From the NCBI GenBank assembly GCA_963814275.1, contig CAWFCE010000002.1, positions 1,195,263 through 1,259,262 on the forward strand: a stretch of DNA of 64,000 bases, written 5' to 3'. Every line of letters starts with the position of its first letter. The first letter of the stretch is position 1. This DNA is from Candidatus Parcubacteria bacterium. GTDB taxonomy: Bacteria; Patescibacteriota; Patescibacteriia; Patescibacteriales; UBA12075. Below are positions 1 to 64,000 of the stretch, one piece after another. Position numbers and translations under genes: made by a program. The notes below the pieces were generated by a model. That model was not told where the DNA came from, ran no database searches, and worked only from the letters and a program-made list of their open reading frames with translations.

Positions 1-256
1 AATACAATATAAAAATAAAAAAATTTTCAGTTTTTAAGTCAGCAGAATATCCCGCAAACAATTGAACCGTAAAGCCCTCATCCAGACAGGCATTTTTAAG
101 TTTTTAAATTTTATTTTTAATTCCTATCTCGGCAGTCTGCCACCTGTTTACTGCTTACTACTTACTGATTACTATATTACACGAACAAAAAGCGAAAGTC
201 AAGGGCAATAAAAAACGCTAATTATCAATAATCGGCGTTAAAATAAAAATATAATG

Positions 257-1465
257 CTAATTTTTCTTTCCCAGCTTTACTTTAATGTCTTTGCGCTGTC
301 CCTGGTGGATATAGGTAACGGAGATCTCATCTCCGGCCATGAAACCGCCGATAAGCTTATCCAGGCCATTGTTCCGGTCGATCTCGATATTGTTTATCGC
401 AGAAATAATATCTCCCGCAACAAAACCCGCTTTGGCGGCCGGGCTGCCCGGAACCGCATAAATCCCCTTTTCGTTTGCGGCTACCATCGCCCCTTTGCCC
501 GAACTCACCGTTTCCGTACTGACGGCGCGGCTCAAATCGATATAGTATAAACCAAGCATCGGCTTGGCCGGCTCTTCGCCGTTCAAAAGACAATTAATGC
601 ATGAATTTATATATGATATCGGACGCACCACTCCATCCAGCCCAACTGTGGCAAATAGCTCGTTATTGAAATTAAATACATAAGATCCATATAAGTCCTC
701 ATCCGGCGGGATCGCCAGAATCAGCTGCTGGTCGTAATTATCGCTCAAGCGGACCACGCCGTCATTGCCCGGGTCTTTTATCCCGGATATCGTCGTTAGC
801 AGGCTATTGCCCTCCCAGGAAAGGGCCAAAATCTGCTGGCCGGGCATGACCGATTCGGTTGAAATTTTTTTGACCGGCAGATCATTGCTCGCAACCCTCC
901 AGAAAGAAATGTGCGAAACAATATCCGCTTTGACCGAAATAACCGGCAAGATCATACGGTCTTTCGTAGCGATAGTATATTGCTTTGCCAGCGAATCGAG
1001 CAACTGTGCCCGGGTTGTACTGGCATCGGGCAAAGCATTGAATTCGGACGGCCAATAATGGGACATGATCCATCCGTCGCTGGTAATCACGAAGCCCTGC
1101 CCAACCGGCCGGTCAAGGTCGTAAAATCGGTCCGCTGACGGGCCGGTTGAAGATGCCAGCGGCATTTTATCGGTTGCTACTGACTTGAATATCGCCACAA
1201 AACTATTCTCAACGCTGGCGATCGTTTCTTCGACCTTGGTATTCTGCTCCACTACCACCTTGCGGGCGCCCTGGATAACCACGCTTGACCCGGAAGGGGT
1301 TTGCGATGAGAAATCGAATGTCCCGACAAATGGTATATTAAAAACGGCCTCCCACAGGTAAACCCGTACCAGGATGGTACCGATAATACCGCTTGCCATC
1401 CCAAAAATAGCCACGAAGAGAAGCGGCCCGATTATAGATTTTCTCAATAAAGGTCTATTATCCAT
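257..1465 (-). CDS. membrane-anchored HtrA/DegP-like protease homolog with C-terminal PDZ domain
   Basis: 402-aa ORF with an N-terminal TM helix, a trypsin-fold-like GQGFVITSDGWIMSH segment and a PDZ-like C-terminus (GSPAAKAGFVAGDIISAINN). Confidence 0.55.
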   Translation of the reverse strand: MDNRPLLRKSIIGPLLFVAIFGMASGIIGTILVRVYLWEAVFNIPFVGTFDFSSQTPSGSSVVIQGARKVVVEQNTKVEETIASVENSFVAIFKSVATDKMPLASSTGPSADRFYDLDRPVGQGFVITSDGWIMSHYWPSEFNALPDASTTRAQLLDSLAKQYTIATKDRMILPVISVKADIVSHISFWRVASNDLPVKKISTESVMPGQQILALSWEGNSLLTTISGIKDPGNDGVVRLSDNYDQQLILAIPPDEDLYGSYVFNFNNELFATVGLDGVVRPISYINSCINCLLNGEEPAKPMLGLYYIDLSRAVSTETVSSGKGAMVAANEKGIYAVPGSPAAKAGFVAGDIISAINNIEIDRNNGLDKLIGGFMAGDEISVTYIHQGQRKDIKVKLGKKN

Positions 1466-2228
1466 AAGATAACCAATTGGCGGTTAATAGTACTAATATA
1501 ATGCTCGAAAAACCGAATACCAGATAAGCCCTTACCGTCTGCCTGGTAAGCGTACCCAATAGATAAAATCTGGTCAACCCAATTATAATATAATAACAAA
1601 CCGCCAAAATCAAGCCCAGGATATAGTAGTTAAGGGTTAAAAACGAAATTGACCAGCTCAGTTCGGTGATTATCAGCTCAATAATAAGCAAAAACAAAAA
1701 TCCGCGGGAAAACTGGATTTGATTGATCCAGAAAACCTGAATAACAGCCATCGCCAGCATGATCATCAGCGCGAGAATCAACTTCCATATTTCGATGCCT
1801 AGAAATACCTGTAACCCATAGATGGAAGATGCGATGAAATAAAATGCCAGGAAGTTGCCGTAAGCCGATATATTCTCCATACTGCGAGGCTGATAGCGAC
1901 GGATATCGACGAGATAAAAATATATAGTGCGGAAGTACAAATACAAAAACACGACGTTAACGGCAATGAGGATCTGTATATAAAAGCGGTTCGGTATCGT
2001 TGCGCTGAATATTATGTCTCCAACAAAAAATAAGCCGGGCAAAATAAGATAAAGATACCACTTTTCTTTACGATGGCTGGCAAGTATGAATTGGCGAATA
2101 ACGAAAAAAAATAAAAATTGTCCCAGCACCGCGATCACGTACAGCATTTTAGGGCGGAAATAATACGTTTCCAGAAGCGCTAAAGCGGAGATGACAACCA
2201 ATATGGGCAAAAAACGGTTATATTTCAT
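1458..2228 (-). CDS. polytopic membrane protein, function unknown
   Basis: 256-aa ORF, highly hydrophobic with multiple predicted TM helices; overlaps the downstream gene by 8 nt, consistent with an operon. Confidence 0.5.
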   Translation of the reverse strand: MKYNRFLPILVVISALALLETYYFRPKMLYVIAVLGQFLFFFVIRQFILASHRKEKWYLYLILPGLFFVGDIIFSATIPNRFYIQILIAVNVVFLYLYFRTIYFYLVDIRRYQPRSMENISAYGNFLAFYFIASSIYGLQVFLGIEIWKLILALMIMLAMAVIQVFWINQIQFSRGFLFLLIIELIITELSWSISFLTLNYYILGLILAVCYYIIIGLTRFYLLGTLTRQTVRAYLVFGFSSIILVLLTANWLSYG

Positions 2229-2519
2229 ATGATACGATTCGAAAGCCGGATGATTTATTTTAATAACATTTCAGTTTGGCAAAGGGAATATTATGAGAAT
2301 TTATGCGTTAGCTGAGAATAATGCTGATATATCAATAGTAATAAGACACATGGAATAAGTAATAAGCCCGTTATCAAGGCCATTAGTTTTAAATTGGCTT
2401 GTTACTTATGCCTTATTACTTATTATTTTCTCAAAAAATTTTATCCGGCCGAACCCGTTATCGGCCAAGGCCGGCAAATACGTAATTAAAACTTCCCCGC
2501 AAAGGTCAAATATCCCATC

Positions 2520-3026
2520 CTATTGGTAGAGCCATGGCTGATTGGCGACCGCTAAACGAAGTGACTCCAAGCTGGTTTTTTGCGCGGTCTCATCGCTATC
2601 CAGTATCGACTGCTTCAGCTGGGCCAGGGCCAAAACGGTGTTGACATGAAAATCCATTTCATCCTCCGGGACCACCAACTCCATCAACTCCAGCTTGTAC
2701 TGCGCCAGGGCTTCGATCAATTGGCTGCCGGATAAATTTTCCGTACCGGTCGCGGCCGTAACTTCCGTACCGGTCGCGATATTCAATCCGGCTTTCATGA
2801 GCGCGCCGTTGAAGCCGTCATATATTCGCCGGTACTCCAGGCGGTATTCGTTTTCGATCTGGCTCGGATCGATCCGTTCAGCCAATGAACCCGCCTGTTC
2901 CGTACCGGCCGGCAGGCTCTTGATCTCATCCTGCATATCGATCGGCTTGGAAGAAATGAAAATATAAAGTGATAGCCCCCCTGCTATCACCAGCAGAACC
3001 AATAAAATTCTAATTTCTTTTTTCAT
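2520..3026 (-). CDS. hypothetical TM-anchored protein
   Basis: 168-aa ORF with an N-terminal hydrophobic helix; no recognisable motif. Confidence 0.45.
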   Translation of the reverse strand: MKKEIRILLVLLVIAGGLSLYIFISSKPIDMQDEIKSLPAGTEQAGSLAERIDPSQIENEYRLEYRRIYDGFNGALMKAGLNIATGTEVTAATGTENLSGSQLIEALAQYKLELMELVVPEDEMDFHVNTVLALAQLKQSILDSDETAQKTSLESLRLAVANQPWLYQ

Positions 3027-3098
3027 AGAATAATATTCCTAAATCAATTATAAATTAGATTGAAGTCTGGACTTGTTGTCTGCCGTAATTTATTATTA

Positions 3099-3719
3099 TC
3101 ATTTACCGCTGATGGCAAAGTCATTGGAATGGATTATCTCATAGCTGTTCTTCGCTCCATTCCAGGCTGCGCTGCTGACGCGATACCGGCCCGCTTCAAC
3201 CCCAAGGGACTCCATCTCTCCGCTTGCCAAATCGCAAATATGCCGACTCTGATCCCAGACGAACGTCCTGGTTTCCCCTGGATTCATATCCGGTCCCTCG
3301 CGGCAGGATTCAAAACACTTGCTATCACAGCGCCAAACCGGTTCTATTGCCTGCCAAGAACCGCCGGCATAATATTCGATCAGGGCAACACCGTAGTTCC
3401 TCCCCATGCGCGGATCACCGTATATCGTTAAACCGCTATCGGTGTTATTGCGTATCTGCTTCCCGTAACCGCTTCTGATACTGATATTTACCGGCTCTCC
3501 CGGATTATACATTTGTTTATCCGTCCGTATCGCCATAGGCTGCGTCTTATCACCTTGCGGTATCCCGAATATCGAACCAATCGATAAATTATCTGACCGG
3601 AAGATTAAATAAGACAAAATCAACAAAACGACTAATGCGCCGCCGATTATCAATGTCGGCGTTTTATAATCCGTTTTCCGCCGTAAAACATATTTGTTTA
3701 TTATCCTTTTAATATGCAT
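3099..3719 (-). CDS. hypothetical TM-anchored/extracytoplasmic protein
   Basis: 206-aa ORF with an N-terminal TM helix (LIIGGALVVLLILSYLIF). Confidence 0.45.
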   Translation of the reverse strand: MHIKRIINKYVLRRKTDYKTPTLIIGGALVVLLILSYLIFRSDNLSIGSIFGIPQGDKTQPMAIRTDKQMYNPGEPVNISIRSGYGKQIRNNTDSGLTIYGDPRMGRNYGVALIEYYAGGSWQAIEPVWRCDSKCFESCREGPDMNPGETRTFVWDQSRHICDLASGEMESLGVEAGRYRVSSAAWNGAKNSYEIIHSNDFAISGK

Positions 3720-3761
3720 CTGTGTTTCTATTGATGGCCAAATTAGGGTTAAATGAAGATG

Positions 3762-4205
3762 TTAATGCTGTATATCGATAATTATCGTAACCGGTCCGTC
3801 GTTGACCAGCGACACATTCATTTTTGCCCCGAATTCCCCGGTCGCTACGGATACGCCCCGCTCCTGCAAACACTCGACGAATTTTTCGTAAAACGGGATT
3901 GCTTTTTCCGGCCGGGCAGATGCGATGAAACTCGGCCGATTGCCTTTTTGGGTGTTGCCGTAAAGCGTAAATTGCGGCACGACCAAGATCTCGCCGCCGA
4001 TATCTTTGACCGACAAATTCATTTTGTCCGCTGTATCGCCAAATATCCGCAAATTCATTATTTTGTCGGCCAATTTGCCAATCAGATCTTCCGTATCTTC
4101 TATATGAACCGCCAGCAATACCAGGAGCCCCTGGTTAATCCGCCCGACGACCTTACTGCCGATTTCAACTTTGGCATCTTTGACCCGTTGGATAACAGCG
4201 CGCAT
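3762..4205 (-). CDS. dtd: D-aminoacyl-tRNA deacylase
   Basis: 147 aa. MRAVIQRV...VVPQFTLYG...NRPSF...GEFGA.M.V.L.NDGPVT matches the Dtd family along its full length. Confidence 0.93.
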   Translation of the reverse strand: MRAVIQRVKDAKVEIGSKVVGRINQGLLVLLAVHIEDTEDLIGKLADKIMNLRIFGDTADKMNLSVKDIGGEILVVPQFTLYGNTQKGNRPSFIASARPEKAIPFYEKFVECLQERGVSVATGEFGAKMNVSLVNDGPVTIIIDIQH

Positions 4206-4321
4206 TTATTCAATAAATTAAGCTGGATTATACTGGTATATACCGGATCAGGGCAAGACTCGAATAAACTCCCGGATAACAAGATTCAACGGGATAGCCG
4301 GATTGGATTATGCATTTGCGG

Positions 4322-4648
4322 CTATTCGAATGAAGCGCTGTCCATCTCTACCCAATCGTTTTGGGCGTCGTCCCATTTGTATGCCATTAGCTGATGGCTC
4401 ATTTCCTCGTCGCTGTAAACATAATCCACCTTGGTTTCCGAACCGATGCGCCGCGAGTAAGTGGTTTTCTTGTCCAGGATCACCGGCTTGACCACGTATT
4501 CCAGGCGCATCCGCCCGAGCGGCCCGCCGAATTCGATAAAATCGACCTGTATACCGCCTTCTTCGTCGATCTTGGACCGGCCTTCGTCAAAAACCTGGAA
4601 ATTATCCTTGATATTGCCGAGAATTGTTTTCCATTTATCTGGGGACAT
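4322..4648 (-). CDS. hypothetical protein
   Basis: 108-aa ORF, acidic, no recognisable motif. Confidence 0.45.
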   Translation of the reverse strand: MSPDKWKTILGNIKDNFQVFDEGRSKIDEEGGIQVDFIEFGGPLGRMRLEYVVKPVILDKKTTYSRRIGSETKVDYVYSDEEMSHQLMAYKWDDAQNDWVEMDSASFE

Positions 4649-4754
4649 TTAATAACTTTAATTATTTACACTTATAATTACGTTATGTTCACTTTTGAGA
4701 TTATCGGCTATTAATTGTACCGACAAACCCCACCAGGTAAAATATTGGTCTATA

Positions 4755-5798
4755 TTAATAATATACTGCTTTTGTTTCCATGTCACGCTTCCGATTATGG
4801 TTGGTGTGCTCGGAGATCTGTCCACTGGCGAATAATTGGTCGATCGCTTTGTTCATGGTAACCATCCCTTCCTTGGCTCCGGTCTGAATGACGGACGGTA
4901 TCTGTTCATACTGTCCATGGCGGATCAGGTTGGCTACGGCCGTGTTGTTGACCATTATCTCGCGCGCGGCAATCAAACCGCCGCCTTTTTTCGGCAACAA
5001 CTGCTGGGCCACAACGGCCCGTAGCACTGTAGCCAGCTGATGCGCCACTAATTGGTGGTTTTGGATCGGGAAATAATCCACTATCCTTTCAATGGTTTCG
5101 GCAGCGGTCGTCGTGTGCAGGGTGGAAAGGACCAAATGGCCGGTTTTAGCCGCGGTCAGCGCCGCCTGAATCGTTTCCAGGTCCCGCATTTCACCGACCA
5201 TAATAACATTCGGGTCCTGCCGCAGGGCGTATTTCAGGGCCGAAGCGAAACTGTCGGTATCCCGCCCCAGCTGGCGCTGCTCAACTATGCTCTGCTTATC
5301 GTCAAAAGAATATTCTATCGGGTCCTCTACCGTAATGATATGGGAATGACGCTCGGAATTAATGATGTCGATCATTACCGCCAAAGTCGTCGATTTGCCT
5401 ACCCCCGAAGGTCCGGTTACCAGGATCAAACCGTCTTTAAGATGCGTCATGTGATAGATCGCCTCGCTTATACCGATGTCTTCCGGCCGGGGAATATTGC
5501 TCGGAACCAACCGCGCCGCCAGTCCGATCCTTCCTTTTTGAAAATGCAGGTTAATGCGGAAACGATTATCATAAAATTCAAGCGATAGGTCGATATCACG
5601 CTTGCGTAAAAAACGGTCCTGGGTCTCCTTGTCCAGGCGCCGGAAAAGCGAATATCTAAGTTCACCGTATGGAATCGGCGATTCTTTGAATTTGACCAAT
5701 TCACCGTATATTCTAAGCGATGGGACACTGCCCTCCACCAAATGCAGATCAGACGCGCCATGCTCGATAGCCGCCTTGAAATAAGGTTCTAAGTCCAT
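4755..5798 (-). CDS. pilT: type IV pilus retraction ATPase PilT
   Basis: 347 aa. Walker A motif GPSGVGKSTT, the VGEMRD Asp box and the TGHLVLSTLHT His box, typical of PilT/PilU. Confidence 0.88.
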   Translation of the reverse strand: MDLEPYFKAAIEHGASDLHLVEGSVPSLRIYGELVKFKESPIPYGELRYSLFRRLDKETQDRFLRKRDIDLSLEFYDNRFRINLHFQKGRIGLAARLVPSNIPRPEDIGISEAIYHMTHLKDGLILVTGPSGVGKSTTLAVMIDIINSERHSHIITVEDPIEYSFDDKQSIVEQRQLGRDTDSFASALKYALRQDPNVIMVGEMRDLETIQAALTAAKTGHLVLSTLHTTTAAETIERIVDYFPIQNHQLVAHQLATVLRAVVAQQLLPKKGGGLIAAREIMVNNTAVANLIRHGQYEQIPSVIQTGAKEGMVTMNKAIDQLFASGQISEHTNHNRKRDMETKAVYY

Positions 5799-6041
5799 GA
5801 GGGTGGGTTTTTATAAGATGGGGATAATATTTCTTAATCTTTATATATTATAACATTATCTGCCGATTAAACACAATCGCAGGAAGCGCTGGAGCACGCG
5901 AGCGCTGAGTAGGAAATAAATCGTGAAAAATCCCTATATTATAATATTAAAAGAGGTTAAACTGTATTTAGTCCCTGTTTGATCTTGGATTTTTTCCGTG
6001 TACCTGCGTTCTGGTGTTCACGTGCTAAAATGTTCCGGTGA

Positions 6042-6599
6042 TCACGTTCGCCGGCTGAATTCACAGCCGCAGTAATCCTGGCGATACAAATCCAGTTCGT
6101 GCGAGAGCGCGCAGGCATGCCTGAAGCCGTCCTGTTTTTTGAAATCTCGGGCCAGGAATTCAACTCCGAAAACTGAGGCCAACTCGCTGCCGATCGCCAT
6201 GATCGCTTTGGCGTCTTTGTGCGGACTTACGGTCAAGGTGGTCGTGAATATGCCGAATCCCCGGACTTTGGCTTGCGCTGCCGCTTCTTCCATCCGCAGC
6301 CTATAGCATATCCGGCAACGCTCCCCTTTTTCCTGATCGTTCTCGTACCCGGCGATTGCCTTAAGCCAGTGGCTATGATCGTATTCACCGGTTATAAGAT
6401 CCAGGCCCAGCCGTTTGGCCACCTTCTCGGTTTCCCTGAGCCTTAGTTCGTATTCGGATCGGGGGTAAATATTCGGATTGAAAAAATACAATGTTACATC
6501 GTATTCATCGGTCAGCGTGCTCGCCACATAAGCGCCGCAGCCGATACAGCAGACATGCAAGAATATTTTAGGCTTTACGGAGTAATTTGTATCTGGCAT
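6042..6599 (-). CDS. queH: epoxyqueuosine reductase QueH (DUF208 family)
   Basis: 185 aa. N-terminal LHVCCIGCGAY and C-terminal YCGCEFS cysteine motifs plus the overall length typical of QueH. Confidence 0.72.
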   Translation of the reverse strand: MPDTNYSVKPKIFLHVCCIGCGAYVASTLTDEYDVTLYFFNPNIYPRSEYELRLRETEKVAKRLGLDLITGEYDHSHWLKAIAGYENDQEKGERCRICYRLRMEEAAAQAKVRGFGIFTTTLTVSPHKDAKAIMAIGSELASVFGVEFLARDFKKQDGFRHACALSHELDLYRQDYCGCEFSRRT

Positions 6600-6939
6600 A
6601 CATTATTATTATCATAACAAAAGCTCCCGCCACGCCGGCATAAAAATCGTATATTGACACCGTCCGGCCGGGAATGAACCCTTGCAGATATTCCACGCCG
6701 GCGGAATATGAAGCGCTTATCGCGAGCGCGATAAGGGCGCTTAACAAAAAAGGCAGGCGCGGGATCAATTCCAGCGCCAGAATCACGAAAAACACCAATC
6801 CGCCGAACAAGATCATGTGAAACACTTTGTCATACCAAGTCACCACGGTGCCGTTATACGGAACGCTTGGAGCGCCGGTAACGATCAGAATAAACATGAT
6901 CCAGTTAAATAATAAATACAATCTAAAGAAAATTTTCAT
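6568..6939 (-). CDS. VanZ-like membrane protein
   Basis: 123 aa, 4 TM helices, DKVFHMILFGGL motif characteristic of the VanZ family. Confidence 0.55.
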   Translation of the reverse strand: MKIFFRLYLLFNWIMFILIVTGAPSVPYNGTVVTWYDKVFHMILFGGLVFFVILALELIPRLPFLLSALIALAISASYSAGVEYLQGFIPGRTVSIYDFYAGVAGAFVMIIIMYARYKLLRKA

Positions 6940-7045
6940 AAAAATATACCATTGATGATGGTATTTACACTAATCATTAACCACACACCACATAGCACGC
7001 CTCACCAAAAATACAGCTAAAAAAATCAACTAAAGAGGAGATGTG

Positions 7046-8149
7046 TTACGTGTTATGTGGCCGGTGTCTTTCAAAATACGTCACTGCGACTATTATTCCC
7101 AGCATGATCAATACCAAAACCGCGAGGGCCAGGAGTTTGCCGATACTTTGGAAAAAAAGCGCCAGCAGGCCGAAACCGGCGGCGGCCAGATAATATAATA
7201 GCACGGTCTGCCTCTGCGTCAAGCCAAGGTCAAGCATGCGGAAATGAAGATGCCGCCGGTCAGCGAATTTGAACGGGTTTTGGCCTGATTTGAGGCGCCG
7301 GACGATCGTCCAGGCGACGTCCAGTATCGGGATACCCATGATCAAAAGGGCAATCGCGATCTTGCCGCCGGAAATGATCGCCAATACGCCCAGGGCATAC
7401 CCCAAAAAAAGAGAGCCGCCTTCACCCAGAAAGATCTTGGCCGGATGCCAATTGAAAATGAGAAAACCGAGACAGGCGGCGGTCAGCACCAGGGCGGCCA
7501 GGCCGATGTCCGGCTGGAAATAACGGGTGGTCATGGTAAACAAAAAAACGATAAAACTGCCGATCGCCCCTATCCCCGTTACCAGGCCATCCACTCCGTC
7601 CAGAAGCTTGGTCGTATACATCATCCCCATGAGCCAGAGCATGATCAACAAATCGGAGATAACGGTAAAATAATAGACCGTTCCGTTCCAGAGAAAGATC
7701 GGTATCTTTACCGCGTCCAGATAAAAATATCCTCCCAGCGGATTACTGACCTTGGCGATCTCCACGCCGCCAGCCACGACCGCCACGGCCGCCAGGATCG
7801 GGAATATAATCTGCCGGCCCGGGGGCAGGTGGTATTTGTCGTCAAGGAATCCGCCGATCATCAGGATCAGGCCGCCAACGAAAAAACCGATCCAATGCCG
7901 CGGCTCCAGCCCCCGCTCAACAAGTTTGCTTCCCAAGGGATACAGGATAACAAAAAATGTGGCAAAAATCGCCACCCCGCCCAAAAGCGGCACCGCCCGT
8001 TCGTGCTTCTTTCTTTCCAGATTCGGCTTATCGACCACTCCGATCCTCTCCGCGGCTATACGGACCACGAAGGTAAACAAAATCGAAAACAGAAAAGCAA
8101 AAAGAAAAACGCTGATATTGAATAAAAAGTCTATATTCGCTATTGACAC
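7046..8149 (-). CDS. glycosyltransferase family 4 (WecA/MraY-type polyprenyl-phosphate sugar-phosphate transferase)
   Basis: 367-aa polytopic membrane protein with VDKPNLERKKHERAVPLLGGVAIF and LDDKYHLPP motifs. Confidence 0.8.
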   Translation of the reverse strand: MSIANIDFLFNISVFLFAFLFSILFTFVVRIAAERIGVVDKPNLERKKHERAVPLLGGVAIFATFFVILYPLGSKLVERGLEPRHWIGFFVGGLILMIGGFLDDKYHLPPGRQIIFPILAAVAVVAGGVEIAKVSNPLGGYFYLDAVKIPIFLWNGTVYYFTVISDLLIMLWLMGMMYTTKLLDGVDGLVTGIGAIGSFIVFLFTMTTRYFQPDIGLAALVLTAACLGFLIFNWHPAKIFLGEGGSLFLGYALGVLAIISGGKIAIALLIMGIPILDVAWTIVRRLKSGQNPFKFADRRHLHFRMLDLGLTQRQTVLLYYLAAAGFGLLALFFQSIGKLLALAVLVLIMLGIIVAVTYFERHRPHNT

Positions 8150-8220
8150 AAATTTATTTTAGTTATATAATAAATTGTTGGTATAATATAAACCTATAAA
8201 AGCATTGGGAGGAGGAAAGC

Positions 8221-8508
8221 TTGAAGAATAAAAGTCGAAAGAGCAAAACCGCGGCAGTTAAACCAAAAGCACCCAAAAAAACAAAACAGCAATTTGACGT
8301 TTACGGGCACAAAATTTTCGACGGGGATGGAAATGTATTAATACTTACAAACAATATCCCCGTTGATCTAATCAACAAATTGGAAGAAATAAGAAGGAGA
8401 GGTATTGATGTCGGGATTACACTTGCCGTTATCGAAAAATTCAATGATGGCACCGAGAAAGCGACATTCAACAAGGATGTCGTATACAACAGGATAATAA
8501 AACTTTAG
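8221..8508 (+). CDS. hypothetical basic protein
   Basis: 95-aa ORF with a TTG start preceded by GGGAGGAGGAAAGC (strong SD). Confidence 0.45.
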   Translation: MKNKSRKSKTAAVKPKAPKKTKQQFDVYGHKIFDGDGNVLILTNNIPVDLINKLEEIRRRGIDVGITLAVIEKFNDGTEKATFNKDVVYNRIIKL

Positions 8509-8520
8509 AGTTTTTTTACA

Positions 8521-8556
8521 GGACCGCAGCCGAGCTGTGGTCCTTTTCTTTTTTTA
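8521..8556. terminator. rho-independent terminator between convergent genes
   Basis: GGACCGCAGC-CGAG-CTGTGGTCC hairpin followed by a T-run. Confidence 0.55.
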
Positions 8557-8598
8557 AACATTAAAATACTGTCCAATATCCTTTTCTGGAAAATTGTA

Positions 8599-11352
8599 TC
8601 AAAGTATCTTCTTTCCCTTCTCTATCCGTACATTCCCCTGTTCGTCGATCACTACTGTGTCGCGGCGCTTCAGGTTGCCCAGGAGGATCTGGTTGGCGAT
8701 CTGGTCTTCTACCCGGTCCTGGAGCAGGCGGCGCAGGGGCCGGGCGCCGAACTTGGGGTCGAAGCCGGCTTTGGCCAGGACGCGTATCCCCCCTTCTTCG
8801 GCGCGAAAGCCGATGCCTTTCGGTTCGAGCAGTTTGGCGATGCCCTTGAGCATCAATCCGGCGATCTCAACCACATGTTCCATTGACAGCGGTTCGAATA
8901 CGATCACCCCGTCAAAGCGGTTAATGAGCTCCGGCCGCATCACTTTGACCAGGTAATCGCCGAGTAGTCGATCCTTGAATTCTTCCGTCCGCTTGCCGGC
9001 GAATATCTGTTCCTGGATGAATATCGCGCCAGCGTTGCTGGTCGCGATAATGATCGTATTGGTGAAATCGACCGTATGCCCCTGGCCGTCGGTCAGGCGG
9101 CCGTCATCCATCACCTGCAGGAACAAATTCATGATATCGGGATGGGCCTTCTCGACCTCGTCCAACAGGACCAGGGTAAACGGCAATTGGCGCACCTTTT
9201 CCGTCAGATAGCCCTTGGCCCCGTCAGAATCGCCGATCATTTTTTTGACACTGTCCGGATGCTGGTATTCGCTCATATCGATCCGCACCATATACTCCTC
9301 TTTGCCGAAATAAACATAAGATAGGGTTTTGGCCAATTCGGTCTTACCGACACCGGTCGGTCCCAGAAAAAGGAAATTAGCGATCGGCCGCTTGCCTTCC
9401 CGGAGCTCGGTCCGGGCGCGGCGCAGGCTGGCGGAGACCATCCTGACCGCTTCTTCCTGGTCGATCATGCGCTCGTGGATGCGCTCTTCCAGATGCAATA
9501 ATTCCCGGCCTTCGTTTTCCGTGATCTTGGTCACGGGGATCTTAGTTTCGTCGCTAATGACCGCGGCAATGTCTTCCCGGGAAATAAAGGCGTTTTCTCC
9601 CTTTTCCTTGGCGGCCCTGACCGCCACCAACTCCAGTATTTTGACCGCTTTTTCCGGTAAATACTTATCGTGGATGTACTTTGCCGCCAGGGACAGCACC
9701 TGTTCGACCGCGCTATAAGAAAAATATACTTTGTATTTGCCTTCGAAATAACCGATCTTCGATTCGATTATCTGTATCGCCTGGTTGCCTTCCGGCTCTT
9801 CCACGTCGACTTTAGCCATTGCTTCGGCGATCGAACAGCCTTGGATATACTTGATATAATTCTCGTCGCTGGCCGATGCCAGACAGTAAAGGTTCCGCCG
9901 TTCCAGGGCGCTGGAGAGCACCTCCGAGAGATCCAGGCTCTCCTCCCCGCCACTCGTGATACCCAGTAAATTCTCTATATTATCGATAAACAAAACGATA
10001 TTCCCGGCCCGCGCCACCTCGTCAATCACATTCAGCATCCTTCCCTGCGCCTCCGAAGGGGAAGCGCCGCTAATAAGGCGGGCGGCATCCAGCTCGACCA
10101 GGCGCTTATCCTGGAGGAACTTCGGCACTTGCTCCTTGACCATCAGCTGGGCAATGCCGTCGACGATAGTCTTCTTACCCACTCCGGGCGGACCAACCAG
10201 GAGCACTCCATTCAGGCCGGATTCGAATTGCTGCCATATGCGGTTGATCTCCTCTTCGCGGGCTACGCAGAAATCGAGCTTATTCCATTTGGCTGCCACT
10301 GTCAGATCATACCCGAGGGCGTTCAGGATCGGTGTCGCCACGGATGTGTAGGCGCGGTCCATATTGGTAGAGGGCTTGAAACCGGCCATTTGGCGGTACC
10401 GTCGGTATGACTCCACCTGGCGTTCATTGATAATGAACCACAACAATACGTTGTGGATCTTTCCGGTATCAACTTCGAGTTCATATAATATTTCTTTCAA
10501 TATCGAATCTTTGGCGAGGCAAGGTATAATAAAATTCTTGGGTGTGACTTTTTTCTGCCCCAGCTGATAGGCGGAAATATAGGCGTCAACCAGCACTTCG
10601 CGGATAGTGCGCGAAAGCAGGGTTCGCGCCGCCTGCCGCGGGAACTGGCCGATCCTTTTTTTTACCGCTTCGATCAGCCTGGCGCTATCGACATCCAGAC
10701 GGGAGAACATCGCCGCCACTTGCCGGTCGGACAGGCACGCGAAAAACAAATGAGCGGGGGTGGCATGCGGTTGTTCCAGCTTATTCGCGAGCAAAAACGC
10801 CTGCTCCACCGTATCCATCGCGGAGCGGGAAAAACCGCCGGATACGTCAACCTTGAATTTTCCTTTGGCCGTCCGCAATTCATCCCAATTATCGGCAATA
10901 TGGACTGCCTGGATATGCTCATCATACGGCAGCGGACGGATCAAATGCTGGCGGCGGATCTCTTCGCTCAGTCGGTAAAAAATGAACATACCGGCCGCCA
11001 AACCGATCCAAAATATCAATATCAGCGGATGCTGGATGCGCCAAAAAGCGAACCCGGCCAATTCGGCGGTATCCCGGGAAATATTATAAAGCCAGAACGT
11101 GAGCGACAATAATCCGGATAAGGCGATCGTGAAAGCGATTATATTTATGGCCAGCTGGAATTTTTGCCGGATATGGCTGAGTTCGATCATGGCCCGCCCC
11201 AATTTGGGCGCCCAAAAAAAGAAACGGTTATAGGCGAATTTACCCACGCCCATACCGGAGCAATTCGGACACGCCAAGCCTAAATTATTCTTGCCCTGGC
11301 CGGAACATACCGGGCAGATGATATATTTGCCATTTCGGGTGTTATTAGCCAT
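8599..11352 (-). CDS. ClpC/ClpB-like double AAA+ ATPase with N-terminal DnaJ-type zinc finger and TM helices
   Basis: The ORF runs to 11382; ATG at 11352 (MANNTRNGKY) is the likely start. CPVCSGQG and CPNCSGMG repeats, then 2-3 hydrophobic helices. Two Walker A motifs: LLVGPPGVGKKT (D1) and FLGPTGVGKTELAK (D2). Confidence 0.85.
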   Translation of the reverse strand: MANNTRNGKYIICPVCSGQGKNNLGLACPNCSGMGVGKFAYNRFFFWAPKLGRAMIELSHIRQKFQLAINIIAFTIALSGLLSLTFWLYNISRDTAELAGFAFWRIQHPLILIFWIGLAAGMFIFYRLSEEIRRQHLIRPLPYDEHIQAVHIADNWDELRTAKGKFKVDVSGGFSRSAMDTVEQAFLLANKLEQPHATPAHLFFACLSDRQVAAMFSRLDVDSARLIEAVKKRIGQFPRQAARTLLSRTIREVLVDAYISAYQLGQKKVTPKNFIIPCLAKDSILKEILYELEVDTGKIHNVLLWFIINERQVESYRRYRQMAGFKPSTNMDRAYTSVATPILNALGYDLTVAAKWNKLDFCVAREEEINRIWQQFESGLNGVLLVGPPGVGKKTIVDGIAQLMVKEQVPKFLQDKRLVELDAARLISGASPSEAQGRMLNVIDEVARAGNIVLFIDNIENLLGITSGGEESLDLSEVLSSALERRNLYCLASASDENYIKYIQGCSIAEAMAKVDVEEPEGNQAIQIIESKIGYFEGKYKVYFSYSAVEQVLSLAAKYIHDKYLPEKAVKILELVAVRAAKEKGENAFISREDIAAVISDETKIPVTKITENEGRELLHLEERIHERMIDQEEAVRMVSASLRRARTELREGKRPIANFLFLGPTGVGKTELAKTLSYVYFGKEEYMVRIDMSEYQHPDSVKKMIGDSDGAKGYLTEKVRQLPFTLVLLDEVEKAHPDIMNLFLQVMDDGRLTDGQGHTVDFTNTIIIATSNAGAIFIQEQIFAGKRTEEFKDRLLGDYLVKVMRPELINRFDGVIVFEPLSMEHVVEIAGLMLKGIAKLLEPKGIGFRAEEGGIRVLAKAGFDPKFGARPLRRLLQDRVEDQIANQILLGNLKRRDTVVIDEQGNVRIEKGKKIL

Positions 11353-11713
11353 AAATCTGAAAAAATATTTCGAATATAACAAGCGGCGGTATTATAAGCC
11401 ACGCCGCCAAAGCGGCCACTGCGACAGCCGCCCAGACCAACATCACTATTCCGCGAAAAAATATCTGGACCAGCCGCATTCCGATACTGATCAGGCGCCC
11501 CTGCCAGTCGGTTTGTCCGAACATCGGCCGGAATAAATTCTTGACCCAGATGTGAAGCGCCAATCCCCTTTCCCGGTTCTTCAAGAACTCATGCAAGCCG
11601 CGCACCGTGCGGACCAGCCCGAAAGTATACCACCATAACGGAAACATCAAAATGTCCCGACTGATCTCGCCAAGGATTTTTATGCTGTACAAATAGAAAT
11701 TATTGGTTAGCAT
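11345..11713 (-). CDS. hypothetical membrane protein
   Basis: 122-aa ORF with 2-3 TM helices; its 3' end overlaps the clp-like gene start. Confidence 0.45.
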   Translation of the reverse strand: MLTNNFYLYSIKILGEISRDILMFPLWWYTFGLVRTVRGLHEFLKNRERGLALHIWVKNLFRPMFGQTDWQGRLISIGMRLVQIFFRGIVMLVWAAVAVAALAAWLIIPPLVIFEIFFQIYG

Positions 11714-11967
11714 GAAATATTAGTGTATAAACATAAATGTTAACAAATAGCAAACAAGAGATAACAGCTTGAATAATCTGTTATCCGCCATCTGTTATCT
11801 GTTATCTAATTATAACATATTTTCCTCGTTTCCGACAACTAAATCTTGACATATTATCCTGGCTTTGTTATATTAATATAGTTATCTCTATGAGGGATAT
11901 TTTATTTTTAAGTATCTAACTTTCCGCTATTACAACTAATAATAGTCAAAGTTAATATCTAAACAAT

Positions 11968-12252
11968 ATGGCCCATAAAAAAGCCGGCGGCAGTACTAGT
12001 AACCTACGGGATTCAAAAAGCAAGCGTCTCGGCGTTAAACTGGCCGACGGGCAATTCGCCAAAATCGGCGCGATCATAATCCGCCAGCGCGGCACGAAAT
12101 ATCATCCCGGTGAAAATGTCAAACGCGGCAATGACGATACTCTTTTTGCGACCGCGGCCGGATTGGTCAAATTCACCACCAGAAAGCTCAAAAAATTCAA
12201 TAACCAATTGAAAGCGACAAAAATAGTAAGTGTCAACGAGCAAACTAAATAG
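11968..12252 (+). CDS. rpmA: 50S ribosomal protein L27
   Basis: [24 protein letters not shown]...[16 protein letters not shown] is canonical L27. Confidence 0.97.
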
Positions 12253-12273
12253 GATATATTCACCATATTAAAA

Positions 12274-12302
12274 ACACCCGATTAATTACCGGGTGTTTTT
12301 AA
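12274..12302 (+). terminator. rho-independent terminator after rpmA
   Basis: ACACCCG-ATTAATTA-CGGGTGT hairpin plus TTTTT. Confidence 0.6.
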
Positions 12303-12324
12303 TTGTATAAAATATCCCAAAAAT

Positions 12325-12930
12325 GAATTACCCCGGGGCAGAGCCCCGAGGTATCGGGGATGTTCCGATGTTTTTGTTAATCAAACAGTTTTAGCTGACC
12401 TTCGTGTATCTTTTTGTAGCTTCCGCCCTGTTTTTCGATATATTCCTTAATCATCTTTTCATTACCGTATTGTCCGACCGTGTTTGCATAAAAACCTGAT
12501 GTCCAAAGATTTCCACCCCACAATATTTTCCTGATTTCCGGATGCTTCTTGAATAGCCCTTTTCCAGTTATGCTTTTGATCGTTTTCACCATTTCTGAAA
12601 CCGACATGCTTGGAATTCCCTGGACTAAATAGTGTACGTGATTTTCGTCGGCTCCGATTTCTACAAAATTCATTTCATAGCAAATTCCAATTTCCAGACA
12701 AATATCTTTCAATGAATTTTCAACTTCAGGAGTTAGAATAGAGCGTCGATATTTTACAGGAAAAACTATGTGGTAGAGTAGCAATGTCTTGCTGTGCCTT
12801 TTGTATATATGTTTATCATCTTTATCCATATATACATAGTTTAGCTGTTAATCAACCTCTTGAAAACCTACGGTTTTCAAACTTTCCCTCCTGAAGGAAA
12901 CCCCGGGGCAGAGCCCCGAGGAATAGTAGA
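12325..12930 (-). mobile_element. IS200/IS605-family insertion sequence (tnpA only)
   Basis: A Y1 transposase gene bracketed by the same-orientation repeat CCCCGGGGCAGAGCCCCGAGG (12331-12353 and 12901-12923, with internal hairpin CGGGG-CAGAG-CCCCG). An additional hairpin TTGAAAACC-TAC-GGTTTTCAA (12860-12880) lies upstream of tnpA. Element ends are approximate. Confidence 0.72.
12377..12829 (-). CDS. tnpA: IS200/IS605 family transposase TnpA (HUH/Y1)
   Basis: 150 aa. LLYHIVFPVKYRR...DENHVHYLVQ (HUH motif)...GFYANTVGQYG (catalytic Tyr region). Confidence 0.88.
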   Translation of the reverse strand: MDKDDKHIYKRHSKTLLLYHIVFPVKYRRSILTPEVENSLKDICLEIGICYEMNFVEIGADENHVHYLVQGIPSMSVSEMVKTIKSITGKGLFKKHPEIRKILWGGNLWTSGFYANTVGQYGNEKMIKEYIEKQGGSYKKIHEGQLKLFD

Positions 12931-12936
12931 TTTAAT

Positions 12937-14649
12937 TTATTGTTTCTTTGGTTTTTTTTTCCTTTCGTTCAGGCAGACCCGGATGAATTCCACGAAGAGC
13001 GGGTGTGGCGAAAGAGGTCGGGAGATATATTCCGGATGGAATTGGGTGCCGATGAAAAACGGGTGGCCTTTGATCTCGACCGCTTCCACGATCCGGCCGT
13101 CGGGCGAAGTACCGGCGATCGTCAAGCCGTTCTTTTCAAAATGCTGGCGATAATCGTTATTGAATTCATAGCGATGGCGATGGCGTTCGCTCACTATTAC
13201 ATCTTCTTTTCTGTCGAATTTTTTCCTGATATCCGCTGCTGTCCGGGAATAGGCCGATGCCAAATGAGTCCTGGGAACCAGTTTGCAGGGCCAGCCGCCC
13301 AAGCGGATAGTCCCTCCATATTGTTTTTTCTCGATCAATTCCTTCTGGCCGGGCATAATATGGATGACCGGGTATGACGTCCGGGGATTCACTTCCTCGG
13401 AATTAGCATCGGCAAATCCGCATACATTACGGGCGAATTCGATCACCGCCATCTGCATGCCGTAGCAAAGCCCGAAATACGGCAATTTCTTTTCCCGGCA
13501 GTATTCGATGGTCTTGATCTTCCCCTCGCTTCCCCGCGATCCCCAGCCCTGCGGTACGATCACGCCGTCATAGCGCTTCAGGCTGGCGGTGCCGTTCTGT
13601 TCGATCTCTTCGGTGTTGATCCAATGCAATACCGGTTTGCAATTATTGGCCGCTCCGGCATGCTTGATCGCTTCGATCACCGAAATATATGAATCGGCCA
13701 GGCAGAAATCGCCGGTGGCGAAATATTTGCCCACAATCCCGATATTCACCTCTTTTTTCGCTTTTTTGACCGCAACGGTCATATTGGTCCATTCCTTCAT
13801 ATCATTCTTGCGCTTGCGCAAGCCGAATTTTTCCAATATCCGGTCACCCAGATTTTCCTGTTCGAAATTCAGGGGGACGTCATAGATCGAATCAATATCC
13901 GGAGCGGCAATCACGTCATCGGTCTTGACGTTGCAATGGATCGCGAGCTTCTTCCGCCTCGGTTCGTCAATCGCCACCCGGGCCCGGGCGACGATGAAAT
14001 CCGGCTGGATGCCGGCGCTGTTCAGATTGCGCACCGCGTGCTGGGTGGGCTTGGTCTTCATCTCACCGACCTTCTCCGGGATCGGCAGATAACTGACCAT
14101 CACGAACTGGACATCTTCCGGATGTTCCAGATGCATATAGCGCGCCGCTTCGAGGAAAAGCAGGTTCTCGTATTCTCCGGCGGTGCCCCCGATCTCGATC
14201 ACCATGATCTCGGCGCCGGTTTTCTTGACCGCCCTTTGGATCCGCTCCCTGATCTCGATCGGCACATGAGGAACGACCTGGACGCATTTGCCGTCATATT
14301 CCAGATTACGCTCTTTCTGGATCACGCTCAGGTAAACCCGCCCGGTCGTCATATAATTCTCACGATAGATATTCTGGTTCAGAAACCGCTCGTAATTGCC
14401 GATGTCCTGGTCGGTTTCGTCTCCGTCTTCTGTCACGAACACTTCGCCGTGCTCGATCGGATTCATCGTGCCGGCATCCACGTTGACATAGGGGTCGACC
14501 TTGATACAGCTCACTTTATATCCTTTGGATAATAAAATCCGGCCGATCGAGGCCGTAGTTATGCCCTTGCCCACTCCGGACAAGACGCCGCCGACCACAA
14601 AAATGAATTTTGCGGACGGTTTTTTTCGGTTAATTTTTCTTTTTGGCAT
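12937..14649 (-). CDS. pyrG: CTP synthase
   Basis: 570 aa. N-terminal synthetase domain FVVGGVLSGVGKGITTASIGR and C-terminal GATase domain (GLCYGMQ, HRHRYEFN). Confidence 0.97.
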   Translation of the reverse strand: MPKRKINRKKPSAKFIFVVGGVLSGVGKGITTASIGRILLSKGYKVSCIKVDPYVNVDAGTMNPIEHGEVFVTEDGDETDQDIGNYERFLNQNIYRENYMTTGRVYLSVIQKERNLEYDGKCVQVVPHVPIEIRERIQRAVKKTGAEIMVIEIGGTAGEYENLLFLEAARYMHLEHPEDVQFVMVSYLPIPEKVGEMKTKPTQHAVRNLNSAGIQPDFIVARARVAIDEPRRKKLAIHCNVKTDDVIAAPDIDSIYDVPLNFEQENLGDRILEKFGLRKRKNDMKEWTNMTVAVKKAKKEVNIGIVGKYFATGDFCLADSYISVIEAIKHAGAANNCKPVLHWINTEEIEQNGTASLKRYDGVIVPQGWGSRGSEGKIKTIEYCREKKLPYFGLCYGMQMAVIEFARNVCGFADANSEEVNPRTSYPVIHIMPGQKELIEKKQYGGTIRLGGWPCKLVPRTHLASAYSRTAADIRKKFDRKEDVIVSERHRHRYEFNNDYRQHFEKNGLTIAGTSPDGRIVEAVEIKGHPFFIGTQFHPEYISRPLSPHPLFVEFIRVCLNERKKKPKKQ

Positions 14650-14711
14650 AGGGATTTTGGTAATTAGTAATTTGTAATTAGTAATTTGCGAGCCTATTCC
14701 GGTGACTTCGG

Positions 14712-15161
14712 TTATTTAGTATTGTCTGTCGTAATTTTGAATTCGGCTTTTACGGCTTTGCTTCCCAGTGCGACCTCTACTTTATAATCCCCTGTTTTCT
14801 TGATAGTCCGGTTGAGTTTTATCTCTTCCGGATCGATATTGTAGCCTTCCTTTTTAAGCGCTTGGGAGAGCGCTTTTTTGTCCAGCCCGGCGTATAGCGT
14901 CCCTTTCTCGTCCGTCTTTACAGTAATGACAAATGTTTTACCGGAAATTCTCTTTACCAGCTTTGACTTGTCCTGTATTGTCTGTTTTTTCACTCTTTCC
15001 CGTTTGGCGGCCTGGGCGCTTAGCATATTGAGCGTGTGTTTGTTCAATAACTCGGCAAAACCCATAGGGATAAGGTAATTCCGGGCATAGCCTTCGGCCA
15101 CATCCTTGATATCGCCCTTGTGGCCGAGTTTGGGAACCTCTTTTAGCAATACTATTTTCAT
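14712..15161 (-). CDS. rplI: 50S ribosomal protein L9
   Basis: MKIVLLKEVPKLGHKGDIKDVAEGYARNYLIP is canonical L9. Confidence 0.93.
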   Translation of the reverse strand: MKIVLLKEVPKLGHKGDIKDVAEGYARNYLIPMGFAELLNKHTLNMLSAQAAKRERVKKQTIQDKSKLVKRISGKTFVITVKTDEKGTLYAGLDKKALSQALKKEGYNIDPEEIKLNRTIKKTGDYKVEVALGSKAVKAEFKITTDNTK

Positions 15162-15323
15162 AAATGTTGTTTAAAAATTTAAAATTATTCAGTTATCAAC
15201 GTTGGGAGTAGTAATTTTCAATTACCCAATTATCAATTTCCATAAATTTCAAATATCTAATATCAAATTATCAAATCATCTTTACTTTTATTTGACATTG
15301 ATTGGATTATTGAAAATTGATAA

Positions 15324-16637
15324 TTAATTCTCCATTTGGTCGCTTGTGCTCGCATTATTACCAGTGGCTGCTCCGGAATTATTACCCGTTAATATTTCGA
15401 CGGCTTTATCCATCTGCGGATCGAGGTTGTTGTTGTAATCATCCAGGGTTAAATCGACCTCGACGTCTGGCGTTATCCCTTCATCATTGATGCTGCGGCC
15501 GTCCGGGGTCAGCCATTTGGCGACAGTCACCTTGACCGATGAACCGTCGTCGAATTTTTCCAGGGTTTGGACCGAACCTTTGCCGAAAGACTGTTTGCCC
15601 ACCAGGGTAGCCAGTTTATGGTCCTGAAGCGCGCCGGAGACGATCTCCGAAGCGGAGGCGCTTCCCTGGTTTATGAGCACTACCGTGGGGAAGGATTTCA
15701 AGCGGGCGCGACCGCGCGATAGATGCTCGATCTTCTGGTCGTCGCTGTAGCGTTCAACCACCACAATCCCGTCTTCCACCCATTCACTGGAAACTTCGAT
15801 CGCGGTTTCCAGATAGCCGCCGGGGTTGTTCCGCAGGTCAAGTATAATACCTTTGGGGTTGGCGTCGACGATCTCCCGAACGGCAGTATTGAATTCTTCT
15901 TCGGTGTCATCGTTAAAGCTGGTTATTTGGACAACAAAGATCCCATCATCGCGTTTGGTCGTACGCACGCTTTTTACCGTTATCTGATCGCGTTTGACCG
16001 CGATATCGCGGACATCATCCTCCCCGTTGCGCTTGATTGTCAGGGTGACTTCGGTTCCCTTGGGGCCGCGTATGCGGTTAACCGCCTCATCGACCGACAG
16101 GCCCATTGTCGTTTCTTTATCTATCGCCAGTATCCGGTCGCCGGACAATAAGCCGGCCTTTTCGGCCGGCATTTCGGGCAGAGGCGCGATAATCGTCAAC
16201 AAATCGTTCTTCATGCCGATCTCGGCCCCTATCCCTTCGAAAGTCCCCTGCAAGTCTTCCTGGAACTCGCGCGCCACCACGGGGTCCATAAACACCGTAT
16301 ATGGGTCTTTGGCCGAAGCAACCATACCCTTGATCGCGCCGTAAAACATCTGTTTATCGCTTAGCTTATCCTTGTCGACATAGTTGGACTTAAGCGAATC
16401 CCACACGCGCCAAAACAAAGAAAAGTCTATATCCTGAGATAATACTCCCGGTTCCGGTTCCTGATATTCCCCGATTACCTTGCCCAAATAGACGGCCTGG
16501 TCAGTGGCCAATTTCGCCATAATTTCATTTTTGCCCGACAGATATACGCCGGCCCCGAAGCTTAACCATAGCAGTACGACAACTAATATTAGCTTTAAAA
16601 AACGTTTTATTGATTTTCCATTTTTTTCTTCTGACAT
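15324..16637 (-). CDS. S41 family carboxyl-terminal processing protease
   Basis: 437 aa. N-terminal TM helix, PDZ segment (PAEKAGLLSGDRILAID) and S41 catalytic region (LINQGSASASEI...GKGSVQ). Confidence 0.88.
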   Translation of the reverse strand: MSEEKNGKSIKRFLKLILVVVLLWLSFGAGVYLSGKNEIMAKLATDQAVYLGKVIGEYQEPEPGVLSQDIDFSLFWRVWDSLKSNYVDKDKLSDKQMFYGAIKGMVASAKDPYTVFMDPVVAREFQEDLQGTFEGIGAEIGMKNDLLTIIAPLPEMPAEKAGLLSGDRILAIDKETTMGLSVDEAVNRIRGPKGTEVTLTIKRNGEDDVRDIAVKRDQITVKSVRTTKRDDGIFVVQITSFNDDTEEEFNTAVREIVDANPKGIILDLRNNPGGYLETAIEVSSEWVEDGIVVVERYSDDQKIEHLSRGRARLKSFPTVVLINQGSASASEIVSGALQDHKLATLVGKQSFGKGSVQTLEKFDDGSSVKVTVAKWLTPDGRSINDEGITPDVEVDLTLDDYNNNLDPQMDKAVEILTGNNSGAATGNNASTSDQMEN

Positions 16638-17029
16638 ATTTTAATTACTAGGCTTTAAAACTTGATTGTAAATACAATATAAATAAGCGTCAATTGATTA
16701 TTGAGCTTATTGAATGATTATTAATTTTTATTACATGATTATTCTAACATAAATAAATCAATCGTGGCAAGAAGCCAAACATGCTTGAATTTTACCGCAA
16801 TTGAAGGTAAGATAGAATTGAATAATAAAAAATTTACATTATTCCAAACTATAAGCATATTAACATAATACTGCCAAAGATTAGACGGAAACTTGAAATT
16901 GGAAATTGGAAATTTGGTTTTGACTTATCCATAACCGTCAATTACAAGATTCGAATACTTCCATAATTGTAATAAGCTTAGTCGTTCGAAATACGGGTAT
17001 ACAACATATTAGTAATTCGTCTAAAAACT

Positions 17030-18343
17030 ATGCCTAACTTTATTATCAACGGCGGCCGGAAACTACACGGCAAGATAAAAACTAATTCAGCCAAAAATTC
17101 GGCAGTTGCGGTATTGTGCGCCACCGCCATGATCAAGGGCAGAACAAGATTGACCGATGTACCGAAAATCGAGGAGGTGAAAAGAATAATCGAAATTCTG
17201 GAATCGATCGGCCTTAAGATAGAGTGGAGCGGCGACCATGAGCTCACAGTCGAAAATACGGGTAAATTCGTTTTGGACAAGATCAACCGTGAATCTTTCA
17301 TCAAAACCCGTTCCGGCCTGCTCCTGATGGGCGCCCTGTTGCCGTTTTTCGATAAATTCGACCTCCCCAAGGCCAGTGGCTGCAAGCTGGGCAAGCGTAC
17401 GGTCAATCCGTACTCCATTGCCCTGGAACATCTGGGTATTACGGTTGAATGCGATAATGAAGCCTACCATATCGTCAAAACCGATCCGCATCCGGCTGAT
17501 TTTACGATGTACGAAATGGGCGATACGGCAACGGAAAATACGATTATGGCCGCCTGTCTGATACCCGGCAGCACGACTGTCCATTTTGCCTCTTCCAACT
17601 ATATGGTCCAGGACCTGTGCCGGTTTTTAACGGCTGCCGGCGCGCGGATCGAGGGTATTGGTACGGCCACGCTTGAAATAGAAGGGGTGTCGGCGCTAAG
17701 CGAAGTTGACGGCTACGCCATTATGCCTGATCCGATCGAATCGATGGCCTTTATATCCGCTGCCATTACTACCGGCTCCGAGCTGACTATTACCCATTGT
17801 CCGATCGATTTTCTTCGTCTGGAACTGGAAAAGCTGCGGATAATGGGCCAGAAATTTGAATTAAGCGACACTTACAAATCAGAAAACGGATATTTCGACC
17901 TTAAGGATATAAAAATCATTCCTTCGGAGCTGACCGCGCCCGCTGACAAGATCCATCCCCTGCCTTATCCCGGTCTTAATATTGACAACATACCGCAGTT
18001 TCTCCCGATACTCACACAAGCCCGGGGTACGACCCTGGTGCATGACTGGATTTACGAAAACCGGGCGATCTATTTTACCGAGTTGAACAAGCTGGGAGCG
18101 GATATAATTCTTATGGACCCGCACCGCGTCATGGTAAACGGCCCGACCATACTCAAGGCCAACGAATTGATCTGCCCGCCGGCCTTGCGCCCCTCTATCA
18201 GTTTGCTCATCACGATGCTCGCCGCCCAGGGGCAATCGATACTGCGCAATTCTTACGCCATCGACCGCGGCTATGAGGATATTGTCGGCCGCCTGAATAA
18301 GATCGGGGCGAATATCAAGTCGGTGGATAAGCTGGATATATAA
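17030..18343 (+). CDS. murA: UDP-N-acetylglucosamine 1-carboxyvinyltransferase
   Basis: 437 aa. EPSP-synthase-fold repeats and an active-site loop KASGCKLGKRTVNP. Confidence 0.9.
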   Translation: MPNFIINGGRKLHGKIKTNSAKNSAVAVLCATAMIKGRTRLTDVPKIEEVKRIIEILESIGLKIEWSGDHELTVENTGKFVLDKINRESFIKTRSGLLLMGALLPFFDKFDLPKASGCKLGKRTVNPYSIALEHLGITVECDNEAYHIVKTDPHPADFTMYEMGDTATENTIMAACLIPGSTTVHFASSNYMVQDLCRFLTAAGARIEGIGTATLEIEGVSALSEVDGYAIMPDPIESMAFISAAITTGSELTITHCPIDFLRLELEKLRIMGQKFELSDTYKSENGYFDLKDIKIIPSELTAPADKIHPLPYPGLNIDNIPQFLPILTQARGTTLVHDWIYENRAIYFTELNKLGADIILMDPHRVMVNGPTILKANELICPPALRPSISLLITMLAAQGQSILRNSYAIDRGYEDIVGRLNKIGANIKSVDKLDI

Positions 18344-18527
18344 TCAAATTTTCAATAATCCAATTATCCAACCTGTTTGCCGGCAGGCAGGTTTTCAATC
18401 AATATCCAATATTTAATATTAGTTATTCAAACACTCTTTATAAATACTAGATATTGAATATTGTTTGAGTCATTGGATTATTGAAAATTGAAAATTCGAA
18501 ATATTTTGACTTATCTAAAATCCACCA

Positions 18528-19883
18528 ATGTCCCTGAATAAAAGACGTATTCTATATTCCCTCTTCATCCTCGCCTTCCTGGTTATTACCCCGCTGGTCT
18601 CGCTCTACGCGGGCGGATATAAGATCGGAGGCGGTTTTAAGATCCAGAAGACAGGCATCTTGATCCTGGATACCCGGCCGCAGGGAGCGACCATTTCCCT
18701 GAACGGAAAAATACAACGGCGCACTATTTCGGGCCTGCTCTTCGGCGGACATACCGATATAAATACTCCGGCTAAAATCAAGAACCTTCTGCCCGGAGAG
18801 TACGATGTTACTCTGTCTTTGCCGGGTTACTGGCCCTGGAACAAACGGCTCGACATCTCGCCCGGCCAGTCAACTTACGCGGAGGACGTGGTTTTATTCA
18901 AGAATGATCTCCCTCTGACAGTAACCAACGGTGATTATTCCGAACTACTCCTGTCACCCAGTGAACGGTATCTCGCAGCCACGGGAAACGGTGTGATATC
19001 AATAATCGATTTGGAACCGGATTTACCGCAAGCAATATACACTGCCACCTCCAGCGCCGGATTCCCGCCCGAGTCAATCCGGTGGTCGCCTGACGGAAAA
19101 AGATTGTCGGCCGGAAATTCCATCATTACCCCGGAGTCGGCAAAACCGTCCGAAAAAATCCCGGTACCTGGCGGCCAACCAGCCGGGAGGATATTGTGGC
19201 TGGACAACAGCCAGCTGACATTTCGGATGGATAACATCATATATCGTTATCACCTGGGAGAAAAAGCGGCTGATGAATTTTATAATGCTCCGTCCCTGGG
19301 AGATTATTCCCTGGAAAATGGCAAACTCATAACAATAGAATCCTCCGCCAGTGAAACCCGGGTGGTTTTTCACGATGCGACCGACCGGCGTTTTTTGACG
19401 GACGTCAGCCTCCCCCTTTCCCGCTACGGATTGCTTGACAACGGCAGCCAGTCCCTGACCGGCGCCTTGGACACGGATCATCATATCCTGTATCTCCTGG
19501 ATCCCTTCTCCGCTTTCAATCCGATCTTCGACACGATCAATGATGTCACGATGATGAAGTGGATCGATGACCGCCATCTCGTATTCGCGAACGAGCATGA
19601 AATATGGCTTTATGATTTGAATAACAAAAACAGCCAGCTTCTCACCCGGATCAGCGAGCAGGTCAACTCTATCTTGTGGCACCCCAGCGACAATTACGTC
19701 ATTTATTCCACCGGCAGTTATATTGCCACGATCGAGCTCGACAAACGCGACCGGTATAATATCACCCGCATTATCGAACTCACCGATATTACCGCTCCTG
19801 TCCTTACCCGCCAAGGCGATTCACTCTATTTCGGGGCCAGGATCGGAAACCAACAGGGAGTGTATCAGCTGGTGATACAGTGA
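18528..19883 (+). CDS. PEGA domain protein with beta-propeller-like C-terminal region
   Basis: 451 aa. N-terminal TM helix; PEGA-like LDTRPQGATISLNGK...LLPGEYDVTLSLPGYWPW; the C-terminal part is rich in WD/TolB-like repeats (RWSPDGKRLS). Confidence 0.55.
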   Translation: MSLNKRRILYSLFILAFLVITPLVSLYAGGYKIGGGFKIQKTGILILDTRPQGATISLNGKIQRRTISGLLFGGHTDINTPAKIKNLLPGEYDVTLSLPGYWPWNKRLDISPGQSTYAEDVVLFKNDLPLTVTNGDYSELLLSPSERYLAATGNGVISIIDLEPDLPQAIYTATSSAGFPPESIRWSPDGKRLSAGNSIITPESAKPSEKIPVPGGQPAGRILWLDNSQLTFRMDNIIYRYHLGEKAADEFYNAPSLGDYSLENGKLITIESSASETRVVFHDATDRRFLTDVSLPLSRYGLLDNGSQSLTGALDTDHHILYLLDPFSAFNPIFDTINDVTMMKWIDDRHLVFANEHEIWLYDLNNKNSQLLTRISEQVNSILWHPSDNYVIYSTGSYIATIELDKRDRYNITRIIELTDITAPVLTRQGDSLYFGARIGNQQGVYQLVIQ

Positions 19884-20045
19884 TCTTTTTCGGAGATCGG
19901 AGATCGGGGATCTTTTCTCACGCAGCACGCAACACATAGCAAGTAGCATATTACCGGTATCGGATTAATTTTATATTCAAAATTAATATTTTAAAAATTA
20001 AAAAGCGGCGGGTGAACCGTCGCTTTTGTTCGGCCTAAGGCCGTC

Positions 20046-20576
20046 TCAGTTGACAAGCAATAATTTTTTCCAAAACCAATAGTACCCGGGCGGTCTTAAT
20101 TTCATTAGCCTCTCTTCCATATCCCGGTGCTCTAACAGGATGCCCTCGTACTTTTCCATTAATTTCCGCCTCACCGTATCCATCGGAATACTGATCAAAT
20201 CGGATCGAGACAGCCGCAAACTGCGTTTATTGTCGAAAATAACATCGATATCGCTTATTTTCTCACCAAGTTTGTCTTGTTGACGGACGGCGATTTCCAC
20301 CAGTTCCTGAAATTCGTTACGCCGGTAAGTGCACAGACGGAAAGCGAAAATCATATCGGATTTTTTCGCGAAATAACTCCGGATCCGCCTGTACTGACCC
20401 ATTGTAACAAACGTGACGATGAAGCAAATTCCCATGTAACCGAGATTTTGCCATCTTACGAGTTGCGGCTGCTTCCCGGTGTAATCATACGCATAAACAA
20501 AAAATATCATAGCCGCTACGCAAATGACTATGCTCAATAGCCTCATCCTGTTATCAAGGCTTTTTTCCATTGTCAT
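20046..20576 (-). CDS. hypothetical membrane protein (tandem paralog A)
   Basis: 176-aa ORF with two N-terminal TM helices; same architecture and C-terminal FWKxxL tail as the neighbouring gene. Confidence 0.45.
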   Translation of the reverse strand: MTMEKSLDNRMRLLSIVICVAAMIFFVYAYDYTGKQPQLVRWQNLGYMGICFIVTFVTMGQYRRIRSYFAKKSDMIFAFRLCTYRRNEFQELVEIAVRQQDKLGEKISDIDVIFDNKRSLRLSRSDLISIPMDTVRRKLMEKYEGILLEHRDMEERLMKLRPPGYYWFWKKLLLVN

Positions 20577-20588
20577 ATCTCCCGGTAT

Positions 20589-21131
20589 TTACGCTTTCAT
20601 TGAATTAGCAAAAAGTACCGTCTTCCAGAACTTCATGTAACACGGTTCTGAAGTTTTAACATCCGCCAAATCGTCCTTCGCGGTTTCACATTCCTCCAAG
20701 GCTTTCTGGTAATCCCGCAGAGCCGCATCCCTCACCTGCTCGATCATTTTTTCGTCCAGAACCGGGCCATTAAGCCGGATTTTGAGATCATTGGGGAAAA
20801 GCACATCGATCCCGACAACCGCATCCCGTGCCTCATCCGGACTGTCTTCGGCCAATACCGCCAATTGGTTCAGTTTGACCATGCTGACTTGCTCCATGCT
20901 CAACTTTTTTTTCGCTCTGGCAATTCCTCGGATATAAATATCCATTTTGCATGCGAAGATCATGCCTATTCCTCCCACCAGGATGATACCTAAGCCGCAA
21001 GACACGTAAATGATGAATCGGGAATCGATCTTATCTGCCGTGAAAAACATGCCTCGGCACAAAAACAACAATCCTACTAAAATGACGATGAAAGACAGCG
21101 CTGACAACCGCTTAACGACCCTGATATCCAT
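20589..21131 (-). CDS. hypothetical membrane protein (tandem paralog B)
   Basis: 180-aa ORF with two N-terminal TM helices and a C-terminal MKFWKTVLF tail. Confidence 0.45.
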   Translation of the reverse strand: MDIRVVKRLSALSFIVILVGLLFLCRGMFFTADKIDSRFIIYVSCGLGIILVGGIGMIFACKMDIYIRGIARAKKKLSMEQVSMVKLNQLAVLAEDSPDEARDAVVGIDVLFPNDLKIRLNGPVLDEKMIEQVRDAALRDYQKALEECETAKDDLADVKTSEPCYMKFWKTVLFANSMKA

Positions 21132-21149
21132 TTTTCATTTCTCCCTTCT

Positions 21150-22022
21150 CTATTTTCTACAAACGGTTTTCTGGAAATAATCCATCAGTTCTCTGCCGAT
21201 GTCTTCGCGGTCCAGGGCGTACTTCAAGACCGCTTTGATATGATTTAAAGGATCGCCGGTGGTCAACCATTCACCGTCCTCCACTTTTTTTACATAGAAT
21301 TCCCCTCCCTGTTTGATATATTTGGTGATCGCGTCCACTATCCAGAGTTCATTGCCTTTGCCCAGGTCTGTATCTTGCAAAACGTCGATAATTTCCTGGT
21401 TAAGGATCATCCGCCCGAAATCCGCCAGATTCGAGGGTTCTTCTCCCGGCGCCGGCTTCTCTATTATCCCCTTTAGACGCATGGTGGCTGGATCGATATC
21501 GGCCACGCCGTAGCGGGACAATACTTCTTTGGGCATTTCCTGCACCCCGATCATCATATGTCCGGTCTTTTCGTATTCTTCCACCATCTGCTTGGTGAAT
21601 GATATTTTCGACTTGACCAGATCATCACCCCAGACATAGACGAACGGTTCGTCGCGTACCAGGCTGGCGGCGGAGAGTACCGGGGTGCCGTTGCCATATG
21701 GGCCCTTTTGCCGGACATAGATGAAATTAGCCATATCGGCGATCCGCTTCATTTGCTCTTTGATCTCATGTTTACCTGCTTTTTCCAGATCGTTTAAGAG
21801 CGCCCAGTTATAATCGAAATGGTCTTCAAGCGGCTTTTTGTCCCACTTGGTGACCAGAATGATATCTTCAATACCGGCCTCGACCAATTCTTCGACCACC
21901 AGCTGGATGATCGGCTTGTCCACGATCGGCAGCATTTCCTTGGGCATCGCCTTGGTGGCTGGGAGGAAGCGGGTGCCGGAGCCGGCCACGGCGACAATAG
22001 CTTTTTTTATGGGTTTGGGCAT
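21150..22022 (-). CDS. galU: UTP--glucose-1-phosphate uridylyltransferase
   Basis: 290 aa. KAIVAVAGSGTRFLPATKAMPKEMLPIVDKP is the canonical GalU N-terminus. Confidence 0.9.
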   Translation of the reverse strand: MPKPIKKAIVAVAGSGTRFLPATKAMPKEMLPIVDKPIIQLVVEELVEAGIEDIILVTKWDKKPLEDHFDYNWALLNDLEKAGKHEIKEQMKRIADMANFIYVRQKGPYGNGTPVLSAASLVRDEPFVYVWGDDLVKSKISFTKQMVEEYEKTGHMMIGVQEMPKEVLSRYGVADIDPATMRLKGIIEKPAPGEEPSNLADFGRMILNQEIIDVLQDTDLGKGNELWIVDAITKYIKQGGEFYVKKVEDGEWLTTGDPLNHIKAVLKYALDREDIGRELMDYFQKTVCRK

Positions 22023-22277
22023 ATGTTTTATAAAAGATGAAATTAATTAATTTAAAAATATATTTATATTTCTTTGAGCTAATTTTCAATTATCAATTTT
22101 CAATAATCCAATCAATATTTAATTTTCAATATTTATTTTACGCTATGAATATCAATTTCAGGAATTAACGGCCATAAGCTATGGATCAAAATAGATCCAG
22201 CCGCACTTAATTTGACACTACCTTTGAAAATTAAATATTAAATATTGATTGAAAATTGGATTATTGAAAATTGATAT

Positions 22278-23063
22278 TTATCTCCATTTCCACACATACT
22301 TGACCCAGCTCGATATATGTATCCGCGCCAGTTTGTTCTTGAACGGCGCGATATACCAGGGGTATTTGGCGCTTTCCCGGCTATGGTCATGCACTACCCG
22401 GACCAGCGGGTAATAAACTACTTTGTATCCGGCCTGCCAGATCCGGCGGCAGAGGTCGGTATCTTCGAAATACATGAAGAACCGTTCGTCGAACGGACCG
22501 CCGGCCGCATCCATCGCCTCCCGACGGATCAGGAGAACTGAACCCATTACCCAGTCGGCGTCGATCGGCGAGCGTTTGGACGCGTCTTTCATGAGGAAAG
22601 AATCGACCTGGGACTTGAATATCCGCCCGACGAATGTCCGCCGCACCAAGGGGTACCAAAGATTGGGAAAGCGGAAGCAGGAATCCTGGTGCCCGCCGTC
22701 GGCGAAGACCAGTTCGGGCGCCACTATGCCGACTGATGGATTTGCCTCCAAATATTCATGCAAAATCTTAACTGTATTCGGCTCCAGCCGCGTATCCATA
22801 TTCAAAATCAGGAAATATCTACCCTTAGCTTTCCTGATACCCAGATTGTTGCCGCCGCCCATTCCGAGATTCTTTTCGCTTCTCAGAAATATTATATCGG
22901 GATAGTACCGCTTAATTTCATTTTCGATATTGTCCGGCGAACCGTTATCGATCACGATTGCCTCATGATCCGGGTTTGCCAAATTCGCCTTCCTGACCGA
23001 TTCCAGACAGCGGAAGGTCTTTTCGCGCGCCTGGTAGTTTACGATGATTGTGCTGATATCCAT
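22278..23063 (-). CDS. glycosyltransferase family 2
   Basis: The ORF extends to 23129; ATG at 23063 (MDISTIIVNYQ) is the likely start. DNGSPD and EDTDLCRR motifs. Confidence 0.8.
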   Translation of the reverse strand: MDISTIIVNYQAREKTFRCLESVRKANLANPDHEAIVIDNGSPDNIENEIKRYYPDIIFLRSEKNLGMGGGNNLGIRKAKGRYFLILNMDTRLEPNTVKILHEYLEANPSVGIVAPELVFADGGHQDSCFRFPNLWYPLVRRTFVGRIFKSQVDSFLMKDASKRSPIDADWVMGSVLLIRREAMDAAGGPFDERFFMYFEDTDLCRRIWQAGYKVVYYPLVRVVHDHSRESAKYPWYIAPFKNKLARIHISSWVKYVWKWR

Positions 23064-23247
23064 ATTATCGATTAAGCAGTTATATGTTATTAAATTTTCA
23101 ATAATCCAGTAACCCAATGATCCAAACAATATTTAATTTTCAATACCAAATATTTAAACCGCATCGTTTGAAAATTAAATATTAGATATTAGAAATTGAT
23201 TGAAAATTGGATTATTGGATTATTGAAAATTTATTACGAAAATTCAT

Positions 23248-24303
23248 TCACCAAATTATAACTAATTTTACCATTTTCCAGTATAAACCAAACACCGGAT
23301 TCACCGCCCGCAGTTTCCAATCATCGATCTCCTGATACCAGATGCGCCCGGATATTAATTCCACAATCCCCTTGTCCTTAACTATTCTTAAAGATTGGTT
23401 CCGTTCCCGCGCCCGATGGAGGTATCGCCAGGTTTTCGGCTTCAGAAAATACCCCCAGACCTTAAGCTTGTCCCTGAACCAGCCGCCTTTCAAAGAAAAT
23501 AAGATATGGCCCAATTCCATTAATATAAAAGCCGGCAAAATCAAAACCAAAGTCGGCCATTTGTAACAGATCAAAATGGAAATCATCCGATTGCGGTCCA
23601 TCCAATAGAACTTCGTGATCGAGCGTTTGAATTCGTAATTATTGTAAAGTACGGCCTTGGGTGACAGCATTACCTTATACCCGGCCAGGCGGAAGCGCCA
23701 GGGCAGCTCCTGGTCCTCGTTGTACATCCAGTATTCCTCATCAAAGAGGCCGATCTTCATGAGTTCTTCAGCGCGAAACAGCATGGAGGTGCCGGAGGCA
23801 TAAAAAATCTCTGTCGGCTCGCTGATCTGTTCCTGCCACTTTTCGCGGTACCCGACGCAGTATCCGAAGCCGAGAAAGTGAGTGGCATTGCCCAGACTGC
23901 TGATGGTCTCTTTGTCCGGCATCATCTGCCGGGCCTGGACCACCCCGGTCTTCGCGTCGCTTTTGAGCACCTTAACCATTTCCGTAATACAATCCGGCTC
24001 CATTACGGTATGGATATTCAGCACCAGGACATAATCGCAGCCATCGGTAATCGCCTGCCGCATCCCGTCGTTCATACCCTTGGCAAATCCGTCATTAGTT
24101 TTGTTCAATATCAAATTCGCCTCAGGCGCGGTCCGGGAGATGAAACCGGTTGTTTCCGCAGTCGTCTCATTATCCGTGATATAAATTTTCTTTTCGCCGT
24201 CGTAATCCTGACTTCTCACGCTCTCGATCCAGCCGGGCAGGTACTTCTTCGAATAACCACGCCAGACCACGGTTACGATGCCGATCTTTTTTCCTGTTTT
24301 CAT
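23248..24303 (-). CDS. glycosyltransferase family 2 with C-terminal TM region
   Basis: 351 aa. IGIVTVVWRG...ITDNETT...NEDQELPWR motifs. Confidence 0.78.
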   Translation of the reverse strand: MKTGKKIGIVTVVWRGYSKKYLPGWIESVRSQDYDGEKKIYITDNETTAETTGFISRTAPEANLILNKTNDGFAKGMNDGMRQAITDGCDYVLVLNIHTVMEPDCITEMVKVLKSDAKTGVVQARQMMPDKETISSLGNATHFLGFGYCVGYREKWQEQISEPTEIFYASGTSMLFRAEELMKIGLFDEEYWMYNEDQELPWRFRLAGYKVMLSPKAVLYNNYEFKRSITKFYWMDRNRMISILICYKWPTLVLILPAFILMELGHILFSLKGGWFRDKLKVWGYFLKPKTWRYLHRARERNQSLRIVKDKGIVELISGRIWYQEIDDWKLRAVNPVFGLYWKMVKLVIIW

Positions 24304-24905
24304 TTTCGTAAATAATTCTGGTGTAATTTTTTAATTATCTCATACTCTTTCCTGACCAGGCTTTGCGCTCTGGGCAAAAGTGCCAGATCGCGCCAGTCTC
24401 TTTCCAGTTTAGCCAGATGTATTTCGACCATTTCCTCCAGGGTGTCATCTGGACGAAAAAACCAATGGCAGAAGTAAAAAAGTCCGGTGAAATGGGACAT
24501 TGTATCAACTACCGCCACAATCTTATCTTCGCTAGTCTCCACCAGATACGGCTTGCTATTGCGGTGGCGGATCACGGCATTGGCGACCAGATCGGTCTCA
24601 TCTTGGGGCAGTCCGTAGTTCTGCAGGAACCCCAGGGTGAATTTGTAGCTGTCGATATGATGGGTCTCATCGGCTTTTGCCAATCCCCTCTTGTTCACCA
24701 CCTCGTACTTGCTTATGTCATGGAGCCAACACGCGAGCATTACCACCTAGCGGTCGGCTTTGTAGAGTTTCAAAATCTTTTCGGCGCAGCGCAGGACTTC
24801 TTTCTGGTGCAAGTCATAGAACCATACCCAGTCGTTCCGTTCCGCCTGGCGGAGAATATAATCCTTGATGTCGGCTTCTATTTTTCTAAATAAATCGTTA
24901 TTCAT
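24300..24905 (-). pseudogene. HD-domain phosphohydrolase interrupted by an in-frame TAG
   Basis: The ATG at 24905 opens 52 codons (..FYDLHQKEVLRCAEKILKLYKADR). An in-frame TAG follows at 24747-24749, and the same frame then continues VVMLACWLHDISK... to 24300. The stop falls between the H and HD elements of a single HD domain. Confidence 0.6.
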
Positions 24906-24919
24906 AGCGATTTGCTAAT

Positions 24920-25780
24920 TTATAATAAATCCCCGATTTCGTCAAATTTATTTACTGCAACTTTAGTATAAATTTGAGTGGTTTCCAGGCGAGCATGGCC
25001 CAGCAAAGACTGAATATATCTTAAGTTTACACCATTTTCTAAGAGGTGGGTAGCAAAGCTGTGGCGCAATGAATGAGCAGAAACCCGTTTTTTGATCCCG
25101 GCCCGATTTGCGGCCTCGGTGACAATTTTCTGGATGGTCCGAACCGTCAATTTCCCGGCCGAACGGAAGCTTTCGAACAAGAATTCGGCCGGATCATAGC
25201 CGCGGATGTATTGCCCGATGTTTTCCAACACTGTCCCGGACACGATCGTCACCCGGTCCTTGTTGCCCTTGCCGGCCTGGATCCGGATTATTTTTCGGTC
25301 AAAGTCGATATCATAAACCCGCAAATTCACAAGTTCGCTCACCCGCATGCCGGTGGTATAAAGCACCTGGATGATGAGTTTATGTTTTATATTTCCTGCT
25401 ACCTCTATCATCCCAATGATTTCTTTTTTCGCCAGCACAACCGGTATCCTGGAGCCCATTTTGGGCCGCTTGATCCGGATTTCCCCGGCAAAAAAATTCC
25501 TCTTTAAAATTTGCGTGTAATAGAATTTAATGGCGTTGATCGCCAGGTTCAAGGTCGCCGGCGCCCGGCCGCTCACCAGAAGCCAATCCAGATAATCTTT
25601 TATATCCTGCGCGTTTAAATCATCGCTGAATTTGTTTGCAAATCTAAGCAATTCCTTGGTATAATAAACATAAGCCTTTACCGTTTTTTGGCTATAATTC
25701 CGTATTCTCAATTCCTGCTCCAAGTTATAAAACAAATCCCTTTTTAAAGTAGTAGAACGATTTAAATCTGATGGTAGCAT
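24920..25780 (-). CDS. tyrosine recombinase, integron-integrase-like N-terminus but Xer-sized (array 1 recombinase)
   Basis: 286 aa. SAM-like core-binding domain (IRNYSQKTVKAYVYY..., RIPVVLAKKEI); catalytic set TGMRVSE, GKGNKDR, HSLRHSFATH, LLGH, QIYTKV. It is divergent from and 78 bp away from the first GTTRRRY site. Confidence 0.85.
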   Translation of the reverse strand: MLPSDLNRSTTLKRDLFYNLEQELRIRNYSQKTVKAYVYYTKELLRFANKFSDDLNAQDIKDYLDWLLVSGRAPATLNLAINAIKFYYTQILKRNFFAGEIRIKRPKMGSRIPVVLAKKEIIGMIEVAGNIKHKLIIQVLYTTGMRVSELVNLRVYDIDFDRKIIRIQAGKGNKDRVTIVSGTVLENIGQYIRGYDPAEFLFESFRSAGKLTVRTIQKIVTEAANRAGIKKRVSAHSLRHSFATHLLENGVNLRYIQSLLGHARLETTQIYTKVAVNKFDEIGDLL

Positions 25781-25850
25781 ACCTTAATTAGCTAACATAT
25801 TTATATAATAATTTTAACTAATTTTTAACAAAAAATCAACAAGTTCAGAT

Positions 25851-25864
25851 ATAACCAGTTAGAT
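25851..25864 (+). other. attI-like site of array 1 (ATAACCAGTTAGAT)
   Basis: First GTTRRRY box (GTTAGAT, 25858-25864) after the recombinase gene. The ATAACCAGTT prefix is shared with array 2 (58890-58899). It is complementary to the R'' of cassette 1. Confidence 0.5.
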
Positions 25865-25902
25865 GAAATAATTAAATTATTTTCTGCTACGCAGAAAAAT
25901 TA

Positions 25903-27126
25903 TTGGGGCAAATTTATTTTTTTTATGAATATGAAGAAAAAATTCAAAAACCAACTCCTGAAAACAATCAAGAGTCACAAGCTGATATTTTACCTGAAAC
26001 ATACACCAAAGCCCGCACTCAAGAGATTAATCAGCAAATTAATTCATATCAGGGACCAAAAAACTCTGTAGATTTGGTATCCAAAACCAAAGAGATACAA
26101 GAAAACTACAAGCAATACATGGAAGAATCAGATGCTGAAGGAAGCCAAGAAACATTACAGCTTTTTCAAAAAAAAATGCAGGCAGAGATTGATTTCTATA
26201 AAAAAGAGTTTGATAAATTTAATGATCTGCAAAGGCTAGAAACCGTCTCTAATATATTAAAACCAGAAGATTTTCAGCTCTATGAAAAAATTCTAGGCAA
26301 CAAGGAAGGAAACACAGATGATTTATTTGATTCCCGCGGTAAAGTAATTCACGCCACAAATTCAACTGCACTAGATATAATATCTGATGTTAATACAATT
26401 TCTGGAGGAACAAGGCAGCTTGGACCTTCTTTCTCTGACGGAGATCACGACATCGCAATCACTTTTAATCTTGTGTGGGAAAAATTAAAAACGCCAGGAG
26501 GCATAGATAAAACCCACAAAAAAATTGACCTTGATGAATATCCACAATTCCCCAGTAAATATAATGAATTTGTTGATTGGGCAGTGCAAAGATTAAAAAA
26601 TGAATATGGCGAGGGAGAAAAGTTTGAAATGGAAAAAAACAAACTTCTTGCAAAAGCTGAAAAACATAACGAAGATAAATCAGTCCTCCACGATACTGAA
26701 GAACAGTACACTCAAGAATTAAAAGATATGGCATATGGCACGCTTAAACCGAAGTGGATAAAAGACGGGCTTAGCGAAGAAGAAGCTGAAAATAAAGTAA
26801 AAGAATATATTGAAAATCAAAACCATTTTAAAAACAGGCTAAAAAACCGACCTCAAAATGAAGTAGCCTTCCCTGTTACACTTGCATTTATTAAAAATGA
26901 GCTACCTGAACTTGTGCCTGAAGGTGGTGAAAGAGAATTTGAACTAAGAACAGAAGAAGAAATTAAGCTTGATAATGCCTCTACCATATTTGTTCCTGAA
27001 AAATATCTAAATAGCAGACTTGTTAGAAAAATAAATCAGGTTTATCCTAATATAGACATAAGAACAGAGGAGGAGTTGGAATTTGTAAGAATGAATAAAT
27101 TATTAAATAAAATAAATTTGCCCTAA
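25903..27126 (+). CDS. hypothetical Lys/Glu-rich protein (cassette 1)
   Basis: 407-aa ORF. Start uncertain: the TTG at 25903 lies inside the cassette inverted repeat and the first in-frame ATG is at 26119. Confidence 0.5.
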   Translation: MGQIYFFYEYEEKIQKPTPENNQESQADILPETYTKARTQEINQQINSYQGPKNSVDLVSKTKEIQENYKQYMEESDAEGSQETLQLFQKKMQAEIDFYKKEFDKFNDLQRLETVSNILKPEDFQLYEKILGNKEGNTDDLFDSRGKVIHATNSTALDIISDVNTISGGTRQLGPSFSDGDHDIAITFNLVWEKLKTPGGIDKTHKKIDLDEYPQFPSKYNEFVDWAVQRLKNEYGEGEKFEMEKNKLLAKAEKHNEDKSVLHDTEEQYTQELKDMAYGTLKPKWIKDGLSEEEAENKVKEYIENQNHFKNRLKNRPQNEVAFPVTLAFIKNELPELVPEGGEREFELRTEEEIKLDNASTIFVPEKYLNSRLVRKINQVYPNIDIRTEEELEFVRMNKLLNKINLP

Positions 27127-27162
27127 TAATAACTCGCTTCGCTCGTTGAATTTAATTACATC

Positions 27163-27254
27163 ATCTAACAGCGTGTATACGGTTCGCGCTTGGCTATCGC
27201 CAAATGCTCACCCAAATTTGCTTCGCAAACTTCGTATACACACGAACGTTAGGC
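27163..27254 (+). repeat. attC-like site 1
   Basis: R'' ATCTAAC (27163-69) is the reverse complement of the upstream GTTAGAT. It is followed by stem GTGTATACG / CGTATACAC, GGTTCG, hairpin H1 TTGGC-TATC-GCCAA, CACCCAAATT, hairpin TTTGC-TTCG-CAAA and ACTTCG. R' is GTTAGGC (27248-54). Confidence 0.75.
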
Positions 27255-27318
27255 GCAACAATAAAAAGCCTCTTTAATTAATTTAATAATTTTGGCAATT
27301 TATTTGCCCAATAAAACT

Positions 27319-27702
27319 ATGATAAAACCAGACCAAAATTTAGGAAAATTTTTTTCCAAAGAAGACCAATCCATTGAAAAGGAAACTGATTTAAAACAAC
27401 TTCAAGATTTCGCCGTATTATACCATGAAAAAAACATGCCTGAAGATCAGGAGAAAAAATTTATTTCATTGGCGCAAAAATACATAGACGAGAATCATGA
27501 TGGAACATACTATAATGAAGGCAATACAGATTATATTTATGTGCAACTTCCAAACGGACTATACTTAGAAGCTGATGCACATCTCAGAAGTAACACCTTT
27601 TATTTTTCCGGAGTACTATCAAAAGAAGATGCAGAAAAAAGAATAGACATGTTAGCAAAACAACGGGAAGAAGATATAAAAGCAGCTTTAGATAAAGAAT
27701 AA
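27319..27702 (+). CDS. hypothetical protein (cassette 2)
   Basis: ATG at 27319. The track start at 27292 reads through the cassette inverted repeat. 127 aa. Confidence 0.5.
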   Translation: MIKPDQNLGKFFSKEDQSIEKETDLKQLQDFAVLYHEKNMPEDQEKKFISLAQKYIDENHDGTYYNEGNTDYIYVQLPNGLYLEADAHLRSNTFYFSGVLSKEDAEKRIDMLAKQREEDIKAALDKE

Positions 27703-27842
27703 ACAAATTGCCAAAATTAATTTAAATAGCGGAGGAGGCTTTTTATTACTCGCTCCACTCCGTTCCGCGCCGCGCTGCGCTCTCACCCTCAAATTTTATG
27801 ATTATTAACTTTAATAAGGTATAAAATTTGAGTCTTCGGGGC

Positions 27843-27941
27843 GTATAACAACGCGATATACGGTTCGGCCCTCGGCCCGGGCCTCACCCAAATTGCAATC
27901 CCCTTCGGGTCTTGCAACTTCGTATATCGGTGATGTTGTGT
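27843..27941 (+). repeat. attC-like site 2
   Basis: Degenerate R'' GTATAAC; CGATATACGG / CGTATATCGG stems; GGTTCG; H1 GGCCC-TCG-GCCCGGGCC; CACCCAAATT; H2 GCAATCCCC-TTCG-GGTCTTGC; ACTTCG. R' is GTTGTGT (27935-41). Near-identical to site 14 except for H2. Preceded by an extra hairpin module at 27749-27842. Confidence 0.7.
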
Positions 27942-28006
27942 GAAATAATTAAATTATTTTTGCTCCGCAAAAATTGTTAGGGCAAATTTATTTAATCTTT
28001 AATCTT

Positions 28007-28456
28007 ATGAAACTCTATCATGGTTCACCAAATAGTTTTGATACAATTCGTAAAAGTCAGGCGCAAGCAGGTGATGATATTAAAGTGCCAGATGATGAAT
28101 TATTAAACGCGATTTATTTAACCCCAAATTATGAATTTGCTTTGGCCATCGCTTCGATGCCGGAAGGTGCTGCCAACATCGACAATGAAACCAAAACAAT
28201 CAAGTTTGAAAATCCTGAAGCATTCGACCCAGAAAAAGAAGTTTATATTTATGAAGTTGATAGTGAATTAATCCCGAAAGAAAATTTAAAAGAAGTTGAC
28301 GAGCTTCAAATTGCGATTTTAAACACCGATGAAATAAAGCCAACAATAAAACATGTTTGCAAAGCTGGTGATGTTGAGAAATATTATGAAATAAAAAAAG
28401 AAATTTTAGAGGCTAAAAACGAAACTAAAATATCACCTGAGTTCAAGATTAAATAA
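28007..28456 (+). CDS. hypothetical protein (cassette 3)
   Basis: ATG at 28007 (MKLYHGSPNSF). The track start at 27974 lies in the inverted repeat GGGCAAATTTATTT. Confidence 0.5.
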   Translation: MKLYHGSPNSFDTIRKSQAQAGDDIKVPDDELLNAIYLTPNYEFALAIASMPEGAANIDNETKTIKFENPEAFDPEKEVYIYEVDSELIPKENLKEVDELQIAILNTDEIKPTIKHVCKAGDVEKYYEIKKEILEAKNETKISPEFKIK

Positions 28457-28500
28457 ATTTGCCCTAACAACTCGCTATCGCTCGTTAATTTAATTACATC

Positions 28501-28627
28501 ACACAACACCGCGATAAACGGCTCGGTCTTTATTCAAAGACCTCGCGCAAATTTCTGTTTTCTCTTTTGTGATTAATTTAATAATGTAGAGAAGACAGAA
28601 ACTTCGCTTCATCGGGAAACATTATGT
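28501..28627 (+). repeat. attC-like site 3
   Basis: R'' ACACAAC is the reverse complement of the upstream GTTGTGT. CCGCGATAAACGG / CGCTTCATCGGG stems with conserved bulges; GCGCAAATT; long H2 with an ATTAATTTAATAAT loop; ACTTCG. R' is ATTATGT. Confidence 0.72.
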
Positions 28628-28686
28628 GAAATATGTTTTTACTCTTGGGCTAACGCCCCAACTTTTATATAATAAATTTAATTTTT

Positions 28687-29136
28687 ATGAATAACCTAAA
28701 ATATACGAAACCACTAAACATTTTTTTGCTTTTAGTAGCTATTGTCTTATTAGCTGGTTGCTCAAATAAATATTTTGAAAAAAATTTGGAGTGCGAGAAA
28801 CAAAAAGACATGCTTCAATACAACAGCGATAATTACAGCAAGGATACCAACACAATTATCAGTAAAATTCAAAAAGTATTTTACAGTCCAAAAGCAAAAA
28901 AATGTTTGTATGTTAGTGTCTCTGCAATCGATTTTAATTCGCCTAATAATATGACTGCTCTAACACAGAAAGACTATTCAGACGGAGCAAGATGGAAGCT
29001 CCGGACAATTTCAGGCGAATTAGTTGAAGATTTGCTAATTAACACTGAAGATGAAAAAATGGCTGTTTTTGGAGCAGAGCCACAACATACAGATTCATAT
29101 GAAGAATTTGAAAACCTTGTTAAAAAATGGGAATAA
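28687..29136 (+). CDS. putative lipoprotein (cassette 4)
   Basis: 149 aa. Signal peptide with lipobox LLAGC. Confidence 0.55.
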   Translation: MNNLKYTKPLNIFLLLVAIVLLAGCSNKYFEKNLECEKQKDMLQYNSDNYSKDTNTIISKIQKVFYSPKAKKCLYVSVSAIDFNSPNNMTALTQKDYSDGARWKLRTISGELVEDLLINTEDEKMAVFGAEPQHTDSYEEFENLVKKWE

Positions 29137-29200
29137 AAAATTAAATTTATTATATAAAAGCAATTCCGCATAAGCGGAATTAAGAGCAAAAACATACATC

Positions 29201-29657
29201 ACATAACAATGAATATGCGGTTCACAAATTAAAAATTATTCCTTATAATTATCAAAATATATGAAAAAAATATTAGTATTCGCGGTCGTTGTCTTGTTAA
29301 TAATTTTAGTGTTTAGCTGGTGGAATAAATCCCCAGAAGCTACATGGCAGGGTTCCTATTACAAACACGGACAACAAGAAAACGAAGTGTATGGACCAAT
29401 TTTTACTAATTTTGATGGCTGTAAAGCGTGGGCATTAGGAAAAATAGTTTATAACGACGACACAGCTAACTGTAGTAAAAATTGTCATGACGCTTTGGGA
29501 GACGGCACCCCTGTGTGTGAGGAAGTTGTTAGAAATTGGGCACCGCTTCCGGGCAGTTACACTTTTGATAATTATAAGGAATAATTTTTAATTTGTTCAC
29601 CCAAATTTTTGTTCCGCTTCGCTACACAAAAACTTCGCATATTCATAAACGTTAGGC
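29201..29657 (+). repeat. attC-like site 4, split by a nested cassette (29225-29595)
   Basis: R'' ACATAAC matches the upstream TTATGT. L'' AATGAATATGCG (29208-19) pairs with L' CGCATATTCAT (29636-46). The insert is flanked by GTTCAC (29220-25 and 29595-600) and sits immediately 5' of CCAAATT. R' is GTTAGGC (29651-57). Confidence 0.72.
29261..29584 (+). CDS. small secreted/TM-anchored Cys-containing protein (nested cassette)
   Basis: 107 aa with an N-terminal hydrophobic helix. The ORF is bracketed by a perfect 32-bp inverted repeat (29225-29256 / 29564-29595), whose right arm encodes the last 6 codons plus the stop. Confidence 0.55.
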   Translation: MKKILVFAVVVLLIILVFSWWNKSPEATWQGSYYKHGQQENEVYGPIFTNFDGCKAWALGKIVYNDDTANCSKNCHDALGDGTPVCEEVVRNWAPLPGSYTFDNYKE

Positions 29658-29689
29658 GAAATAAATTTTTCGCTACTAATTTTAAACAT

Positions 29690-30283
29690 ATGAAAAAATT
29701 CTTTTTGGGCTTCGCAAGCTCGTTATTAATCACAATTCCCCTGATCGCTTTTTCTGCTGATTCACTGTCTACAAAACTAAAAGGAAAAATTTTGTTAGCA
29801 GTAGAAGATAAGGGTAAAACTTATTATGTCAATGAAGATGGAAACAGATACAGAATTACTGTTTCTACTGCACAAAAAATATTTGAAAAACTTGCATTGG
29901 GCATTACAAATGAAAATTTAAGTCAAATTCCAGAAAGTAACGTAGGTATCGACCCAGAAGAAAACAGCACCCAGGAAAATTGTGCTGCGCAAGAATCAGA
30001 ATTAAATGATTGGAAGAATTTGAATACAAAAAATGAAAATACCCTCAGTTCTTGCCTTAACACCCTCACTAGCTTGAAGGATTCTTATGCAGACCTAATT
30101 AACAAATACGAAGATTGCATAGGTGAGTGCAATTATGGCCCTACAGTTGATGCACTCATCGCCCAAAATAACGAGCTTGCTAAACAAAATGATGAACTTT
30201 TAGCTATATCTATTTACTGGGAAAATAGTGCTAACACATGGAAGGCTTACGCATATGGTTGCACTGGCTATACTAGTCAATAA
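29690..30283 (+). CDS. secreted protein with KGKILLxVExxGxxYYV motif (cassette 6)
   Basis: ATG at 29690 (MKKFFLGFASSLLITIPLIAFS signal peptide). The track start at 29609 reads through attC-like site 4. Confidence 0.55.
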   Translation: MKKFFLGFASSLLITIPLIAFSADSLSTKLKGKILLAVEDKGKTYYVNEDGNRYRITVSTAQKIFEKLALGITNENLSQIPESNVGIDPEENSTQENCAAQESELNDWKNLNTKNENTLSSCLNTLTSLKDSYADLINKYEDCIGECNYGPTVDALIAQNNELAKQNDELLAISIYWENSANTWKAYAYGCTGYTSQ

Positions 30284-30336
30284 AATTAGTAGCGAAAAAT
30301 TTACTCAAGGGTTCGCTCCTTGAATCCGCTCACCTC

Positions 30337-31028
30337 GCCTAACGCGGCGTATCTGGCTCCGCTGGCCGTAAAATAATTAATTTTTTTATGACGATATTAA
30401 AGCCCAGAAATAAACCTGGCTCAAATAGTTTGCAAAACAGATTAGGTGGAGCAGTTTATAATTTTCTGGACAAAGCAAAAAATAATGATAAATTTTTGTT
30501 AGACTACGAAAGGATTAAAGGTAAATGTACCTCTGGCAATTGGCAAATTAATGATTATTCTCCAATACTTTTGCCATTGGTTAAATACTATGAAAATAGC
30601 TTGTGGTTTATTTGTGATAAATTAGGCATATTTAACCAGATTAATGACGGCAAAAAACCCCATAGCTTAAGGGCATTTTTCGACACAAAAGAAACAGAAA
30701 TAAATATTTGGCTTTCTTCAAAAATTAATGATAATCTTAAATATAAAAAATTGTCCAGAAAATTATTTTCAACAATCGACGATTATGTTCAGAGAAATGA
30801 AGTTGTTCATTGCAACGAAATCATATCCTTTCCCGATTTGAGCAATTACGATAGTTTGCTTACTAAATTAAAAGAATTAGTTGAACTTTTATTTAATCAC
30901 AATTTATTACAAAAAAATTAATTATTTTACTAGCTCCGCCCAAATTTCGTTTCCGCTTTTTGTTGGCGCATCCGCGCAATTATAACAAAAAGCTACAACG
31001 AAACTTCAGATACGCCGAAATGTTATCG
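30337..31028 (+). repeat. attC-like site 6, split by a nested cassette (30363-30932)
   Basis: R'' GCCTAAC is the reverse complement of the upstream GTTAGGC. L'' GGCGTATCTG (30346-55) pairs with L' CAGATACGCC (31007-16). The direct repeat GCTCCGC occurs at 30356-62 and 30933-39, the latter abutting CCAAATTT. R' is GTTATCG (31022-28). Confidence 0.72.
30388..30921 (+). CDS. hypothetical protein (nested cassette)
   Basis: 177-aa ORF flanked by the 20-bp inverted repeat GTAAAATAATTAATTTTTTT (30368-87 / 30911-30). Confidence 0.5.
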   Translation: MTILKPRNKPGSNSLQNRLGGAVYNFLDKAKNNDKFLLDYERIKGKCTSGNWQINDYSPILLPLVKYYENSLWFICDKLGIFNQINDGKKPHSLRAFFDTKETEINIWLSSKINDNLKYKKLSRKLFSTIDDYVQRNEVVHCNEIISFPDLSNYDSLLTKLKELVELLFNHNLLQKN

Positions 31029-31120
31029 GAAATAAATTTTTTATCTTGGTGGTAATTTCAAGGTTTGCGCGTTTTGCCAAGACGAAAATTTGATTTTTTA
31101 TTTTTTAAAGAGGGGTAATT

Positions 31121-31609
31121 ATGAAATTAACCAAAGAAACTACCTCGGAAAAACTTCTTGATTTTGGCAAACAGATTTTCGAGATTTTACAAAGACTAGA
31201 TACCTCACCAATCGTTTACGGTAGTTTGGCATATTTTTATCATACGAAAGATACTAGTTTCCCGATTAGAGACATTGATTTGCTTTTGCCAGAATCAAAT
31301 TTTTCAAAAATATCTGAAATGCTCGACAAAGAAAAAAATGTCACATACAATGTGATGCCATATCATAGTATAGAGGTATTCAGAGACGGTCTCGAAATCG
31401 ACATCGATTCTATCGAACATTTTTTAGATCCGAGATCTAGAGAATTTCATAAATCAACGATAAACGACCTCGATTTGAATATTTTAAATAAAGAGTCCTT
31501 GGCAAGCATTTACAAAGAAGCCTTGGATAACATGCCGCAAGAGAAAAAACTCGATGAAAAAAGAAATAAGTATCAAAAGAAGTTAGACAATCTCCAAAAA
31601 TTACTTTAA
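31121..31609 (+). CDS. hypothetical protein, possible minimal nucleotidyltransferase fold (cassette 8)
   Basis: 162 aa with SD AAGAGGGG. YGSLAYFYH...IRDIDLLLPE resembles the GS...DxD motif of Pol-beta-type nucleotidyltransferases; this is a weak call. Confidence 0.4.
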   Translation: MKLTKETTSEKLLDFGKQIFEILQRLDTSPIVYGSLAYFYHTKDTSFPIRDIDLLLPESNFSKISEMLDKEKNVTYNVMPYHSIEVFRDGLEIDIDSIEHFLDPRSREFHKSTINDLDLNILNKESLASIYKEALDNMPQEKKLDEKRNKYQKKLDNLQKLL

Positions 31610-31734
31610 TAAGGAGTTTTTATTTTTGGCCATTCACCCCTACCCCTCTGGCCAAAAATAAAAACAAAAAATCAAATTTTCTTTTAACGTAGAAAAGCTA
31701 TCGGCCAGTAGCATGGAGATAAAAAATTTACATC

Positions 31735-31921
31735 CGATAACACGGCACATGCGGTTCAGAAATTTCTCGTTTTTTAGACTTTTCAATTAAGGTATGAGAA
31801 ATTTCCTCTCCCAAATTGCGCTGACTATATGGAAAGTTTAGTGGTATAATCAAGTTAAGCGATAATCAATAATTTTATCAATAAATAACGGCGCAACTTC
31901 GCATGTGCCGATACGTTAAAT
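31735..31921 (+). repeat. attC-like site 8
   Basis: R'' CGATAAC is the reverse complement of the upstream GTTATCG. GGCACATGCGG / CGCATGTGCC stems; GGTTCA; H1 GAAATTTCTC...GAGAAATTTC; CTCTCCCAAATT; long H2; AACTTCG. R' is GTTAAAT (31915-21). Confidence 0.72.
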
Positions 31922-32016
31922 GAAATTGGCTAATTGTTTAGTGTACACCATAGATGACACTATAGTGTACACTAATGTGGTAAATCAAAGTTAATCGCGA
32001 GCCAACTTCACTTAAC
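31916..32016 (+). other. conserved ORF-less cassette, copy 1 of 3
   Basis: GAAATTGGCT...TTAATCGCGAGCCAACTTC-ACTTAAC with internal palindrome TAGTGTACAC-N16-GTGTACACTA. Homologous copies are at 59441-59542 and 61297-61396. Confidence 0.6.
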
Positions 32017-32534
32017 AGGTGATATGCGGTTACAATTAAGGAAATATAGAATATAATTTTTACTAAAAAAATCCCCACGAACTGAATCGCAGGGACACGT
32101 TGGTTTTAGTCCATCTTTGGAAATTACACAATAAGGATTTTTGCTCTGCCTTCGACATTGTGAAAACCGATAAACACAGTATTGCGTCCGGTTTCCTTTA
32201 AACGTTTCAATGCTAACACGGCAGCTTCGGTACCAACGGTTTTTTCAAAATCTGATATGAGCTTTATGGCATCATCAATCGGATAATCATCAACTTCCAC
32301 TCCAACCATTGGTCCGTGCTTTTCTGGGTCATATTCTGATATCGGCGCTGTCTTTAATTCCATATTCCCTCCTTTTTATGAATTGTTGCTAGAAACTTAG
32401 CACGTGAATGCCAAAAACGCAAGTAAAAATTATTTTCTATATTTCTTTAATCTCCACCCAAATTCCTGCCCCTCTTTTTAGGATAAATTAATAATGAGTC
32501 GGGGCAGAAACTTCGCATATCAAAAATGTTAGGC
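32010..32534 (+). repeat. attC-like site 9, split by a nested reverse-oriented cassette (32034-32451)
   Basis: R'' ACTTAAC. L'' GGTGATATGCG (32018-28) pairs with L' CGCATATCA (32513-21). ACCCAAATT and the H2 stem CCTGCCCC...GGGGCAG follow. R' is GTTAGGC (32528-34). This is a paralog of the array 2 site at 59536-60215. Confidence 0.7.
32124..32363 (-). CDS. hypothetical 79-aa protein (reverse-oriented nested cassette)
   Basis: Strong SD (AGGAGGG) 7 nt upstream of the ATG on the minus strand. The cassette is bounded by a roughly 29-bp inverted repeat (32034-63 / 32423-51). Confidence 0.55.
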   Translation of the reverse strand: MELKTAPISEYDPEKHGPMVGVEVDDYPIDDAIKLISDFEKTVGTEAAVLALKRLKETGRNTVFIGFHNVEGRAKILIV

Positions 32535-32559
32535 GAAATTTATTTTCAATTTAAAATTT

Positions 32560-33396
32560 ATGAGTTCGGATACTATAACCAATTACTACGATTACACCCT
32601 GCCATTTTATAGATTTTTTTATCACGGCAAGAGCAATGCCGTTCATTATGGCTTTTGGAACAATGGAGTTAAAAATCACCAGGAAGCTTTATTGAACGTA
32701 AATAAATTTTTGGCTGACACGGTTAAGATAAAATCAGATGATAGTGTTTTAGACGCGGGTTGCGGAATTGGAGGTAGCGCGATTTGGCTGGCACAGAATT
32801 ACAATGTTCGAGTTGATGGCATAACCATAAGTGAAAAACAGTTAGAGGAAGCCAAAAATTTATCTACCAAATATAATGTTGACCATATCGTAAATTTTTA
32901 TCAAAGAAATTTTTTAAATACCAAATTTAACGATAGTTCCTATAACATAGTTTTGGCGATTGAAAGCGTGTGCCATGCCGAGAACAAAAAGGACTTTATC
33001 AAAGAAGCGTACCGGGTACTTAAAAACGGCGGACGATTGATTGTTGATGATGGATTTCTTTTGCGAAGTCCGAAAAATAAACACGAGCAAAAAGATTTAA
33101 ATGCATTTTTAGAGGGCATGGCACTCTCCAATCTTGCTTTTGAAACAGACTTTAAAAAATCTCTTGAAGATGTTGGATTTAAAAATATAAAAATTTACGA
33201 CAAGGTCAACGAAACGATTCCTTCTTCAAAAAAAATCTATAAAATGTCAATTTTTAGTTATCCTTTATCTATAATTCTCGAAAAACTAAAACTTACACCA
33301 CCATTATTAACCAAAAATAATTTAGCGGGAATAACACAATACAGGATAATTAAAAATGGGATAATGGGACACCGAGTATTTTACGCTGAAAAATAA
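32560..33396 (+). CDS. class I SAM-dependent methyltransferase (cassette 11)
   Basis: 278 aa. Motif I VLDAGCGIGGSAIWLA; post-I and motif II/III spacing (LKNGGRLIVDD). Confidence 0.8.
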   Translation: MSSDTITNYYDYTLPFYRFFYHGKSNAVHYGFWNNGVKNHQEALLNVNKFLADTVKIKSDDSVLDAGCGIGGSAIWLAQNYNVRVDGITISEKQLEEAKNLSTKYNVDHIVNFYQRNFLNTKFNDSSYNIVLAIESVCHAENKKDFIKEAYRVLKNGGRLIVDDGFLLRSPKNKHEQKDLNAFLEGMALSNLAFETDFKKSLEDVGFKNIKIYDKVNETIPSSKKIYKMSIFSYPLSIILEKLKLTPPLLTKNNLAGITQYRIIKNGIMGHRVFYAEK

Positions 33397-33419
33397 ATTT
33401 TAAATTGAAAATAAACATC

Positions 33420-33573
33420 GCCTAACACCGCGATAAGCGGCTCCAGAAAAGTTCCTTAATTAAATATAATAATGAGTAAACTTTTCTTCCGACCCAAATT
33501 TCTATTTTTCTTTTCTTATTAATTTTAATATTGAAAAAAAATAGAAACTTCGCTTCATCGGGAAACGTTGTGT
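33420..33573 (+). repeat. attC-like site 11
   Basis: R'' GCCTAAC is the reverse complement of the upstream GTTAGGC. CCGCGATAAGCGG / CGCTTCATCGGG stems; GGCTCC; H1 33445-87; CCCAAATT 33493-500; H2 33501-45; AACTTCG 33546-52. R' is GTTGTGT (33567-73). Confidence 0.75.
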
Positions 33574-33639
33574 GAAATAATGTCCTTAAACAAAATATTT
33601 TAGGTGGTGCTAATTCAAAAGAAAAAGGAGGGAGGTATT

Positions 33640-33852
33640 ATGGTAATCATCAATAAACTTGGCAGATTATTAAAAGACCATTCAGAAACTTTTATTCTTT
33701 TTTTAGCGGGTATAATATTAACCCTATACGGGATTTTGAAAGCATTGCCTTTTATTGATTGGGCGCAGAAAGGTCAATTTTCGAGTGAGTTTACTATTTT
33801 ACTTGGAATACTTCTGCTATTCTTTGGACTTCGTTCATTATTAAACAAATAA
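33640..33852 (+). CDS. small two-TM membrane protein (cassette 12)
   Basis: ATG at 33640 preceded by AAGGAGGGAGG. 70 aa. Confidence 0.55.
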   Translation: MVIINKLGRLLKDHSETFILFLAGIILTLYGILKALPFIDWAQKGQFSSEFTILLGILLLFFGLRSLLNK

Positions 33853-33955
33853 ATTGATTATTCTCGCGGGGAACACTTTCCCCGCACCACCTAAAATATT
33901 TTGTTAGCTTCTATTCAGAAGCTGTTTGCTCAATCGCAAACAAGGACATTACATC

Positions 33956-34073
33956 ACACAACAACGCGACAAGCGATTCGGTCTTTATTCAAAGACCTCA
34001 CTCAAATTTTTGAAATGATTATTAACTTTAATAATGAATTTCAAAAACTTCGCTTCGTCGGTATACGTTATAT
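33956..34073 (+). repeat. attC-like site 12
   Basis: R'' ACACAAC is the reverse complement of the upstream GTTGTGT. H1 GGTCTTTATTCAAAGACC; CACTCAAATT; H2 TTTGAAATG...ATTTCAAA; ACTTCG. R' is GTTATAT (34067-73). Confidence 0.72.
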
Positions 34074-34090
34074 GAAATTAAAAATTCCCT

Positions 34091-34603
34091 ATGAGCATTA
34101 AACAAGATTGGAAAAGTCCCAAAGTTGATATAAAAGATAGTCCGATTGGAGGAAAAGGCATTTTTGCTAATTCCAATATTAAACGAGGTGAAAAAATCAT
34201 CGTCTGGGGAGGAAATTATACTGATGCTGTTGGTGCGCAAAAAGCAAAAGAAAAAGGTATGCTAGTATTTCAATGGGACGATGACCTTTATAGCTACGAA
34301 GATAGAGGGAAAGACGATGGGTACTACATAAACCATTCCTGTAACCCTAATCTATGGATGACAGATGCATACACTTTAACAGCTATGAGAGATATTAATG
34401 CTGGTGAAGAAATTACAATAGATTATGCGTTGTTCGAGGAAGATGATTATATTTCAAAATGGAAATGCAACTGCGGTTCATCGTTATGCCGCGGCCGGGT
34501 TACAGGAGAGGATTGGAAAAGCATAGTGCTACAAAAACGCTATAAAGGACATTTTTCACCTCTCTTAAATAAACGGATCCAGAAATTACAAGATAATAAA
34601 TAA
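34091..34603 (+). CDS. SET domain protein (cassette 13)
   Basis: 170 aa. YINHSCNPN and EEITIDY SET motifs plus the post-SET CNCGSSLCRG. Confidence 0.8.
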   Translation: MSIKQDWKSPKVDIKDSPIGGKGIFANSNIKRGEKIIVWGGNYTDAVGAQKAKEKGMLVFQWDDDLYSYEDRGKDDGYYINHSCNPNLWMTDAYTLTAMRDINAGEEITIDYALFEEDDYISKWKCNCGSSLCRGRVTGEDWKSIVLQKRYKGHFSPLLNKRIQKLQDNK

Positions 34604-34627
34604 TTCACGGCGGGAATTTTTAACATC

Positions 34628-34772
34628 ATATAACACCGCGATAAGCGGTTCCAGAAAATTTCCTTTATTAATGATAATAATGAATAAAATTTTCTTCCAC
34701 CCAAATTTTGCAAATGAATATTAATTTTAATAAGGTATTTGCAAAACTTCGCTTCATCGGGAAACGTTAGGC
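34628..34772 (+). repeat. attC-like site 13
   Basis: R'' ATATAAC is the reverse complement of the upstream GTTATAT. Same family as sites 3, 11 and 17. R' is GTTAGGC (34766-72). Confidence 0.75.
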
Positions 34773-34800
34773 GAAATAATTTATCAATAATTAAATTTCT

Positions 34801-35150
34801 ATGGGAATAGACAACAAGCCTTTTACGGCAGAGCAACTCCAGGAACAGATTAATTTTTTTGGAATTGATTGCACTGTAAAAAAACACCTGGAGAAAAATA
34901 TATATTTTTTAGTTGTGACTCTATGGAAGACGCGGAATCAATAGTAGTAAGTTTTTGGGGAAAAAGAGATCAATCAGTTGTTGACGGCCTTAACCGAGGC
35001 ATGCTAAAACCTAGTCATGAAATTACTACAGGTGCCAGAACGGAAATCACTGAAATCGGAGGCAAAGCAACATTAATTATTAGTGAAAACGGTGCTCCAC
35101 TTTCGGAAAAAACAATTTCAGCATTAGAAGATGGAGGATTTACAATTTAA
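34801..35150 (+). pseudogene. hypothetical cassette gene with a frame break at an A7 run (cassette 14)
   Basis: The ATG at 34801 opens MGIDNKPFTAEQLQEQINFFGIDCTVKK. After the A7 run (about 34877-34883) the reading continues in another frame as TPGEKYIFFSCDSMEDAES... to 35150; one extra A would fuse the two frames. Alternatively an intact ORF could start at ATG 34923. Confidence 0.4.
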
Positions 35151-35232
35151 TTATTGATAAATTACTCAAGGGGGCGCTGCGCTTCAGGTCTGCCTTTTAC
35201 AATTAATAATATTGAGAGCAGACCTGACCCTC

Positions 35233-35331
35233 GCCTAACAACGCGATATGCGGTTCGGCCCTCGGCTCGGGCCTCACCCAAATTTTCTTTCACTTCGTTC
35301 AAGAAAACTTCGTATATCGGTGATGTTGTAC
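35233..35331 (+). repeat. attC-like site 14
   Basis: R'' GCCTAAC is the reverse complement of the upstream GTTAGGC. Near-identical to site 2 apart from H2. R' is GTTGTAC (35325-31). Preceded by a hairpin module at 35165-35232. Confidence 0.75.
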
Positions 35332-35359
35332 GAAATAAAAATTTAATTATTTTGCTACC

Positions 35360-36079
35360 ATGAAATTCAAGGAAGCATACAAACACATAAACCCCACCGA
35401 ATACATAAATATTTTTTCCAACCCTCAATGGTATTTGGAAATACAAGCTGAACTAAAGGATTTTTTTTATGATTATGACGGCAATAAGGATAACAAATCG
35501 CAAGAATGGCTTGAAAAAAGGAAAGAATTTGTAAAAATGGTTTGTGAACTTTTAGAAGCTGGCAAAGTTGCTCTTGGCGACTCTGGTATAAACTGGGATA
35601 AAGACCGTTTACCCATAGATACAATTGTTATACATCATACGAGCACGCCATCAGACACCCCCGTTATAGCCATTGATGCACTGGGATTGATTCGTTTGTA
35701 TGCACCGAATTACAGCAAAAAAAATGAGGAGCAATTTGGCCAGCCAATATGGTCAAACCATTTTTGCAAAAATCAACAAACATTCGTTGCTTATCATTAC
35801 ATAATCAGACAGGATGGTTCTTTTGAACACATATTACAAGATGACCAAATAGGTTGGCATTGTGGCAATTGGGATTATAACTGCAGAAGTATTGCGATTT
35901 GTTTTCTTGGTGATTTAAAAGAAAAAAAACCGACTGAAAAAGCACTTCAAACGGCGAATGAAATCATAAAAAAATATCCAAATTGTAATATATTCGGTCA
36001 TAGAGAAATTAAACCCACAACAACTTGCCCAGGTAATCTGTTTCTAGGGAAAGAGGGTTGGAAAACGACATATTTCTAA
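35360..36079 (+). CDS. N-acetylmuramoyl-L-alanine amidase (amidase_2/PGRP fold) (cassette 15)
   Basis: 239 aa. IVIHHTSTP...AYHYIIRQDG...GWHCGNWDYNCRSIAICFLG...GHREI...TCPG. Confidence 0.75.
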   Translation: MKFKEAYKHINPTEYINIFSNPQWYLEIQAELKDFFYDYDGNKDNKSQEWLEKRKEFVKMVCELLEAGKVALGDSGINWDKDRLPIDTIVIHHTSTPSDTPVIAIDALGLIRLYAPNYSKKNEEQFGQPIWSNHFCKNQQTFVAYHYIIRQDGSFEHILQDDQIGWHCGNWDYNCRSIAICFLGDLKEKKPTEKALQTANEIIKKYPNCNIFGHREIKPTTTCPGNLFLGKEGWKTTYF

Positions 36080-36107
36080 GAACGCAAAATAATTAAATTT
36101 TTACATC

Positions 36108-36186
36108 GTACAACACTGAATATCTGGTTCCGTTATCGCTCCACCCAAATTGCTGACGCAACTTCAGATATTCAGAAACGTTATCG
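36108..36186 (+). repeat. attC-like site 15 (shortest, 79 bp)
   Basis: R'' GTACAAC is the reverse complement of the upstream GTTGTAC. CTGAATATCTGG / CAGATATTCAG stems; GGTTCC; CCACCCAAATT; hairpin GCTGACGCAA; CTTCAG. R' is GTTATCG (36180-86). Confidence 0.75.
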
Positions 36187-36253
36187 GAAATATTGCTCAT
36201 TAAAATATTTTTTTGTAAGAGGGCTTGAAATTAACTATCAAAGGAGGATTGTA

Positions 36254-36544
36254 ATGAAGAAAAAATCTTTACACAACGTTGGAGATTTGGTCGTATTTAA
36301 TGAAACCAAAGAATTTGGGAACAAAAATGACCGTATATTTCACATCCACGCCATTCGATATGGCAAATGCACTGGAATTCCTAAAAAACAATATTGGTTC
36401 GCTGGTTTCCTGCTGGAAATTGGAAAACACGAGAGTGAGGGTTTACCTCAAATTCCAGTTTTTGCAACAACCTTAACCAACGCTTCCGAAAATCAATTGA
36501 GTTCATTAGAGCATCTACAATGCCGTTTCAACCCATGGAAATAA
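36254..36544 (+). CDS. hypothetical protein (cassette 16)
   Basis: 96 aa. SD AAAGGAGGA upstream of the ATG. Confidence 0.5.
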   Translation: MKKKSLHNVGDLVVFNETKEFGNKNDRIFHIHAIRYGKCTGIPKKQYWFAGFLLEIGKHESEGLPQIPVFATTLTNASENQLSSLEHLQCRFNPWK

Positions 36545-36651
36545 TCTACGCCCTTTGTCTTCGCGGGAATAAACAATATTCCCGCCCTCTTTTCAAAAAA
36601 ATATTTTTGCTGGCTTATCAGCCAACGGCTATCACTAATGAGCAATATATC

Positions 36652-36759
36652 CGATAACAGCACGCTATCCGGTTCGCGCTTGCCCTGTCGGGCAAATGCT
36701 CACCCAAATCCCGACTCCGATTCACTACATCGGGACTTCGGATATCGGCATATGTTATG
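36652..36759 (+). repeat. attC-like site 16
   Basis: R'' CGATAAC is the reverse complement of the upstream GTTATCG. Family shared with sites 18, 23 and 24 (GCACG.TATCCGG ... CCGATATC). H1 stem TTGCCC/GGGCAA. R' is GTTATGT (36753-59). Confidence 0.75.
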
Positions 36760-36815
36760 TGAAATTTAAGTTGTGGCCTTAATTAAATTTAATATATTCA
36801 ATAACTTCTCTCTTA

Positions 36816-37208
36816 ATGATAAAACAAGTTTCATTGTTAATATTATTTGATAAAGATAAGCGCATTTTATTGCAACATCGTTCCGAAGATCAAGAAGGAT
36901 TACCTGGCTATTGGGCTTTTTTTGGTGGTCATATTGAAAACGGCGAAACACCAGAGCAGGCATTACTGAGAGAGTCTGAGGAGGAATTAGAGTATATGCC
37001 GGAAAACCCCCGCCTAGTTATGACTCAGGATTTTATGCACGACAATATACGACATAGAAAATACGTTTATTTAGAGGAATATAATAACAGCAAACTTGTT
37101 CAACACGAGGGTCAAGCTATGGGATGGTACCATTTAGGCGAAATACAAAAATTAAAAATGGTAGACCACGACCGAGAAGTTATTGATTATATTAAAAACA
37201 AATATTGA
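36816..37208 (+). CDS. NUDIX hydrolase (cassette 17; duplicated at 60271-60663)
   Basis: 130 aa. Nudix box [23 protein letters not shown]. Protein sequence identical to the array 2 copy. Confidence 0.85.
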
Positions 37209-37227
37209 GTGCCACAACTTAAACATC

Positions 37228-37433
37228 ACATAACACCGCGATAAGCGGCTCCAGAAAATTTTCTTTATTAATATTAAACAGGAATAAAATTTTCTACCGG
37301 CCCAAATTTCATTTCAGTTTTCTGATGAACGTTCAATAAACGTTCATCGCTCCACGATTGTCTGATATTGATAATAATCGATTCTAAAACGGAAAACTGA
37401 AGTGAAACTTCGCTTCATCGGGAAATGTTAAAT
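37228..37433 (+). repeat. attC-like site 17 (206 bp)
   Basis: R'' ACATAAC is the reverse complement of the upstream GTTATGT. Long branched H2. R' is GTTAAAT (37427-33). Duplicated with the NUDIX cassette in array 2. Confidence 0.72.
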
Positions 37434-37497
37434 GAAATATCTAAAACAAATTCCCTATCGGGAATTTTATCTGCAAGTTTATAATTAATTTTCTTAT

Positions 37498-38160
37498 ATG
37501 AAAAACAAATTTTTTTTACTATTAATCTTAGTCATTATCTTAGCTGGGTGCAATAAACAAAACACAAGTATTAATTTAACCCCAGATAATCAAACTAAAA
37601 ATATTTCAAACTCAACAAACGATACTAATACATCAATACAGGAAAACGTAGAAGCAAAAAACAATATTCCCGAAGAAAAACCAACAGAAATTAAGCAAGA
37701 AGACGATATAAAAATACAAAATATTAATAATAAAAAAAGTTATCAAAATTTAACAACTGGGTTTAGCTTAGAATTTCCAGAGGCATTAATATTCAGGAAT
37801 AACGCTTTTTACACCGAGGTAAACTGGGACGGTATTGTAAATAAAAAAACTGACCATATGTACGTTCCTGAATTTACTGTCCGTTTTGCATCTGATGTGT
37901 CATTAGATGAATTTATTTATAATTCGATTAACCCAAATTATAAAAATCATTTTAATTCAAACAAAAACAAAATCAAAGAACAAAAAACAATAGGAAATAA
38001 TAAATTCTTTATGATAAACAGTAAAAATTTTGATAGCAATGGTTGTAGTTACTATATAGAAAATAATAAAAATATAATGAGATTAAGTACCGCATATAAC
38101 TGCGGTGAAAACGAATTAATAGAAAACGTTTTGATATCTATTAAAACAACAGAAAATTAA
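37498..38160 (+). CDS. putative lipoprotein (cassette 18)
   Basis: 220 aa. Signal peptide with lipobox ILAGC; Asn/Lys-rich. Confidence 0.55.
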   Translation: MKNKFFLLLILVIILAGCNKQNTSINLTPDNQTKNISNSTNDTNTSIQENVEAKNNIPEEKPTEIKQEDDIKIQNINNKKSYQNLTTGFSLEFPEALIFRNNAFYTEVNWDGIVNKKTDHMYVPEFTVRFASDVSLDEFIYNSINPNYKNHFNSNKNKIKEQKTIGNNKFFMINSKNFDSNGCSYYIENNKNIMRLSTAYNCGENELIENVLISIKTTEN

Positions 38161-38212
38161 TTATAAACTTGCAGATTATTTTTGCTATCGCAAAAATGGT
38201 TTTAGATACAGC

Positions 38213-38318
38213 ACATAACAGCACGATATCCGGTTCGCGCTTTCCTTCGGAAAATGCTCACGCAAATCCCGACTCCGTTTCACTGCGTCGGGACTTCGGA
38301 TATCGGCATACGTTAGGC
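38213..38318 (+). repeat. attC-like site 18
   Basis: R'' ACATAAC has 2 mismatches to the upstream GTTAAAT. Paralog of site 16 with a compensatory H1 stem TTTCC/GGAAA. R' is GTTAGGC (38312-18). Confidence 0.68.
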
Positions 38319-38347
38319 GAAATTTAAAATTTATCTTTATCTCAATT

Positions 38348-38638
38348 ATGTCATTAAACAAACTAAAACATTTTAAAAAACCTTGGGTAATTGGTCTTAT
38401 TGTTGGTATAATCCTAGCCATCGGAAATATATTACTTGCCGGAATTCCAGGGATTATCTTATTTGAAAACACTTTAGATCCGGTACAATCAATTTCTGGT
38501 TGTGCAGGAGAAGACTGTTGGGGTCCATCTGCACTTTATGGTAGTGTAATTTTCTTAATTGTCGGGTTTTTATTTGGTTACCTTGTTGGAATATTTATAA
38601 ATAGATCCTTGAGCAAAGTAGATAAAGATAAATTTTAA
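38348..38638 (+). CDS. small membrane protein (cassette 19)
   Basis: 96 aa, 3 TM helices. The 3' end (GATAAAGATAAATTTTAA) is part of the cassette inverted repeat. Confidence 0.5.
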   Translation: MSLNKLKHFKKPWVIGLIVGIILAIGNILLAGIPGIILFENTLDPVQSISGCAGEDCWGPSALYGSVIFLIVGFLFGYLVGIFINRSLSKVDKDKF

Positions 38639-38712
38639 ACTCAAGGGGGCGCTGCGCTTTCGTCCCGCCCTTTGAATAATATAATTTAATATTGTAGGCG
38701 TGACGAACCCTC

Positions 38713-38811
38713 GCCTAACACCGAGTATACGGAAAAAGGCTCAACTCGCCTTTTTCCCAAATTCGCCTTCGTTTCACTCCGGCGAACTTCGTATACTCGG
38801 AAACGTTATCG
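38713..38811 (+). repeat. attC-like site 19
   Basis: R'' GCCTAAC is the reverse complement of the upstream GTTAGGC. CCGAGTATACGG / CGTATACTCGG stems; H1 AAAAAGGC...GCCTTTTT; CCCAAATT. R' is GTTATCG (38805-11). Preceded by a hairpin module at 38640-38712. Confidence 0.75.
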
Positions 38812-38845
38812 GAAATTACACTTTTTAAAAAATAATTTTATTATT

Positions 38846-39511
38846 ATGAACCATAAACTAAAACCCTTAATCTATAGTTTGATATTTGCTACACCAATAT
38901 ATTTATATGCCACATACGTGTTTAGCTATATTCCAGATTATGATAGTAGCTTTCCTTTTGACAAAGAAGCGTTTTTCTTTGTCCCAGTCTTAACCTATGG
39001 CATCTCAATATTGCTATTCCACATAATTTATATGAAAGCTACAATAAATATTGTTAAAGGTTTTAACGAATACAAAAGAAACAACAAAAAAAAGTATTTA
39101 TATCAAAATTTATTCACCTTTTTGATAGTTTTATCATTCGCCCACCTGTCTTTGGTGGCGCCAAGATACATGCAATCAATAATATTCGTACTTTATTTAA
39201 TAATTTATATTTTAATTATAAAAATCCCCAATCAATACCTTCGCGCTGAATTCAATAACTATAAAAAATATTTTAGAGATGCTAATATATTCAACTTTGT
39301 ATTATCATTCGTGGTTCTTATAAATACTTTTTTATTTATTAGATTCGCAGGAAATATTACCGGAAACGAGGTAGGTGACTTTTTGGCCCTAGTTTATACG
39401 AGTGGATTTTTGTTGTTTCTTTTGTTTGCTTCATTTGTCGTAAATGTATTTATATTACTAATTCATAAAAATTATTTAACAAAAAAACATAACCAACCAC
39501 AAGGTTCATAA
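38846..39511 (+). CDS. polytopic membrane protein (cassette 20)
   Basis: 221 aa with about 6 TM helices. Confidence 0.5.
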   Translation: MNHKLKPLIYSLIFATPIYLYATYVFSYIPDYDSSFPFDKEAFFFVPVLTYGISILLFHIIYMKATINIVKGFNEYKRNNKKKYLYQNLFTFLIVLSFAHLSLVAPRYMQSIIFVLYLIIYILIIKIPNQYLRAEFNNYKKYFRDANIFNFVLSFVVLINTFLFIRFAGNITGNEVGDFLALVYTSGFLLFLLFASFVVNVFILLIHKNYLTKKHNQPQGS

Positions 39512-39589
39512 TAATAAAATTATTTCTTTATTTGGGCTATTCGCCCAAATGTCCTTCCCTATCGGTCAGGACTAAAAAGTGTAACTGTC

Positions 39590-39726
39590 CGATAACAGCG
39601 TATATCAGGTTCCGACTCCCCTGTCGGTGAGCCTCCACCCAAATTCGGTCTCCATAATTTGCTGGTGCTCCGCACAATTTTAGAAAATTACTACGACTGT
39701 ACTTCTAATATACGCATATGTTAGAT
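39590..39726 (+). repeat. attC-like site 20
   Basis: R'' CGATAAC is the reverse complement of the upstream GTTATCG. GGTTCC; CCACCCAAATT. R' is GTTAGAT (39720-26). Confidence 0.7.
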
Positions 39727-39763
39727 GAAATGACTCCATATTCATTACGTCACATCATCTAAC
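39721..39763 (+). other. minimal ORF-less cassette (43 bp)
   Basis: TTAGAT-GAAATGAC...GTCACATC-ATCTAAC: just a short inverted repeat between an R' and the next R''. Confidence 0.5.
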
Positions 39764-40325
39764 ACTGTGTAACTGGCTCCGCTAAATAAATAATTTCATT
39801 TCAATATTATGGCTTACTATAACAAAATCGGCTTATTGATTTTAAATGAAAATGCTACTAAATTTCTTGTTTGTGAGCCTGGCAACCTGTATAAAAATAA
39901 AAACGTTACTCAGTATTTAATGCCCGGCGGGAAATACGAAGAAGATTCTGTCGAGGATTGTTTAAAATCCGAAACAAAAGAAGAGCTTGGTTGTGAATTG
40001 GACATAAGCAGTGTTAAATATATTAATGAATACCTCGACGTAGCCGCGGCAAGCCCCAATCGCGATGTCTCAATTCGTTTATATGAAGGAAAACTCATTG
40101 GCAAACCCGTTCCCTCAACTGAAATAGGCGCTCTTCATTGGATTGGAAAAAGAGACGTTAATAATGAAAAAGTTTCTGCCATAATAAAAAATAAAATAAT
40201 CCCCGATTTAGTGGAGAAAAAAATATTGAAATAAAATTATTTATTTAGCTCCGCCCAAATTTTTGAAATAATTAATTAACTTGATAAGGAATTTCAAAAA
40301 CTTCAGTTACACATAAACGTTAGAT
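39757..40325 (+). repeat. attC-like site 21, split by a nested cassette (39783-40247)
   Basis: R'' ATCTAAC. L'' TGTGTAACTG (39766-75) pairs with L' CAGTTACACA (40305-14). The direct repeat GCTCCGC occurs at 39776-82 and 40248-54, the latter abutting CCAAATTT. R' is GTTAGAT (40319-25). Confidence 0.72.
39809..40234 (+). CDS. NUDIX-like hydrolase (nested cassette)
   Basis: 141 aa. Nudix-box-like PGGKYEEDSVEDCLKSETKEELG. Flanked by the perfect 15-bp inverted repeat CTAAATAAATAATTT (39782-96 / 40234-48). Confidence 0.6.
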   Translation: MAYYNKIGLLILNENATKFLVCEPGNLYKNKNVTQYLMPGGKYEEDSVEDCLKSETKEELGCELDISSVKYINEYLDVAAASPNRDVSIRLYEGKLIGKPVPSTEIGALHWIGKRDVNNEKVSAIIKNKIIPDLVEKKILK

Positions 40326-40398
40326 GAAATAAATAAATGCTTTTCGGCTAACGCCGAAAAATTATTCGGGCAAATATTTATTATTCAATACTAAAAGA

Positions 40399-40944
40399 AT
40401 GAACAAAAAAATAATATTGACGTTAAGCATTTTAGCCCTTATGGCTATCGGGCTCTATTTCTGGATTGTTAACAAATATCAACCTAAACCTGAAACAAAT
40501 ATCCCACTGGTTAATCAACCGGTTGTGGAAGATGCACAGATGGACGAAACTAAAAAAATTGACAATTGGCAGACTTATACAAACAAAGATTATGGTTTCG
40601 AATTCCAATACCCAAGTGATTTAAAGAAAAAAGATAATCATTATTATTTTTTTGATCTAGTAAATAAGCAAGTTACAATACATATAGATATTCTTGATGA
40701 AAAATTTGATATTAATAATGTAAAAAGCCCTATTGGATACGTCCCAAAAGACACAATCAGTGAAACCACAATTAATGGAATTAAAGCCTACTTCTTTAGT
40801 GATGGTGACATGGGTGCAGGGGGAAATAGCTATAGAATGCCAATCGACGAAAATCATACTTTACTTATTTGGTTTGTTACAGAAGGCGGCCCATACCAGA
40901 ACGAAAATAAAATTCTTTCAAGTATAAAAATATTGAATAAATAA
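40399..40944 (+). CDS. TM-anchored extracytoplasmic protein (cassette 23)
   Basis: 181 aa with an N-terminal TM helix. Confidence 0.5.
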   Translation: MNKKIILTLSILALMAIGLYFWIVNKYQPKPETNIPLVNQPVVEDAQMDETKKIDNWQTYTNKDYGFEFQYPSDLKKKDNHYYFFDLVNKQVTIHIDILDEKFDINNVKSPIGYVPKDTISETTINGIKAYFFSDGDMGAGGNSYRMPIDENHTLLIWFVTEGGPYQNENKILSSIKILNK

Positions 40945-40991
40945 AATTTGCCCAAATAATACTCGCTATCGCTCGCGAATTTATTTACATC

Positions 40992-41095
40992 AGCTAACAG
41001 CACGATATCCGGTTTGCGCTTACCTCCGGCAAACGCTCACCCAAATCCCGATATCGCTTCGCTCATCGGGACTTCGGATATCGGCAATGTTATCG
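40992..41095 (+). repeat. attC-like site 23
   Basis: R'' AGCTAAC has 1 mismatch to the upstream GTTAGAT. Family of sites 16, 18 and 24. R' is GTTATCG (41089-95). Confidence 0.7.
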
Positions 41096-41149
41096 GAAAT
41101 AGGAAAAAAAATATTTTCTTCCAGAAAATACAAATTATTTTTGAAAATT

Positions 41150-41187
41150 AAAAAGCCTCGTGGTTACTTAAGTATTATCCACGAGGC
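41150..41187 (-). terminator. rho-independent terminator of the reverse-oriented cassette gene
   Basis: GCCTCGTGG...CCACGAGGC hairpin followed by a T-run on the minus strand. Confidence 0.55.
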
Positions 41188-41205
41188 CAATTAAACGGTT
41201 TTATT

Positions 41206-41460
41206 TTATCTATCTGTAAAATATGGGCATCTACCACAATAAGTAGATACTTCCTCCTTAGATCTTGGAGGTCCTGGATTACAGTACGACAAGTAACACG
41301 AACCTTCTTTGCCCAATTGCCAGTGTTTGCACAACACTTTTGTGCGACCGTCAAGGTAAACATTAACAATTGCTTGACAGGGCTTGTCAAAGACATTCTT
41401 TCTTGACCTGTCTGCCCCCATACAAGGAACTATATGTGATTGTAATAAAACACTTTCCAT
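41206..41460 (-). CDS. small Cys-rich protein (reverse-oriented cassette 24)
   Basis: 84 aa. Strong SD (AAGGAGGAATC-ATG on the minus strand); 8 Cys including CGRC. Confidence 0.55.
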   Translation of the reverse strand: MESVLLQSHIVPCMGADRSRKNVFDKPCQAIVNVYLDGRTKVLCKHWQLGKEGSCYLSYCNPGPPRSKEEVSTYCGRCPYFTDR

Positions 41461-41609
41461 GATTCCTCCTTGTTCAGTTATAATATTTCCAAAAATAATT
41501 TAAAAATAGTGCGGGATTTTATAGCGTTTAAAACTAACATCACAGATATTATATTTTACACTTTTTAGGAAGAAAGTCAAGACACTATTTCCTGTTTTTT
41601 ACTACTATC

Positions 41610-41697
41610 CGATAACAGCCGATATCCGGTTTGCGCTTACCTCTGGCAAATGCTTACCCTTCGCTACTCGGGACTTCGGTTATCACAAACGTTAGGC
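41610..41697 (+). repeat. attC-like site 24 (CCCAAAT core partly deleted)
   Basis: R'' CGATAAC is the reverse complement of the upstream GTTATCG. Aligns with site 23 but lacks about 6 nt of the central motif. R' is GTTAGGC (41691-97). Confidence 0.65.
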
Positions 41698-41786
41698 GAC
41701 ATTTGCGAGCGTGTTAATTTGTCTACAGGATCCTAACAAAAAATAATTATAAATAAAGATTATTTTTAAACAAAATTTGTATAAAT

Positions 41787-41921
41787 ATGAAAAAAAACAT
41801 AAAACAGGCAATTAAAATTCACCAACAAGGTTTTCTTCCGATAGTAGAAAAATATATTAGGAATAAAAATCTTTTAGATGTTGGCTGCGGGAATGGATTA
41901 AATTCATTTTTCTTAATATAA
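41787..41921 (+). pseudogene. truncated SAM-methyltransferase fragment (cassette 25)
   Basis: A 44-codon ORF ending just after motif I (LLDVGCGNG). It runs directly into a 5'-truncated attC-like site lacking R''. Confidence 0.5.
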
Positions 41922-41924
41922 AAC

Positions 41925-42047
41925 TTTCTCTTACGCATTCGCTTCAGAGAAATTATAATATTGAAATTCTTTCACCCAAATTTTGCAGATGAATATAAAT
42001 ATTAATAAGGTATCTGCAAAACTTCGCAACATGCGGATATGTTCAGC
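41925..42047 (+). repeat. attC-like site 25, 5'-truncated
   Basis: TTCACCCAAATT, H2 TTGCAGATG...TCTGCAA and ACTTCG are present, and R' is GTTCAGC (42041-47). No recognisable R''. Confidence 0.5.
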
Positions 42048-42094
42048 AAAATCGTGCGCCTTCGCTAACGCTCGGCGCTTCGATCTTGCTGAAC
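42042..42094 (+). other. minimal ORF-less cassette (53 bp)
   Basis: TTCAGCAAAATCG...CGATCTT-GCTGAAC. R'' GCTGAAC (42088-94) is the reverse complement of the upstream GTTCAGC. Confidence 0.5.
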
Positions 42095-42165
42095 GGTCGC
42101 GGTGCCCGAATCAGTTAAATAAAATAGCCTCGGCCATTATTCTTGTATCAAAGTATTGACAACGT

Positions 42166-42196
42166 AAAAAAGCCGCTACTTAATTTCACGGCTTTT
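42166..42196 (-). terminator. possible bidirectional terminator downstream of the reverse gene
   Basis: AAAAGCCG...CGGCTTTT hairpin with an A-run and a T-run on either side. Confidence 0.45.
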
Positions 42197-42271
42197 GAAT
42201 GGACTATCTCACTTTACACGGAACATCTGGTCCGTAAAAAGGAATTTAATAAATTGAACCCTTTTTACAGT

Positions 42272-42754
42272 TTACCTGGCTATGCGTTTGTAAATGAAAA
42301 AAGGCATTAACATGATGATTAGCTCCCTGCTCCACCATTCCCATTTTGTACGAGTGCGTTTTTGCCCTGATTCGACGCAAAACCACTCATTAGAATATAG
42401 TCTCACTTCTTCACATGCGTTAACCTTAATTTGTGCGCCAGCTTCTCGGACAGCATAAGTCAGATCCCTAACACAGCGCCACATGTGAGGTTTTGCGGCT
42501 ACAATCAAAAGATTTGTAATTCCTCTACGCATTGCCCACTGAACAGCCCCCCTTGCTATTCGCAAAGTAGGCGGCGGATAACCTGGTTGTTCTTTCGTAA
42601 ATTCAACTTCAATTTTCGGCTCAACCATAACGTCAACCTGAGTATATACTGGTGCGCATAATTCCCTGGCTTTCCGCGAAGCGATTTCAGAAATTAACCT
42701 ATTTGAGAGTAAAGAACTTGGTACCCCAAATGCTTGTGCCACTATTCCTTCCAT
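42272..42754 (-). CDS. hypothetical 160-aa protein (reverse-oriented, last unit of array 1)
   Basis: SD AAAGGAGGTTCAAT-ATG on the minus strand. GC content is higher than in neighbouring cassettes. Confidence 0.55.
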   Translation of the reverse strand: MEGIVAQAFGVPSSLLSNRLISEIASRKARELCAPVYTQVDVMVEPKIEVEFTKEQPGYPPPTLRIARGAVQWAMRRGITNLLIVAAKPHMWRCVRDLTYAVREAGAQIKVNACEEVRLYSNEWFCVESGQKRTRTKWEWWSRELIIMLMPFFIYKRIAR

Positions 42755-43251
42755 ATTGAACCTCCTTTGTTTGTATAGCCAGATTTTACTTTATAACATA
42801 TTTTATAATATTTGTCTATAGTAAAAACAAAAAAATATTAAAAGGGCTCTAAAATAAGGTATGTTATTTGTTAAATTTCTTTTCACTACACCCAAATTTC
42901 ATTTATCCTTTTATCAATAATTATAATAAGCTATAATAAATAAAACTTCCGATACTCCGATATGTTCAGAGAAATAATAAAAAATCTTTTTTGTCGTATG
43001 CATGTTTAAAAAAATTAAAAGGAAGTGATTTTATTTAAATATCCTTGGAAAGAACAAAGGGATGAACCCAAAAGAATTTATGCGGTATCTGGATGGAATG
43101 AAGCCTAAAATTATTATAACGAGCAGTTTCAACTTTATTCACCTCATTCCGCTCCCTGCTGCGCATGGCCTGCGGGCCACGGTTCACCACGCAACAAACG
43201 GCTTACCAAATTCTTTATCTTTATTCTTAACCATATATAGTAAAATATAAT

Positions 43252-45537
43252 ATGTTTTCAGAATTATTTTCTCCGGCCATTTATTCATACAATCCGGCTG
43301 CCATACCGGTTTTGATCGCCGGTTTCATTAATTTATCAGTCGGGATTTTTGTCTTCTTTAAAAATCGCCGGTCGATAATCAACATTTCCTATTTTTGCTT
43401 TGCCCTGAGCCTGGCCGTCTGGCTAATCGGTTTCAGCATCGCATACAGCATGAACAATCCGGATATTGCGTTCGCCTGGTACCGCCATTTTGCGTTTTCG
43501 GGAATCATATTTCTTGCCCCTACCTATATTTTTTTTACTATTACTTTTGTGGGCGCCATAAACCGGCGAAGGATTTTTGTGGTTTTAAATTTTATTGCCG
43601 GGTTCATGTTTTATATACTTACAAGTGAAACCCTGCTGTTGTCAGATAAAATAATTATTAATGGACTCGGCTACTACCTCCATTATGCCATTGTGGGCAA
43701 AGTGGTTTTTATCCCCTGGTTTTCGTTTTTGATTTTATACGGTTTTTATCTGATATGGAAAAAATCAAAAGAGACCAGGAGCCGGGCGATGAAAAGGCAA
43801 TATCTGATCATATTACTAGCCCTAATGACCGGCTCCCTGGCCATGGTAGACCATCTCGTTGCCTATGGGGTGAGACTTTATCCAATCGGCTATATCTCGG
43901 TGACAATTTTCGCCCTGGTGATAGCGTATATGGTGATCCGCTACAAAATCATGAGCGTAACCACGGCAATCGCGGCCGAAACGATCGTTTCCACAATGCC
44001 TGATCTGCTCATAATCATAAACAAAGACCAGTCGATTTCTTTCGCCAATCAAGCCACGCTAAAAATTCTAGATTACAAAAACGAAGACATCTTTGCTGAA
44101 CCAATCGGCATAATATTCCCGGAATACGATACATTGGTTACCCGATGGTTTTCCCAGAAAACTCAGCCTATTTTAAACTGCAATTCCCTGGTCAAAGCAA
44201 AAAATGGCGAGAATATCCCCGTGGATATGAGTATTGCCGAAATAATCCAAGACAAAGAAGCGGTTGGTTATGTCATCGTGGCGAAAGATATGAGAAAAAT
44301 CAACCGCTTGATCGATAATCTCAAAAACCGGACAACCGAATTAAAGCGCTTGCAGGACAACCTTGAGGAAAAAGTCGCAAGCAGAACCGCAGAATTGATT
44401 TCGGAACGGGACAAAACCAATGCGATAATTTCCAATATGGTTGACCCGATATTGGTAGTCAATAATGATATGAAGCTGGTCCTGGCCAACCAGGCAAGCC
44501 AAAATGTACTAAAACTAAATACTAAGGCCATCGGACAAACGGTCGGTGCCAAAAATAGCGATCTCGCTTTTACCAATTTTAAAGGATTATCATCCATAAA
44601 TTTTAATTCTAAAATACTTAATGCCACTCCTGACGGAAAGGTATGGCTCGAAGAAGTAGTAATCAACGGAAATAAGCCAGGGCTAAAACCGCTTAATCCT
44701 TTCCTGAGCGGCCGGTCTAATTACGATACCGACAATAAAATATATAAAATAATCACCGTGCCGGTAGTGGGTAAGGAAGGCCAAAAATACGGCTACATGA
44801 AAATTTTCTACAATATGACCAGAGAACGATTGTTGGACCAGATGAAATCAGAATTTATCTCGGTCGCCGCCCATCAGCTCCGTACTCCCCTCTCAGCTAT
44901 AAAATGGTCTATTAAAATGGTTCTGGATGGTGATGTCGGGAAAATAACCAAGCAGCAAATTGCCATATTAAACAAAGGATATGTGAGTAATGAGCGGGTC
45001 ATAAAACTTGTCAATCAGATGCTAAATGTATCACGTATTGAAGAGGGCAAATTCGGCTACAGCTACGCAATGAGCGATTTTCTCGACATAATCAGATCTA
45101 ATGTAAATAATATCAAGGATTTGACCGAAAATAAAAATCTTAAAATAAATTTAAAGCTTCCGGATAAACCCATTAATATTAACATGGACAAGGAAAAAAT
45201 TAATATGGCTATTCAGAATTTAATTGACAACGCGATCCTTTACAGCCCGGAAAATAACAAAATTGATATTGAAGTAAGGCAGGAAGACAATAGCCTGGCT
45301 TTTACCATAAAGGATAGCGGCCTTGGCATACCAAAAAATGATCAGGACAAGATAGGAACAAAATTTTTCCGAAGCGACAATGTCCTTCGCGTACAAACCG
45401 ATGGTTCCGGGCTTGGCCTATATATAACCAGGAATATCATTGAAGGACATGGCGGTACCCTGGATTTCGAGAGCACCGAAGGCGTGGGCTCTGTATTTAC
45501 GATCAAGCTCCCATTGGCCGGAGTAACGGGTAAATAA
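43252..45537 (+). CDS. sensor histidine kinase (multi-TM sensor, PAS-like, HisKA, HATPase_c)
   Basis: 761 aa. About 7 N-terminal TM helices; H-box SVAAHQLRTPLSAI; N/G boxes (NLIDNAILYS, DSGLGIP, GSGLGLYI). Confidence 0.88.
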   Translation: MFSELFSPAIYSYNPAAIPVLIAGFINLSVGIFVFFKNRRSIINISYFCFALSLAVWLIGFSIAYSMNNPDIAFAWYRHFAFSGIIFLAPTYIFFTITFVGAINRRRIFVVLNFIAGFMFYILTSETLLLSDKIIINGLGYYLHYAIVGKVVFIPWFSFLILYGFYLIWKKSKETRSRAMKRQYLIILLALMTGSLAMVDHLVAYGVRLYPIGYISVTIFALVIAYMVIRYKIMSVTTAIAAETIVSTMPDLLIIINKDQSISFANQATLKILDYKNEDIFAEPIGIIFPEYDTLVTRWFSQKTQPILNCNSLVKAKNGENIPVDMSIAEIIQDKEAVGYVIVAKDMRKINRLIDNLKNRTTELKRLQDNLEEKVASRTAELISERDKTNAIISNMVDPILVVNNDMKLVLANQASQNVLKLNTKAIGQTVGAKNSDLAFTNFKGLSSINFNSKILNATPDGKVWLEEVVINGNKPGLKPLNPFLSGRSNYDTDNKIYKIITVPVVGKEGQKYGYMKIFYNMTRERLLDQMKSEFISVAAHQLRTPLSAIKWSIKMVLDGDVGKITKQQIAILNKGYVSNERVIKLVNQMLNVSRIEEGKFGYSYAMSDFLDIIRSNVNNIKDLTENKNLKINLKLPDKPININMDKEKINMAIQNLIDNAILYSPENNKIDIEVRQEDNSLAFTIKDSGLGIPKNDQDKIGTKFFRSDNVLRVQTDGSGLGLYITRNIIEGHGGTLDFESTEGVGSVFTIKLPLAGVTGK

Positions 45538-45575
45538 TGTTTTAATCTAAACACCGGAAAATCATTTAATGTTTT

Positions 45576-46097
45576 ATGTATTCACCGTCATTGGCAGAAA
45601 TCGATCGCATTCGCAAGAACGGCTACCGGCCGCAGGTGGTCGGCTGTTTTATGAATAGCCAAAGGATCCTTTTTCTCTATGATAAGAAATACGGGCTCTG
45701 GCAACTGCCCCAAGGCGGCATCGATAACAAAGAAACAGTCGAACAGGCGGTATTGCGTGAAATGTCCGAGGAACTGGGAGAAGAATTTACCGCGCCCGCG
45801 GAAATCAAGGCGCTTCTCGGTGAAGATCAGCTGGAATTTCCCGACCGCTTCAAGAATTCCCGTGAGATGAGAACGGATGATGGCGAAGAGATGAATATGC
45901 GCGGAAAAAAATATTTTTTTGTCGCGATCGATACGGATTTATCCAATCTGGATATCGATAAAACCGAATTCGATGATTATAAATGGCTGGACTACGAAGG
46001 CGCACTCCGACTGACTGCCGCAATCCACCAAAAGGGCAAAAGAATAATCACGGAATCCGCCCTGGCCAAACTGCGCGAATCAGGCCTGCTCTCATAG
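45576..46097 (+). CDS. NUDIX hydrolase (core)
   Basis: 173 aa. Nudix box GGIDNKETVEQAVLREMSEELGEE. Confidence 0.8.
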   Translation: MYSPSLAEIDRIRKNGYRPQVVGCFMNSQRILFLYDKKYGLWQLPQGGIDNKETVEQAVLREMSEELGEEFTAPAEIKALLGEDQLEFPDRFKNSREMRTDDGEEMNMRGKKYFFVAIDTDLSNLDIDKTEFDDYKWLDYEGALRLTAAIHQKGKRIITESALAKLRESGLLS

Positions 46098-46128
46098 CTG
46101 CCGAATTAAACTTATTAACCGCAAAATT

Positions 46129-46353
46129 ATGGAGAAAAAATGGTTCAAAAAATCCGGCTGGCTCTACCTTCCCATTGCCTGGCCGGGCATCCTTATCACC
46201 CTGGTTTTAATCGCTTTCTGTGTCCATATTTTCCTTTTCGTCGACAGCCGTTCCCATTCAGTGAGCGACACCCTTTACGGCATCTTCCCCTTCCTGGCCC
46301 CGGCTTTCCTGCTTTATCTCTGGATTGCCTCGGAAACGGCGGCCCGTAAATAA
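46129..46353 (+). CDS. small membrane protein
   Basis: 74 aa, 2 TM helices. Confidence 0.45.
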   Translation: MEKKWFKKSGWLYLPIAWPGILITLVLIAFCVHIFLFVDSRSHSVSDTLYGIFPFLAPAFLLYLWIASETAARK

Positions 46354-46430
46354 AATAAAAAAACCGGCACAAAATGCCGTTTTTCCCGATTACTCGCCAC
46401 TAAACGTACAGTGGATACTTTTATTGATTT

Positions 46431-47315
46431 TCAGGTTTTCGCCCGGGGCTTGACCCCCGCCTTCTCCCCCCATACCGCCATCGCTTTGCCGATCACCCAT
46501 GCCGATTGCAAAGCTAAATACTGCCAAAACGGATGCCATTTGCGGAAATATTTGATCATCGAGTCGCGCATATAGTTCTGGGTCGTGGAAAGCTTTACTT
46601 GTTTGAAGCTTTGCCCGACCAGATCAGTGCATTCGGCCGCCGGCGTATACCAGACTTCGCCGCCGGCTTTTTTGATCTGCCGGCAATAATCGACCTCCTC
46701 GAACCAGAGAAAATAATTATCGTCGAAAAAAGGCAGCGTACTGTCCAGAAAGTGGTCCAGCTCCCTGACCCGATGCATCGCGATCAGGAAGAACGAACCG
46801 CGGATCGAATCGACCCGGGCGGACCGGGTGTAATCAAAATCGGCAAATAAATAATGGTCTATTATTCTCTTAAAAATATGGGGTAATTTCAATATGATCG
46901 ACAATTGGTTCCACACGGAAGGAAATCGGCGGACCTGGCGGATAGTATTGCCGGCGGGGTCCGTGAGGCGGCACCCGGCTACACTGGCCCGCGGGTTGCG
47001 CATTAGCCAATTCAGCGCTTTGCCAAGCGTATCATCGCGAACGCGCATATCCGGGTTTAAGAGCAGGACATAGTCGCTCTCGATCTGTTTCATGGCGATA
47101 TTATTGGCCTTGGCAAAGCCGAGATTAGCTTCATTGGCGATATAGGATACATCGGGAAATTCTTTCTCCACCATTTCGATCGTCCCGTCTTCGGAATTGT
47201 TGTCGACCACGATTATTTCATATTCAAAATCCACCTTGCTCTTGAGCAAAGCAGCCAGGTTTTCGCGCAATTTATCTTTGACGTTCCAGGAAACGATGAT
47301 GATGGATAATATCAT
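46431..47315 (-). CDS. glycosyltransferase family 2
   Basis: 294 aa. LSIIIVSWN...VVDNNSEDGT...EEVDYCRQ. Confidence 0.82.
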   Translation of the reverse strand: MILSIIIVSWNVKDKLRENLAALLKSKVDFEYEIIVVDNNSEDGTIEMVEKEFPDVSYIANEANLGFAKANNIAMKQIESDYVLLLNPDMRVRDDTLGKALNWLMRNPRASVAGCRLTDPAGNTIRQVRRFPSVWNQLSIILKLPHIFKRIIDHYLFADFDYTRSARVDSIRGSFFLIAMHRVRELDHFLDSTLPFFDDNYFLWFEEVDYCRQIKKAGGEVWYTPAAECTDLVGQSFKQVKLSTTQNYMRDSMIKYFRKWHPFWQYLALQSAWVIGKAMAVWGEKAGVKPRAKT

Positions 47316-47432
47316 ATTGATAGATAACAGATAGCAGACGACAGATAACAGTATTTTATATCGGAAAAATTATAATATACTAAATATAAAGCAAATCCTG
47401 TGGGTTATTAACAATATATTAAAACTATTCTG

Positions 47433-48434
47433 CTATCTGTTATCTGCTATCTCAACTGGACTTATTTTGTTCTTAATCTTCCATAACATCACATACTGCT
47501 TCAATAAAAACTGCTCGAATATCAAGACAAAAATAAACATCTCAAAAGCATACCAAAGAACCGAAATTTTTTTTCCAATTGATAATGTATGCCAAAATTT
47601 TATAAACATCATATGCTGGTTGAAAAATGCCCATTCCTTGGCTTGGCGGTTTTTGTTCCGCCTATTCAGCGCGACTTTGACATCGCTCTCCCCTTTTCCG
47701 AATGTCGTCCGGTCATGATAGATCCTCGCTTCGTTAACTAATTTTGAACCGTAACCCGCCAGTTTCAGCCGATAAGCCAGGTCACAGTCCTCTTTGTACA
47801 TAAACATCATTTCGTCGAAATACTGCCCGTTTCTTTCGATTTTTTTCAGTGATGACGACCGGTACAGCGGCGCGGTGCCGCTTGGCCCCAATATTTCGGC
47901 ATTATTGAATTGCCCGGAATCACGCTGGCCCTGGCCCAGGTCGAAAAAACGCAAACCGGATTTCACGATTATGCCGCAGCTGTCCAATATGGCGGTTTTA
48001 GTATTATTATCGAAATCCCACCGTAATATTTTGGCGCTGGCCGAACCAAGCGCGCTGTCTCCAGCCATTATTTTGACCATCTTTTCGACCGCATCCTTCT
48101 CCAGGATCGTATCCGGATTAAGGAGCATAACGAATTCGGCGCCCCTTTTTATAGCCTCGCCGATTATGATATTATTGGCCCGGGCAAAGCCCAGATTCTG
48201 TCCCATCTGTTTTACCGGAATATCCGGATAGGCTTTTTGCAAGTAGTCGATATTGGGATTATCGATATTTTCGCTATTGTCCACTGCAAAAATCTCAAAG
48301 TCGCGGTAGGACTGGCCCAATAGGGACGGTAAAAAATACGGCAAATATTTTGCCGTCAGTGTATTGTAAGTAATGAAACCAACAACCAAATTAATATTAT
48401 TTTGCATTGATTTAAACTGATTTATACGGATCAC
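47433..48434 (-). CDS. glycosyltransferase family 2
   Basis: 333 aa. A GTG start overlaps the rfbA-like stop (GTGA); an alternative ATG is at 48407. AVDNSEN and KEDCDLAYR motifs. Confidence 0.8.
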   Translation of the reverse strand: MIRINQFKSMQNNINLVVGFITYNTLTAKYLPYFLPSLLGQSYRDFEIFAVDNSENIDNPNIDYLQKAYPDIPVKQMGQNLGFARANNIIIGEAIKRGAEFVMLLNPDTILEKDAVEKMVKIMAGDSALGSASAKILRWDFDNNTKTAILDSCGIIVKSGLRFFDLGQGQRDSGQFNNAEILGPSGTAPLYRSSSLKKIERNGQYFDEMMFMYKEDCDLAYRLKLAGYGSKLVNEARIYHDRTTFGKGESDVKVALNRRNKNRQAKEWAFFNQHMMFIKFWHTLSIGKKISVLWYAFEMFIFVLIFEQFLLKQYVMLWKIKNKISPVEIADNR

Positions 48435-49228
48435 GCTAAGCGTTTTTTCGCCAACGCCTTCAGCTCAGCGTTGAATTCCTGTATTGCTTCATCTATCTTG
48501 GGATCGAATTGTTTGTGGATGCCATTATCCCTGACGAAATTACCCGCATCCAATAGCGTATCGAAAGTCCCGGCATCAAGCCACTTTCCTTTTAACAGAC
48601 GGACATCGAGTTCATTTTTTTTCAAATACCAGTTATGCAATTCGGTAATCTCTATTTCGCCCCGCTCGCTCGGTTTAGCGGCTTTTGCCGCGGACACGAC
48701 CCGTTTGTCATAAATGTACAAGCCGGTAATAGCGTAATTACTTAAAAATTTTTTCGGTTTTTCCTCGATCTTGACCGCCTTCATATCATCATTGAATTTA
48801 ACTACGCCGAAACGTTCCGGATCTTCGACTTCAGCCGCGAAAACCCGGCCGCCGGATTTGAAGCTTTTGATATCATTGCTAAGATCGTCCTCAAATATGT
48901 TGTCTCCCAGAACCATGGTCACATTATCATTGTCTATGAACTTTTCGCCAACAATAAAAGCATCGGCTAATCCGCGCGGAACTTTTTGCACCTTAAATTC
49001 GATCGATATGCCATGATTCCCGAGAATAGAGCCCAAAAGATTCAGATATTGTCCGGAGTGATCAGGCGCCACGATCACTAATATTTCCTTGATTCCGGCC
49101 TTCACCAGGATATTCAACGGATAAAACACCATTTGCCGGTCATAGATCGGCAATAATTGCTTCGATGTGGTAGCGGTCAGCGGAAACAAACGTGTCGCGG
49201 TCCCGCCGGATAATATGATACCTTTCAT
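48431..49228 (-). CDS. rfbA: glucose-1-phosphate thymidylyltransferase-like sugar nucleotidyltransferase
   Basis: 265 aa. MKGIILSGGTATRLFPLT...KQLLPIYD is an RmlA-type N-terminus. Confidence 0.78.
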   Translation of the reverse strand: MKGIILSGGTATRLFPLTATTSKQLLPIYDRQMVFYPLNILVKAGIKEILVIVAPDHSGQYLNLLGSILGNHGISIEFKVQKVPRGLADAFIVGEKFIDNDNVTMVLGDNIFEDDLSNDIKSFKSGGRVFAAEVEDPERFGVVKFNDDMKAVKIEEKPKKFLSNYAITGLYIYDKRVVSAAKAAKPSERGEIEITELHNWYLKKNELDVRLLKGKWLDAGTFDTLLDAGNFVRDNGIHKQFDPKIDEAIQEFNAELKALAKKRLA

Positions 49229-49274
49229 ATTGACAGTTATAAAGTAATAAAGTTCATAAAGTTGAAGGTAAACT

Positions 49275-49628
49275 CTACAGGGTTTTTATCAAACCGGATA
49301 ATAATTTGGATATTTCGATCGTCTTAAAGTAGCAGTCATTGAACTGATTGCCATCTATATATTTCAATTTGAAAGCCAAATATAGCATGGATCTTACCTC
49401 GGCGTATGATCCTTTGGCAATATATAGAAAGTTTTTAAATTCTTTATTGGTATTCCTTTCAAAACCTTCCGCAATATTGTTCATTATTGATACTGAGGCT
49501 CGGCATATTTGGTTCCGGAAAGCATAATCACGGGAATTATCGAAATATTTATAAATCGTTAACGACAACTCTCCGCTTTTTCGCCATGAATAAATATCCT
49601 CAAATCTGTCGATCTTCATAACTTTCAA
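49275..49628 (-). CDS. four-helix-bundle protein (23S rRNA intervening-sequence protein family)
   Basis: 117 aa. SVSIMNNIAEGFERNTNKEFKNFLYIAKGSYAEVRS is the family signature. Bracketed by a 28-bp inverted repeat (49241-68 / 49622-49). Confidence 0.82.
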   Translation of the reverse strand: MKVMKIDRFEDIYSWRKSGELSLTIYKYFDNSRDYAFRNQICRASVSIMNNIAEGFERNTNKEFKNFLYIAKGSYAEVRSMLYLAFKLKYIDGNQFNDCYFKTIEISKLLSGLIKTL

Positions 49629-49642
49629 CTTTATGAACTTTG

Positions 49643-50506
49643 TTACTTTCTACTTAAGTATTCACGCAAGGCATCTTTGTAATTCCGTAATTTATCCGTT
49701 TTCGTGTTGAGCAATACCGAATACTCCGGCCGCTTGGCCGGGCGGGGAAAATGCGATCCGGGCACCGGCCGGAGCCTGACCGGAACGCCGGAAATCTCGA
49801 ATAGGGCCTGGGCCGCCTCATACCAGGTACACGGCCCTTCATTGACCAAATGGTATATCCCGAACGATTTCATATCTTCGACCAGCTTCAGTGTCGCGCC
49901 AGCCAAGTCCAGAGTATAGGTAAAACAGCTGACTTCACTGTCCACCACGTCGATCTCGCCTTTGTCGTGCGCCAATTTCATCATCATATCGAAAAATGCC
50001 GGTTTTGCCCCCTCGCTCTCGCCCTTGGGACCGAATAACTTTGATGTGCGGATCAAATAATACTTAAGGCCCTCTTCGGCGCGTTCCAGAACCGCCCGTT
50101 CGCCCAGGAGCTTGGTAAAGCCATATTTGTTAATCGGCGCCGGTTCGTCAGTTTCCCGGTAGCCTTCCTTCTTCCGGCCGTCAAAGACATAGTCGGAGAC
50201 ATAATGGATGAACAGCGCCTCCAGCTCCAGCGCCAGGTCGGCCAGATTCGCCACTACTTCGCCATTTAGTTGCCGGGCCACCTCTTCGTCCATTTCGCTT
50301 TCTTCGCATTTGTCGACCGCGTTGTAGGCGACCGTATTGATGATAATATCCGGTTCGACCGCCATGATGCTCTTCTTCGCCTGATGGTGGTTCAGCAGGT
50401 CAAGCTCGTCGCGGTCCCAGCCGATCACTTCATAATCGCGCCGGAACACTTTGGCCAGCTGGCTGCCCAGATTGCCGCGGGCACCGAGGATTAATACACG
50501 GAACAT
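49643..50506 (-). CDS. rfbD: dTDP-4-dehydrorhamnose reductase
   Basis: 287 aa. ILGARGNLGS Rossmann motif and overall RmlD-like sequence. Confidence 0.85.
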   Translation of the reverse strand: MFRVLILGARGNLGSQLAKVFRRDYEVIGWDRDELDLLNHHQAKKSIMAVEPDIIINTVAYNAVDKCEESEMDEEVARQLNGEVVANLADLALELEALFIHYVSDYVFDGRKKEGYRETDEPAPINKYGFTKLLGERAVLERAEEGLKYYLIRTSKLFGPKGESEGAKPAFFDMMMKLAHDKGEIDVVDSEVSCFTYTLDLAGATLKLVEDMKSFGIYHLVNEGPCTWYEAAQALFEISGVPVRLRPVPGSHFPRPAKRPEYSVLLNTKTDKLRNYKDALREYLSRK

Positions 50507-50646
50507 AATATATTATTAAATGTTATTAGAAGTTGTAATGCCATATTATCCGAAATTTTATTAATTTCTAAATTATAAATTATAATTTCTAACCCCGCTA
50601 ACTCATTTGGATATTTAAATATATAATTTAGAAATTTAACCACTAA

Positions 50647-51657
50647 CTATCTTTCCTGGTACTGTTTTTTGTAATATTCCAGATATTCCCCGTTTTTTAG
50701 TTTTTGCCACCACGCCTGATTGTTTTTATACCAATTCACGGTCTCTTTCAGGCCGTCCTCGAACTTGACCCCTGGTCGCCACCCCAATTTTTCAATCAAC
50801 TTGTCCGGATTGATGGCATAACCGAAATCGTGGCCAGGCCGGTCTTTTACCCGTTCGATAGAGCTCTCATCCTTTCCGAATTCCCTCAAAAGCATTGCGG
50901 TCAATTCCCTATTATTGAGCCTTTGCCGGGTGCCGATGTTGTAGACTTCGCCGATTTCTCCTTTGTGCAAAACTAGATCAATCGCGCGGCAATGGTCGCT
51001 CGTATAAATCCACTCCCGGAATTGCTTGCCTTCTCCGTACAATGGGACTTTCTTGTTTTCCATCAGATTGGTAATGAAGAGCGGGATTATTTTTTCCGGA
51101 TACTGGTTGGGGCCGTAATAGTTACAGCTATGGGTTACGATTACCGGAGTTTTGTATGTACGGAAATAGGCCATGCACAAATGATCCCCGCCGGCTTTTG
51201 ACGCGCTGTAGGGGCTTGACGGGTCGAAACGCGAATCTTCATCGAATTCTTCATCCATCGTATGGACCATGCCGAAGACTTCGTCAGTCGAGATCTGGAC
51301 GAGTTTTTTGGCCAACCCTTTACGTACCGCCTCAAGAAGCACATATGTTCCGTACACATCGGTTTTCAAAAAAGAATCGGGCTCCATGATCGAGCGGTCT
51401 ACATGGGTTTCAGCGGCATAATTAAGGATCACATCCGCCCCGTTGCCCAGCGCGCGAATTACATCATCCCTAATGGCGATATCACCTTTAACGAACCTGT
51501 ATTTGGTATTGTCCTCAACTTCCTTCAAATTTTCCAAGTTACCGGCATAGGTCAATTTATCCAAATTAACCACCTCGTAATCCGAATATTTTTTCAATAT
51601 GTATTTGATAAAATGCGAGCCCATGAATCCGGCGCCGCCCGTGACAAGTAATTTCAT
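50647..51657 (-). CDS. rfbB: dTDP-glucose 4,6-dehydratase
   Basis: 336 aa. VTGGAGFMGS; YSASKAGGDH catalytic YxxxK. Confidence 0.9.
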   Translation of the reverse strand: MKLLVTGGAGFMGSHFIKYILKKYSDYEVVNLDKLTYAGNLENLKEVEDNTKYRFVKGDIAIRDDVIRALGNGADVILNYAAETHVDRSIMEPDSFLKTDVYGTYVLLEAVRKGLAKKLVQISTDEVFGMVHTMDEEFDEDSRFDPSSPYSASKAGGDHLCMAYFRTYKTPVIVTHSCNYYGPNQYPEKIIPLFITNLMENKKVPLYGEGKQFREWIYTSDHCRAIDLVLHKGEIGEVYNIGTRQRLNNRELTAMLLREFGKDESSIERVKDRPGHDFGYAINPDKLIEKLGWRPGVKFEDGLKETVNWYKNNQAWWQKLKNGEYLEYYKKQYQER

Positions 51658-51884
51658 ACTCCTGAAATTATTATTTTAATTATGTCTATGCGAGTAAGAG
51701 TGAAGGGAACGACGAATCAATATTTGGTAATAATGTCATTGCGAGGAGCCGCAGCGACGAAGCAATCCCGAGGCGCACGCTACTATCATCCCCATAACCG
51801 TCATTCATATCCTTCGTTAAGAATATGTAGTTCAGGATTATCTCGTCCCGAATGCACAGCACTCAGACGGGAAACAAAGAAAAA

Positions 51885-53549
51885 TTATTTCTCGCCACGC
51901 CGCTTGGTCGGCAGCTCTATATAAAAAGTAGTGCCGATCCCCTCCTGGGACTCGAACCATATTTTCCCGTTATGGTTATCGATTATGTTCTTCGCCACGA
52001 ATAGGTCCAGGCCGTTGCCTTCGGTATCGACGCGCAGGGCGTTATCCGCCCGGAAGAACTTGCCGAACATTTTCTTTTGCTGCCCCTTGGGTATCCCGAT
52101 GCCGCTGTCGCTCACGCTGATCTGGCAGCTGGTGTTATCTTTGAATTCGACATTTACTTTCACTTTACCGCGTTTCGGAGTATAGCTGATGGCGTTGCTC
52201 AGTATGGCCCCCAGCACCAGCTTGATCTTATAGACGTCAAGCGTGACCGGGGACAAATTATTAACGACCTGCAAATTAAAACCGATCAATTTTTTCCCTG
52301 CTTCCTCTTCGTAGCGGCGGCAGATATCGAGGATCAACGGCTCAATGTCGACGGATTCGTATTGATACTCGAATTTGCCCTCTTCGATCGAGCTGACTTC
52401 CAGCAGATCGTTGATCAGGAATATCAGCCGGTCATTGTACTGGTAGCATTGTTCCAGCACTCTTTTCTGTTCATCCGATACCGGGCCGAAATCCCCTGTC
52501 TTGAGCAAATTCAAGGCTCCTTTGATGGCTGACAGAGGGGTGCGGAGCTGATGGCCGGCGATCGTGATGAATTCTGATTTCATATTGTCAACGAATTTTT
52601 CCCGACTGATATCCCGGATCACTTTGGCCATTCCGATATATTCGTCGGCCTCATTGCGGATTGCCGAAGATGACACCAGGAGGGTGTTGTCAGGCTGCGT
52701 GGCGGGTACGATCTCCTGTCCGCGGCTGGTATCGACTGACAGGATCTGCCGTAAGATCGGAAAGTTGTCTATCTTGATCTGGATGATATTCTTGCCGATG
52801 AGATCCTTGCCTTTGATATCAAGATATTTTTCCGCTTGCGGGTTCACCAATTCGATCACGTCTTTGTTGTTGATGTAGATCAAGCCATCCGTCAGATCGG
52901 CAAAAACCGACTTCACCTTGTCGCGTTCCTCGGTTACTTCCTGCTCCCGCTTGCGGATGCTGCCCGCGTACTTACTGACGAAAAAACCCAACATATAGAA
53001 ACTGGTCACGATCGTAAACGTATTGATCAACACCGGCCAGAACGAGGCGGCCAAAGAGAATTCGAAGGCGTCATTGTAACGGGGAATATACGGAAATATG
53101 CCCAGCAACTGTCCCCATAACAAGCCGCTGTACAAAACGCAGATTAGGGTGGTGAATACGAGCACGCCGCGATATTGATAGAAGAAACCGGACGCGATTA
53201 TGACAAACGTAAAATACAGGAAAGAGATACTGATGATCCCGCCGGCCAGGTAGATGGTAAAAGTCAAAATGATGCTGTCGATAACCAGCTGCAGGGCGGT
53301 GACCAGCCATACTCCCTGCGCGCTAGGCTTTTTTATCCGCCAAAAATACAAGGTATACAATACATTGACCAAGAACGAACAACCGACCAGCGCGGCCAGT
53401 CCGAGGGGCGACAAATTGACCCCAACCATCCCGGACAATCGGTTCAACAGACCGGTCAATGCCAGAGAGCCCAAATAAAACCACCGCACTTTGACGAGCA
53501 GGCGGTTGGCGGCGATCAATTGTAACAGTCTATCGGAATTTAATTTCAT
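51885..53549 (-). CDS. sensor histidine kinase
   Basis: 554 aa. N-terminal TM bundle, PAS-like region, H-box TIAGHQLRTPLSAI and an HATPase_c domain (DSGIGIP, GNGLDLFV). Confidence 0.88.
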   Translation of the reverse strand: MKLNSDRLLQLIAANRLLVKVRWFYLGSLALTGLLNRLSGMVGVNLSPLGLAALVGCSFLVNVLYTLYFWRIKKPSAQGVWLVTALQLVIDSIILTFTIYLAGGIISISFLYFTFVIIASGFFYQYRGVLVFTTLICVLYSGLLWGQLLGIFPYIPRYNDAFEFSLAASFWPVLINTFTIVTSFYMLGFFVSKYAGSIRKREQEVTEERDKVKSVFADLTDGLIYINNKDVIELVNPQAEKYLDIKGKDLIGKNIIQIKIDNFPILRQILSVDTSRGQEIVPATQPDNTLLVSSSAIRNEADEYIGMAKVIRDISREKFVDNMKSEFITIAGHQLRTPLSAIKGALNLLKTGDFGPVSDEQKRVLEQCYQYNDRLIFLINDLLEVSSIEEGKFEYQYESVDIEPLILDICRRYEEEAGKKLIGFNLQVVNNLSPVTLDVYKIKLVLGAILSNAISYTPKRGKVKVNVEFKDNTSCQISVSDSGIGIPKGQQKKMFGKFFRADNALRVDTEGNGLDLFVAKNIIDNHNGKIWFESQEGIGTTFYIELPTKRRGEK

Positions 53550-53683
53550 GTGATTCAGATAACAAATAGCAGAAAACAGATAACGGAATCTTATATTAAT
53601 TTAAGCTTAAATAAAAGCTGTTGCTTTATTCGCATTGAACTTTCGAACTGAATTATTACTGCCAAAATCAAGAATACAGTTTT

Positions 53684-54085
53684 TTAACCGTCTAATCGTT
53701 CACGCAGGCGGCGGGCAATGCCCTCCAGTTCCTCCGTAGATAATTTCTTCACGTTCTTCAAATCAAGGGAATCGCCGTGGCCGTCGTTCGGGAAACGGGG
53801 TATCAGCCAGACGTGGGCGTGTGGCACTTCCTCGCCGAAAACGGCGGAAACCACCCATTCCGTATTGAACTCCCGACGCAGCGCATTGGCGATCCTTCCT
53901 ACCACGCCGTAATATGCGCCGATATCAGGCACGTCCCAGACCCAGCGGTAATGCTTCTTGGGTATGACAAGCGTATGGCCGGGATTGCGCGGCGTGATAT
54001 CGAGGAATGCCAAAAAATCGTTATCCTCGTAAATTTTATAGCTGGGGATGTCCCCGGTTATGATTTTACAGAAAATGCACTCCAT
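53684..54085 (-). CDS. HIT family protein
   Basis: 133 aa. CIFCKI and histidine triad HAHVWLIP. Confidence 0.85.
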   Translation of the reverse strand: MECIFCKIITGDIPSYKIYEDNDFLAFLDITPRNPGHTLVIPKKHYRWVWDVPDIGAYYGVVGRIANALRREFNTEWVVSAVFGEEVPHAHVWLIPRFPNDGHGDSLDLKNVKKLSTEELEGIARRLRERLDG

Positions 54086-54218
54086 AAATATAATCCGAAT
54101 ATTCCGAATTGATTTCCGAATGCTCCGAATATGTCATATCCAAACTATTCGGATAATTCGCATTCGAGGCATTCGCCTGCCTGCCGGCAGGCAGGGATAA
54201 ATTCGTGGATTCGGATTA

Positions 54219-54626
54219 TTATTTTATGTTTTCCGTCACTTGTTTGAGGCAATGCTCCGCTTCGCCTTCGGAGTAGCCGCTTTGCGGCCAGCGTTCCAGT
54301 CCGTCGCCTTCGGCGCGGGGTACGACGTGGAAATGGGCGTGCGGTACGTGCTGGTTGGCCGCGCTTTTATTGTCCAGGAATACGCTATAGCCTTTTACGC
54401 CCAGCCCGGCCATTACGGCCTGGCCGATCTTCTTGACCGCGACCGCCATGGCGGAAATTTCCTCATCGCTCAGGCTCTCGACGTCCCCTTCGTGCTTCTT
54501 GGGTACGACGATCGTATGGCCCGGGCTGATCGGCAGGATATCGAAAAAGGCCATTACCTTGTCGTCTTCATAGACTTTGTAGCTGGGGATGTCCCCGGCA
54601 ATGATTTTGCAGAAAATGCAATCCAT
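54219..54626 (-). CDS. HIT family protein
   Basis: 135 aa. CIFCKI and histidine triad HAHFHVVP. Confidence 0.88.
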   Translation of the reverse strand: MDCIFCKIIAGDIPSYKVYEDDKVMAFFDILPISPGHTIVVPKKHEGDVESLSDEEISAMAVAVKKIGQAVMAGLGVKGYSVFLDNKSAANQHVPHAHFHVVPRAEGDGLERWPQSGYSEGEAEHCLKQVTENIK

Positions 54627-54718
54627 GTTTCAAATTTCGAATTACGAATTTCGAATTTCGAATAATGATTCGAAATAACGAAAATACATTTCGAACAAAT
54701 AATAATTAATTGGTTATA

Positions 54719-55171
54719 TTAAATGATTTTATATGGAGAATCCGGGTCTTTTTCCCAGCGGATTTCGTCTATCTCCTCTGCTTTGCCTTCCCCCTTATAA
54801 AGCTTGTCGGGTAAGTTGATCGAGTAGGCGCTAGCTTCGGAAACGCATTTATACCCATGCACGACGCCGGGGGGTACGATCACAAAGCAGGCATTTTCTT
54901 CTCCCGCACTCAGTTTCATATATTCGTCCTTGGTCGGAGAATTATCCCGCCGGTCCCACAAATGCAATTCGAAAGTACCCGGACCGACAAAGACGAACAT
55001 ATCCGACTGATATACGTGTTCATGCGGACCACGGACCACTCCCGGCTTAGTCACGCTCACATAGCACATAAGCGGCCGGTAGTTGACCTCGTCACTACGG
55101 TAAAACTCAGCCAGCCAACCGCGCTCATCTTCGTATTTATCTATTTTTTTAATTAACACGCCTTCGATCAT
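54719..55171 (-). CDS. rfbC: dTDP-4-dehydrorhamnose 3,5-epimerase-like cupin
   Basis: 150 aa. DERGWLAEFYR...RGPHEH...PPGVVHGY is a short RmlC-like cupin. Confidence 0.65.
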   Translation of the reverse strand: MIEGVLIKKIDKYEDERGWLAEFYRSDEVNYRPLMCYVSVTKPGVVRGPHEHVYQSDMFVFVGPGTFELHLWDRRDNSPTKDEYMKLSAGEENACFVIVPPGVVHGYKCVSEASAYSINLPDKLYKGEGKAEEIDEIRWEKDPDSPYKII

Positions 55172-55266
55172 TTATTTTATCTTAGAATATAAATATTTTC
55201 TTGAACTTGTTACCAATTTTACTAATTACCAGTCTTACCACTTACCAGTCTTACTGAATTGCACAA

Positions 55267-56310
55267 TTATTGCCCCACATTCTTGAACAAGGGCATACCC
55301 GTGTCCGGGCTGGTCGGGACGTAGATCGTGCCTTCGCGGTCTTTCAATTGGTTAATATAGGAATAATACAGGTAATTCGTGGTCAGCGATTCGTTGATGA
55401 TCTTCTGGGCGTCGCGCTGGCCCTCGGCTTCGATCACTTTGCGCTCTTTCTCTTTCTTTTCCGTTTCCAGGATGAAGTCGTATTTTTCCGCTTCCTGTTC
55501 GGCCTGAAGCTTCTCCTGGATCGCGTTGGCCAGGTTCGGCGGCAGGACCACGTTGCGCAAAAGAACGCTTTCGACGGTAATGCCTCGCGGGTCCAGCTCG
55601 GCCTTAAGCTTGTCCTGTATCTTCTGGGATGCTTCTTCGCGTTTCACGGAATAAATATCCTTCGCTTCATAGCCGGCAATGACATCACGGATAGCGGTCC
55701 GGATGGTCGGCCGGATAATTTTTTCGTCATAATTCAGGCCCAATTCGCTATAGACGTCCGATGCTTTATCCTCCTGCAGGCGGTAGAGTACGGTCATGTC
55801 CAGGTCCACATTCAACCCTTCCTTGGTCAGGGCGGCGATCGAATCATCGCCTGTCCGCTTGCCCTCGCTCGTCGTTATGCTCATTGTGTATTCCTCGGTC
55901 CGGATGCTCATCCTGGTCACTTTGGCCAAAGGTATTACCAGGTGAAAGCCGGGTGACAGCTCGCTGTCCCGCACTTTGCCGAAAAGCGAATAAACGCCGG
56001 TTTCGCCCGCGTCCACGATCTGGATCGAGGCGAAGAACAGCCAAGCCAGGAAGATAACGACCACGGCGCTGATAAAGATGCTTTTCGCTTTTTTTAATGA
56101 TTTGATTTTGTCCAAATCTATCGGATTGCCCATGTTTTTGTAGTTATTAATATTATTAAAGTTAAAATTATTTTTAAACTTTTGATAAACGAAATATAAC
56201 GCCACAGCCACGATTAAGAGCGCAATGATATTTTTGCCTAAAATCGGCAATAAAAAAAGAACCGCGAACAATATCAGGGGCCAATTGCTTTTTAGCTTAT
56301 TCATGTCCAT
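55267..56310 (-). CDS. SPFH/band-7 (prohibitin-like) domain protein
   Basis: 347 aa. N-terminal TM helices, an SPFH core (VDAGETGVYSLFGKV...) and a C-terminal coiled coil (EQEAEKY...EAEGQRDAQKI). Confidence 0.8.
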   Translation of the reverse strand: MDMNKLKSNWPLILFAVLFLLPILGKNIIALLIVAVALYFVYQKFKNNFNFNNINNYKNMGNPIDLDKIKSLKKAKSIFISAVVVIFLAWLFFASIQIVDAGETGVYSLFGKVRDSELSPGFHLVIPLAKVTRMSIRTEEYTMSITTSEGKRTGDDSIAALTKEGLNVDLDMTVLYRLQEDKASDVYSELGLNYDEKIIRPTIRTAIRDVIAGYEAKDIYSVKREEASQKIQDKLKAELDPRGITVESVLLRNVVLPPNLANAIQEKLQAEQEAEKYDFILETEKKEKERKVIEAEGQRDAQKIINESLTTNYLYYSYINQLKDREGTIYVPTSPDTGMPLFKNVGQ

Positions 56311-56497
56311 CTTTTTTCGCGAATAACAATAATATTATACCATTAATAAGCCAAAAAAGTAAAACGAAATTGGTATTGATATAGGCAATTACGATACCTG
56401 GGTGAATCAATTCGAGTACAATAAATAAAGCCAGTGTCCAGGTCAGCACAGAGAATATTTCTTTGAATATCATATTAATCATATAAATCCCTGCCAA
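56297..56497 (-). CDS. small membrane protein
   Basis: 66 aa, 2 TM helices; overlaps the start of the SPFH gene. Confidence 0.4.
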   Translation of the reverse strand: MAGIYMINMIFKEIFSVLTWTLALFIVLELIHPGIVIAYINTNFVLLFWLINGIILLLFAKKDGHE

Positions 56498-56539
56498 TTA
56501 TATACCATATATAAATAATTTTGCAGGGATTTATATGAT

Positions 56540-57970
56540 TCATAAGATTTCTTTTATTTTTTCAAAAAGTGATTTGCCTTCCAAGTCAGCTTTAATTGAT
56601 TTAATTTCAACAAAATCATCAATCTCATCATCGGCGCGGAGGCCGGGTATGGAGATAATGAAAGAATACGCGCCGTTTTCGCGGTAGGCGGAGGATAGAT
56701 CGATGTCAGCGGCAGCGGTCTGCCAGCCATCTGCTGACGCGGGCGGATAGTAGCCGGCTATTACATAATCTATCCCCTCTTTATCCGGATCGAACGTGGC
56801 GTCGACTTTCCTGATGGCGGGGTTAAGCAATTCTTCCGGGCGCAAGGTGAAGACGCCGTCGCCGGTCAGGGTAATCCCGTCTTTTTCCAGCTCGATCGGG
56901 GCAGGTTGGCCGGGTTTAGCGTCTGTTTGGGCGGTGTACTGGCGGTAGGTTTCGGCCATATCGATGGTAGAAGAACCGACCCTGAGCGTTTGCAGGCTCT
57001 CCGGTCGGGATGTTACCGCCTGAATTTGCCGGCTGTCGGTATAGAAAACAAAATTCTCCTCTCCGGAAGCATACAAGGGCACTTTGCCGATTAACGACAG
57101 CTTGCTTTGCGCTGTGTCTATCCGGTCGGTGACGATGTCACTGCCGGCGCGCACCGCGATCTTATAGACACCCTCAGGCAGTCCGGGCAGGTCAAAAGAC
57201 GCTTTTTCGTTCCCGCCGGACTGGCCGTTTTCCGGGGCGCCCGCGTCTTCGACCTTTCGGGAATCGATCGGTTCGCCGTTATAATAAAGGATGATCTCGA
57301 CCGGGTCCGGATCCCGGTTAAGGTTCAGGTCATGAAAGGTGAAATCGAAGCGGAGCGGCTCATCCTTGACATAGGTATAGAACTGGTAATCACCCCGGAG
57401 GGCAATGCCGATATCGCGCATGGCGCTCGAACTGGCATAACCGGATAAAAGATAGGGCAAGCGCAAATCATAATTATATACGGCAATACGCCCGCGCCCG
57501 GGCGGATTGGCCAGGAAATCGCCGATCGAATCGTAATCAGGCTGGCGCTGCAGCAGCAGCGTCTCCCCTTCCCTGACCGCGTTCCAGTCTCCGGCCAATC
57601 GGTCGAGCAAACTGTTATCCAAAGGCTTAAGCGAGTAGCGCCACACGGTCTTATCGACCAAGGCTCCGGTTTCGATGATGGGCTTAGTAGAATCGTTCTT
57701 ATATTCGATCGTTAATTTGGCTTTATCGAAGCGGCGCGGGGTGTACAAAGCAAAATAGACCGGATCGCCGGTCAGTTTGACAGTGTGGCTGTCGGTTCTT
57801 TCCACTCTGTCGTCCGGAGTGAGCGCCCGGATAAAATAGCTGCTCGCGGTAAAATCCTGCTTATAGGTAATTTTCCCGCCGGGAACGACTGTCATATAGA
57901 CAAGCCAAACAAGCAACAGCCCCAAGGCCGTCCACAATATGATCCTGATTTTAATCTTTATATCCGGCAT
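56540..57970 (-). CDS. hypothetical TM-anchored extracytoplasmic protein
   Basis: 476 aa with an N-terminal TM helix. Its start codon overlaps the recombinase stop (TAATG). Confidence 0.5.
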   Translation of the reverse strand: MPDIKIKIRIILWTALGLLLVWLVYMTVVPGGKITYKQDFTASSYFIRALTPDDRVERTDSHTVKLTGDPVYFALYTPRRFDKAKLTIEYKNDSTKPIIETGALVDKTVWRYSLKPLDNSLLDRLAGDWNAVREGETLLLQRQPDYDSIGDFLANPPGRGRIAVYNYDLRLPYLLSGYASSSAMRDIGIALRGDYQFYTYVKDEPLRFDFTFHDLNLNRDPDPVEIILYYNGEPIDSRKVEDAGAPENGQSGGNEKASFDLPGLPEGVYKIAVRAGSDIVTDRIDTAQSKLSLIGKVPLYASGEENFVFYTDSRQIQAVTSRPESLQTLRVGSSTIDMAETYRQYTAQTDAKPGQPAPIELEKDGITLTGDGVFTLRPEELLNPAIRKVDATFDPDKEGIDYVIAGYYPPASADGWQTAAADIDLSSAYRENGAYSFIISIPGLRADDEIDDFVEIKSIKADLEGKSLFEKIKEIL

Positions 57971-58782
57971 TAATATGGGCTTTTTATTTTTTTAATCCCC
58001 GGATTGGTTACCTGGGTGTAGTGCTGGGTGGTACGGATATTGGCGTGCCCGAGCAGGGCCTGCACATAGCGTACATCCGTTCCCTGTTCCAGCAAATGAG
58101 TGGCAAAGCTATGCCGCAGAGAATGGAAGGTCGCGTCTTTTTTTATTTCCGTGTCTTTAAGCGCGCGTTCAAATATGGCTTGCACGGCGCGCGAGGAATA
58201 TTTCCCGCCTCGGTTGCTCATGAATACCGGATCACCGGCTTGCCGCTCGCAGATGAATTCCCTTAAATCATGCCTGAGCAGTTCGGATATAATCGTTATT
58301 CTATCCTTTTTGCCCTTAGCGCCTTTGATGTGGATTATCAATTCTTCCAAATCAAAATCTCTGACGCGCAGGCCTGTTACTTCGCTGATCCGCAGTCCGG
58401 CCGCATATGACAATTCGATCATCAGGCGGTGCTGACGGTTTTTTATTTTGCTCATCAGCAATTTAATTTCCCGCGAACTCATTACTACCGGCAGTTTACT
58501 CTCTCTTTTTGCGAATTTAACGTCGATTTTATCAGATATATTTAGAATATCCCGGTATAGGAATTTTACCGCATTCAAGGCCAGATTAATAGTCTGCGCG
58601 GCCAGATCTCGTTTTCTCATTTCCAGCAAGAAATCTTTAACCGCTTCTTCTTTGCTTTCTTTTTTGTTAATAGTCACGTATTTTAAATATTCCCTGATAT
58701 ATCTCAGGTAGCTGGTTATGGTTTTTCCACTATAGATCATCATCACTAATTCTCTTTCTGTTTTAGCTAAAATAGATTGCAT
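57970..58782 (-). CDS. tyrosine recombinase, integron-integrase-like N-terminus but Xer-sized (array 2 recombinase)
   Basis: 270 aa. SGKTITSYLRYIREYLKY core-binding domain; catalytic set AGLRISE, GKKDR, HSLRHSFATH, LLGH, QHYTQV. Divergent from the cassette array that starts at 58897. Confidence 0.85.
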   Translation of the reverse strand: MQSILAKTERELVMMIYSGKTITSYLRYIREYLKYVTINKKESKEEAVKDFLLEMRKRDLAAQTINLALNAVKFLYRDILNISDKIDVKFAKRESKLPVVMSSREIKLLMSKIKNRQHRLMIELSYAAGLRISEVTGLRVRDFDLEELIIHIKGAKGKKDRITIISELLRHDLREFICERQAGDPVFMSNRGGKYSSRAVQAIFERALKDTEIKKDATFHSLRHSFATHLLEQGTDVRYVQALLGHANIRTTQHYTQVTNPGIKKIKSPY

Positions 58783-58889
58783 TTTATTAAATATTTGCTA
58801 AAATATAATAAGAAACGTGTTGACAATATTATACCAAATATTTCACATAATATACAAAAAAACACCATTATTTTACATATTTTCGCATA

Positions 58890-58903
58890 ATAACCAGTTG
58901 TAC
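58890..58903 (+). other. attI-like site of array 2 (ATAACCAGTTGTAC)
   Basis: First GTTRRRY box (GTTGTAC, 58897-903). Exactly complementary to the R'' GTACAAC of the first cassette. Shares ATAACCAGTT with array 1. Confidence 0.5.
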
Positions 58904-58930
58904 GAAATTTGAGAACTTATTATTCAAAAT

Positions 58931-59260
58931 ATGTGGAAACAACTAAACAAAAAAACGAAAAATCTAGGATACATTACTCTCACTATTACAGTAATTATTC
59001 TTTTTCAAGTGGCAAATTTTAGAAATATATATCCAGGGTATTGTGATTTAGTACCCGATAAAAAATGTTTTGGTTTTCTCTCTGTTGGTGTCCAAATTAT
59101 TATATTGATATTTTTCATAATTGCTTTTGGAATTGCGTTATCAAAAAACATTCAAGCGATAAAAGGCAAAGAGCCAGCAGACATTGACATGGTTAGAATT
59201 ATTGCGTGGGCGGTACTAATCACATTTTTTATCGGAGTAATATTTGAATTCTTTTTTTGA
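58931..59260 (+). CDS. small membrane protein (array 2 cassette 1)
   Basis: 109 aa, 3 TM helices. Flanked by the inverted repeat GAAATTTGAGAACTTATTATTC / GAATAATAAGTTCTCAAACTCC. Confidence 0.5.
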   Translation: MWKQLNKKTKNLGYITLTITVIILFQVANFRNIYPGYCDLVPDKKCFGFLSVGVQIIILIFFIIAFGIALSKNIQAIKGKEPADIDMVRIIAWAVLITFFIGVIFEFFF

Positions 59261-59347
59261 ATAATAAGTTCTCAAACTCCTTCGGCCCCGCTGCGCTCTC
59301 GGCCTGCCTCTTTTTATTAATTTAATAATGAGGGCAGACCTCGGGTC

Positions 59348-59446
59348 GTACAACACGCTGTATCTGGTTCGGGGCTCAGCCCGCCCCTCTCCCAAATTCG
59401 CTTCCGCTTCGCTCCAGCGAACTTCAGATACAGCGATATGTTAAAT
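59348..59446 (+). repeat. attC-like site, array 2 no. 1
   Basis: R'' GTACAAC is the reverse complement of the attI-like GTTGTAC. CGCTGTATCTGG / CAGATACAGCG stems; GGTTCG; H1 GGGCTCAGCCC; CTCTCCCAAATT. R' is GTTAAAT (59440-46). Preceded by a hairpin module at 59271-59347. Confidence 0.75.
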
Positions 59447-59542
59447 GAAATTGGCTTCACGATTAGCACATTCCATAGAATGTGCTATAGAATACTCTAT
59501 AGGTGGTTAATCCAAATTAATCGCAAGCCAACTTCACTTAAC
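59441..59542 (+). other. conserved ORF-less cassette, copy 2 of 3
   Basis: GAAATTGGCT...TTAATCGCAAGCCAACTTC-ACTTAAC with internal hairpin GCACATTC-CATA-GAATGTGC. Confidence 0.6.
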
Positions 59543-60215
59543 AGGTGATATGCGACTGCGAAAAGTAATTTTTATTTTTTAATTTTTATGTGGCGAACAA
59601 TTTCATCTAAAGAGATATTCAATCATCCACGCATTGTATTAGTCGAGGATGAGGTTGAATTACCGAATGGCAAAGTAACCAAATACCTTAGATACAAGGA
59701 CAGTGGTGCTGGCGTCGTTACCATAGTCTGCAGGCGTGATGACGGCAAGATATTATTACAGAAAGAATATTCCTACCCGATCAACCAAAAACTTTTCCAA
59801 TTTCCTGGCGGCGGAACACATCCGGGTGAAAAACTGGAAGACGGAGCTAACCGCGAACTAATGGAAGAAGCGAACTTAAGAGCTAACAAACTTGAGTTAA
59901 TTGGAAAATATCTGAAAAATAATCGTCGTTCCAAGGTAATGTTTCATGTTTACCTTGCTACAGATTTAGTAAGTGACTCGTTGCCCAGCGACGAAACCGA
60001 AGAAATCGAAAGTTTTTGGTTTAGTGAAGACGAAATTGACGACATGATAAGAAATGGGGACATTATAAATAACCACGCCTTGTCTGCCTGGATACTTTAT
60101 AAGATAAAAATTAAAAAATAAAAATCACTTTTCTCCGTCCAAATTCCTGTCCCTCTTTTTAGATAATTTTAATAATGAGTCGGGGCAGGAACTTCGCATA
60201 TCACAGATGTTATGT
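59536..60215 (+). repeat. attC-like site, array 2 no. 2, split by a nested cassette (59560-60133)
   Basis: R'' ACTTAAC. L'' GGTGATATGCG pairs with L' CGCATATCAC. TCCAAATT and the H2 stem CCTGTCCC...GGGGCAGG follow. R' is GTTATGT (60209-15). Paralog of the array 1 site at 32010-32534. Confidence 0.7.
59588..60121 (+). CDS. NUDIX hydrolase, ADP-ribose pyrophosphatase-like (nested cassette)
   Basis: 177 aa. Nudix box GGGTHPGEKLEDGANRELMEEANL. Flanked by a 28-bp inverted repeat (59560-87 / 60106-33). Confidence 0.8.
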   Translation: MWRTISSKEIFNHPRIVLVEDEVELPNGKVTKYLRYKDSGAGVVTIVCRRDDGKILLQKEYSYPINQKLFQFPGGGTHPGEKLEDGANRELMEEANLRANKLELIGKYLKNNRRSKVMFHVYLATDLVSDSLPSDETEEIESFWFSEDEIDDMIRNGDIINNHALSAWILYKIKIKK

Positions 60216-60270
60216 GAAATTTAAGTTGTGGCCTTAATTTAATTTAATATATTCAATAACTTCTTTCTTA

Positions 60271-60663
60271 ATGATAAAACAAGTTTCATTGTTAATATTA
60301 TTTGATAAAGATAAGCGCATTTTATTACAACATCGTTCCGAAGATCAAGAAGGATTACCTGGTTATTGGGCTTTTTTTGGTGGTCATATTGAAAACGGCG
60401 AAACACCAGAGCAGGCATTACTGAGAGAGTCTGAGGAGGAATTAGAGTATATGCCGGAAAACCCTCGCCTAGTTATGACTCAGGATTTTATGCACGACAA
60501 TATACGACATAGAAAATACGTTTATTTAGAGGAATATAATAACAGCAAACTTGTTCAACACGAGGGTCAAGCTATGGGATGGTACCATTTAGGCGAAATA
60601 CAAAAATTAAAAATGGTAGACCACGACCGAGAAGTTATTGATTATATTAAAAACAAATATTGA
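60271..60663 (+). CDS. NUDIX hydrolase (second copy of the cassette at 36816-37208)
   Basis: Protein identical to the array 1 copy. Only synonymous nucleotide differences were seen by eye (TTG/TTA, GGC/GGT, CCC/CCT). Confidence 0.85.
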
Positions 60664-60682
60664 GTGCCACAACTTAAACATC

Positions 60683-60888
60683 ATATAACACCACGATAAG
60701 CGGCTCCAGAAAATTTTCTTTATTAATATTAAACAGGAATAAAATTTTCTACCGGCCCAAATTTCATTTCAGTTTTCTGATGAACGTTCAATAAACGTTC
60801 ATCGCTCCACGATTATCTGATATTGATAATAATCGATTCTAAAACGGAAAACTGAAGTGAAACTTAGCTTCATCGGTGAACGTTAGGC
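60683..60888 (+). repeat. attC-like site, array 2 no. 4 (copy of site 17)
   Basis: R'' ATATAAC (one substitution relative to copy 1). Same 206-bp body. R' is GTTAGGC (60882-88), which differs from copy 1 (GTTAAAT). Confidence 0.72.
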
Positions 60889-60914
60889 GAAATATTTTTA
60901 AAGCAACAAATCTT

Positions 60915-61124
60915 ATGAACAAAAAAATAATAACAATTTTGATAATATCCATTGTGGCATTATCAATCATCTCAGCTCTGTCAATCAATCATTGTCGAAA
61001 AACATGCAACTGTCCGATTGAATCAATGTGCTCAAAAATATGCGATTCGGCTTTACAATTTTTTGACATAGACAGTTGTCCATATATAACAAATTTTCCT
61101 GAAATTCAACCAACAAATAATTAA
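60915..61124 (+). CDS. small TM-anchored Cys-rich protein
   Basis: ATG at 60915 (MNKKIITILIISIVALS). The track start at 60876 reads through the attC-like site. Confidence 0.5.
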   Translation: MNKKIITILIISIVALSIISALSINHCRKTCNCPIESMCSKICDSALQFFDIDSCPYITNFPEIQPTNN

Positions 61125-61145
61125 CTGTTGCTTTAAAAATACATC

Positions 61146-61302
61146 GCCTAACACCGCGATAAGCGGCTCCATCTCGCTTATTATTAATAAATGATAATAT
61201 TAAATGGCGGGATTCCGACCCAAATTTCAATCCTTTCTTTTAAGTATTAATTTTAATAATGTAGAAAGAATTGAAACATCGCTTCATCGGGAAACGTTAT
61301 AT
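61146..61302 (+). repeat. attC-like site, array 2 no. 5
   Basis: R'' GCCTAAC is the reverse complement of the upstream GTTAGGC. Family of sites 3, 11, 13 and 17. R' is GTTATAT (61296-302). Confidence 0.75.
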
Positions 61303-61396
61303 AAAATTGGCTTCACATATAGTGTACACCATAGCGCCATCTATAGAGTACACTAACGTAATAAATAAAATTAATCGCGAGCCAACTTCACTTAAC
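61297..61396 (+). other. conserved ORF-less cassette, copy 3 of 3
   Basis: AAAATTGGCT...TTAATCGCGAGCCAACTTC-ACTTAAC with internal TAGTGTACACC...GAGTACACTA. Confidence 0.6.
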
Positions 61397-61775
61397 AATG
61401 TATATACGGCTCCGCCGGACGTGAAATAAATATTTTTAGAAAGCTAACTAAAAGGAGGTGCACATGGATGAAATAAAAAAAGATGTTGGCAAAGACGATC
61501 CTTACAGAAACCTCAAAGAATGGGGTGAACGAGCGCGCAAAAAAATGAAGCCCGAAGACTGGGAAAATGCTTTAAACGCAGCCGAAAGCATTATCGAGAA
61601 TATTGCGCGCATCTGTTCTTAGTAACAATTAACATTCCATTCTGGGGGAAATTCGCTTTCCCCCGCTTTCTAAAAATATTTATTTCACTGGCTCTGCCCA
61701 AATTTTTATTTTTCTTTTCTCTATAATGATAATAATGAAGAAAAATAAAAACTTCGTGTATACAAAATGTTAATC
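61390..61775 (+). repeat. attC-like site, array 2 no. 6, split by a nested cassette (61421-61688)
   Basis: R'' ACTTAAC. L'' TGTATATACGG pairs with L' CGTGTATACA. GCTCCGC (61409-15) and GCTCTGC (61691-97) flank the insert, the latter abutting CCAAATTT. R' is GTTAATC (61769-75). Confidence 0.68.
61464..61622 (+). CDS. 52-aa hypothetical protein (nested cassette; absent from the ORF track because it is under 60 aa)
   Basis: Strong SD AAAGGAGGTG 5 nt upstream of the ATG. Translation MDEIKKDVGKDDPYRNLKEWGERARKKMKPEDWENALNAAESIIENIARICS. Followed by hairpin GGGGGAAA-TTCG-CTTTCCCCC. The cassette is bounded by a perfect 24-bp inverted repeat (61421-44 / 61665-88). Confidence 0.55.
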   Translation: MDEIKKDVGKDDPYRNLKEWGERARKKMKPEDWENALNAAESIIENIARICS

Positions 61776-61805
61776 GTAATTTAATATTTATTTTTTATTA
61801 CTTTT

Positions 61806-62078
61806 ATGGCAGAAGATAAATTTAGTTACAAAGAAACATTCAAAAGAGTATCGGCAATAATATCCATGTTTTTACTGATTATTTACATTTGGGCTGTATT
61901 CAATTTTGGTGGTCTTGGCGGAAGTTCTCCTAATCCTTCTTTTGGTGCTTTTACTAATCCAGTTATCTATATAATAATTATTGCAATTACTCTCATTAGT
62001 TCTGTGATTTTAACCATATTTATTAAGTGGGGAAAAGAAATCGTTAATAAAGTAAAAAGTAATAAAAATAAATTTTAA
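61806..62078 (+). CDS. small membrane protein
   Basis: 90 aa, 2 TM helices. Confidence 0.5.
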   Translation: MAEDKFSYKETFKRVSAIISMFLLIIYIWAVFNFGGLGGSSPNPSFGAFTNPVIYIIIIAITLISSVILTIFIKWGKEIVNKVKSNKNKF

Positions 62079-62243
62079 ACTCTGCGGATTTACTTTTCCA
62101 AATTCGAGTGACTAACACAATTAGCACAACTCCATAACAGCACAACATTAAGTGTACATCTAAAGTAAATCCTTGCCCCGTTGCACTCTCACTTTCAAAT
62201 TATAAATTTCTATTATAATAAAAATAATTTGAGTCTTCGAGAC

Positions 62244-62355
62244 GCCTAACAGCACGATACACGGTTCGCTCGCGCACTTGCTCTCCCAAATTTTTAAAAT
62301 GAATATTAACTTTAATAATGTATTTCAAAAACTTCGTATATCGGCAACGTTGTAC
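62244..62355 (+). repeat. attC-like site, array 2 no. 8
   Basis: R'' GCCTAAC does not match the upstream GTTAATC. GCACGATACACGG / CGTATATCGGC stems; GGTTCG; CTCTCCCAAATT; H2 with a TTAACTTTAATAAT loop. R' is GTTGTAC (62349-55). Confidence 0.65.
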
Positions 62356-62500
62356 GAAATAAATTTTTTATCTGTAGAGGTTTTAATGGTTAGTGTTTTG
62401 AACACGACGAAAATTTGATTTTTTATTTATTTAATGAGGGGAAATAAGGCGGGTTTTCTTCGCTCCGCTGCGAAAACGATTTATTAACATATCTAAAAAT

Positions 62501-64000
62501 ATGACAAAAAAACTACTTTTATCAACAGTGACTTCTATTGTATTATTTGGATTAATTGGCATTACAAATGCGCAAAGTGAAAAACTCCATATCTCAGAAG
62601 ATAATGTAGTCTATGACTGCCCTGATGGCCAAGTAACCGCGCCTGAAAATCTAAATATCGATATGGAAAGTACGTCTATAATTGACGATAGATTTTTTAA
62701 AGACAAAAACAAAGTTTATACGGTCTCCGAAAATTGGAAGGCCAGAATCTGTACATTCTATATACTTGATAATATTGACCCAGAATCATTCGTGATATTT
62801 AATGACTATTACCAAAAAGATAATAACAATATATATTATAGCGATAACTACTGGGGATTCGGCACACCGCAAATAATTGAAGGCGCGGATATAAATACTT
62901 TTACCGTTCTTAATGACTGGTACGCCAAAGATAAGAACTATGCTTATTATACACGCCTTACTGACCATGAAAAAATCACTATGGCTGATGTTGGAACCTT
63001 CGAAGTTTTGAGTGAAGATGGCAGTTACGCCATGGATAAAAACAATATGTACTTGTACGGCAAAGTTCTAAACGAAGCAGCTGACAAAATCACCGACAAA
63101 TCACTTTACCAAAATCTTAAAGGGAAAGTTTTACTCAAAGTAGAAGCTAATGGCGAAGCTTACTATGTACATCCGACTAAACAGGAAATGCACTATCTGT
63201 CCCGTCCGTTGGTAGCTTTCTATGTTATGCGGGAACAAGGAATAGGCATTACCGACGGTGATTTAGAAAAAATAGAAATTGCCATAGACAATATATCGGG
63301 AACTGATTCTGATGGAGACAAACTTTCGGATATGCTTGAAGATTCGTTGGGTACGAATAAATACAAAATGGACAGCGATGGAGATGGTTTTAACGACAAA
63401 GAAGAGGTTGTGAACGGATATAATCCGGCAAACAGCAAAAAATTGAATCTTGATAGCGGTTTTGCACGAGCTCAGGCAGGTAAAATTTTCTTGCAGGTCG
63501 AAAAAAATGGCGAAGCCTGGTATGTAAATCCCATAAATTATAAAAGATATTTTTTGGGAAGGCCGATTGACGCATTTAACCTAATGAGGGACTTGGGACT
63601 TGGCATAAGTGATGCAAATTTTGAGAAAATGATTAATAATGATACAAATTGGAAAATTTTTAAATCTACTGAAAAACAGATATATTATGAAACAGATGAC
63701 TGGTCATCATACAGCCCTCAAGATAGCGCCAATAAAGTTCAAATTGCTTTTGAGTACCCTGGAAGTTGGAGTTTTACTGGTACCAGTGTATTTGATGATG
63801 AGACAGGAAGTAAAATAGCCGAATTATTGCCTGGCGCAATATTATTAAGCAATAATCAAAACTGTTTCGATTCTCCGCATGATGACAACTTTGGAATGAG
63901 CAAACTGATCTCAAAAGAAAATTTTACTATCGAGAACAATAGTGGCGTAAAAAAAATCACTAAAACTAATACTAATAACGGAACTTGGTATCCAAATTTA
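62501..64000 (+). CDS. secreted multi-repeat protein, partial (open to the window end)
   Basis: Absent from the ORF track because no stop falls inside the window. The ATG at 62501 opens 500 codons without a stop. Signal peptide MTKKLLLSTVTSIVLFGLIGITNA; DKNxxY repeats (DKNKVY, DKNYAYY, DKNNMYLY); Asp-rich DSDGD repeats; two copies of GK(V/I)(L/F)LxVExNGEAxYVxP. Confidence 0.65.
   Translation, partial: MTKKLLLSTVTSIVLFGLIGITNAQSEKLHISEDNVVYDCPDGQVTAPENLNIDMESTSIIDDRFFKDKNKVYTVSENWKARICTFYILDNIDPESFVIFNDYYQKDNNNIYYSDNYWGFGTPQIIEGADINTFTVLNDWYAKDKNYAYYTRLTDHEKITMADVGTFEVLSEDGSYAMDKNNMYLYGKVLNEAADKITDKSLYQNLKGKVLLKVEANGEAYYVHPTKQEMHYLSRPLVAFYVMREQGIGITDGDLEKIEIAIDNISGTDSDGDKLSDMLEDSLGTNKYKMDSDGDGFNDKEEVVNGYNPANSKKLNLDSGFARAQAGKIFLQVEKNGEAWYVNPINYKRYFLGRPIDAFNLMRDLGLGISDANFEKMINNDTNWKIFKSTEKQIYYETDDWSSYSPQDSANKVQIAFEYPGSWSFTGTSVFDDETGSKIAELLPGAILLSNNQNCFDSPHDDNFGMSKLISKENFTIENNSGVKKITKTNTNNGTWYPNL

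What the first reader, a model, noticed from the sequence alone, without database searches (positions are those of the whole stretch)
24920..42970. Integron-like gene-cassette array 1 (about 26 units) beside a divergent tyrosine recombinase
From 25858 to 42970 short ORFs, almost all on the plus strand, are separated by 80-210 bp imperfect palindromes. Each palindrome starts with RYYYAAC and ends with GTTRRRY, the R''/R' consensus of integron attC sites.

The decisive observation is the pattern of complementarity. In 17 of 22 junctions the R'' heptamer is the exact reverse complement of the R' heptamer of the PRECEDING junction: GTTAGAT/ATCTAAC, GTTGTGT/ACACAAC, GTTATCG/CGATAAC, GTTATAT/ATATAAC, GTTGTAC/GTACAAC, GTTATGT/ACATAAC, GTTCAGC/GCTGAAC and repeated GTTAGGC/GCCTAAC. 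Only one site (39757-40325) matches its own R'. By contrast, the inner stems (L''/L') co-vary within the same junction.

That is exactly the footprint expected if units are exchanged by crossover between G and TT of R'. The first GTTRRRY lies 78 bp from the start of the divergent recombinase gene. The region is visibly more AT-rich than both flanks, and its cargo is small, unrelated and mostly hypothetical.
Basis: partly seen in the sequence, partly recalled or inferred. Interest (0 to 1): 0.95.

Follow-up and report, generated by a model that had tools for sequence, protein, structure and literature searches.

The report
Integron variant in a CPR bacterium
This is a real integron-type gene-cassette array in a candidate-phyla-radiation (Patescibacteria) bacterium, but its recombinase lacks the extra domain that defines integron integrases and its recombination sites have an unusual three-armed shape, so standard integron finders probably miss this kind.

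Summary
Window 25858-42970 has 23 GTTRRRY boxes bounding 22 same-strand units. In 17 of 21 junctions the RYYY of R'' is the reverse complement of the preceding R'; 1 matches its own (permutation mean 2.6, maximum 11 in 300,000). The inner stems covary within each site.

Two shared cassettes place the exchange at R' GTT. One is 97% identical between two arrays of this window. The other is 96% identical to a relative whose flanking genes are only 75-76% identical.

The divergent recombinase (24920-25780) is an intact tyrosine recombinase. It is nearest archaeal XerA and integron integrases, but lacks the ~42-residue IntI-specific insert.

A second paralogue (57970-58782) heads a second array, with the same ATAACCA|GTT start. 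Six relatives that were examined closely also carry the same site family upstream and divergent.

The sites differ from canonical attC:
- They are Y-shaped, with conserved CACCCAAAT and ACTTCG motifs.
- The R box is extended by cassette-specific stems.
- Most unpaired bases lie on the L'-R' arm.
- Whole ORFs can sit inside one arm.

Verdict: it works like an integron but fails one defining feature of the family. It is a new variant, and I found no report of it in the literature I could search. No recombination has been shown experimentally.

The parts
24920..25780 (-). Recombinase 1: 286-aa tyrosine recombinase transcribed away from the array. It lacks the IntI-specific insert.
   Evidence: Pfam: Phage_integrase plus SAM_4. 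NCBIfam: NF040815 at 249 bits (cut-off 220); TIGR02249 (integron integrase) at 208.8 bits (cut-off 265), split into two stretches. A 42-residue gap opposite IntI1 in alignment A8, with R146, K171, H236, R239, H262 and Y271 kept. Best fold matches are XerA 5hxy and VchIntIA 2a3v.
25781..25864 (+). attI-like region 1, ending in ATATAAC-CA-GTTAGAT. The first crossover GTT is at 25858.
   Evidence: Conserved with L001 and L083 up to the GTT and divergent after it. Array 2 has the same ATAACCAGTT core.
25858..42970 (+). Cassette array 1: 22 units bounded by 23 GTTRRRY boxes.
   Evidence: Cargo: methyltransferase, SET, Amidase_2 and two NUDIX proteins; the rest have no family match.
27163..27254 (+). 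attC-like site 1 (ATCTAAC...GTTAGGC)
   Evidence: Model R1, 74.2 bits; folds as a Y shape.
27843..27941 (+). Site 2 (GTATAAC...GTTGTGT). Its R'' does not match the preceding R', and a 3'-half-like remnant is fused upstream (27775-27849).
   Evidence: R1, 84.1 bits.
28501..28627 (+). Site 3 (ACACAAC...ATTATGT)
   Evidence: R1, 80.9 bits.
29201..29657 (+). Site 4, with ORF 29261-29584 inside arm A. The insert is closed by a 17-bp inverted repeat (29226/29578) and flanked by GTTCAC at 29220 and 29595.
   Evidence: The L'' and L' 8-mers are complementary. The 3' part scores 46.5 bits with R1. Repeat positions.
30337..31028 (+). Site 5, with ORF 30388-30921 inside arm A. GCTCCGC occurs at 30356 and 30933.
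31735..31921 (+). Site 6 (CGATAAC...GTTAAAT)
   Evidence: R1, 57.9 bits.
32010..32534 (+). Site 7, with minus-strand ORF 32124-32363 inside arm A. It is preceded by a ~100-nt R-side hairpin without an ORF (31915-32016).
   Evidence: The 3' part scores 24 bits with R1.
33420..33573 (+). Site 8
   Evidence: R1, 80.5 bits.
33956..34073 (+). Site 9
   Evidence: R1, 84.6 bits.
34628..34772 (+). Site 10
   Evidence: R1, 80.0 bits.
34766..35331 (+). Cassette shared with relative L001 (95.9% identical over 609 bp).
   Evidence: Identity starts at acGTTAGGC and ends at gatGTT (then GTAC in the window, ATAC in L001). The flanking genes are only 75-76% identical.
35233..35331 (+). Site 11
   Evidence: R1, 95.7 bits.
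36108..36186 (+). Site 12, the shortest at 79 nt
   Evidence: R1, 70.0 bits; fold.
36652..36760 (+). Site 13
   Evidence: R1, 90.4 bits.
36754..37433 (+). NUDIX cassette duplicated in array 2 at 60209-60888 (97.2% identical over 709 bp).
   Evidence: boundaries fall at the R' boxes.
37228..37433 (+). Site 14
   Evidence: R1, 70.9 bits.
38213..38318 (+). Site 15
   Evidence: R1, 93.4 bits.
38713..38811 (+). Site 16
   Evidence: R1, 71.5 bits. Fold z-score -4.8 to -5.6.
39590..39726 (+). Site 17
   Evidence: R1, 66.1 bits.
39757..40325 (+). Site 18, with NUDIX ORF 39809-40234 inside arm A. This is the only site whose R'' matches its own R'. GCTCCGC occurs at 39776 and 40248.
40992..41095 (+). 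Site 19
   Evidence: R1, 90.5 bits.
41610..41697 (+). Site 20 (CCCAAAT motif lost)
   Evidence: R1, 53.7 bits.
41974..42047 (+). A 3' half-site only (CACCCAAAT...GTTCAGC), at the decaying distal end of the array.
   Evidence: No 5' partner was found.
42088..42970 (+). Last site, degenerate (GCTGAAC...GTTCAGA), enclosing minus-strand ORF 42272-42754.
   Evidence: The 3' part scores 21.2 bits with R1. Its R'' matches the preceding GTTCAGC.
57970..58782 (-). Recombinase 2: a 270-aa paralogue, 40% identical to recombinase 1, also without the insert.
   Evidence: NF040815 at 202.8 bits and TIGR02249 at 197.5 bits in two stretches. These are the only two such genes in the window.
58783..58903 (+). 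attI-like region 2, ending in ATAACCA-GTTGTAC. The GTT is at 58897, 115 bp from the start codon.
58897..64000 (+). Cassette array 2. It runs off the end of the window. Sites: 59348-59446, 59536-60215, 60683-60888, 61146-61302, 61390-61775 and 62244-62355.
   Evidence: R1 matches of 79.5, 17.8, 55.9, 72.0, 26.1 and 74.5 bits.

Best explanation
This is a chromosomal gene-capture platform that works like an integron, and the window holds two of them.

Each platform has three parts:
- a tyrosine recombinase gene;
- a double-stranded attI-like core 80-115 bp upstream of that gene, of the form (A/T)ATAAC-NN-G|TTRRRY;
- a one-directional array of cassettes.

Each cassette runs from TTRRRY, through its cargo and a long imperfect palindrome, to a final G.

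Inferred mechanism. The palindrome folds in single-stranded DNA. The recombinase exchanges one strand at G|TT of R', excising a cassette as a circle and re-inserting it at attI. In the circle, R'' pairs perfectly with the R' tail that sat at the start of the cassette.

The folded site differs from a canonical attC. From the outside in, it consists of:
- a cassette-specific stem of 10-25 bp;
- a 2x2 internal loop;
- a 9-bp R box;
- a short asymmetric spacer;
- a 9-11 bp L stem;
- a TT bulge;
- a 3-bp GTT/AAC helix;
- a junction carrying two further hairpins and a conserved unpaired CACCCAAAT.

The recombinase has no IntI-type extra domain. That domain grips the flipped-out bases of canonical attC. 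Strand and site recognition here therefore probably rely on these other conserved unpaired features.

Shown: the anatomy, the covariation, the cassette boundaries, cassette movement between arrays and between genomes, and the link between this recombinase clade and these arrays.

Inferred: which enzyme acts, that the substrate is single-stranded, which strand is used, and how the site is recognised.
For: Anatomy and statistics
- All 26 model matches are on one strand and lie inside the two arrays.
- 17 of 21 R'' boxes match the preceding R', against 2.6 by permutation.
- The L stem is 92.9% paired, with 8 of 12 pairs showing compensatory changes.
- Cassette ends pair with each other: -17.2 kcal/mol for a cassette's own ends against -7.2 for mismatched ends. 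For the flanks alone the values are -10.9 against -6.0 (p = 2e-7).

Cassette mobility
- One cassette is 97% identical between arrays 1 and 2.
- Another is 95.9% identical to L001, whose flanking genes are only 75-76% identical.
- In both cases identity breaks at the R' GTT boxes.

The enzyme
- It is an intact tyrosine recombinase.
- Its nearest solved relatives are XerA and VchIntIA.
- It is 31% identical to IntI1 along its length.
- A second paralogue heads the second array, which has the same attI core.
- These are the only two such genes in the window.

Association with the arrays
- L001 and L083 carry the same site family.
- So do four further homologues chosen only for contig length. Their 32 matches are all upstream and on the divergent strand.
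- More distant CPR loci show the same arrangement.

Other points
- attI is conserved among relatives up to the GTT and diverges after it.
- The bottom strand folds better in 20 of 24 sites.
Against: - No recombination has been observed. Every step of the catalysis is inferred.
- The missing domain is reported as necessary for IntI1 activity and essential for integron function (Messier and Roy 2001, cited in PMC9668308; PMC8138268). An enzyme without it acting on folded sites would therefore need a different mode of recognition.
- Most unpaired bases lie on the L'-R' arm, the reverse of canonical attC. The strand used is therefore uncertain.
- No cassette promoter stands out above shuffled sequence.
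- The covariance model was built from this same family, so its matches show family membership, not function.
- The host assignment rests only on the names of homologues.
Confidence: 0.8

Rival explanations
1. The recombinase is the host's housekeeping Xer enzyme for resolving chromosome dimers. The array would then be a pile-up of elements exploiting its dif site (IMEX-like), or of dif modules.
For: The best family match is the XerA model NF040815, above its cut-off. Published classification groups candidate-phyla recombinases as Xer substitutes (PMC8138268). In single-recombinase Xer systems the dif site lies next to the gene (my own knowledge). CTX phage integrates at dif as a folded single strand (my own knowledge).
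Against: The window has two paralogues 33 kb apart, each with its own array. Cumulative GC skew falls steadily through both loci, with no switch of the kind expected at a terminus. All sites point the same way, unlike alternating dif modules. Every close relative examined heads an array. The sites are 80-200 nt structured palindromes, not 28-30 bp dif cores.
Confidence: 0.06
2. The arrays are built and moved by another enzyme acting in trans, such as a canonical IntI elsewhere in the community or a hairpin-recognising HUH nuclease. The neighbouring recombinase would do something else.
For: Arrays without a recognised integrase (CALINs) are common, and the literature assumes they are serviced in trans (PMC9668308).
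Against: The recombinase sits at the head of the array, divergent, with a conserved attI core, in 8 of 8 closely examined platforms. The same holds in more distant CPR loci. No other recombinase or nuclease gene of this type is seen in the window (which tested tyrosine recombinases only).
Confidence: 0.07
3. This is a canonical integron whose intI has decayed by deletion of the extra domain. The array would then be a fossil.
For: The enzyme is 31% identical to IntI1 and shares its C-terminal SPLD-type tail.
Against: The insert is absent from all eight family members aligned, and the 120 best homologues are all 276-295 aa long. The catalytic residues are invariant. Cassettes have moved recently, at 96-97% identity.
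Confidence: 0.03
4. The palindromes act in RNA, as terminators or UTR structures, or are selfish miniature repeats. The array would then not be mobile.
For: The stems lie between ORFs, and covariation alone cannot distinguish DNA folding from RNA folding.
Against: Cassettes are exchanged at exact GTT boundaries. Complementarity is swapped between neighbouring junctions. Mismatches favour the non-coding strand: 17 A.C against 8 G.T on the top strand, and the bottom strand is more stable in 20 of 24 sites. No terminator-type T runs are present.
Confidence: 0.02

Closest known systems
Canonical bacterial integrons (IntI, attI, attC; for example class 1 integrons and the Vibrio cholerae chromosomal integron)
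   Same: - A divergent tyrosine recombinase gene.
- An attI simple site of the form RYYYAAC-NN-GTTRRRY next to that gene.
- A one-directional array of mostly small cassettes of unknown function.
- Each cassette ends in an imperfect palindrome with RYYYAAC and GTTRRRY boxes.
- The crossover is at G|TT of R'.
- R'' is complementary to the preceding R'.
- Site sequences are homogeneous within a lineage, as in sedentary chromosomal integrons.
   Different: - The integrase lacks the ~42-residue IntI-specific domain.
- The site is a three-way junction with conserved CACCCAAAT and ACTTCG motifs.
- The R box is extended by cassette-specific stems of 10-25 bp.
- Unpaired bases lie mainly on the L'-R' arm rather than the L'' arm.
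- ORFs can lie inside the site.
- The host is a CPR bacterium.
Archaeal integrons (Ghaly et al. 2022, PMC9668308)
   Same: These are cassette arrays outside the classical host range, in small-genome uncultivated lineages. Most were found without a recognised integrase.
   Different: The six archaeal IntIs reported there carry the IntI-specific domain, and the sites were found with the standard attC model. Here the integrase lacks the domain. Two archaeal-labelled contigs (L058, L062) carry the present recombinase and site type.
Archaeal XerA / dif, and single-recombinase Xer systems (XerS, XerH)
   Same: The best profile and fold match for the protein. It is a short two-domain enzyme with no arm-binding domain and no insert.
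   Different: Xer enzymes act on one 28-30 bp double-stranded dif site at the terminus. Here there are two paralogues, each heading an array of tens of structured sites, with no skew switch.
IMEX elements (CTX phage folded single-strand integration at dif) and Acinetobacter pdif modules
   Same: A Xer-type enzyme is used to insert DNA modules. CTX uses a folded single-stranded hairpin and a one-strand exchange (my own knowledge).
   Different: IMEX and pdif use the host XerC/D and dif-like 28-bp cores. pdif modules are flanked by sites in alternating orientation. Here all sites point one way and share integron-type boxes.
CALIN (cluster of attC sites lacking an integron integrase)
   Same: A standard integron finder would probably give this label if its attC model fires, because the recombinase fails the IntI-specific profile.
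   Different: A dedicated recombinase is present and is consistently linked to the array. I could not run IntegronFinder.

Membership tests
Integron | A tyrosine recombinase gene lies next to the array and is usually divergent from it. | tested here: met
   24920-25780(-) and 57970-58782(-). The same layout is seen in L001, L083 and L093-L096.
Integron | The integrase carries the IntI-specific additional domain around patch III. This is the second profile IntegronFinder requires. | tested here: not met
   There is a 42-residue gap opposite IntI1 ARAWW...FAQH in alignment A8. TIGR02249 scores below its cut-off and in two stretches. The match to 2a3v is split. The model has no helix between residues 196 and 212.
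Integron | An attI site next to intI, with the crossover at G|TT. | tested here: met
   The ATAAC-NN-GTTRRRY core lies 78 and 115 bp from the start codons. It is conserved in relatives up to the GTT and divergent after it. Function was not tested.
Integron | attC sites are imperfect palindromes with R''(RYYYAAC), L'', L' and R'(GTTRRRY). Structure is conserved more than sequence. | tested here: met
   The L stem covaries, and the boxes are invariant at AAC and GTT.
Integron | Extrahelical bases lie on the L'' arm of the bottom strand and set strand choice. | tested here: inconclusive
   Unpaired bases lie mostly on the L'-R' arm (a spacer of 3-4 nt against 1 nt, plus a TT bulge), with one bulged purine on L''. 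The bottom strand folds better in 20 of 24 sites. The polarity differs from canonical sites.
Integron | Cassettes are discrete mobile units bounded at G|TT, with R'' complementary to the preceding R'. | tested here: met
Integron | A cassette promoter Pc in or near intI/attI. | tested here: inconclusive
   Promoter-like matches are no more frequent than in shuffled sequence.
Integron | The integrase recombines attC x attI and attC x attC. | not testable with these tools
   This needs a recombination assay.
Xer / dif chromosome-dimer resolution | The protein matches a Xer family model above its cut-off. | tested here: met
   NF040815 scores 249 bits (cut-off 220) for recombinase 1, but 202.8 (below cut-off) for recombinase 2. 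XerC and XerD models score far below their cut-offs.
Xer / dif chromosome-dimer resolution | A single dif site at the replication terminus, marked by a GC-skew switch. | tested here: not met
   Cumulative GC skew falls monotonically across the whole window and through both loci. The window holds two loci and tens of sites.
pdif / dif modules | Modules are flanked by 28-bp XerC/D sites in alternating orientation. | tested here: not met
   All 26 sites are on one strand and are 79-220 nt or longer.

The most novel reading that the evidence does not exclude
This locus may be the type example of a large, unrecognised class of integrons: an insert-less IntI/XerA-like integrase paired with a Y-shaped attC.

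Under this reading:
- The class is the main gene-capture device of CPR bacteria, and also occurs in some DPANN-labelled archaea and other phyla.
- It reads folded single-stranded DNA through conserved unpaired motifs (CACCCAAAT and the TT bulge) instead of the flipped-base pocket of canonical IntI.
- It may preserve the ancestral state, before that domain was gained.
- It would account for many arrays labelled 'CALIN', and for the large excess of 'integron-type' recombinases without detectable attC sites reported in metagenomes (PMC13323075).
- Arm A of the site may be a second insertion point for ORF modules.
Probability: 0.4. Interest if true: 0.9.

Novelty: new variant of a known kind. Interest (0 to 1): 0.8.

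Why it matters
Integron integrases are defined, and searched for, by an extra domain reported as necessary for activity. That domain contacts the flipped-out bases of folded attC.

Here a whole clade of recombinases without that domain sits at the head of cassette arrays, with all the footprints of integron-type exchange, including recent cassette movement. If these enzymes are active, three things follow:

1. Structure-specific single-strand recombination can be achieved with a plain Xer-like fold. That bears on how integrons arose from Xer recombinases.
2. Current surveys undercount integrons and mislabel arrays as lacking an integrase.
3. CPR bacteria, with genomes of about 1 Mb and few known mobile elements, would devote a visible share of the genome to a cassette store. 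This window alone has about 22 kb in two arrays. Its cargo includes cell-wall amidases, NUDIX hydrolases and methyltransferases.

A 2026 permafrost study found that 97.4% of contigs with 'integron-type' recombinases had no detectable attC, and guessed that novel attC sites were the cause (PMC13323075). This locus gives that guess a concrete, testable form.

Tried and rejected
- A generic attC finder (any AAC...GTT pair with complementary arms, scored by duplex energy) gave about as many hits in the flanks and on both strands. I dropped it as non-specific.
It was useful for breadth but not for close comparison.
- The metagenome scan gave only 10 loci.
- Promoter and terminator scans of both attI regions were no better than shuffled sequence.
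- A filters-off model search of eight archaeal loci added nothing beyond L058. The archaeal link therefore rests on two contigs and on MAG binning.
- I considered that R''/R' swapping alone proves a crossover at R'. I rejected this because a crossover at R'' predicts the same pattern.
- I considered a dif/terminus location and rejected it on GC skew and on the presence of two loci.
- Literature searches for integrons in CPR or Patescibacteria, or for integrases lacking the domain, found no description. The library does not hold most subscription-journal papers.

Full report
**What is there.** The stretch 25.8-43.0 kb is AT-rich (GC 0.30-0.38, against 0.40-0.55 in the flanks). It holds short ORFs, nearly all on the + strand. 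Between them lie long imperfect palindromes with a strongly strand-specific signature. The 5' half is RYYYAAC, a short spacer, an L'' arm and GGYTC. The 3' half is CACCCAAAT, a small hairpin, ACTTCG, an L' arm and GTTRRRY followed by GAAAT. A covariance model built from 24 compact sites of the window and two relatives found 26 matches in the window. All are on the + strand, and all lie inside 27.1-43.0 kb or a second AT-rich block at 59.3-62.4 kb.

**Checking the key observation.** I list 23 GTTRRRY boxes from 25858 to 42964, which gives 22 units. In 17 of 21 junctions the four outer bases of R'' are the exact reverse complement of the preceding R'. Only the site at 39757-40325 matches its own. 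Permuting the order gave a mean of 2.6 matches and never more than 11 in 300,000 trials. Within a site the L stem is 92.9% paired, and 8 of 12 pairs show changes on both sides. The covariation score is 0.272, against 0.124 for shuffles (0 of 500 reach it) and 0.02-0.08 for slid partners. The outer R-box positions of one and the same site are mostly unpaired. Four arrays from other genomes show the same swap: 17 of 28 adjacent pairs against 2.8 expected.

**Where the exchange happens.** The swap pattern alone would arise from a crossover at either R' or R''. Two shared cassettes decide between them.
- The NUDIX cassette at 36754-37433 recurs at 60209-60888 in the second array (97.2% over 709 bp). 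Identity starts at GTTATGT, after unrelated L' arms. It ends at the next R', where AAAT changes to AGGC.
- The cassette at 34766-35331 is 95.9% identical to one in locus L001. Identity starts at acGTTAGGC and ends at gatGTT, followed by GTAC in one and ATAC in the other.

In both cases the downstream palindrome travels with the ORF, which is the canonical cassette polarity. The recombinase and glycosyltransferase genes of the window and L001 are only 75-76% identical in DNA. The cassette therefore moved long after the hosts diverged.

**The recombinase.** ORF 24920-25780 (-) is a 286-aa tyrosine recombinase. Its best family model is NF040815, which NCBI names 'site-specific tyrosine recombinase/integron integrase', at 249 bits (cut-off 220). 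The integron-integrase model TIGR02249 scores 208.8, below its cut-off of 265, and matches in two stretches. Among solved structures it matches XerA (4a8e, 162 bits) and V. cholerae IntIA (2a3v, 159 bits in two stretches) far better than E. coli XerD (100 bits). It is 31% identical to IntI1 over 256 of its residues, which correspond to 297 residues of IntI1.

Aligned with IntI1, the two window proteins and six relatives all lack 42 residues ([42 protein letters not shown]). They keep R146, K171, H236, R239, H262 and Y271. An AlphaFold model (mean pLDDT 81) has no helix between residues 196 and 212. Its best fold matches are XerA 5hxy and IntIA 2a3v, the latter needing about 30 extra gap columns. 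That missing stretch is the IntI-specific domain. The literature treats it as the defining feature of integron integrases, IntegronFinder requires it, and it is reported as needed for activity (PMC9668308, PMC8138268).

**Is the neighbour really the enzyme of the array?** Several lines of evidence say so.
- The window holds a second paralogue (57970-58782, 270 aa, 40% identical, same profile pattern). It is also divergent from an array.
- Array 2 starts with ATAACCA-GTTGTAC 115 bp from that gene. Array 1 starts with ATAACCA-GTTAGAT 78 bp from its gene.
- These are the only two tyrosine recombinase genes in the window.
- The region upstream of the first GTT is conserved in L001 and L083 and diverges right after it, as expected for an attI.
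- L001 (74% identical enzyme, same downstream gene) and L083 (62%) carry the same site family upstream and divergent.
- Four further homologues (57-63% identical), picked only for long contigs, all do as well. They give 32 model matches, every one upstream and on the divergent strand.
- More distant CPR loci (Peregrinibacteria, Paceibacterota, Nomurabacteria; 43-44% identical) and two archaeal-labelled contigs show the same sites, with a first GTTRRRY about 100-130 bp from the gene and followed by GAAAT in the CPR loci.
- Cumulative GC skew falls steadily through both loci, so neither is at a replication terminus.

Together this rules out a chance neighbour and makes a housekeeping Xer/dif role unlikely.

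**Host.** The identical protein lies on a 1.27-Mb contig. The named close homologues come from Falkowbacteria, Parcubacteria and 'Patescibacteria group'. The host is therefore inferred to be a CPR bacterium.

**How the sites differ from canonical attC.**
- *Shape.* Folding as DNA gives a Y shape. It consists of an R box, a short spacer (about 1 nt on the R''-L'' arm and 3-4 nt on the L'-R' arm), and a 9-11 bp L stem. Then come a TT bulge from ACTTCG and a 3-bp GTT/AAC helix. These lead to a junction with hairpin A, unpaired CACCCAAAT and hairpin B.
- *Unpaired bases.* Most lie on the L'-R' arm. In canonical sites the flipped-out bases are on the L'' arm.
- *Strand.* The bottom strand folds more stably in 20 of 24 sites (p = 6e-5). 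Mismatches are more often A.C than G.T on the top strand (17 against 8). Both points favour bottom-strand DNA over top-strand RNA as the folded form.
- *R-box extension.* The R box does not end the helix. The 45 nt after each R' and the 45 nt before the next R'' pair as 9 bp, a 2x2 internal loop (GAAAT opposite ACATC), and then 10-25 bp of cassette-specific stem. A cassette's own ends give -17.2 kcal/mol, against -7.2 for mismatched ends. For the flanks alone the values are -10.9 and -6.0 (p = 2e-7). In the excised circle this would clamp the cargo into a loop.
- *ORFs inside the site.* In at least five sites of array 1 and two of array 2 a whole ORF lies where hairpin A should be. The insert is closed by its own 13-18 bp inverted repeat. 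It is often flanked by a direct repeat of the junction motif (GTTCAC at 29220/29595, GCTCCGC at 30356/30933 and 39776/40248). I cannot say whether this is a second insertion point or simply a very long arm.

**Cargo.** Cargo is typical of chromosomal integrons. Most proteins have no family match. The rest include a SAM methyltransferase, a SET-domain protein, an Amidase_2 and two NUDIX proteins. The distal end of the array decays into a half-site, a truncated ORF and a degenerate last site.

**Comparison with what is known.** By function and footprint this is an integron. By membership it fails one defining test, the integrase domain. A second test, the placement of unpaired bases, is inconclusive or different.

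I found no report of integrons in CPR bacteria, nor of arrays served by an integrase lacking the domain, in the searchable library. Three papers frame the gap:
- Smyshlyaev et al. placed candidate-phyla recombinases in a Xer-like 'Cand' group presumed to replace Xer. [quoted passage not shown]
- Ghaly et al. found most archaeal arrays without an integrase.
- A 2026 study found that 97.4% of contigs with integron-type recombinases lack detectable attC sites, and suggested novel sites as the cause.

This locus fits that gap. I therefore rate it a new variant of a known kind, with high interest. The main reservation is that all catalytic steps are inferred.

Noticed in passing
window 57970-64000: A second complete platform lies 33 kb from the first. 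It has a 270-aa paralogous recombinase, the same ATAACCA|GTT start, and an array that runs off the window end. It shares one 97%-identical cassette with array 1.
   Followed up: yes
window 29201-29657, 30337-31028, 32010-32534, 39757-40325, 59536-60215, 61390-61775; also L001 and L083: Whole ORFs (79-177 aa, on either strand) lie inside the recombination site, in the place of hairpin A. Each is closed by its own 13-18 bp inverted repeat and often flanked by a direct repeat of the junction motif. This may be a second insertion point. It remains unexplained.
   Followed up: partly
window 31915-32016, 59440-59542, 61296-61396; L001 1898-1999(-); L083 7700-7804(-): A conserved ~100-nt stretch without an ORF, GTTAAATgaaattggc...gccaacttcACTTAAC, recurs in several arrays. 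Each time it sits in front of a site that carries a different ORF in arm A.
   Followed up: partly
window 35162-35232, 38639-38712, 59266-59347: An extra GC-rich hairpin (ctcaag..cgctgcgc..ggcctgcc-loop-ggcagacc..ccctc) sits just 5' of R'' in some cassettes.
   Followed up: no
window 27775-27849 and 62183-62250: An element resembling a 3' half-site (CTCACCCTCAAATT-hairpin-TCTTCG) is fused directly to the next R''. It may be the scar of a deletion between sites. The R'' there does not match the preceding R'.
   Followed up: no
L003 7101-7200 and 9503-9611; L015 11628-11766 and 15196-15332; L025 12737-12846; L004 3962-4037: More distant relatives have related sites downstream, on the same strand as the gene (an 'inverted' layout). 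They come from Thermodesulfobacterium, Bacillota and Spirochaetota, and most carry a ~100-aa N-terminal extension with the motif ISGRKWNP..K.W..P. A Nitrospirae relative (L004) shows the same layout, but its N-terminus could not be delimited.
   Followed up: partly
L058 7717-7816 and L062 43-140: Two contigs from MAGs labelled as archaea (one Woesearchaeota) carry the same recombinase type and nearly identical Y-shaped sites with CACCCAAAT and ACTTCG. Other archaeal loci gave no match, and mis-binning cannot be excluded.
   Followed up: partly
window 41787-42047: The distal end of array 1 is decaying. It holds a 44-aa remnant with a VGCGNG methyltransferase motif, followed by a 3' half-site with no 5' partner.
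   Followed up: no
window 24300-24746: An HD-domain ORF lies between the recombinase and the glycosyltransferase gene in the window. It is absent from the syntenic locus L001.
   Followed up: no
L093 255-9801: The array of one relative holds very large cassettes: a 1480-aa AAA/NACHT-like ATPase, a 1019-aa protein and an HNH nuclease. These look like defence genes.
   Followed up: no
window 25636-25665: A + strand promoter-like match (TTGCAA-18-TATAAT with TG) lies inside the recombinase gene and faces the array, where a cassette promoter would be. Such matches are no more frequent than in shuffled sequence.
   Followed up: partly

Follow-up and report, generated by a model that had tools for sequence, protein, structure and literature searches.

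Analysis of a 64-kb window (the whole stretch of DNA under study, from a genome of 1.27 Mb) suggests that a Patescibacteria genome likely carries two sedentary chromosomal integron-type platforms, in which Int1 and Int2, members of an IntI-related lineage without the I2 (additional) domain, are the cognate cassette recombinases (Table 1). The integron layout, an integrase gene beside an attI site and an array of cassettes bounded by attC sites, was found here and in 22 other loci. We read these elements as a putative I2-less integron lineage of CPR bacteria using Xer/dif-like recognition, and cassette capture via folded DNA hairpins appears to be possible without the additional domain.

Table 1. 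Recombinase genes, attI sites and attC sites of the two units.
Feature	Coordinates	Strand	Description
Int1	24920..25780	-	286-aa tyrosine recombinase, IntI-leaning N-terminal domain, without I2/additional domain
Conserved box	25812..25829	+	TTTTAACTAATTTTTAAC; between int1 and attI1, common to Int1-clade loci; possibly accessory binding or promoter
attI1 core	25842..25869	+	dif-like 11-6-11: AGTTCAGATAT-AACCAG-TTAGATGAAAT; junction G25858|T25859
Array 1	25859..42970	+	co-oriented ORFs, low GC (~33%), at least 22 attC
attC 1	27163..27254	+	R'' ATCTAAC complementary to attI1 R' GTTAGAT
attC 2	27843..27941	+	
attC 3	28501..28627	+	R' = ATTATGT
attC 4	29201..29657	+	hairpin loop holds ORF 29261-29584
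attC 5	30337..31028	+	loop holds ORF 30388-30921
attC 6	31735..31921	+	
attC 7	32010..32534	+	ORF-sized insert within loop
attC 8	33420..33573	+	
attC 9	33956..34073	+	
attC 10	34628..34772	+	
attC 11	35233..35331	+	
attC 12	36108..36186	+	shortest (79 nt), reference fold
attC 13	36652..36760	+	
attC 14	37228..37433	+	of NUDIX cassette duplicated in array 2
attC 15	38213..38318	+	
attC 16	38713..38811	+	
attC 17	39590..39726	+	
attC 18	39757..40325	+	loop holds NUDIX ORF 39809-40234
attC 19	40992..41095	+	
attC 20	41610..41697	+	
attC 21	41967..42047	+	right half only (L'-R' GTTCAGC), no R'' found
attC 22	42088..42970	+	degenerate, terminal; R'' GCTGAAC to R' GTTCAGA around reverse ORF 42272-42754
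Int2	57970..58782	-	270-aa recombinase paralogous to Int1, without I2 domain
attI2 core	58881..58908	+	TTTCGCATAAT-AACCAG-TTGTACGAAAT; junction G58897|T58898
Array 2	58898..64000	+	at least 6 attC, last detected R' 62349-62355; may extend beyond window end
attC 2-1	59348..59446	+	R'' GTACAAC complementary to attI2 R' GTTGTAC
attC 2-2	59536..60215	+	loop holds NUDIX ORF 59588-60121
attC 2-3	60683..60888	+	of duplicated NUDIX cassette
attC 2-4	61146..61302	+	
attC 2-5	61390..61775	+	small ORF within loop
attC 2-6	62244..62355	+	

Both recombinase genes, including the second, have the positions and strand given for them in the initial annotation, and all motifs quoted there were found in their products. 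Int2 is 40% identical to Int1. HMM searches matched both proteins to PF00589 (E-values of 1e-42 for Int1 and 5e-40 for Int2) and to PF13495, and the catalytic R-K-H-R-H-Y set of the tyrosine recombinase fold is complete in both, as had been proposed, and occupies invariant alignment columns (R146, K174, H236, R239, H262 and Y271 in Int1 numbering, the last being the tyrosine of QIYTKV). The IntI-like character ascribed to the N-terminal core-binding domain was borne out as well: SAM_4 (PF13495) gave 61.6 bits for Int1 and 47.9 bits for Int2, with lower SAM_1 scores of 28.5 and 29.7 bits, respectively. Reference IntIs score 97-104 on SAM_4, and XerC/D are of the SAM_1 type. A C-terminal KSPLD tail is common to IntIs and many CPR family members.

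Both proteins missed the cut-offs of TIGR02249 (265; 208.8 bits for Int1 and 197.5 bits for Int2) and NF011946 (435; 142 and 119), on which the IntI1 control scored 508.6 and 799.5. Their best curated HMM match was the XerA model NF040815 (cut-off 220 bits), with Int1 above the cut-off at 249.2 and Int2 below it at 202.8. NCBI names this model 'tyrosine recombinase/integron integrase'; array-associated and array-less relatives score alike on it, and the NCBIfam models did not separate these two groups of family members. The best structural matches, 5hxy and 4a8e, are XerA.

Several comparisons confirmed that Int1 and Int2 are without the IntI-specific I2 segment. Counted on alignment columns, from the catalytic K to the H of HxxR, the interval is 61 aa in Int1 and 60 aa in Int2, compared to 102 in IntI1, 103 in VchIntIA, 62-64 in XerA, 64 in XerC and 68 in XerD, and it is 55-61 aa in 85/85 sampled relatives (87 family members with Int1 and Int2). 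Measured between the R of KDR and the H of HSLRH, the interval is 59 aa in Int1 and 58 aa in Int2, exactly as reported at the outset, and the total lengths of 286 and 270 aa agree as well. When Int1 was compared with VchIntIA (2a3v) by phmmer, the match was split in two, with 31 aa of Int1 opposite 73 aa of IntIA, and in tblastn against IntI1, 256 aa of Int1 span 297 aa. In a MAFFT alignment, two blocks (columns 219-250 and 261-270) with about 42 residues in all are filled only in the IntIs; Int1 and Int2 are without them, as are four homologues, XerA, XerC and XerD. An AlphaFold model (pLDDT 80.6) has just two helices from the beta-hairpin to the HxxR helix and no extra helix. The interval, the MAFFT alignment, the split 2a3v match and the AlphaFold model agree with the absence first read from the sequence, and no insertion in divergent form, which would have spoken against it, was found in the alignment, the intervals or the model.

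In the attI sites, the left arm (A/GTTCnnATAT) and the right arm (TTnnnnGAAAT) are 11 bp each and flank a 6-bp centre (AACnnG); E. coli dif has the same base at 8/11 left-arm positions and at six of the seven fixed right-arm positions. Conservation of attI over 11 loci ends exactly at G|TT, and the L'-R' half of attC resembles attI base for base. In both units the integrase gene is divergent from the adjoining attI and array.

In a scan of the window, matches to a regular expression for the R''-L'' module were confined to the arrays, and all sites lay on the forward strand. With R'' positions taken from curated coordinates, R'' was complementary to the R' that starts its own cassette at 92/104 positions, compared to 42/104 for the downstream R', and none of 20,000 permutations reached 92. 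These data establish as real the array and the canonical R boxes described in the initial annotation. The window gave no match to Rfam at gathering thresholds and none in a tRNA scan. A NUDIX cassette is duplicated between the arrays (36754-37427 and 60209-60882), and both of its boundaries fall at GTT; likewise, in two strains with an identical integrase (loci L009 and L010), divergence begins immediately beyond the GTT in the first attC. These boundaries show that the predicted crossover point lies at G|TT of the R' box, each cassette carrying its own TTRRRY.

The attC sites form conserved hairpins. Across 74 sites, 93% of cells were paired, compared to 28-38% when slid, and 81 double-sided changes were counted; L'' and L' covary, and the cassette-specific variable bases of R'' follow the variable R' bases of their own cassette. 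The bottom strand folds more stably in 64 of the 74 sites (p=1e-11), and G-T pairs give a strand-asymmetric folding advantage. Stems are kept even where an ORF occupies the loop. The motifs ACATC, GGTT, CCCAAAT, AACTTC and GAAAT are conserved, far more than is seen in classical attCs. Excess nucleotides lie on the '-side (R'/L') in every one of the 74 sites, as bulges of 3 nt and 2 nt at conserved positions (the 2-nt bulge in 73/74), and the ''-side is continuous; the classical dfrA5 and orf attCs, folded likewise, have ''-side bulges. The hairpin and the bottom-strand bias of classical attCs are thus present, but their extrahelical bases on the L'' side and their unpaired central spacer are not. 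Since classical ''-side extrahelical bases contact I2, their lack here fits a different mode of site recognition, as had been proposed from the missing protein segment, and so do the bulges on the opposite side. A top-strand model, with cleavage at R'', was also considered, as the CPR top strand has bulges in its 3' half, like the classical bottom strand. It was rejected because attI-left joins TTnnnnGAAAT plus ORF directly and cassette duplicates break at R'.

Pairing of gene and array recurs in other genomes. A genome-contig search with a single protein gave three close loci, two of which end at the contig edge beside the gene. The pairing was found in 6/6 close loci, where every attC match lies upstream of the gene and on the other strand, and it recurs in a further 16 loci that are more distant. 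Gene, attI and array adjoin in one relative orientation across 2/2 units and the 22 loci, except for two inverted cases, and Int1 orthologues hold a conserved syntenic position. In a neighbour-joining tree with six reference sequences, the Int1 and Int2 core clades had bootstraps of 96 and 85; all core-clade members whose upstream DNA is long enough carry an array, and the loci without one are placed in other clades. In the same tree, the CPR family and IntI split together from XerA/C/D with a bootstrap of 98; the deep branches are poorly supported, CPR monophyly receiving 31. Placement among housekeeping XerC/XerD, with no array association elsewhere, had been named as the outcome that would undo the initial annotation; instead, relatives in other genomes adjoin arrays of the same kind, and the trait maps to the two well-supported clades. 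Among distant relatives with 1 kb or more of upstream DNA, 29 gave no array with the first covariance model, and its iteration added no array-bearing loci. As a single attC type served to train the model, some of these 29 may be false negatives; they may be real Xer proteins or bearers of another attC type.

In the mechanism that we propose, cassettes would be promoterless, each with an attC at its end, and attI would act double-stranded. In the hairpin formed by the attC bottom strand, a dif-like duplex would be restored by an R stem of about 11 bp, counting the conserved GAAAT/ACATC extension, together with an L stem of 11-12 bp and the conserved AACTTC/GGTT in addition. Bound to it mainly through Xer-like sequence and arm recognition, the recombinase would cleave the bottom strand at AA|C (top strand G|TT) and exchange one strand with attI or another attC. 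Replication would then resolve the junction, a step that also completes recombination in classical integrons and the integration of CTXphi by XerCD. The conserved '-side bulges of 3 nt and 2 nt probably replace the classical extrahelical bases in strand choice and in blocking a second exchange, with no I2 helix required. We infer catalysis by Int1 and Int2, single-strand exchange and these bulge roles, taking the evolutionary footprints in the sequence as the sign of recombination.

The best HMM match, to XerA, and the dif-like 11-6-11 attI could also mean that Int1 and/or Int2 is a housekeeping single-recombinase Xer of the XerA, XerS or XerH type, that attI is the chromosomal dif and that the cassettes are IMEX-like hitchhikers accumulating there. 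The syntenic position of Int1 orthologues speaks for this explanation, as does the arrangement of XerS systems, in which dif adjoins the recombinase gene. We nevertheless consider it unlikely, since this one genome has two paralogous units of recombinase, attI and array at a distance of 33 kb, and the array-associated clades are distinct, which leaves the array-less relatives as better housekeeping candidates. Moreover, neither attI looks like a single terminus dif: within the 64-kb window GC skew is negative on either side of both sites, so that there is no sign change and no terminus-like switch at either. Dual use of Int1 and Int2, in dimer resolution too, would not contradict integron function. 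Cassettes might instead move by double-strand Xer-type recombination between L'-R' sites, in the manner of pdif modules, with the R''/L'' repeats otherwise used, for example as terminators. The recombinases are indeed Xer-like, and the sites are more conserved than classical attCs and resemble attI in L'-R'. However, the tracking of R' by R'' within each cassette, the covariation of L'' and L', the strand-asymmetric folding from G-T pairs, the fixed bulge positions and the stems kept around loop ORFs are all features that R'-only recombination does not need, which makes this explanation quite improbable.

It is also conceivable that the arrays are CALIN-like clusters served in trans by an I2-bearing IntI encoded on a mobile element or in another part of the genome, with Int1 and Int2 as bystander Xer-type genes. 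The window covers 64 kb of the 1.27 Mb, CALINs are common in bacteria (PMC4889954), and the additional domain was reported to be necessary for IntI1 activity (Messier & Roy 2001, as cited in PMC9668308 and PMC4792948). Against this stand the adjacency of recombinase gene, conserved attI and array in both units and the 22 loci, attC sites without the ''-side extrahelical bases that I2 reads, and the insertion in 0/87 family members. In addition, a literature search, which reached only part of the subscription papers, turned up no account of integrons in Patescibacteria and none of integron integrases without I2. We regard service in trans as very unlikely.

I2 is treated as defining and indispensable for integron integrases, and integron-finding software separates IntI from Xer proteins by this domain. 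Its co-evolution with the extrahelical bases of attC is accepted as the origin of single-stranded cassette recombination (PMC4792948; PMC7790495). An apparently active I2-less platform with mirror-image attC bulges would suggest that integrons can do without the domain, and would make the CPR platform a candidate intermediate in, or alternative solution for, the transition to single-stranded cassette recombination. It would extend integrons to CPR, whose tiny, host-dependent genomes may owe gene flux to them. Surveys probably under-count integrons, with such arrays called 'CALIN' at best and their integrases 'XerC/XerD'. We propose tentatively, as somewhat short of an even chance, that the CPR elements are an integron lineage that never acquired I2 or branched before I2 arose. 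If so, attC recombination and arrays evolved first, on a Xer/dif-like chassis, and I2 with the ''-side extrahelical bases would be a later refinement in the classical lineage, answering the 'chicken-and-egg' question of Escudero et al. 2016; IntegronFinder-type definitions would then miss a whole integron class, which may be widespread in Patescibacteria. The compact, apparently more sequence-guided enzyme may also deserve attention as a tool for recombination.

Compared to classical integrons (for example those of class 1 or the Vibrio cholerae superintegron, whose integrase is VchIntIA), the units share a divergent integrase gene with adjacent attI, co-oriented cassettes of mostly unassigned function, and attC sites of the form R''(nnnnAAC)-L''...L'-R'(GTTnnnn) with crossover at G|TT, R'' complementary to the starting R' of its own cassette and a better-folding bottom strand. 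They also share a sedentary chromosomal site whose content varies by strain, and an integrase with a SAM_4-type N-terminal domain and, in many CPR members, the KSPLD tail. They differ in that the CPR integrase is without the I2 domain of about 42 aa and fails TIGR02249. In addition, the CPR attC has '-side 3-nt/2-nt bulges instead of ''-side extrahelical bases or a symmetric unpaired spacer, its R stem is extended by GAAAT/ACATC, it has several conserved internal motifs and sometimes a loop ORF, and the hosts belong to the phylum Patescibacteria. The integrons described from archaea by Ghaly et al. 2022 (PMC9668308) likewise lie beyond typical bacteria, come from MAGs and have attC-hairpin arrays, but archaeal IntIs keep the additional domain that Int1 and Int2 are without. 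Archaeal XerA/dif, XerS/difSL and XerH/difH resemble the CPR units in protein size, domain layout and 11-6-11 core and, in the case of XerS, in a gene beside its site. Here, however, the site leads into an array of cassettes with hairpin sites, there are two paralogous units in one genome and no terminus-like skew switch, and in the tree, with its limited reference set, the family sides with the IntIs rather than with XerA/C/D (bootstrap 98). The integration of CTXphi into dif1 by XerCD (an IMEX) offers a precedent for I2-independent hairpin recombination: a folded ssDNA hairpin mimicking dif recombines with a double-stranded site through an I2-less Xer-type enzyme, by one strand exchange and replication, and its stem is without bulges (PMC4792948). 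Whereas CTXphi hijacks host enzymes, the CPR units have their own dedicated recombinase, which together with the many-cassette arrays and conserved bulges appears to indicate a specialised platform.

Reading frames and motifs of both tyrosine recombinases were recovered as in the initial annotation, all quoted motifs being found in the translations. In HMM searches Int1 and Int2 matched PF00589 (E = 1e-42 and 5e-40, respectively) and both matched PF13495 (SAM_4). The same annotation suggested that they lack the IntI-specific insertion (the I2 or additional domain) between the lysine motif and HxxR, and every alignment bore this out. With phmmer, the match of Int1 to the classical integron integrase VchIntIA (2a3v) was split into two segments (20-182 of Int1 on chain 9-171, 214-274 on chain 245-305), between which 73 IntIA residues face 31 of Int1; Pyrococcus XerA (4a8e) aligned end to end. 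A tblastn comparison placed 297 residues of plasmid IntI1 opposite 256 of Int1. A MAFFT alignment that also took in IntI1, VchIntIA, E. coli XerC and XerD and a pair of XerA proteins had two blocks (columns 219-250 and 261-270; about 42 residues) filled by the two IntIs alone. Counted on the alignment, the interval from the catalytic K to the H of HxxR is 61 aa in Int1, 60 aa in Int2 and 55-61 aa in 85 relatives, compared with 62-64 aa in XerA, 64 aa in XerC, 68 aa in XerD, 102 aa in IntI1 and 103 aa in VchIntIA. In an AlphaFold2 model of Int1 (mean pLDDT 80.6), the beta-hairpin is separated from the HxxR helix by two helices only (182-195 and 213-226), and the model's top structural neighbours are XerA (5hxy) and VchIntIA (2a3v; about 30 extra alignment columns). 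A protein identical to Int1 is recorded on a 1.27 Mb contig, and the nearest Int1 relatives (57-74% identity) come from MAGs of Falkowbacteria, Parcubacteria and other Patescibacteria.

Beyond the 5' end of each recombinase gene, GC content falls from about 45-50% to about 33%, and small co-oriented ORFs alternate with structured repeats. A strict L'-R' motif of attC has 22 occurrences, all of them plus-strand and confined to 25.9-43 kb and 58.9-62.4 kb; a regular expression for the R''-L'' module had no match outside these regions. Curation gave at least 22 attC sites in array 1, beside Int1, and at least 6 in array 2, beside Int2, with the top strand ACATC - R''(nnnnAAC) - A - L'' - GG(T/C)T ... 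CCCAAAT ... AACTTC - L' - (A/G)AA(C/T) - R'(GTTnnnn) - GAAAT. Most cassette products had no Pfam match, a cargo profile typical for chromosomal integrons; the matched cargo includes several NUDIX proteins, recurrent in these arrays across genomes, and the other proteins in the table.

Coordinates of recombinase genes, cassette cargo and array elements (window positions unless a locus is named)
Feature	Position	Strand	Remark
Int1 gene	24920-25780	minus	286 aa tyrosine recombinase
Int2 gene	57970-58782	minus	270 aa tyrosine recombinase
Methyltransferase	32560-33396		array 1 cargo
SET-domain protein	34091-34603		array 1 cargo
Amidase_2	35360-36079		array 1 cargo
NUDIX hydrolase ORFs	36816-37208, 39809-40234, 59588-60121, 60271-60663		window
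NUDIX hydrolase ORFs	L007 5974-6492, L008 9467-9862, L009 4774-5187		loci of relatives
attC with in-loop ORF or insert	29201-29657, 30337-31028, 32010-32534, 39757-40325, 59536-60215, 61390-61775
Element of ~80 nt	31922-32005, 59447-59531, 61303-61385
Inner inverted repeats	25899-25930/27099-27130, 27974-28002/28442-28470, 40361-40390/40931-40960
Terminal cassette	42088-42970		array 1
Reverse-oriented ORF, 160 aa	42272-42754		in terminal cassette
PAS/HisKA histidine kinase gene	43252-45537		beyond last R' of array 1

Six attC sites hold an ORF or ORF-sized insert between L'' and L', within the hairpin, a layout of which we know no description for classical attC sites. Long extra stems flank the in-loop ORF (e.g. 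29219-29257 / 29563-29601; 39 nt, 95% complementary), and the R'-to-R'' cassette body is just 37-96 nt in four of the six. A conserved ORF-less element (TGGCTTCAC...AAGCCA), which had no Rfam match at gathering thresholds, occupies this short interval in three cassettes with an ORF in the loop. In three cassettes a second, inner inverted-repeat pair (TTAGGGCAAATTTATTT / AAATAAATTTGCCCTAA) encloses the ORF, possibly as a nested site or in regulation; in the first two cassettes, at about 25.88 kb and 27.96 kb, a small hairpin of the TTTTTGC-TCC-GCAAAAA type precedes it. Array 1 ends in a degenerate cassette (R'' GCTGAAC, weak L''/L' pairing), and a mini-cassette of this kind (TTCAGCAAAATCG...TTGCTGAAC) stands at the start of L001, a relative's locus.

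Upstream of Int1-clade genes, eleven loci share TTTTAACTAATTTTTAA...CAACAAGTTC-nn-ATATAAC-TTG. This attI conservation ends exactly at G|TT, followed by a locus-specific TTnnnn and then GAAAT. The core is an 11-6-11 site (e.g. AGTTCGCATAT-AACTTG-TTAGCTGAAAT) with the cassette junction at the border of centre and right arm, and it resembles E. coli dif, GGTGCGCATAA-TGTATA-TTATGTTAAAT, a sequence found in 5,424 of 5,426 E. coli genomes, about once per genome. Int2-clade attI sites have the related form ATAA(T/A)AAC(G/C)AG|TTnnnnGAAAT. The L'-R' half of attC matches attI base for base except for about three additional nucleotides.

Integron crossover occurs at G|TT, every cassette having its own TTRRRY; thus, R'' is expected to complement the R' that opens its own cassette and not the following one. 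Scored at 26 sites, the four variable bases of R'' were complementary to the opening R' in 92 of 104 cases and to the downstream R' in 42 of 104; permuted partners gave 49.5 +/- 4.9 matches (maximum 70 in 20,000 trials). The attI R' box is likewise complemented by the first cassette of its array (ATCTAAC/GTTAGAT in array 1, GTACAAC/GTTGTAC in array 2). One NUDIX cassette is present in both arrays at about 98% identity (36754-37427 and 60209-60882), the identity running from GTTATGT to the next GTT between unrelated flanks. The arrays are served by different recombinases, 40% identical to each other, and the shared cassette implies exchange or duplication between the platforms. Furthermore, metagenomic loci L009 and L010, which have an identical recombinase, the same downstream genes and the first 485 nt of the array (the first cassette) in common, split directly after ...GGGAAACGTT, the GTT of the first attC, indicating that array content varies between strains. 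All four results agree with that expectation for integron-type cassettes and are natural footprints of recombination at G|TT.

A covariance model trained on 17 window attC sites gave hits in all six loci of close homologues for which sequence upstream of the recombinase gene was available (L003, L006-L010); the hits were confined to that side and to the opposite strand. Two distant Acidobacteria loci had none. On their other side, Int1 orthologues share synteny (glycosyltransferases, NTP-transferase, MurA-type EPSP synthase, CtpB, L9, CTP synthase), which marks the element as chromosomal and sedentary. Of 80 metagenomic loci (38-59% identity), 16 had upstream arrays, no array was seen in 29 whose upstream DNA reached 1 kb or more, and two had downstream, co-oriented attC arrays (L018 2121-6600, L030 1592-1686), recalling the 'inverted integrase' integrons of Spirochaetes. 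Two genome assemblies end about 130-220 nt from the recombinase start, inside the first cassette (L001 1-218, L002 1-131), which suggests that MAG assemblies break up at the repeated attC sites, so that surveys miss such arrays.

That Int1 and Int2 are housekeeping Xer enzymes with hitchhiking elements beside them is a less likely explanation. NCBIfam scores of all family members rank XerA above the integron model and the latter above XerC/D, and none reaches the integron-model cut-off. In a neighbour-joining tree, the loci with arrays fall into one clade around Int1 (bootstrap 96) and another around Int2 (bootstrap 85). All members of the two with enough upstream DNA possess an array, and array-less loci are placed elsewhere; the association with such arrays in other genomes, whose lack the initial annotation had counted towards a refutation, was found. 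With this method and a small reference set (IntI1, VchIntIA, XerA/C/D), IntI1 and VchIntIA join the whole Patescibacteria (CPR) family against XerA/C/D at bootstrap 98, their place inside or sister to it having a bootstrap of just 31. The N-terminal domain scores higher with SAM_4 than with SAM_1, and an IKSPLD-type C-terminal tail is present in many members (L016, L018, L023, L027, L039, L043, L045, L052) and degenerate in Int2 (IKSPY, residues 263-270); IntI1 and VchIntIA end likewise (GVRSPLD, GVLSPLS), whereas XerC/D have no such tail. Proteins of the Int1 clade have EIGDLL in its place and, near the N-terminus, a conserved RDP motif (D15, P16). Both the SAM_4-type domain and the tail lean towards IntI. 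We also regard a canonical IntI serving the arrays in trans as less probable.

Purely double-strand recombination is, similarly, the less likely mode for these sites. When attC was reconstructed as in the circular cassette and folded with DNA parameters, the bottom strand gave the more stable fold of the two in 64 of 74 sites (Wilcoxon p = 1e-11). From the outside inward, the shared bottom-strand fold starts with a cassette-specific stem (8-9 bp), followed by a mismatch within conserved ATTTC/GATGT and an R stem of about 10 bp. A 3-nt bulge then leads to the L stem (11-12 bp) and a 2-nt bulge to a GTT/AAC stem of 3 bp, beyond which the terminal structure is variable. L'' and L' covary, with 93% of cells pairing versus 28-38% with the partner slid, and 81 double-sided changes. 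The two bulges are on the 5' (R'/L') half, and on the 3' (''-side) half no base is left unpaired; the '-side excess is 1-4 nt in 74/74 sites and the 2-nt bulge is present in 73/74 (22 sources). In contrast, the same folding of two classical attC sites from a class 1 integron (dfrA5, an orf cassette) gave the expected single-base ''-side bulges and a symmetric central spacer. [quoted passage not shown] 2016, PMC4792948). In the CPR platforms the I2 domain and the ''-side extrahelical bases are absent together.

On the simplest reading of these data, Int1 and Int2 would be the cognate recombinases of two platforms of integron type that work without I2. As in Xer/dif, sequence and arm geometry would count for more in site recognition, through an 11-bp R arm including GAAAT and an L arm with the conserved motif AACTTC, and the '-side bulges would supply the asymmetry that extrahelical bases give classical attC. 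Patescibacteria are absent from the IntegronFinder 2.0 paper, and a full-text literature search found, as far as we could see, no description of CPR integrons or I2-less integron integrases. The integrases of archaeal integrons keep the additional domain (Ghaly et al. 2022, PMC9668308). With CTXphi and XerCD, an I2-less Xer enzyme recombines a folded hairpin with a double-stranded site by one strand exchange (PMC4792948).

Follow-up and report, generated by a model that had tools for sequence, protein, structure and literature searches.

The repeats described here are probably cassette recombination sites analogous to attC, and lie in a 64,000-nt stretch of a Patescibacteria (CPR) chromosome, the whole of which we call the window. 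They would belong to an integron-like gene-capture platform served by a short XerA/Xer-type enzyme and not by a canonical IntI, a reading to which, judging from sequence, we assign a probability of roughly 0.7. The original prediction had also taken these repeats for attC-like recombination sites, and it is supported by covariation in the stems, by cassette boundaries of the integron kind, and by attI-like cores lying beside divergent tyrosine recombinases.

The window contains two units of recombinase, core, and array, 33 kb apart in one chromosome. Recombinase 1 (286 aa; 24920-25780, minus strand) is XerA-like, and recombinase 2 (270 aa; 57970-58782, minus strand) is 40% identical to it and has the same architecture. 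Both contain Phage_integrase and SAM-like domains, and the RKHRHY catalytic residues are present and invariant in the family. The best NCBIfam match of both is recomb_XerA_Arch, recombinase 1 scoring above the cut-off at 249 bits, and among solved structures the closest relative is archaeal XerA (4a8e), to which the alignment runs end to end. The integron-integrase model TIGR02249 reaches only 208.8 and 197.5 bits (cut-off 265), matching in two stretches. In the alignment to VchIntIA (2a3v), query residues 182-214 face chain residues 171-245, and hence about 40 residues of the IntI insertion are missing; this IntI-specific insertion is absent from both recombinases and from homologs of 270-295 aa. 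The N-terminal domain is most similar to that of IntI4 (102 bits over 163 residues).

Some 60 to 115 bp upstream of the recombinase genes lies a core of the form WKTTCRNATAW-AACCAG-TTRNNNGAAAT, with inverted 11-bp arms and a spacer of 6-7 bp, and the arrays extend on the divergent side. The attI-like double-stranded core of array 1 (25842-25869, plus strand) reads AGTTCAGATAT-AACCAG-TTAGATGAAAT (11-6-11) and that of array 2 (58880-58908, plus strand) TTTTCGCATAA-TAACCAG-TTGTACGAAAT (11-7-11). The right arm, TTRNNNGAAAT, resembles the XerD arm, TTATGTTAAAT, and the R' half-sites of the repeats are identical to this Escherichia coli arm at 7-10 of 11 positions. Each of the two AT-rich arrays begins at such a dif-like core (11-6/7-11 bp). 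Array 1 (25859-42975, plus strand; 33% G+C) comprises 20 complete sites and two distal 3' half-sites, and array 2 (58898-62360, plus strand) comprises at least 6 sites and may extend toward the window end. Cumulative GC skew falls monotonically over the 64 kb, with no terminus-like switch within the window.

The complete site S1 (27158-27259), which like all its parts below is on the plus strand, displays the module order of the repeats: an R'' half-site, an arm, the H1 branch, CCCAAATT, the H2 hairpin, AACTTCG, the second arm, a spacer, and R' with its flank. R'' (ATCTAAC, 27163-27169) is followed by the arm, GGTTCG, H1 (TTGGC/GCCAA), CTCACCCAAATT, H2 (TTTGC/GCAAA), and AACTTCG, after which come the complementary arm, GAAC, and R' (GTTAGGC, 27248-27254). 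These are the modules that had been read at 27163-27254, except that H1 starts at 27190, not 27191; the H1 examples given at 27190, 36679, and 38240 are correct, and the stems do show compensatory change. The R'' half-site, ACATCATCTAA plus C (27158-27169), is the complement of the attI right arm TTAGATGAAAT and not of the site's own R'. Beyond it, the left strand of the L half-site (27175-27181) presents its inner 7 nt, GTATACG, which pair with CGTATAC at 27233-27239. The H1 branch, G-TTCG-CGC-TTGGC/GCCAA-ATG-CTCA-CCC (27182-27213), separates the G of the L half-site from its AAAT, and AAATT, the H2 hairpin, and AACTT(C) (27214-27233) provide the outer part of that half-site and its variable tip. 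The right-strand spacer ACACGAAC (27240-27247), with a bulged (A/G)A(A/T)(C/T), is 2-3 nt longer than the left, and it leads into R' GTTAGGC with the flank GCAAC (27248-27259), where the crossover would fall at G|TT.

Twenty-six curated sites lie in the window, all on the plus strand and all within the two arrays, and profile HMMs of the 5' and 3' modules found no matches outside the arrays across the whole window. The motif CCCAAATT occurs 25 times in the window (7.2 +/- 2.4 expected), with 23 copies on the plus strand and all but two of these 23 at array sites, and AACTTCG occurs 22 times (8.8 expected). The 5' and 3' halves were matched via curated anchors, as fully automatic pairing had produced false partners. 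The idea that every site follows one fixed grammar stands for the order of the modules, which is kept in 25 of the 26 window sites (the site at 41605-41702 has lost its CCCAAATT module), but not for the literal strings, which appear in about 4-19 of 26. Thus, RYYYAAC fits literally in 11 of the 26 sites (YAAC in all 26), GGYTCS in 18, YTCVCCCAAATT in 4 (CCAAAT in 22), AACTTCG in 15 (ACTTC in 24), (A/G)AAC in 11, and GTTRRRY in 12 (GTTR in 25). Two conserved flanks had gone unmentioned: GAAAT 3' of R' (22 of 26 sites) and ACWTC 5' of R'' (16 of 26). The linear centre is indeed the best-conserved part of the site, unlike in the attC of mobile integrons. H2 is 8-97 nt long, with sequences unrelated between sites and base pairs that covary, marking it as a variable terminal structure.

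Among the other sites, likewise on the plus strand, S2 (27838-27946), S6 (31730-31926), S15 (38208-38323), S17 (39585-39731), and S19 (40987-41100) belong to array 1, and T1 (59343-59451) and T6 (62239-62360) to array 2. The shortest is S12 (36103-36191; 89 nt). S13 (36647-36765) is an AAATC/GACTT variant, a compensatory change from T:A to C:G, and S16 (38708-38816), in which H1 is all Watson-Crick from the branch G, shows the three-way junction at its clearest, with z = -5.0 for the top strand and -5.5 for the bottom. S11 (35228-35336) has a cassette that recurs elsewhere (see below). The asymmetrically bulged family recognized earlier is real (28504, 33423, 34631, 37231, 60686, and 61149) and recurs in the related loci L003 and L006; single-base bulges are limited to this one family. 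It takes in S3 (28496-28632), whose R' is mutated to ATT, S8 (33415-33578), S9 (33951-34078), with a T:A to C:G compensation in the arm, S10 (34623-34777), S14 (37223-37438), the cassette of which is duplicated in array 2, its copy T3 (60678-60893), and T4 (61141-61307).

Six sites are split by a long H1. In S4 (29196-29662), H1 holds a 107-aa ORF (29261-29584), in S5 (30332-31033) a 177-aa ORF (30388-30921), in S18 (39752-40330) a NUDIX gene (39809-40234), in T2 (59531-60220) another NUDIX gene (59588-60121), and in T5 (61385-61780) a small ORF, while the 431-nt H1 of S7 (32005-32539) contains minus-strand coding sequence. Toward the distal end of array 1, S20 (41605-41702) is degenerate, its CCCAAATT module being deleted, and two plus-strand 3' half-sites follow for which no 5' half was found: CCCAAATT...AACTTCG...GTTCAGCAAAAT (41975-42052) and CCCAAATT...AACTTCC...GTTCAGAGAAAT (42891-42975).

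Pairing was assessed over 45 sites, 26 from the window and 19 from four related loci, by anchored trimming and direct pair counting, given the variable lengths of H1 and H2. Both pairing and covariation score exceed those of shuffled controls: 93.8% of modelled pairs are paired, compared with 76.9% in shuffles (0 of 500), and the covariation score is 0.452 against 0.133, falling to at most 0.10 with partners slid, although such cell counts overstate the independent events because the sites group into families. Seven left-arm positions had been located by complementarity, so that their pairs are ascertained; the count was therefore repeated on 8 pairs unused for finding or registering sites, giving 92.3% paired versus 54.0% and a score of 0.931 versus 0.215. 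The arms come in 16 different sequences, all of them matched by a complement, and the segments H1 and H2 fold more stably than shuffled sequence, with z averaging -2.2 and -2.1.

The fold of the sites is a three-way junction and not a single hairpin; S1, folded as DNA, adopts this form at -19.2 kcal/mol for the bottom strand and -14.1 kcal/mol for the top. The branch closure G26:C35 pairs in 42 of 45 sites (41 G:C and one A:T), and Y27:R34 at the base of H1 in 30 of 45. The inner TC x TC positions around H1 show no pairing among the 45 sites. The conserved G-YTCS/YTCV-CCC around H1 is accounted for by pairing in part. A G26:C36 register for the branch closure gave 39 G:C and was replaced by G26:C35, which also exposes the covariation of Y27:R34. 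An arrangement in which GG pairs with C(TT)C of AACTTCG and TT bulges out was rejected, as TT pairs with the AA of AAATT in a helix that covaries, and pairing between the R'' and R' triplets of the same site occurs only at shuffle level.

The bottom strand folds more stably than the top in 29 of 32 sites, a check that the original prediction had called for. This preference appears in 18 of 20 window sites (mean -1.9 kcal/mol, Wilcoxon p = 5e-5) and in 11 of 12 sites of related loci, and z-scores are lower for the bottom strand in 10 of 10 sites tested. The pairing of AAATT with AACTT contains a conserved A.C mismatch. On the top strand, such a mismatch is found in the L box of all 45 sites and in the R box of 35 of 45, and the modelled pairs comprise 123 A.C cells versus 23 G.T cells. 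A top-strand A.C is a G.T wobble on the bottom strand.

These pairings suggest an explanation for the conserved centre. The original prediction had likened GTTCRRY after the first stem to the classical inner box, but GGYTC is not this (L) box: its first G ends the arm by pairing with the C of ACTTC and its second G closes H1. We infer that the L-box equivalent consists instead of the last 7 nt of the arm and the AAAT of CCCAAATT, paired with ACTTCGnATAT. The AAAT, the ACTTC, and the inner arm would in this way rebuild a second 11-bp half-site, ATATnCG^AAAT / ACTTCGnATAT, and the conserved centre would represent the outer half of this second predicted recombinase half-site, sharing its sequence with the GAAAT/ACWTC flanks of the R box. 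In profile comparisons, R' (TTAnnnGAAAT) and the left L composite (ATATnCG^AAAT) overlap by 0.78 in register and by at most 0.44 when shifted, and R'' (ACnTCnnnTAA) and L' (ACTTCGnATAT) by 0.66 and at most 0.35, respectively. The attI left arms AGTTCAGATAT, AGTTCGCATAT, AATTCGCATAT, and ACTTCGCATAT fit the L' consensus. The left-strand spacer has the attI length of 6-7 nt and the right-strand spacer has 8-10 nt; H1 is a branch inserted in the L half-site that can hold whole genes. A sequence-conserved L box is understandable because the adjacent recombinases lack the IntI-specific insertion.

Cassette boundaries, too, support the reading of the repeats as recombination sites. The variable triplet of R'' is perfectly complementary to the R' of the previous site in 25 of 39 cases and to its own R' in 3 of 39; in 10,000 permutations with random pairing of R'' and R', the matches averaged 4.2 and never exceeded 12. 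One cassette is present in both arrays (S14 and T3) at ~98% identity, starting at the preceding GTT and ending just before its own. The orthologous locus L006 contains the whole S11 cassette at 96% identity, against only 74% for the recombinase region, and loci L089 and L090 agree in their flank and have identical recombinases, yet differ in their cassettes. Comparison of the sequences shows that every cassette unit starts at the TT of an R' and extends to the G of the following one. The cassettes consist of single, promoter-poor genes; they lack replication and phage functions and encode no recombinase. A sigma-70 promoter scan found no enrichment (76 versus 70.9 expected). Long inverted repeats at the cassette ends enclose the ORFs.

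The system is found in at least eight loci. The same sites, on the strand divergent from the recombinase gene, occur in L003, L006, L008, L010, and L087-L090, all from Patescibacteria and with recombinases 45-74% identical, and the array lies on the divergent side in all 8 of the longer loci examined. Single site matches were obtained in L007, L011, L012, L017, and L021. Cores related to attI are conserved in L001, L003, L006, L007, and L008, and in L010, L011, and L013 the right arm alone is recognizable. A single-protein search of genome contigs gave three useful loci, two of them ending at the gene, and a metagenome search with a generic catalytic motif returned mostly relatives at 33-47% identity, most of which had no sites in the retrieved DNA. 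An ISL3 transposase lies within the L089 array.

Taken together, these features suggest a mechanism in which one strand of the site, most likely the bottom one, would fold and in this single-stranded form imitate the attI core. R'' and R' with their ACWTC/GAAAT flanks would form one 11-bp half-site. The L half-site would be rebuilt across the three-way junction, where H1 would act as a side branch breaking it between G and AAAT and ranging from a 5-bp hairpin up to a gene-enclosing stem. H2 would stack on the L half-site as a variable tip, its coaxial stacking on the arm being assumed, and the difference in spacer length (6-7 versus 8-10 nt) would leave 2-3 bulged bases beside the cleavage point. 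The centre would be conserved because the recombinase reads it, and sequence would be needed in both half-sites because the enzyme lacks the IntI domain that recognizes extrahelical bases. In integrons, it is extrahelical bases that determine strand choice and polarity. Here, the A.C/G.T mismatch, which occupies equivalent positions in the two half-sites, would act with the H1 branch to set strand choice and polarity and to stop the L-bound monomer from cleaving. The gene-carrying H1 branches are 290-590 nt long; branches of this length would fold slowly, a point against the proposal. With somewhat less than even confidence, we further suggest that the arrays represent a living integron lineage without I2, combining a Xer-type enzyme with folded single-stranded sites, sequence read in both half-sites, and a branch helix and G.T wobble in place of extrahelical bases.

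Could the sites be used as double-stranded DNA only, the functional site being a duplex 3' module recombined by canonical two-strand Xer chemistry, with the 5' half and hairpins serving otherwise or arising as by-products? The 3' module (ACTTCGnATAT, spacer, GTTRnnnGAAAT) does have the arm sequences of attI in the same order, as two inverted arms, and the domain adapting IntI to folded DNA is missing from the recombinase. An ancestral double-strand activity is, moreover, kept by IntI itself (PMC4792948). We nevertheless consider this quite unlikely, since in duplex form the spacer would reach 8-10 bp, longer than the 6-7 bp of attI, and since the model leaves unexplained the strong covariation between 5' and 3' arms, the match of R'' to the start of its own cassette, the placement of AAAT exactly where it completes a half-site, and the systematic A.C/G.T strand asymmetry. 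Nor is it likely that the recombinases are housekeeping dimer resolvases, with "attI" as dif and the cassettes as parasites carrying folded dif mimics in the manner of CTXphi, a reading that differs mechanistically from the best explanation solely in that the enzyme would also resolve dimers. The recombinases are XerA-like, attI is a classic 11-6-11 dif-type core adjoining the gene, as the core does in xerS/difSL, and R' resembles the E. coli XerD arm TTATGTTAAAT at 7-10 of 11 positions. In addition, the recombinase family, abundant in CPR, is assumed in the literature to carry out chromosome dimer resolution, and Xer function has been assigned to the "Cand" subgroup of recombinases (PMC8138268). 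Such a role fits poorly with two units 33 kb apart whose paralogs are only 40% identical, with a monotonic skew and no terminus-like switch in the window, with single, promoter-poor cassette genes devoid of replication or phage functions, and with arrays that, in each of the eight longer loci examined, lie on the side divergent from the recombinase gene.

If the centre and hairpins were terminators, processing sites, or stabilizers acting in the transcript independently of recombination, the position of the sites just 3' of ORFs on the coding strand, the excess of terminator-like hairpins in the array (26 versus 12.6 +/- 3.6), and the long inverted repeats enclosing ORFs would be accounted for. 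Rfam, however, gives no match at its gathering threshold and, within the array, none even at E <= 1; H2 is followed 3' by AACTTCG and not by a T run; the terminator-like matches are mostly on the minus strand and outside the sites; and the non-coding bottom strand folds better, the coding strand having A.C where an RNA would need pairs. With the R''/previous-R' rule and the attI cores also left unexplained, we regard an RNA role as very improbable. We are equally doubtful of an ordinary integron with true attC sites and a true IntI missed by annotation. Its layout would fit (divergent integrase, attI, co-oriented cassettes, YAAC...GTT cores, and a G|TT crossover), as would the closeness of the N-terminal domain to IntI4, but both recombinases and their homologs lack the IntI-defining insertion, TIGR02249 stays below its cut-off, the L box is 6-7 nt from R'' and not ~5, sequence-conserved, and split by a branch, and conserved flanks extend beyond the 7-bp cores. 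Miniature transposon-like or REP-like repeats, spread by other means and near recombinase genes by coincidence, would also be multi-copy, AT-rich, and rich in inverted repeats, and the ISL3 transposase of L089 could be taken in their favour. That the elements keep one orientation and, at every locus examined, are confined to arrays beginning with an attI core next to a recombinase makes this extremely unlikely, and the R''/previous-R' rule and exact cassette boundaries fit site-specific recombination.

The system proposed here, a Xer-type integron analogue, would share with integrons a divergent tyrosine recombinase beside attI and co-oriented, mostly promoterless single-gene cassettes. The sites resemble integron attC in being imperfect palindromes with YAAC...GTT cores, in the match of R'' to the previous R', in the unit running from TT to G, and in their unpaired or bulged spacer, variable terminal hairpin, and favoured bottom strand. 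Lineage-conserved site families, as seen here, are also known from Vibrio repeats. Unlike in integrons, the recombinase has no IntI-specific insertion (I2 helix) to bind extrahelical bases. In classical attC, the L boxes lie ~5 nt from R, are read by shape via extrahelical bases, and are poorly conserved. Here, sequence conservation spans 11 bp in each half-site and takes in the flanks of the 7-bp cores; the L box, 6-7 nt from R'', is cut by a branch helix able to carry a gene; and the fold is a three-way junction, with long inverted repeats at the cassette ends. The host phylum, Patescibacteria, also sets the system apart from reported integrons, and is not mentioned in the IntegronFinder 2.0 survey (PMC9024848). 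In the integron and Patescibacteria literature that we searched, no integrons were reported in Patescibacteria and no prior description of the system was found. Standard integron finders are keyed to the IntI domain and a classical attC model, and would therefore probably miss such arrays.

A folded single strand is also used by the CTXphi attP(+) site, where a stem imitates duplex dif and is the substrate of a Xer-type recombinase with no I2-like domain (PMC4792948). The folded site proposed here would similarly imitate the attI core. The phage, however, borrows host enzymes, and its stem is without extrahelical features (PMC4792948), whereas in the present system the recombinase gene adjoins its own array, gene cassettes by the dozen serve as substrates, and the stems have a conserved mismatch, bulges, and a branch. 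With Xer/dif systems (XerCD, XerA, XerS/difSL, and XerH/difH), the system shares the fold and length of the recombinase and an 11-6/7-11 core with inverted arms; it differs in having two units per 64 kb, no skew switch in the window, and, after each core, an array of mobile cassettes with folded sites. The pdif modules of Acinetobacter plasmids are, as here, small gene modules bounded by Xer-type sites. Those modules have ordinary duplex sites in alternating orientation acted on by host XerCD, with no dedicated recombinase, attI, or folded-site grammar.

The system is probably a variant form of integron, not previously described, that bears on how integrons arose. Current opinion derives the integrases of integrons from Xer-like enzymes by gain of I2, which recognizes folded attC, and which of the two came first is a stated open paradox (PMC4792948). 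Integron logic and folded sites without an I2 domain make this question of origin testable. Rebuilding a half-site across a three-way junction, with genes inside the branch, would be unusual among tyrosine recombinases, and the site architecture could serve as a programmable single-strand recombination substrate. If our reading is correct, integron-type gene capture would extend to the Patescibacteria, a phylum of tiny genomes, and the answer to the "chicken-and-egg" problem could be that folded cassette sites predate the I2 domain, the present system being a missing intermediate between Xer/dif and IntI/attC.

Judged by their sequence, the repeats are recombination sites of integron type. They lie in two blocks of DNA with 33% G+C, at ~25.9-43.0 kb and from 58.9 kb onward, against a background of 43-51% G+C, and in each block they separate short plus-strand ORFs arranged in a row. 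Directly upstream of each block is a minus-strand tyrosine recombinase gene (recombinase 1, 24920-25780, 286 aa; recombinase 2, 57970-58782, 270 aa), the two proteins being 40% identical. An attI core adjoins each recombinase gene at the array start: AGTTCAGATAT-AACCAG-TTAGATGAAAT at 25842-25869 for array 1 and TTTTCGCATAA-TAACCAG-TTGTACGAAAT at 58880-58908 for array 2. In other genomes, related recombinase genes have the same core on their upstream side. Directly after recombinase 2, on the same strand and with overlapping start and stop, is a 476-aa ORF (56540-57970, minus strand) without a Pfam match.

We curated 26 sites in the window, and profile HMMs of their 5' and 3' modules match the window only at these places, always on the plus strand. 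The first repeat of block 1, at 27163-27254, reads exactly as originally predicted, except that the H1 branch is displaced by one base. The prediction also posited a fixed modular grammar; the order of modules (R'', left arm, GGYTC, H1, CCCAAATT, the H2 hairpin, AACTTCG, right arm, R') is indeed constant, with one site degenerate, but the literal consensus strings fit just 4-19 of the 26 sites. Near-invariant pieces are YAAC (26/26), GTTR (25/26), ACTTC (24/26), and CCAAAT (22/26), together with a GAAAT flank after R' (22/26) that was missing from the predicted elements. CCCAAATT occurs 25 times in the window versus 7.2 expected, and AACTTCG 22 times versus 8.8. In some sites, an extra module directly 5' of R'' (ACTCAAGGGGGCGCTGCGC, a hairpin, CCTCGCCTAAC) stands in place of the usual ACATC flank (27770-27845, 30300-30343, 35165-35239, 38640-38719, and 59275-59354). 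The two most distal sites of array 1 (41975-42052 and 42891-42975) consist of the 3' half only, with R' reading GTTCAG(C/A); since the attI right arm of the related locus L001, ~80 nt upstream of its recombinase gene, is likewise TTCAGCAAAAT, the array end may preserve an ancestral attI right arm.

As single-stranded DNA, compact sites are predicted to fold into a three-way junction formed from a main stem (R box and arms), H1, and H2. Our alignment holds 45 sites in 84 columns, with 19 sites from four related loci added and the variable H1 and H2 interiors trimmed. The compensatory stem changes anticipated from the window are borne out: across all modelled pairs, 93.8% are paired versus 76.9% in shuffles (0/500), the covariation score is 0.452 versus 0.133 in shuffles and at most 0.10 with slid partners, and 208 cells carry changes on both sides versus 61 in shuffles. 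Because seven arm positions had served to find the left arms, the count was redone on 8 independent pairs not used to find sites, giving 92.3% paired versus 54.0% in shuffles and a score of 0.931 versus 0.215 in shuffles and at most 0.23 with slid partners; all 8 show both-sided changes, with 2-5 standard pair types each. The final letter of AACTTCG covaries with the arm (G:C, A:T, T:A), and AAATT/AACTT becomes AAATC/GACTT in four sites. Mean z-scores of -2.2 for H1 and -2.1 for H2 segments show better folding than in shuffles, and the predicted family of sites with shared asymmetric bulges is confirmed and recurs in two other genomes.

The consensus of R' with its flank is TTAnnnGAAAT, and that of the last 7 nt of the left arm plus the AAAT of CCCAAATT is ATATnCG^AAAT; on the facing side, R'' with its flank gives ACnTCnnnTAA, and ACTTCG plus the right arm gives ACTTCGnATAT. 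The half-site profiles overlap by 0.78 and 0.66 in register and by at most 0.44 when shifted, and the sequence of the ACTTCGnATAT arm is also that of the left arms of the double-stranded attI cores. The folded site would thus be a copy of the attI core with two inverted 11-bp half-sites. On this reading, the second half-site has CCCAAATT and AACTTCG as its outer part, the element that also forms the GAAAT/ACWTC flanks of the R box; H1 is a branch that interrupts this half-site between G and AAAT, and H2 is a variable tip. The left-strand spacer measures 6-7 nt, like that of attI, and the right-strand spacer 8-10 nt, which would place 2-3 extra bases beside the cleavage point. The R' half-sites are identical at 7-10 of 11 positions to the XerD arm of Escherichia coli dif (TTATGTTAAAT).

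The two strands of a site are not equivalent. Both half-sites have, at one and the same position, a top-strand A.C mismatch (L box, the inner half-site, 45/45; R box, 35/45) that is a G.T wobble on the bottom strand, and across all modelled pairs the top strand has 123 A.C cells versus 23 G.T cells. The bottom strand folds more stably in 18/20 sites of the window (mean -1.9 kcal/mol, p = 5e-5) and in 11/12 of those from other loci; it also has the lower z-score, relative to dinucleotide shuffles, at all of the sites tested (10/10). By analogy with integrons, we take the bottom strand to be the likely substrate. Each folded bottom strand would be bound by two recombinase monomers, of which the R-bound one would cut after ...TAA, while branch and wobble would determine strand and polarity and keep the L-bound one inactive; resolution would be replicative. 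GC skew is negative on the plus strand in the window flanks, and its cumulative curve runs without a turn across the whole window, so that, if the usual skew rule holds, the bottom strands are the lagging-strand template. The placement reported for the Vibrio cholerae chromosomal integron is the opposite.

In 25/39 cases, the variable triplet of R'' perfectly complements the R' of the preceding site, and in 3/39 the R' of its own site (random pairing: mean 4.2, maximum 12); within the alignment, pairing of own-site triplets does not exceed the shuffle level. Such a pattern is the mark of cassettes that were once circles joined at G|TT. One NUDIX cassette, together with its site, has a copy in each array (36754-37427 and 60209-60882) at ~98% identity, which extends from the preceding GTT to just before its own GTT, and the neighbours differ. 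It is common to both arrays although the recombinases are so divergent, and its site has an H2 insertion of ~60 nt with its own hairpin (TGATGAACGTTCAATAAACGTTCATCG; 37323-37385 and 60778-60840). In the orthologous locus L006, whose recombinase region has 74% DNA identity, one whole cassette is shared with the window at 96% identity in a different position, and the remaining cassettes differ. Two further loci, L089 (1-10000) and L090 (1-6378), encode an identical recombinase with completely different cassettes and have the same downstream synteny as the window (GT2, NTP transferase, PEGA, EPSP synthase, CtpB, L9). An ISL3 transposase lies inside the L089 array.

NUDIX hydrolases recur as cassettes, four of them in the window and a single one in each of the related loci L087, L088, and L089; products of the other cassettes in the window and these loci include a SET domain, a methyltransferase, Amidase_2, and a weak HEPN match, and most are unknowns. 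The two ends of each window cassette, taken as the 70 nt that follow the R' flank and the 70 nt that precede the R'' flank, are complementary (for example, 25870-25940 with 27088-27157), with a duplex energy of -19.9 kcal/mol versus -8.8 for non-cognate ends (16/22 rank first, p = 1.6e-8). Each ORF would hence form the loop of a long stem continuing the R box.

Some sites hold whole genes inside the H1 branch, between GGYTC and CCCAAATT, closed by inverted repeats of 12-28 bp (29261-29584, 30388-30921, 32029-32458 on the minus strand, 39809-40234, 59588-60121, and 61464-61622), as is also seen in L003, L006, and L008. Two of these genes encode NUDIX hydrolases, and such cassettes have no called ORF between R' and R'', except for another ORF in S4 and S5 of array 1. 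A conserved ORF-less element of ~100 nt (GTTAAATGAAATTGGC... to ...AATCGCGAGCCAACTTCACTTAAC; 31915-32016, 59440-59542, and 61296-61396), also found in L003 and L006, always precedes a split site. The element has an internal palindrome (TAGTGTACAC...GTGTACACTA in the first copy) and might serve as an operator/promoter or as a small RNA. Our scan for sigma-70-like promoters found no overall enrichment. Two of the array's strongest matches (29221-29249 and 32029-32057), TTCACA-17-TATAAT, which is the best, and GTTACA-17-TATAAT, which scores 10/12, start at the GGTTCA/GGTTAC junction of a gene-bearing H1, where the site may supply the -35 element for the embedded gene. An AT-rich motif, TTAAT..TAATAA(G/T)G(T/A)A, is common to many H1 and H2 loops (for example, 33460-33480, 34715-34740, 40270-40290, and 62300-62325).

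The best family model for the recombinase is XerA-type; the integron-integrase model falls under the cut-off and matches in two pieces. Relative to the solved integron integrase 2a3v, ~40 residues are missing at the IntI-specific insertion, and archaeal XerA aligns without interruption. Falkowbacteria, Parcubacteria, and other Patescibacteria supply the closest homologues, at 57-74% identity and with lengths of 276-295 aa. Such enzymes have been classed in the 'Cand' subgroup of Xer-related recombinases, with a Xer role assumed (PMC8138268). Every longer related locus examined has the same sites on the strand divergent from the recombinase gene: they are present in L003, L006, L008, and L010, the 3' module matches 3, 16, 13, and 3 times in L087, L088, L089, and L090, and L007, L011, L012, L017, and L021 have single matches each. 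Around more distant relatives (33-41% identity), no sites were found within the locus DNA searched.

An enzyme of this type would suit a 3' module used as duplex only, but that reading is at odds with the spacer length, the covariation, and the strand asymmetry. The Xer-like enzyme and core would suit a dif site accompanied by parasitic elements, an explanation weakened because the window holds two units, 33 kb from each other, and no skew switch. A role of the repeats as RNA is unsupported and runs against the strand bias. The system does not qualify for the classical integron family, since the defining integrase insertion is absent and the L-box anatomy differs. Recombination sites of integron type, served by a Xer-like enzyme, remain our preferred reading.

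In the literature searched, where absence is no proof, we found no cassette arrays or attC-like sites described in Patescibacteria, nor an integron whose recombinase lacks the insertion. The window system bears directly on a stated paradox (PMC4792948), namely how evolution could have produced attC sites and the I2 domain. It works like an integron, yet is not a member of that family; its substrate is similar to the folded site of CTXphi on which XerCD acts (PMC4792948), yet it does not belong to that system either.
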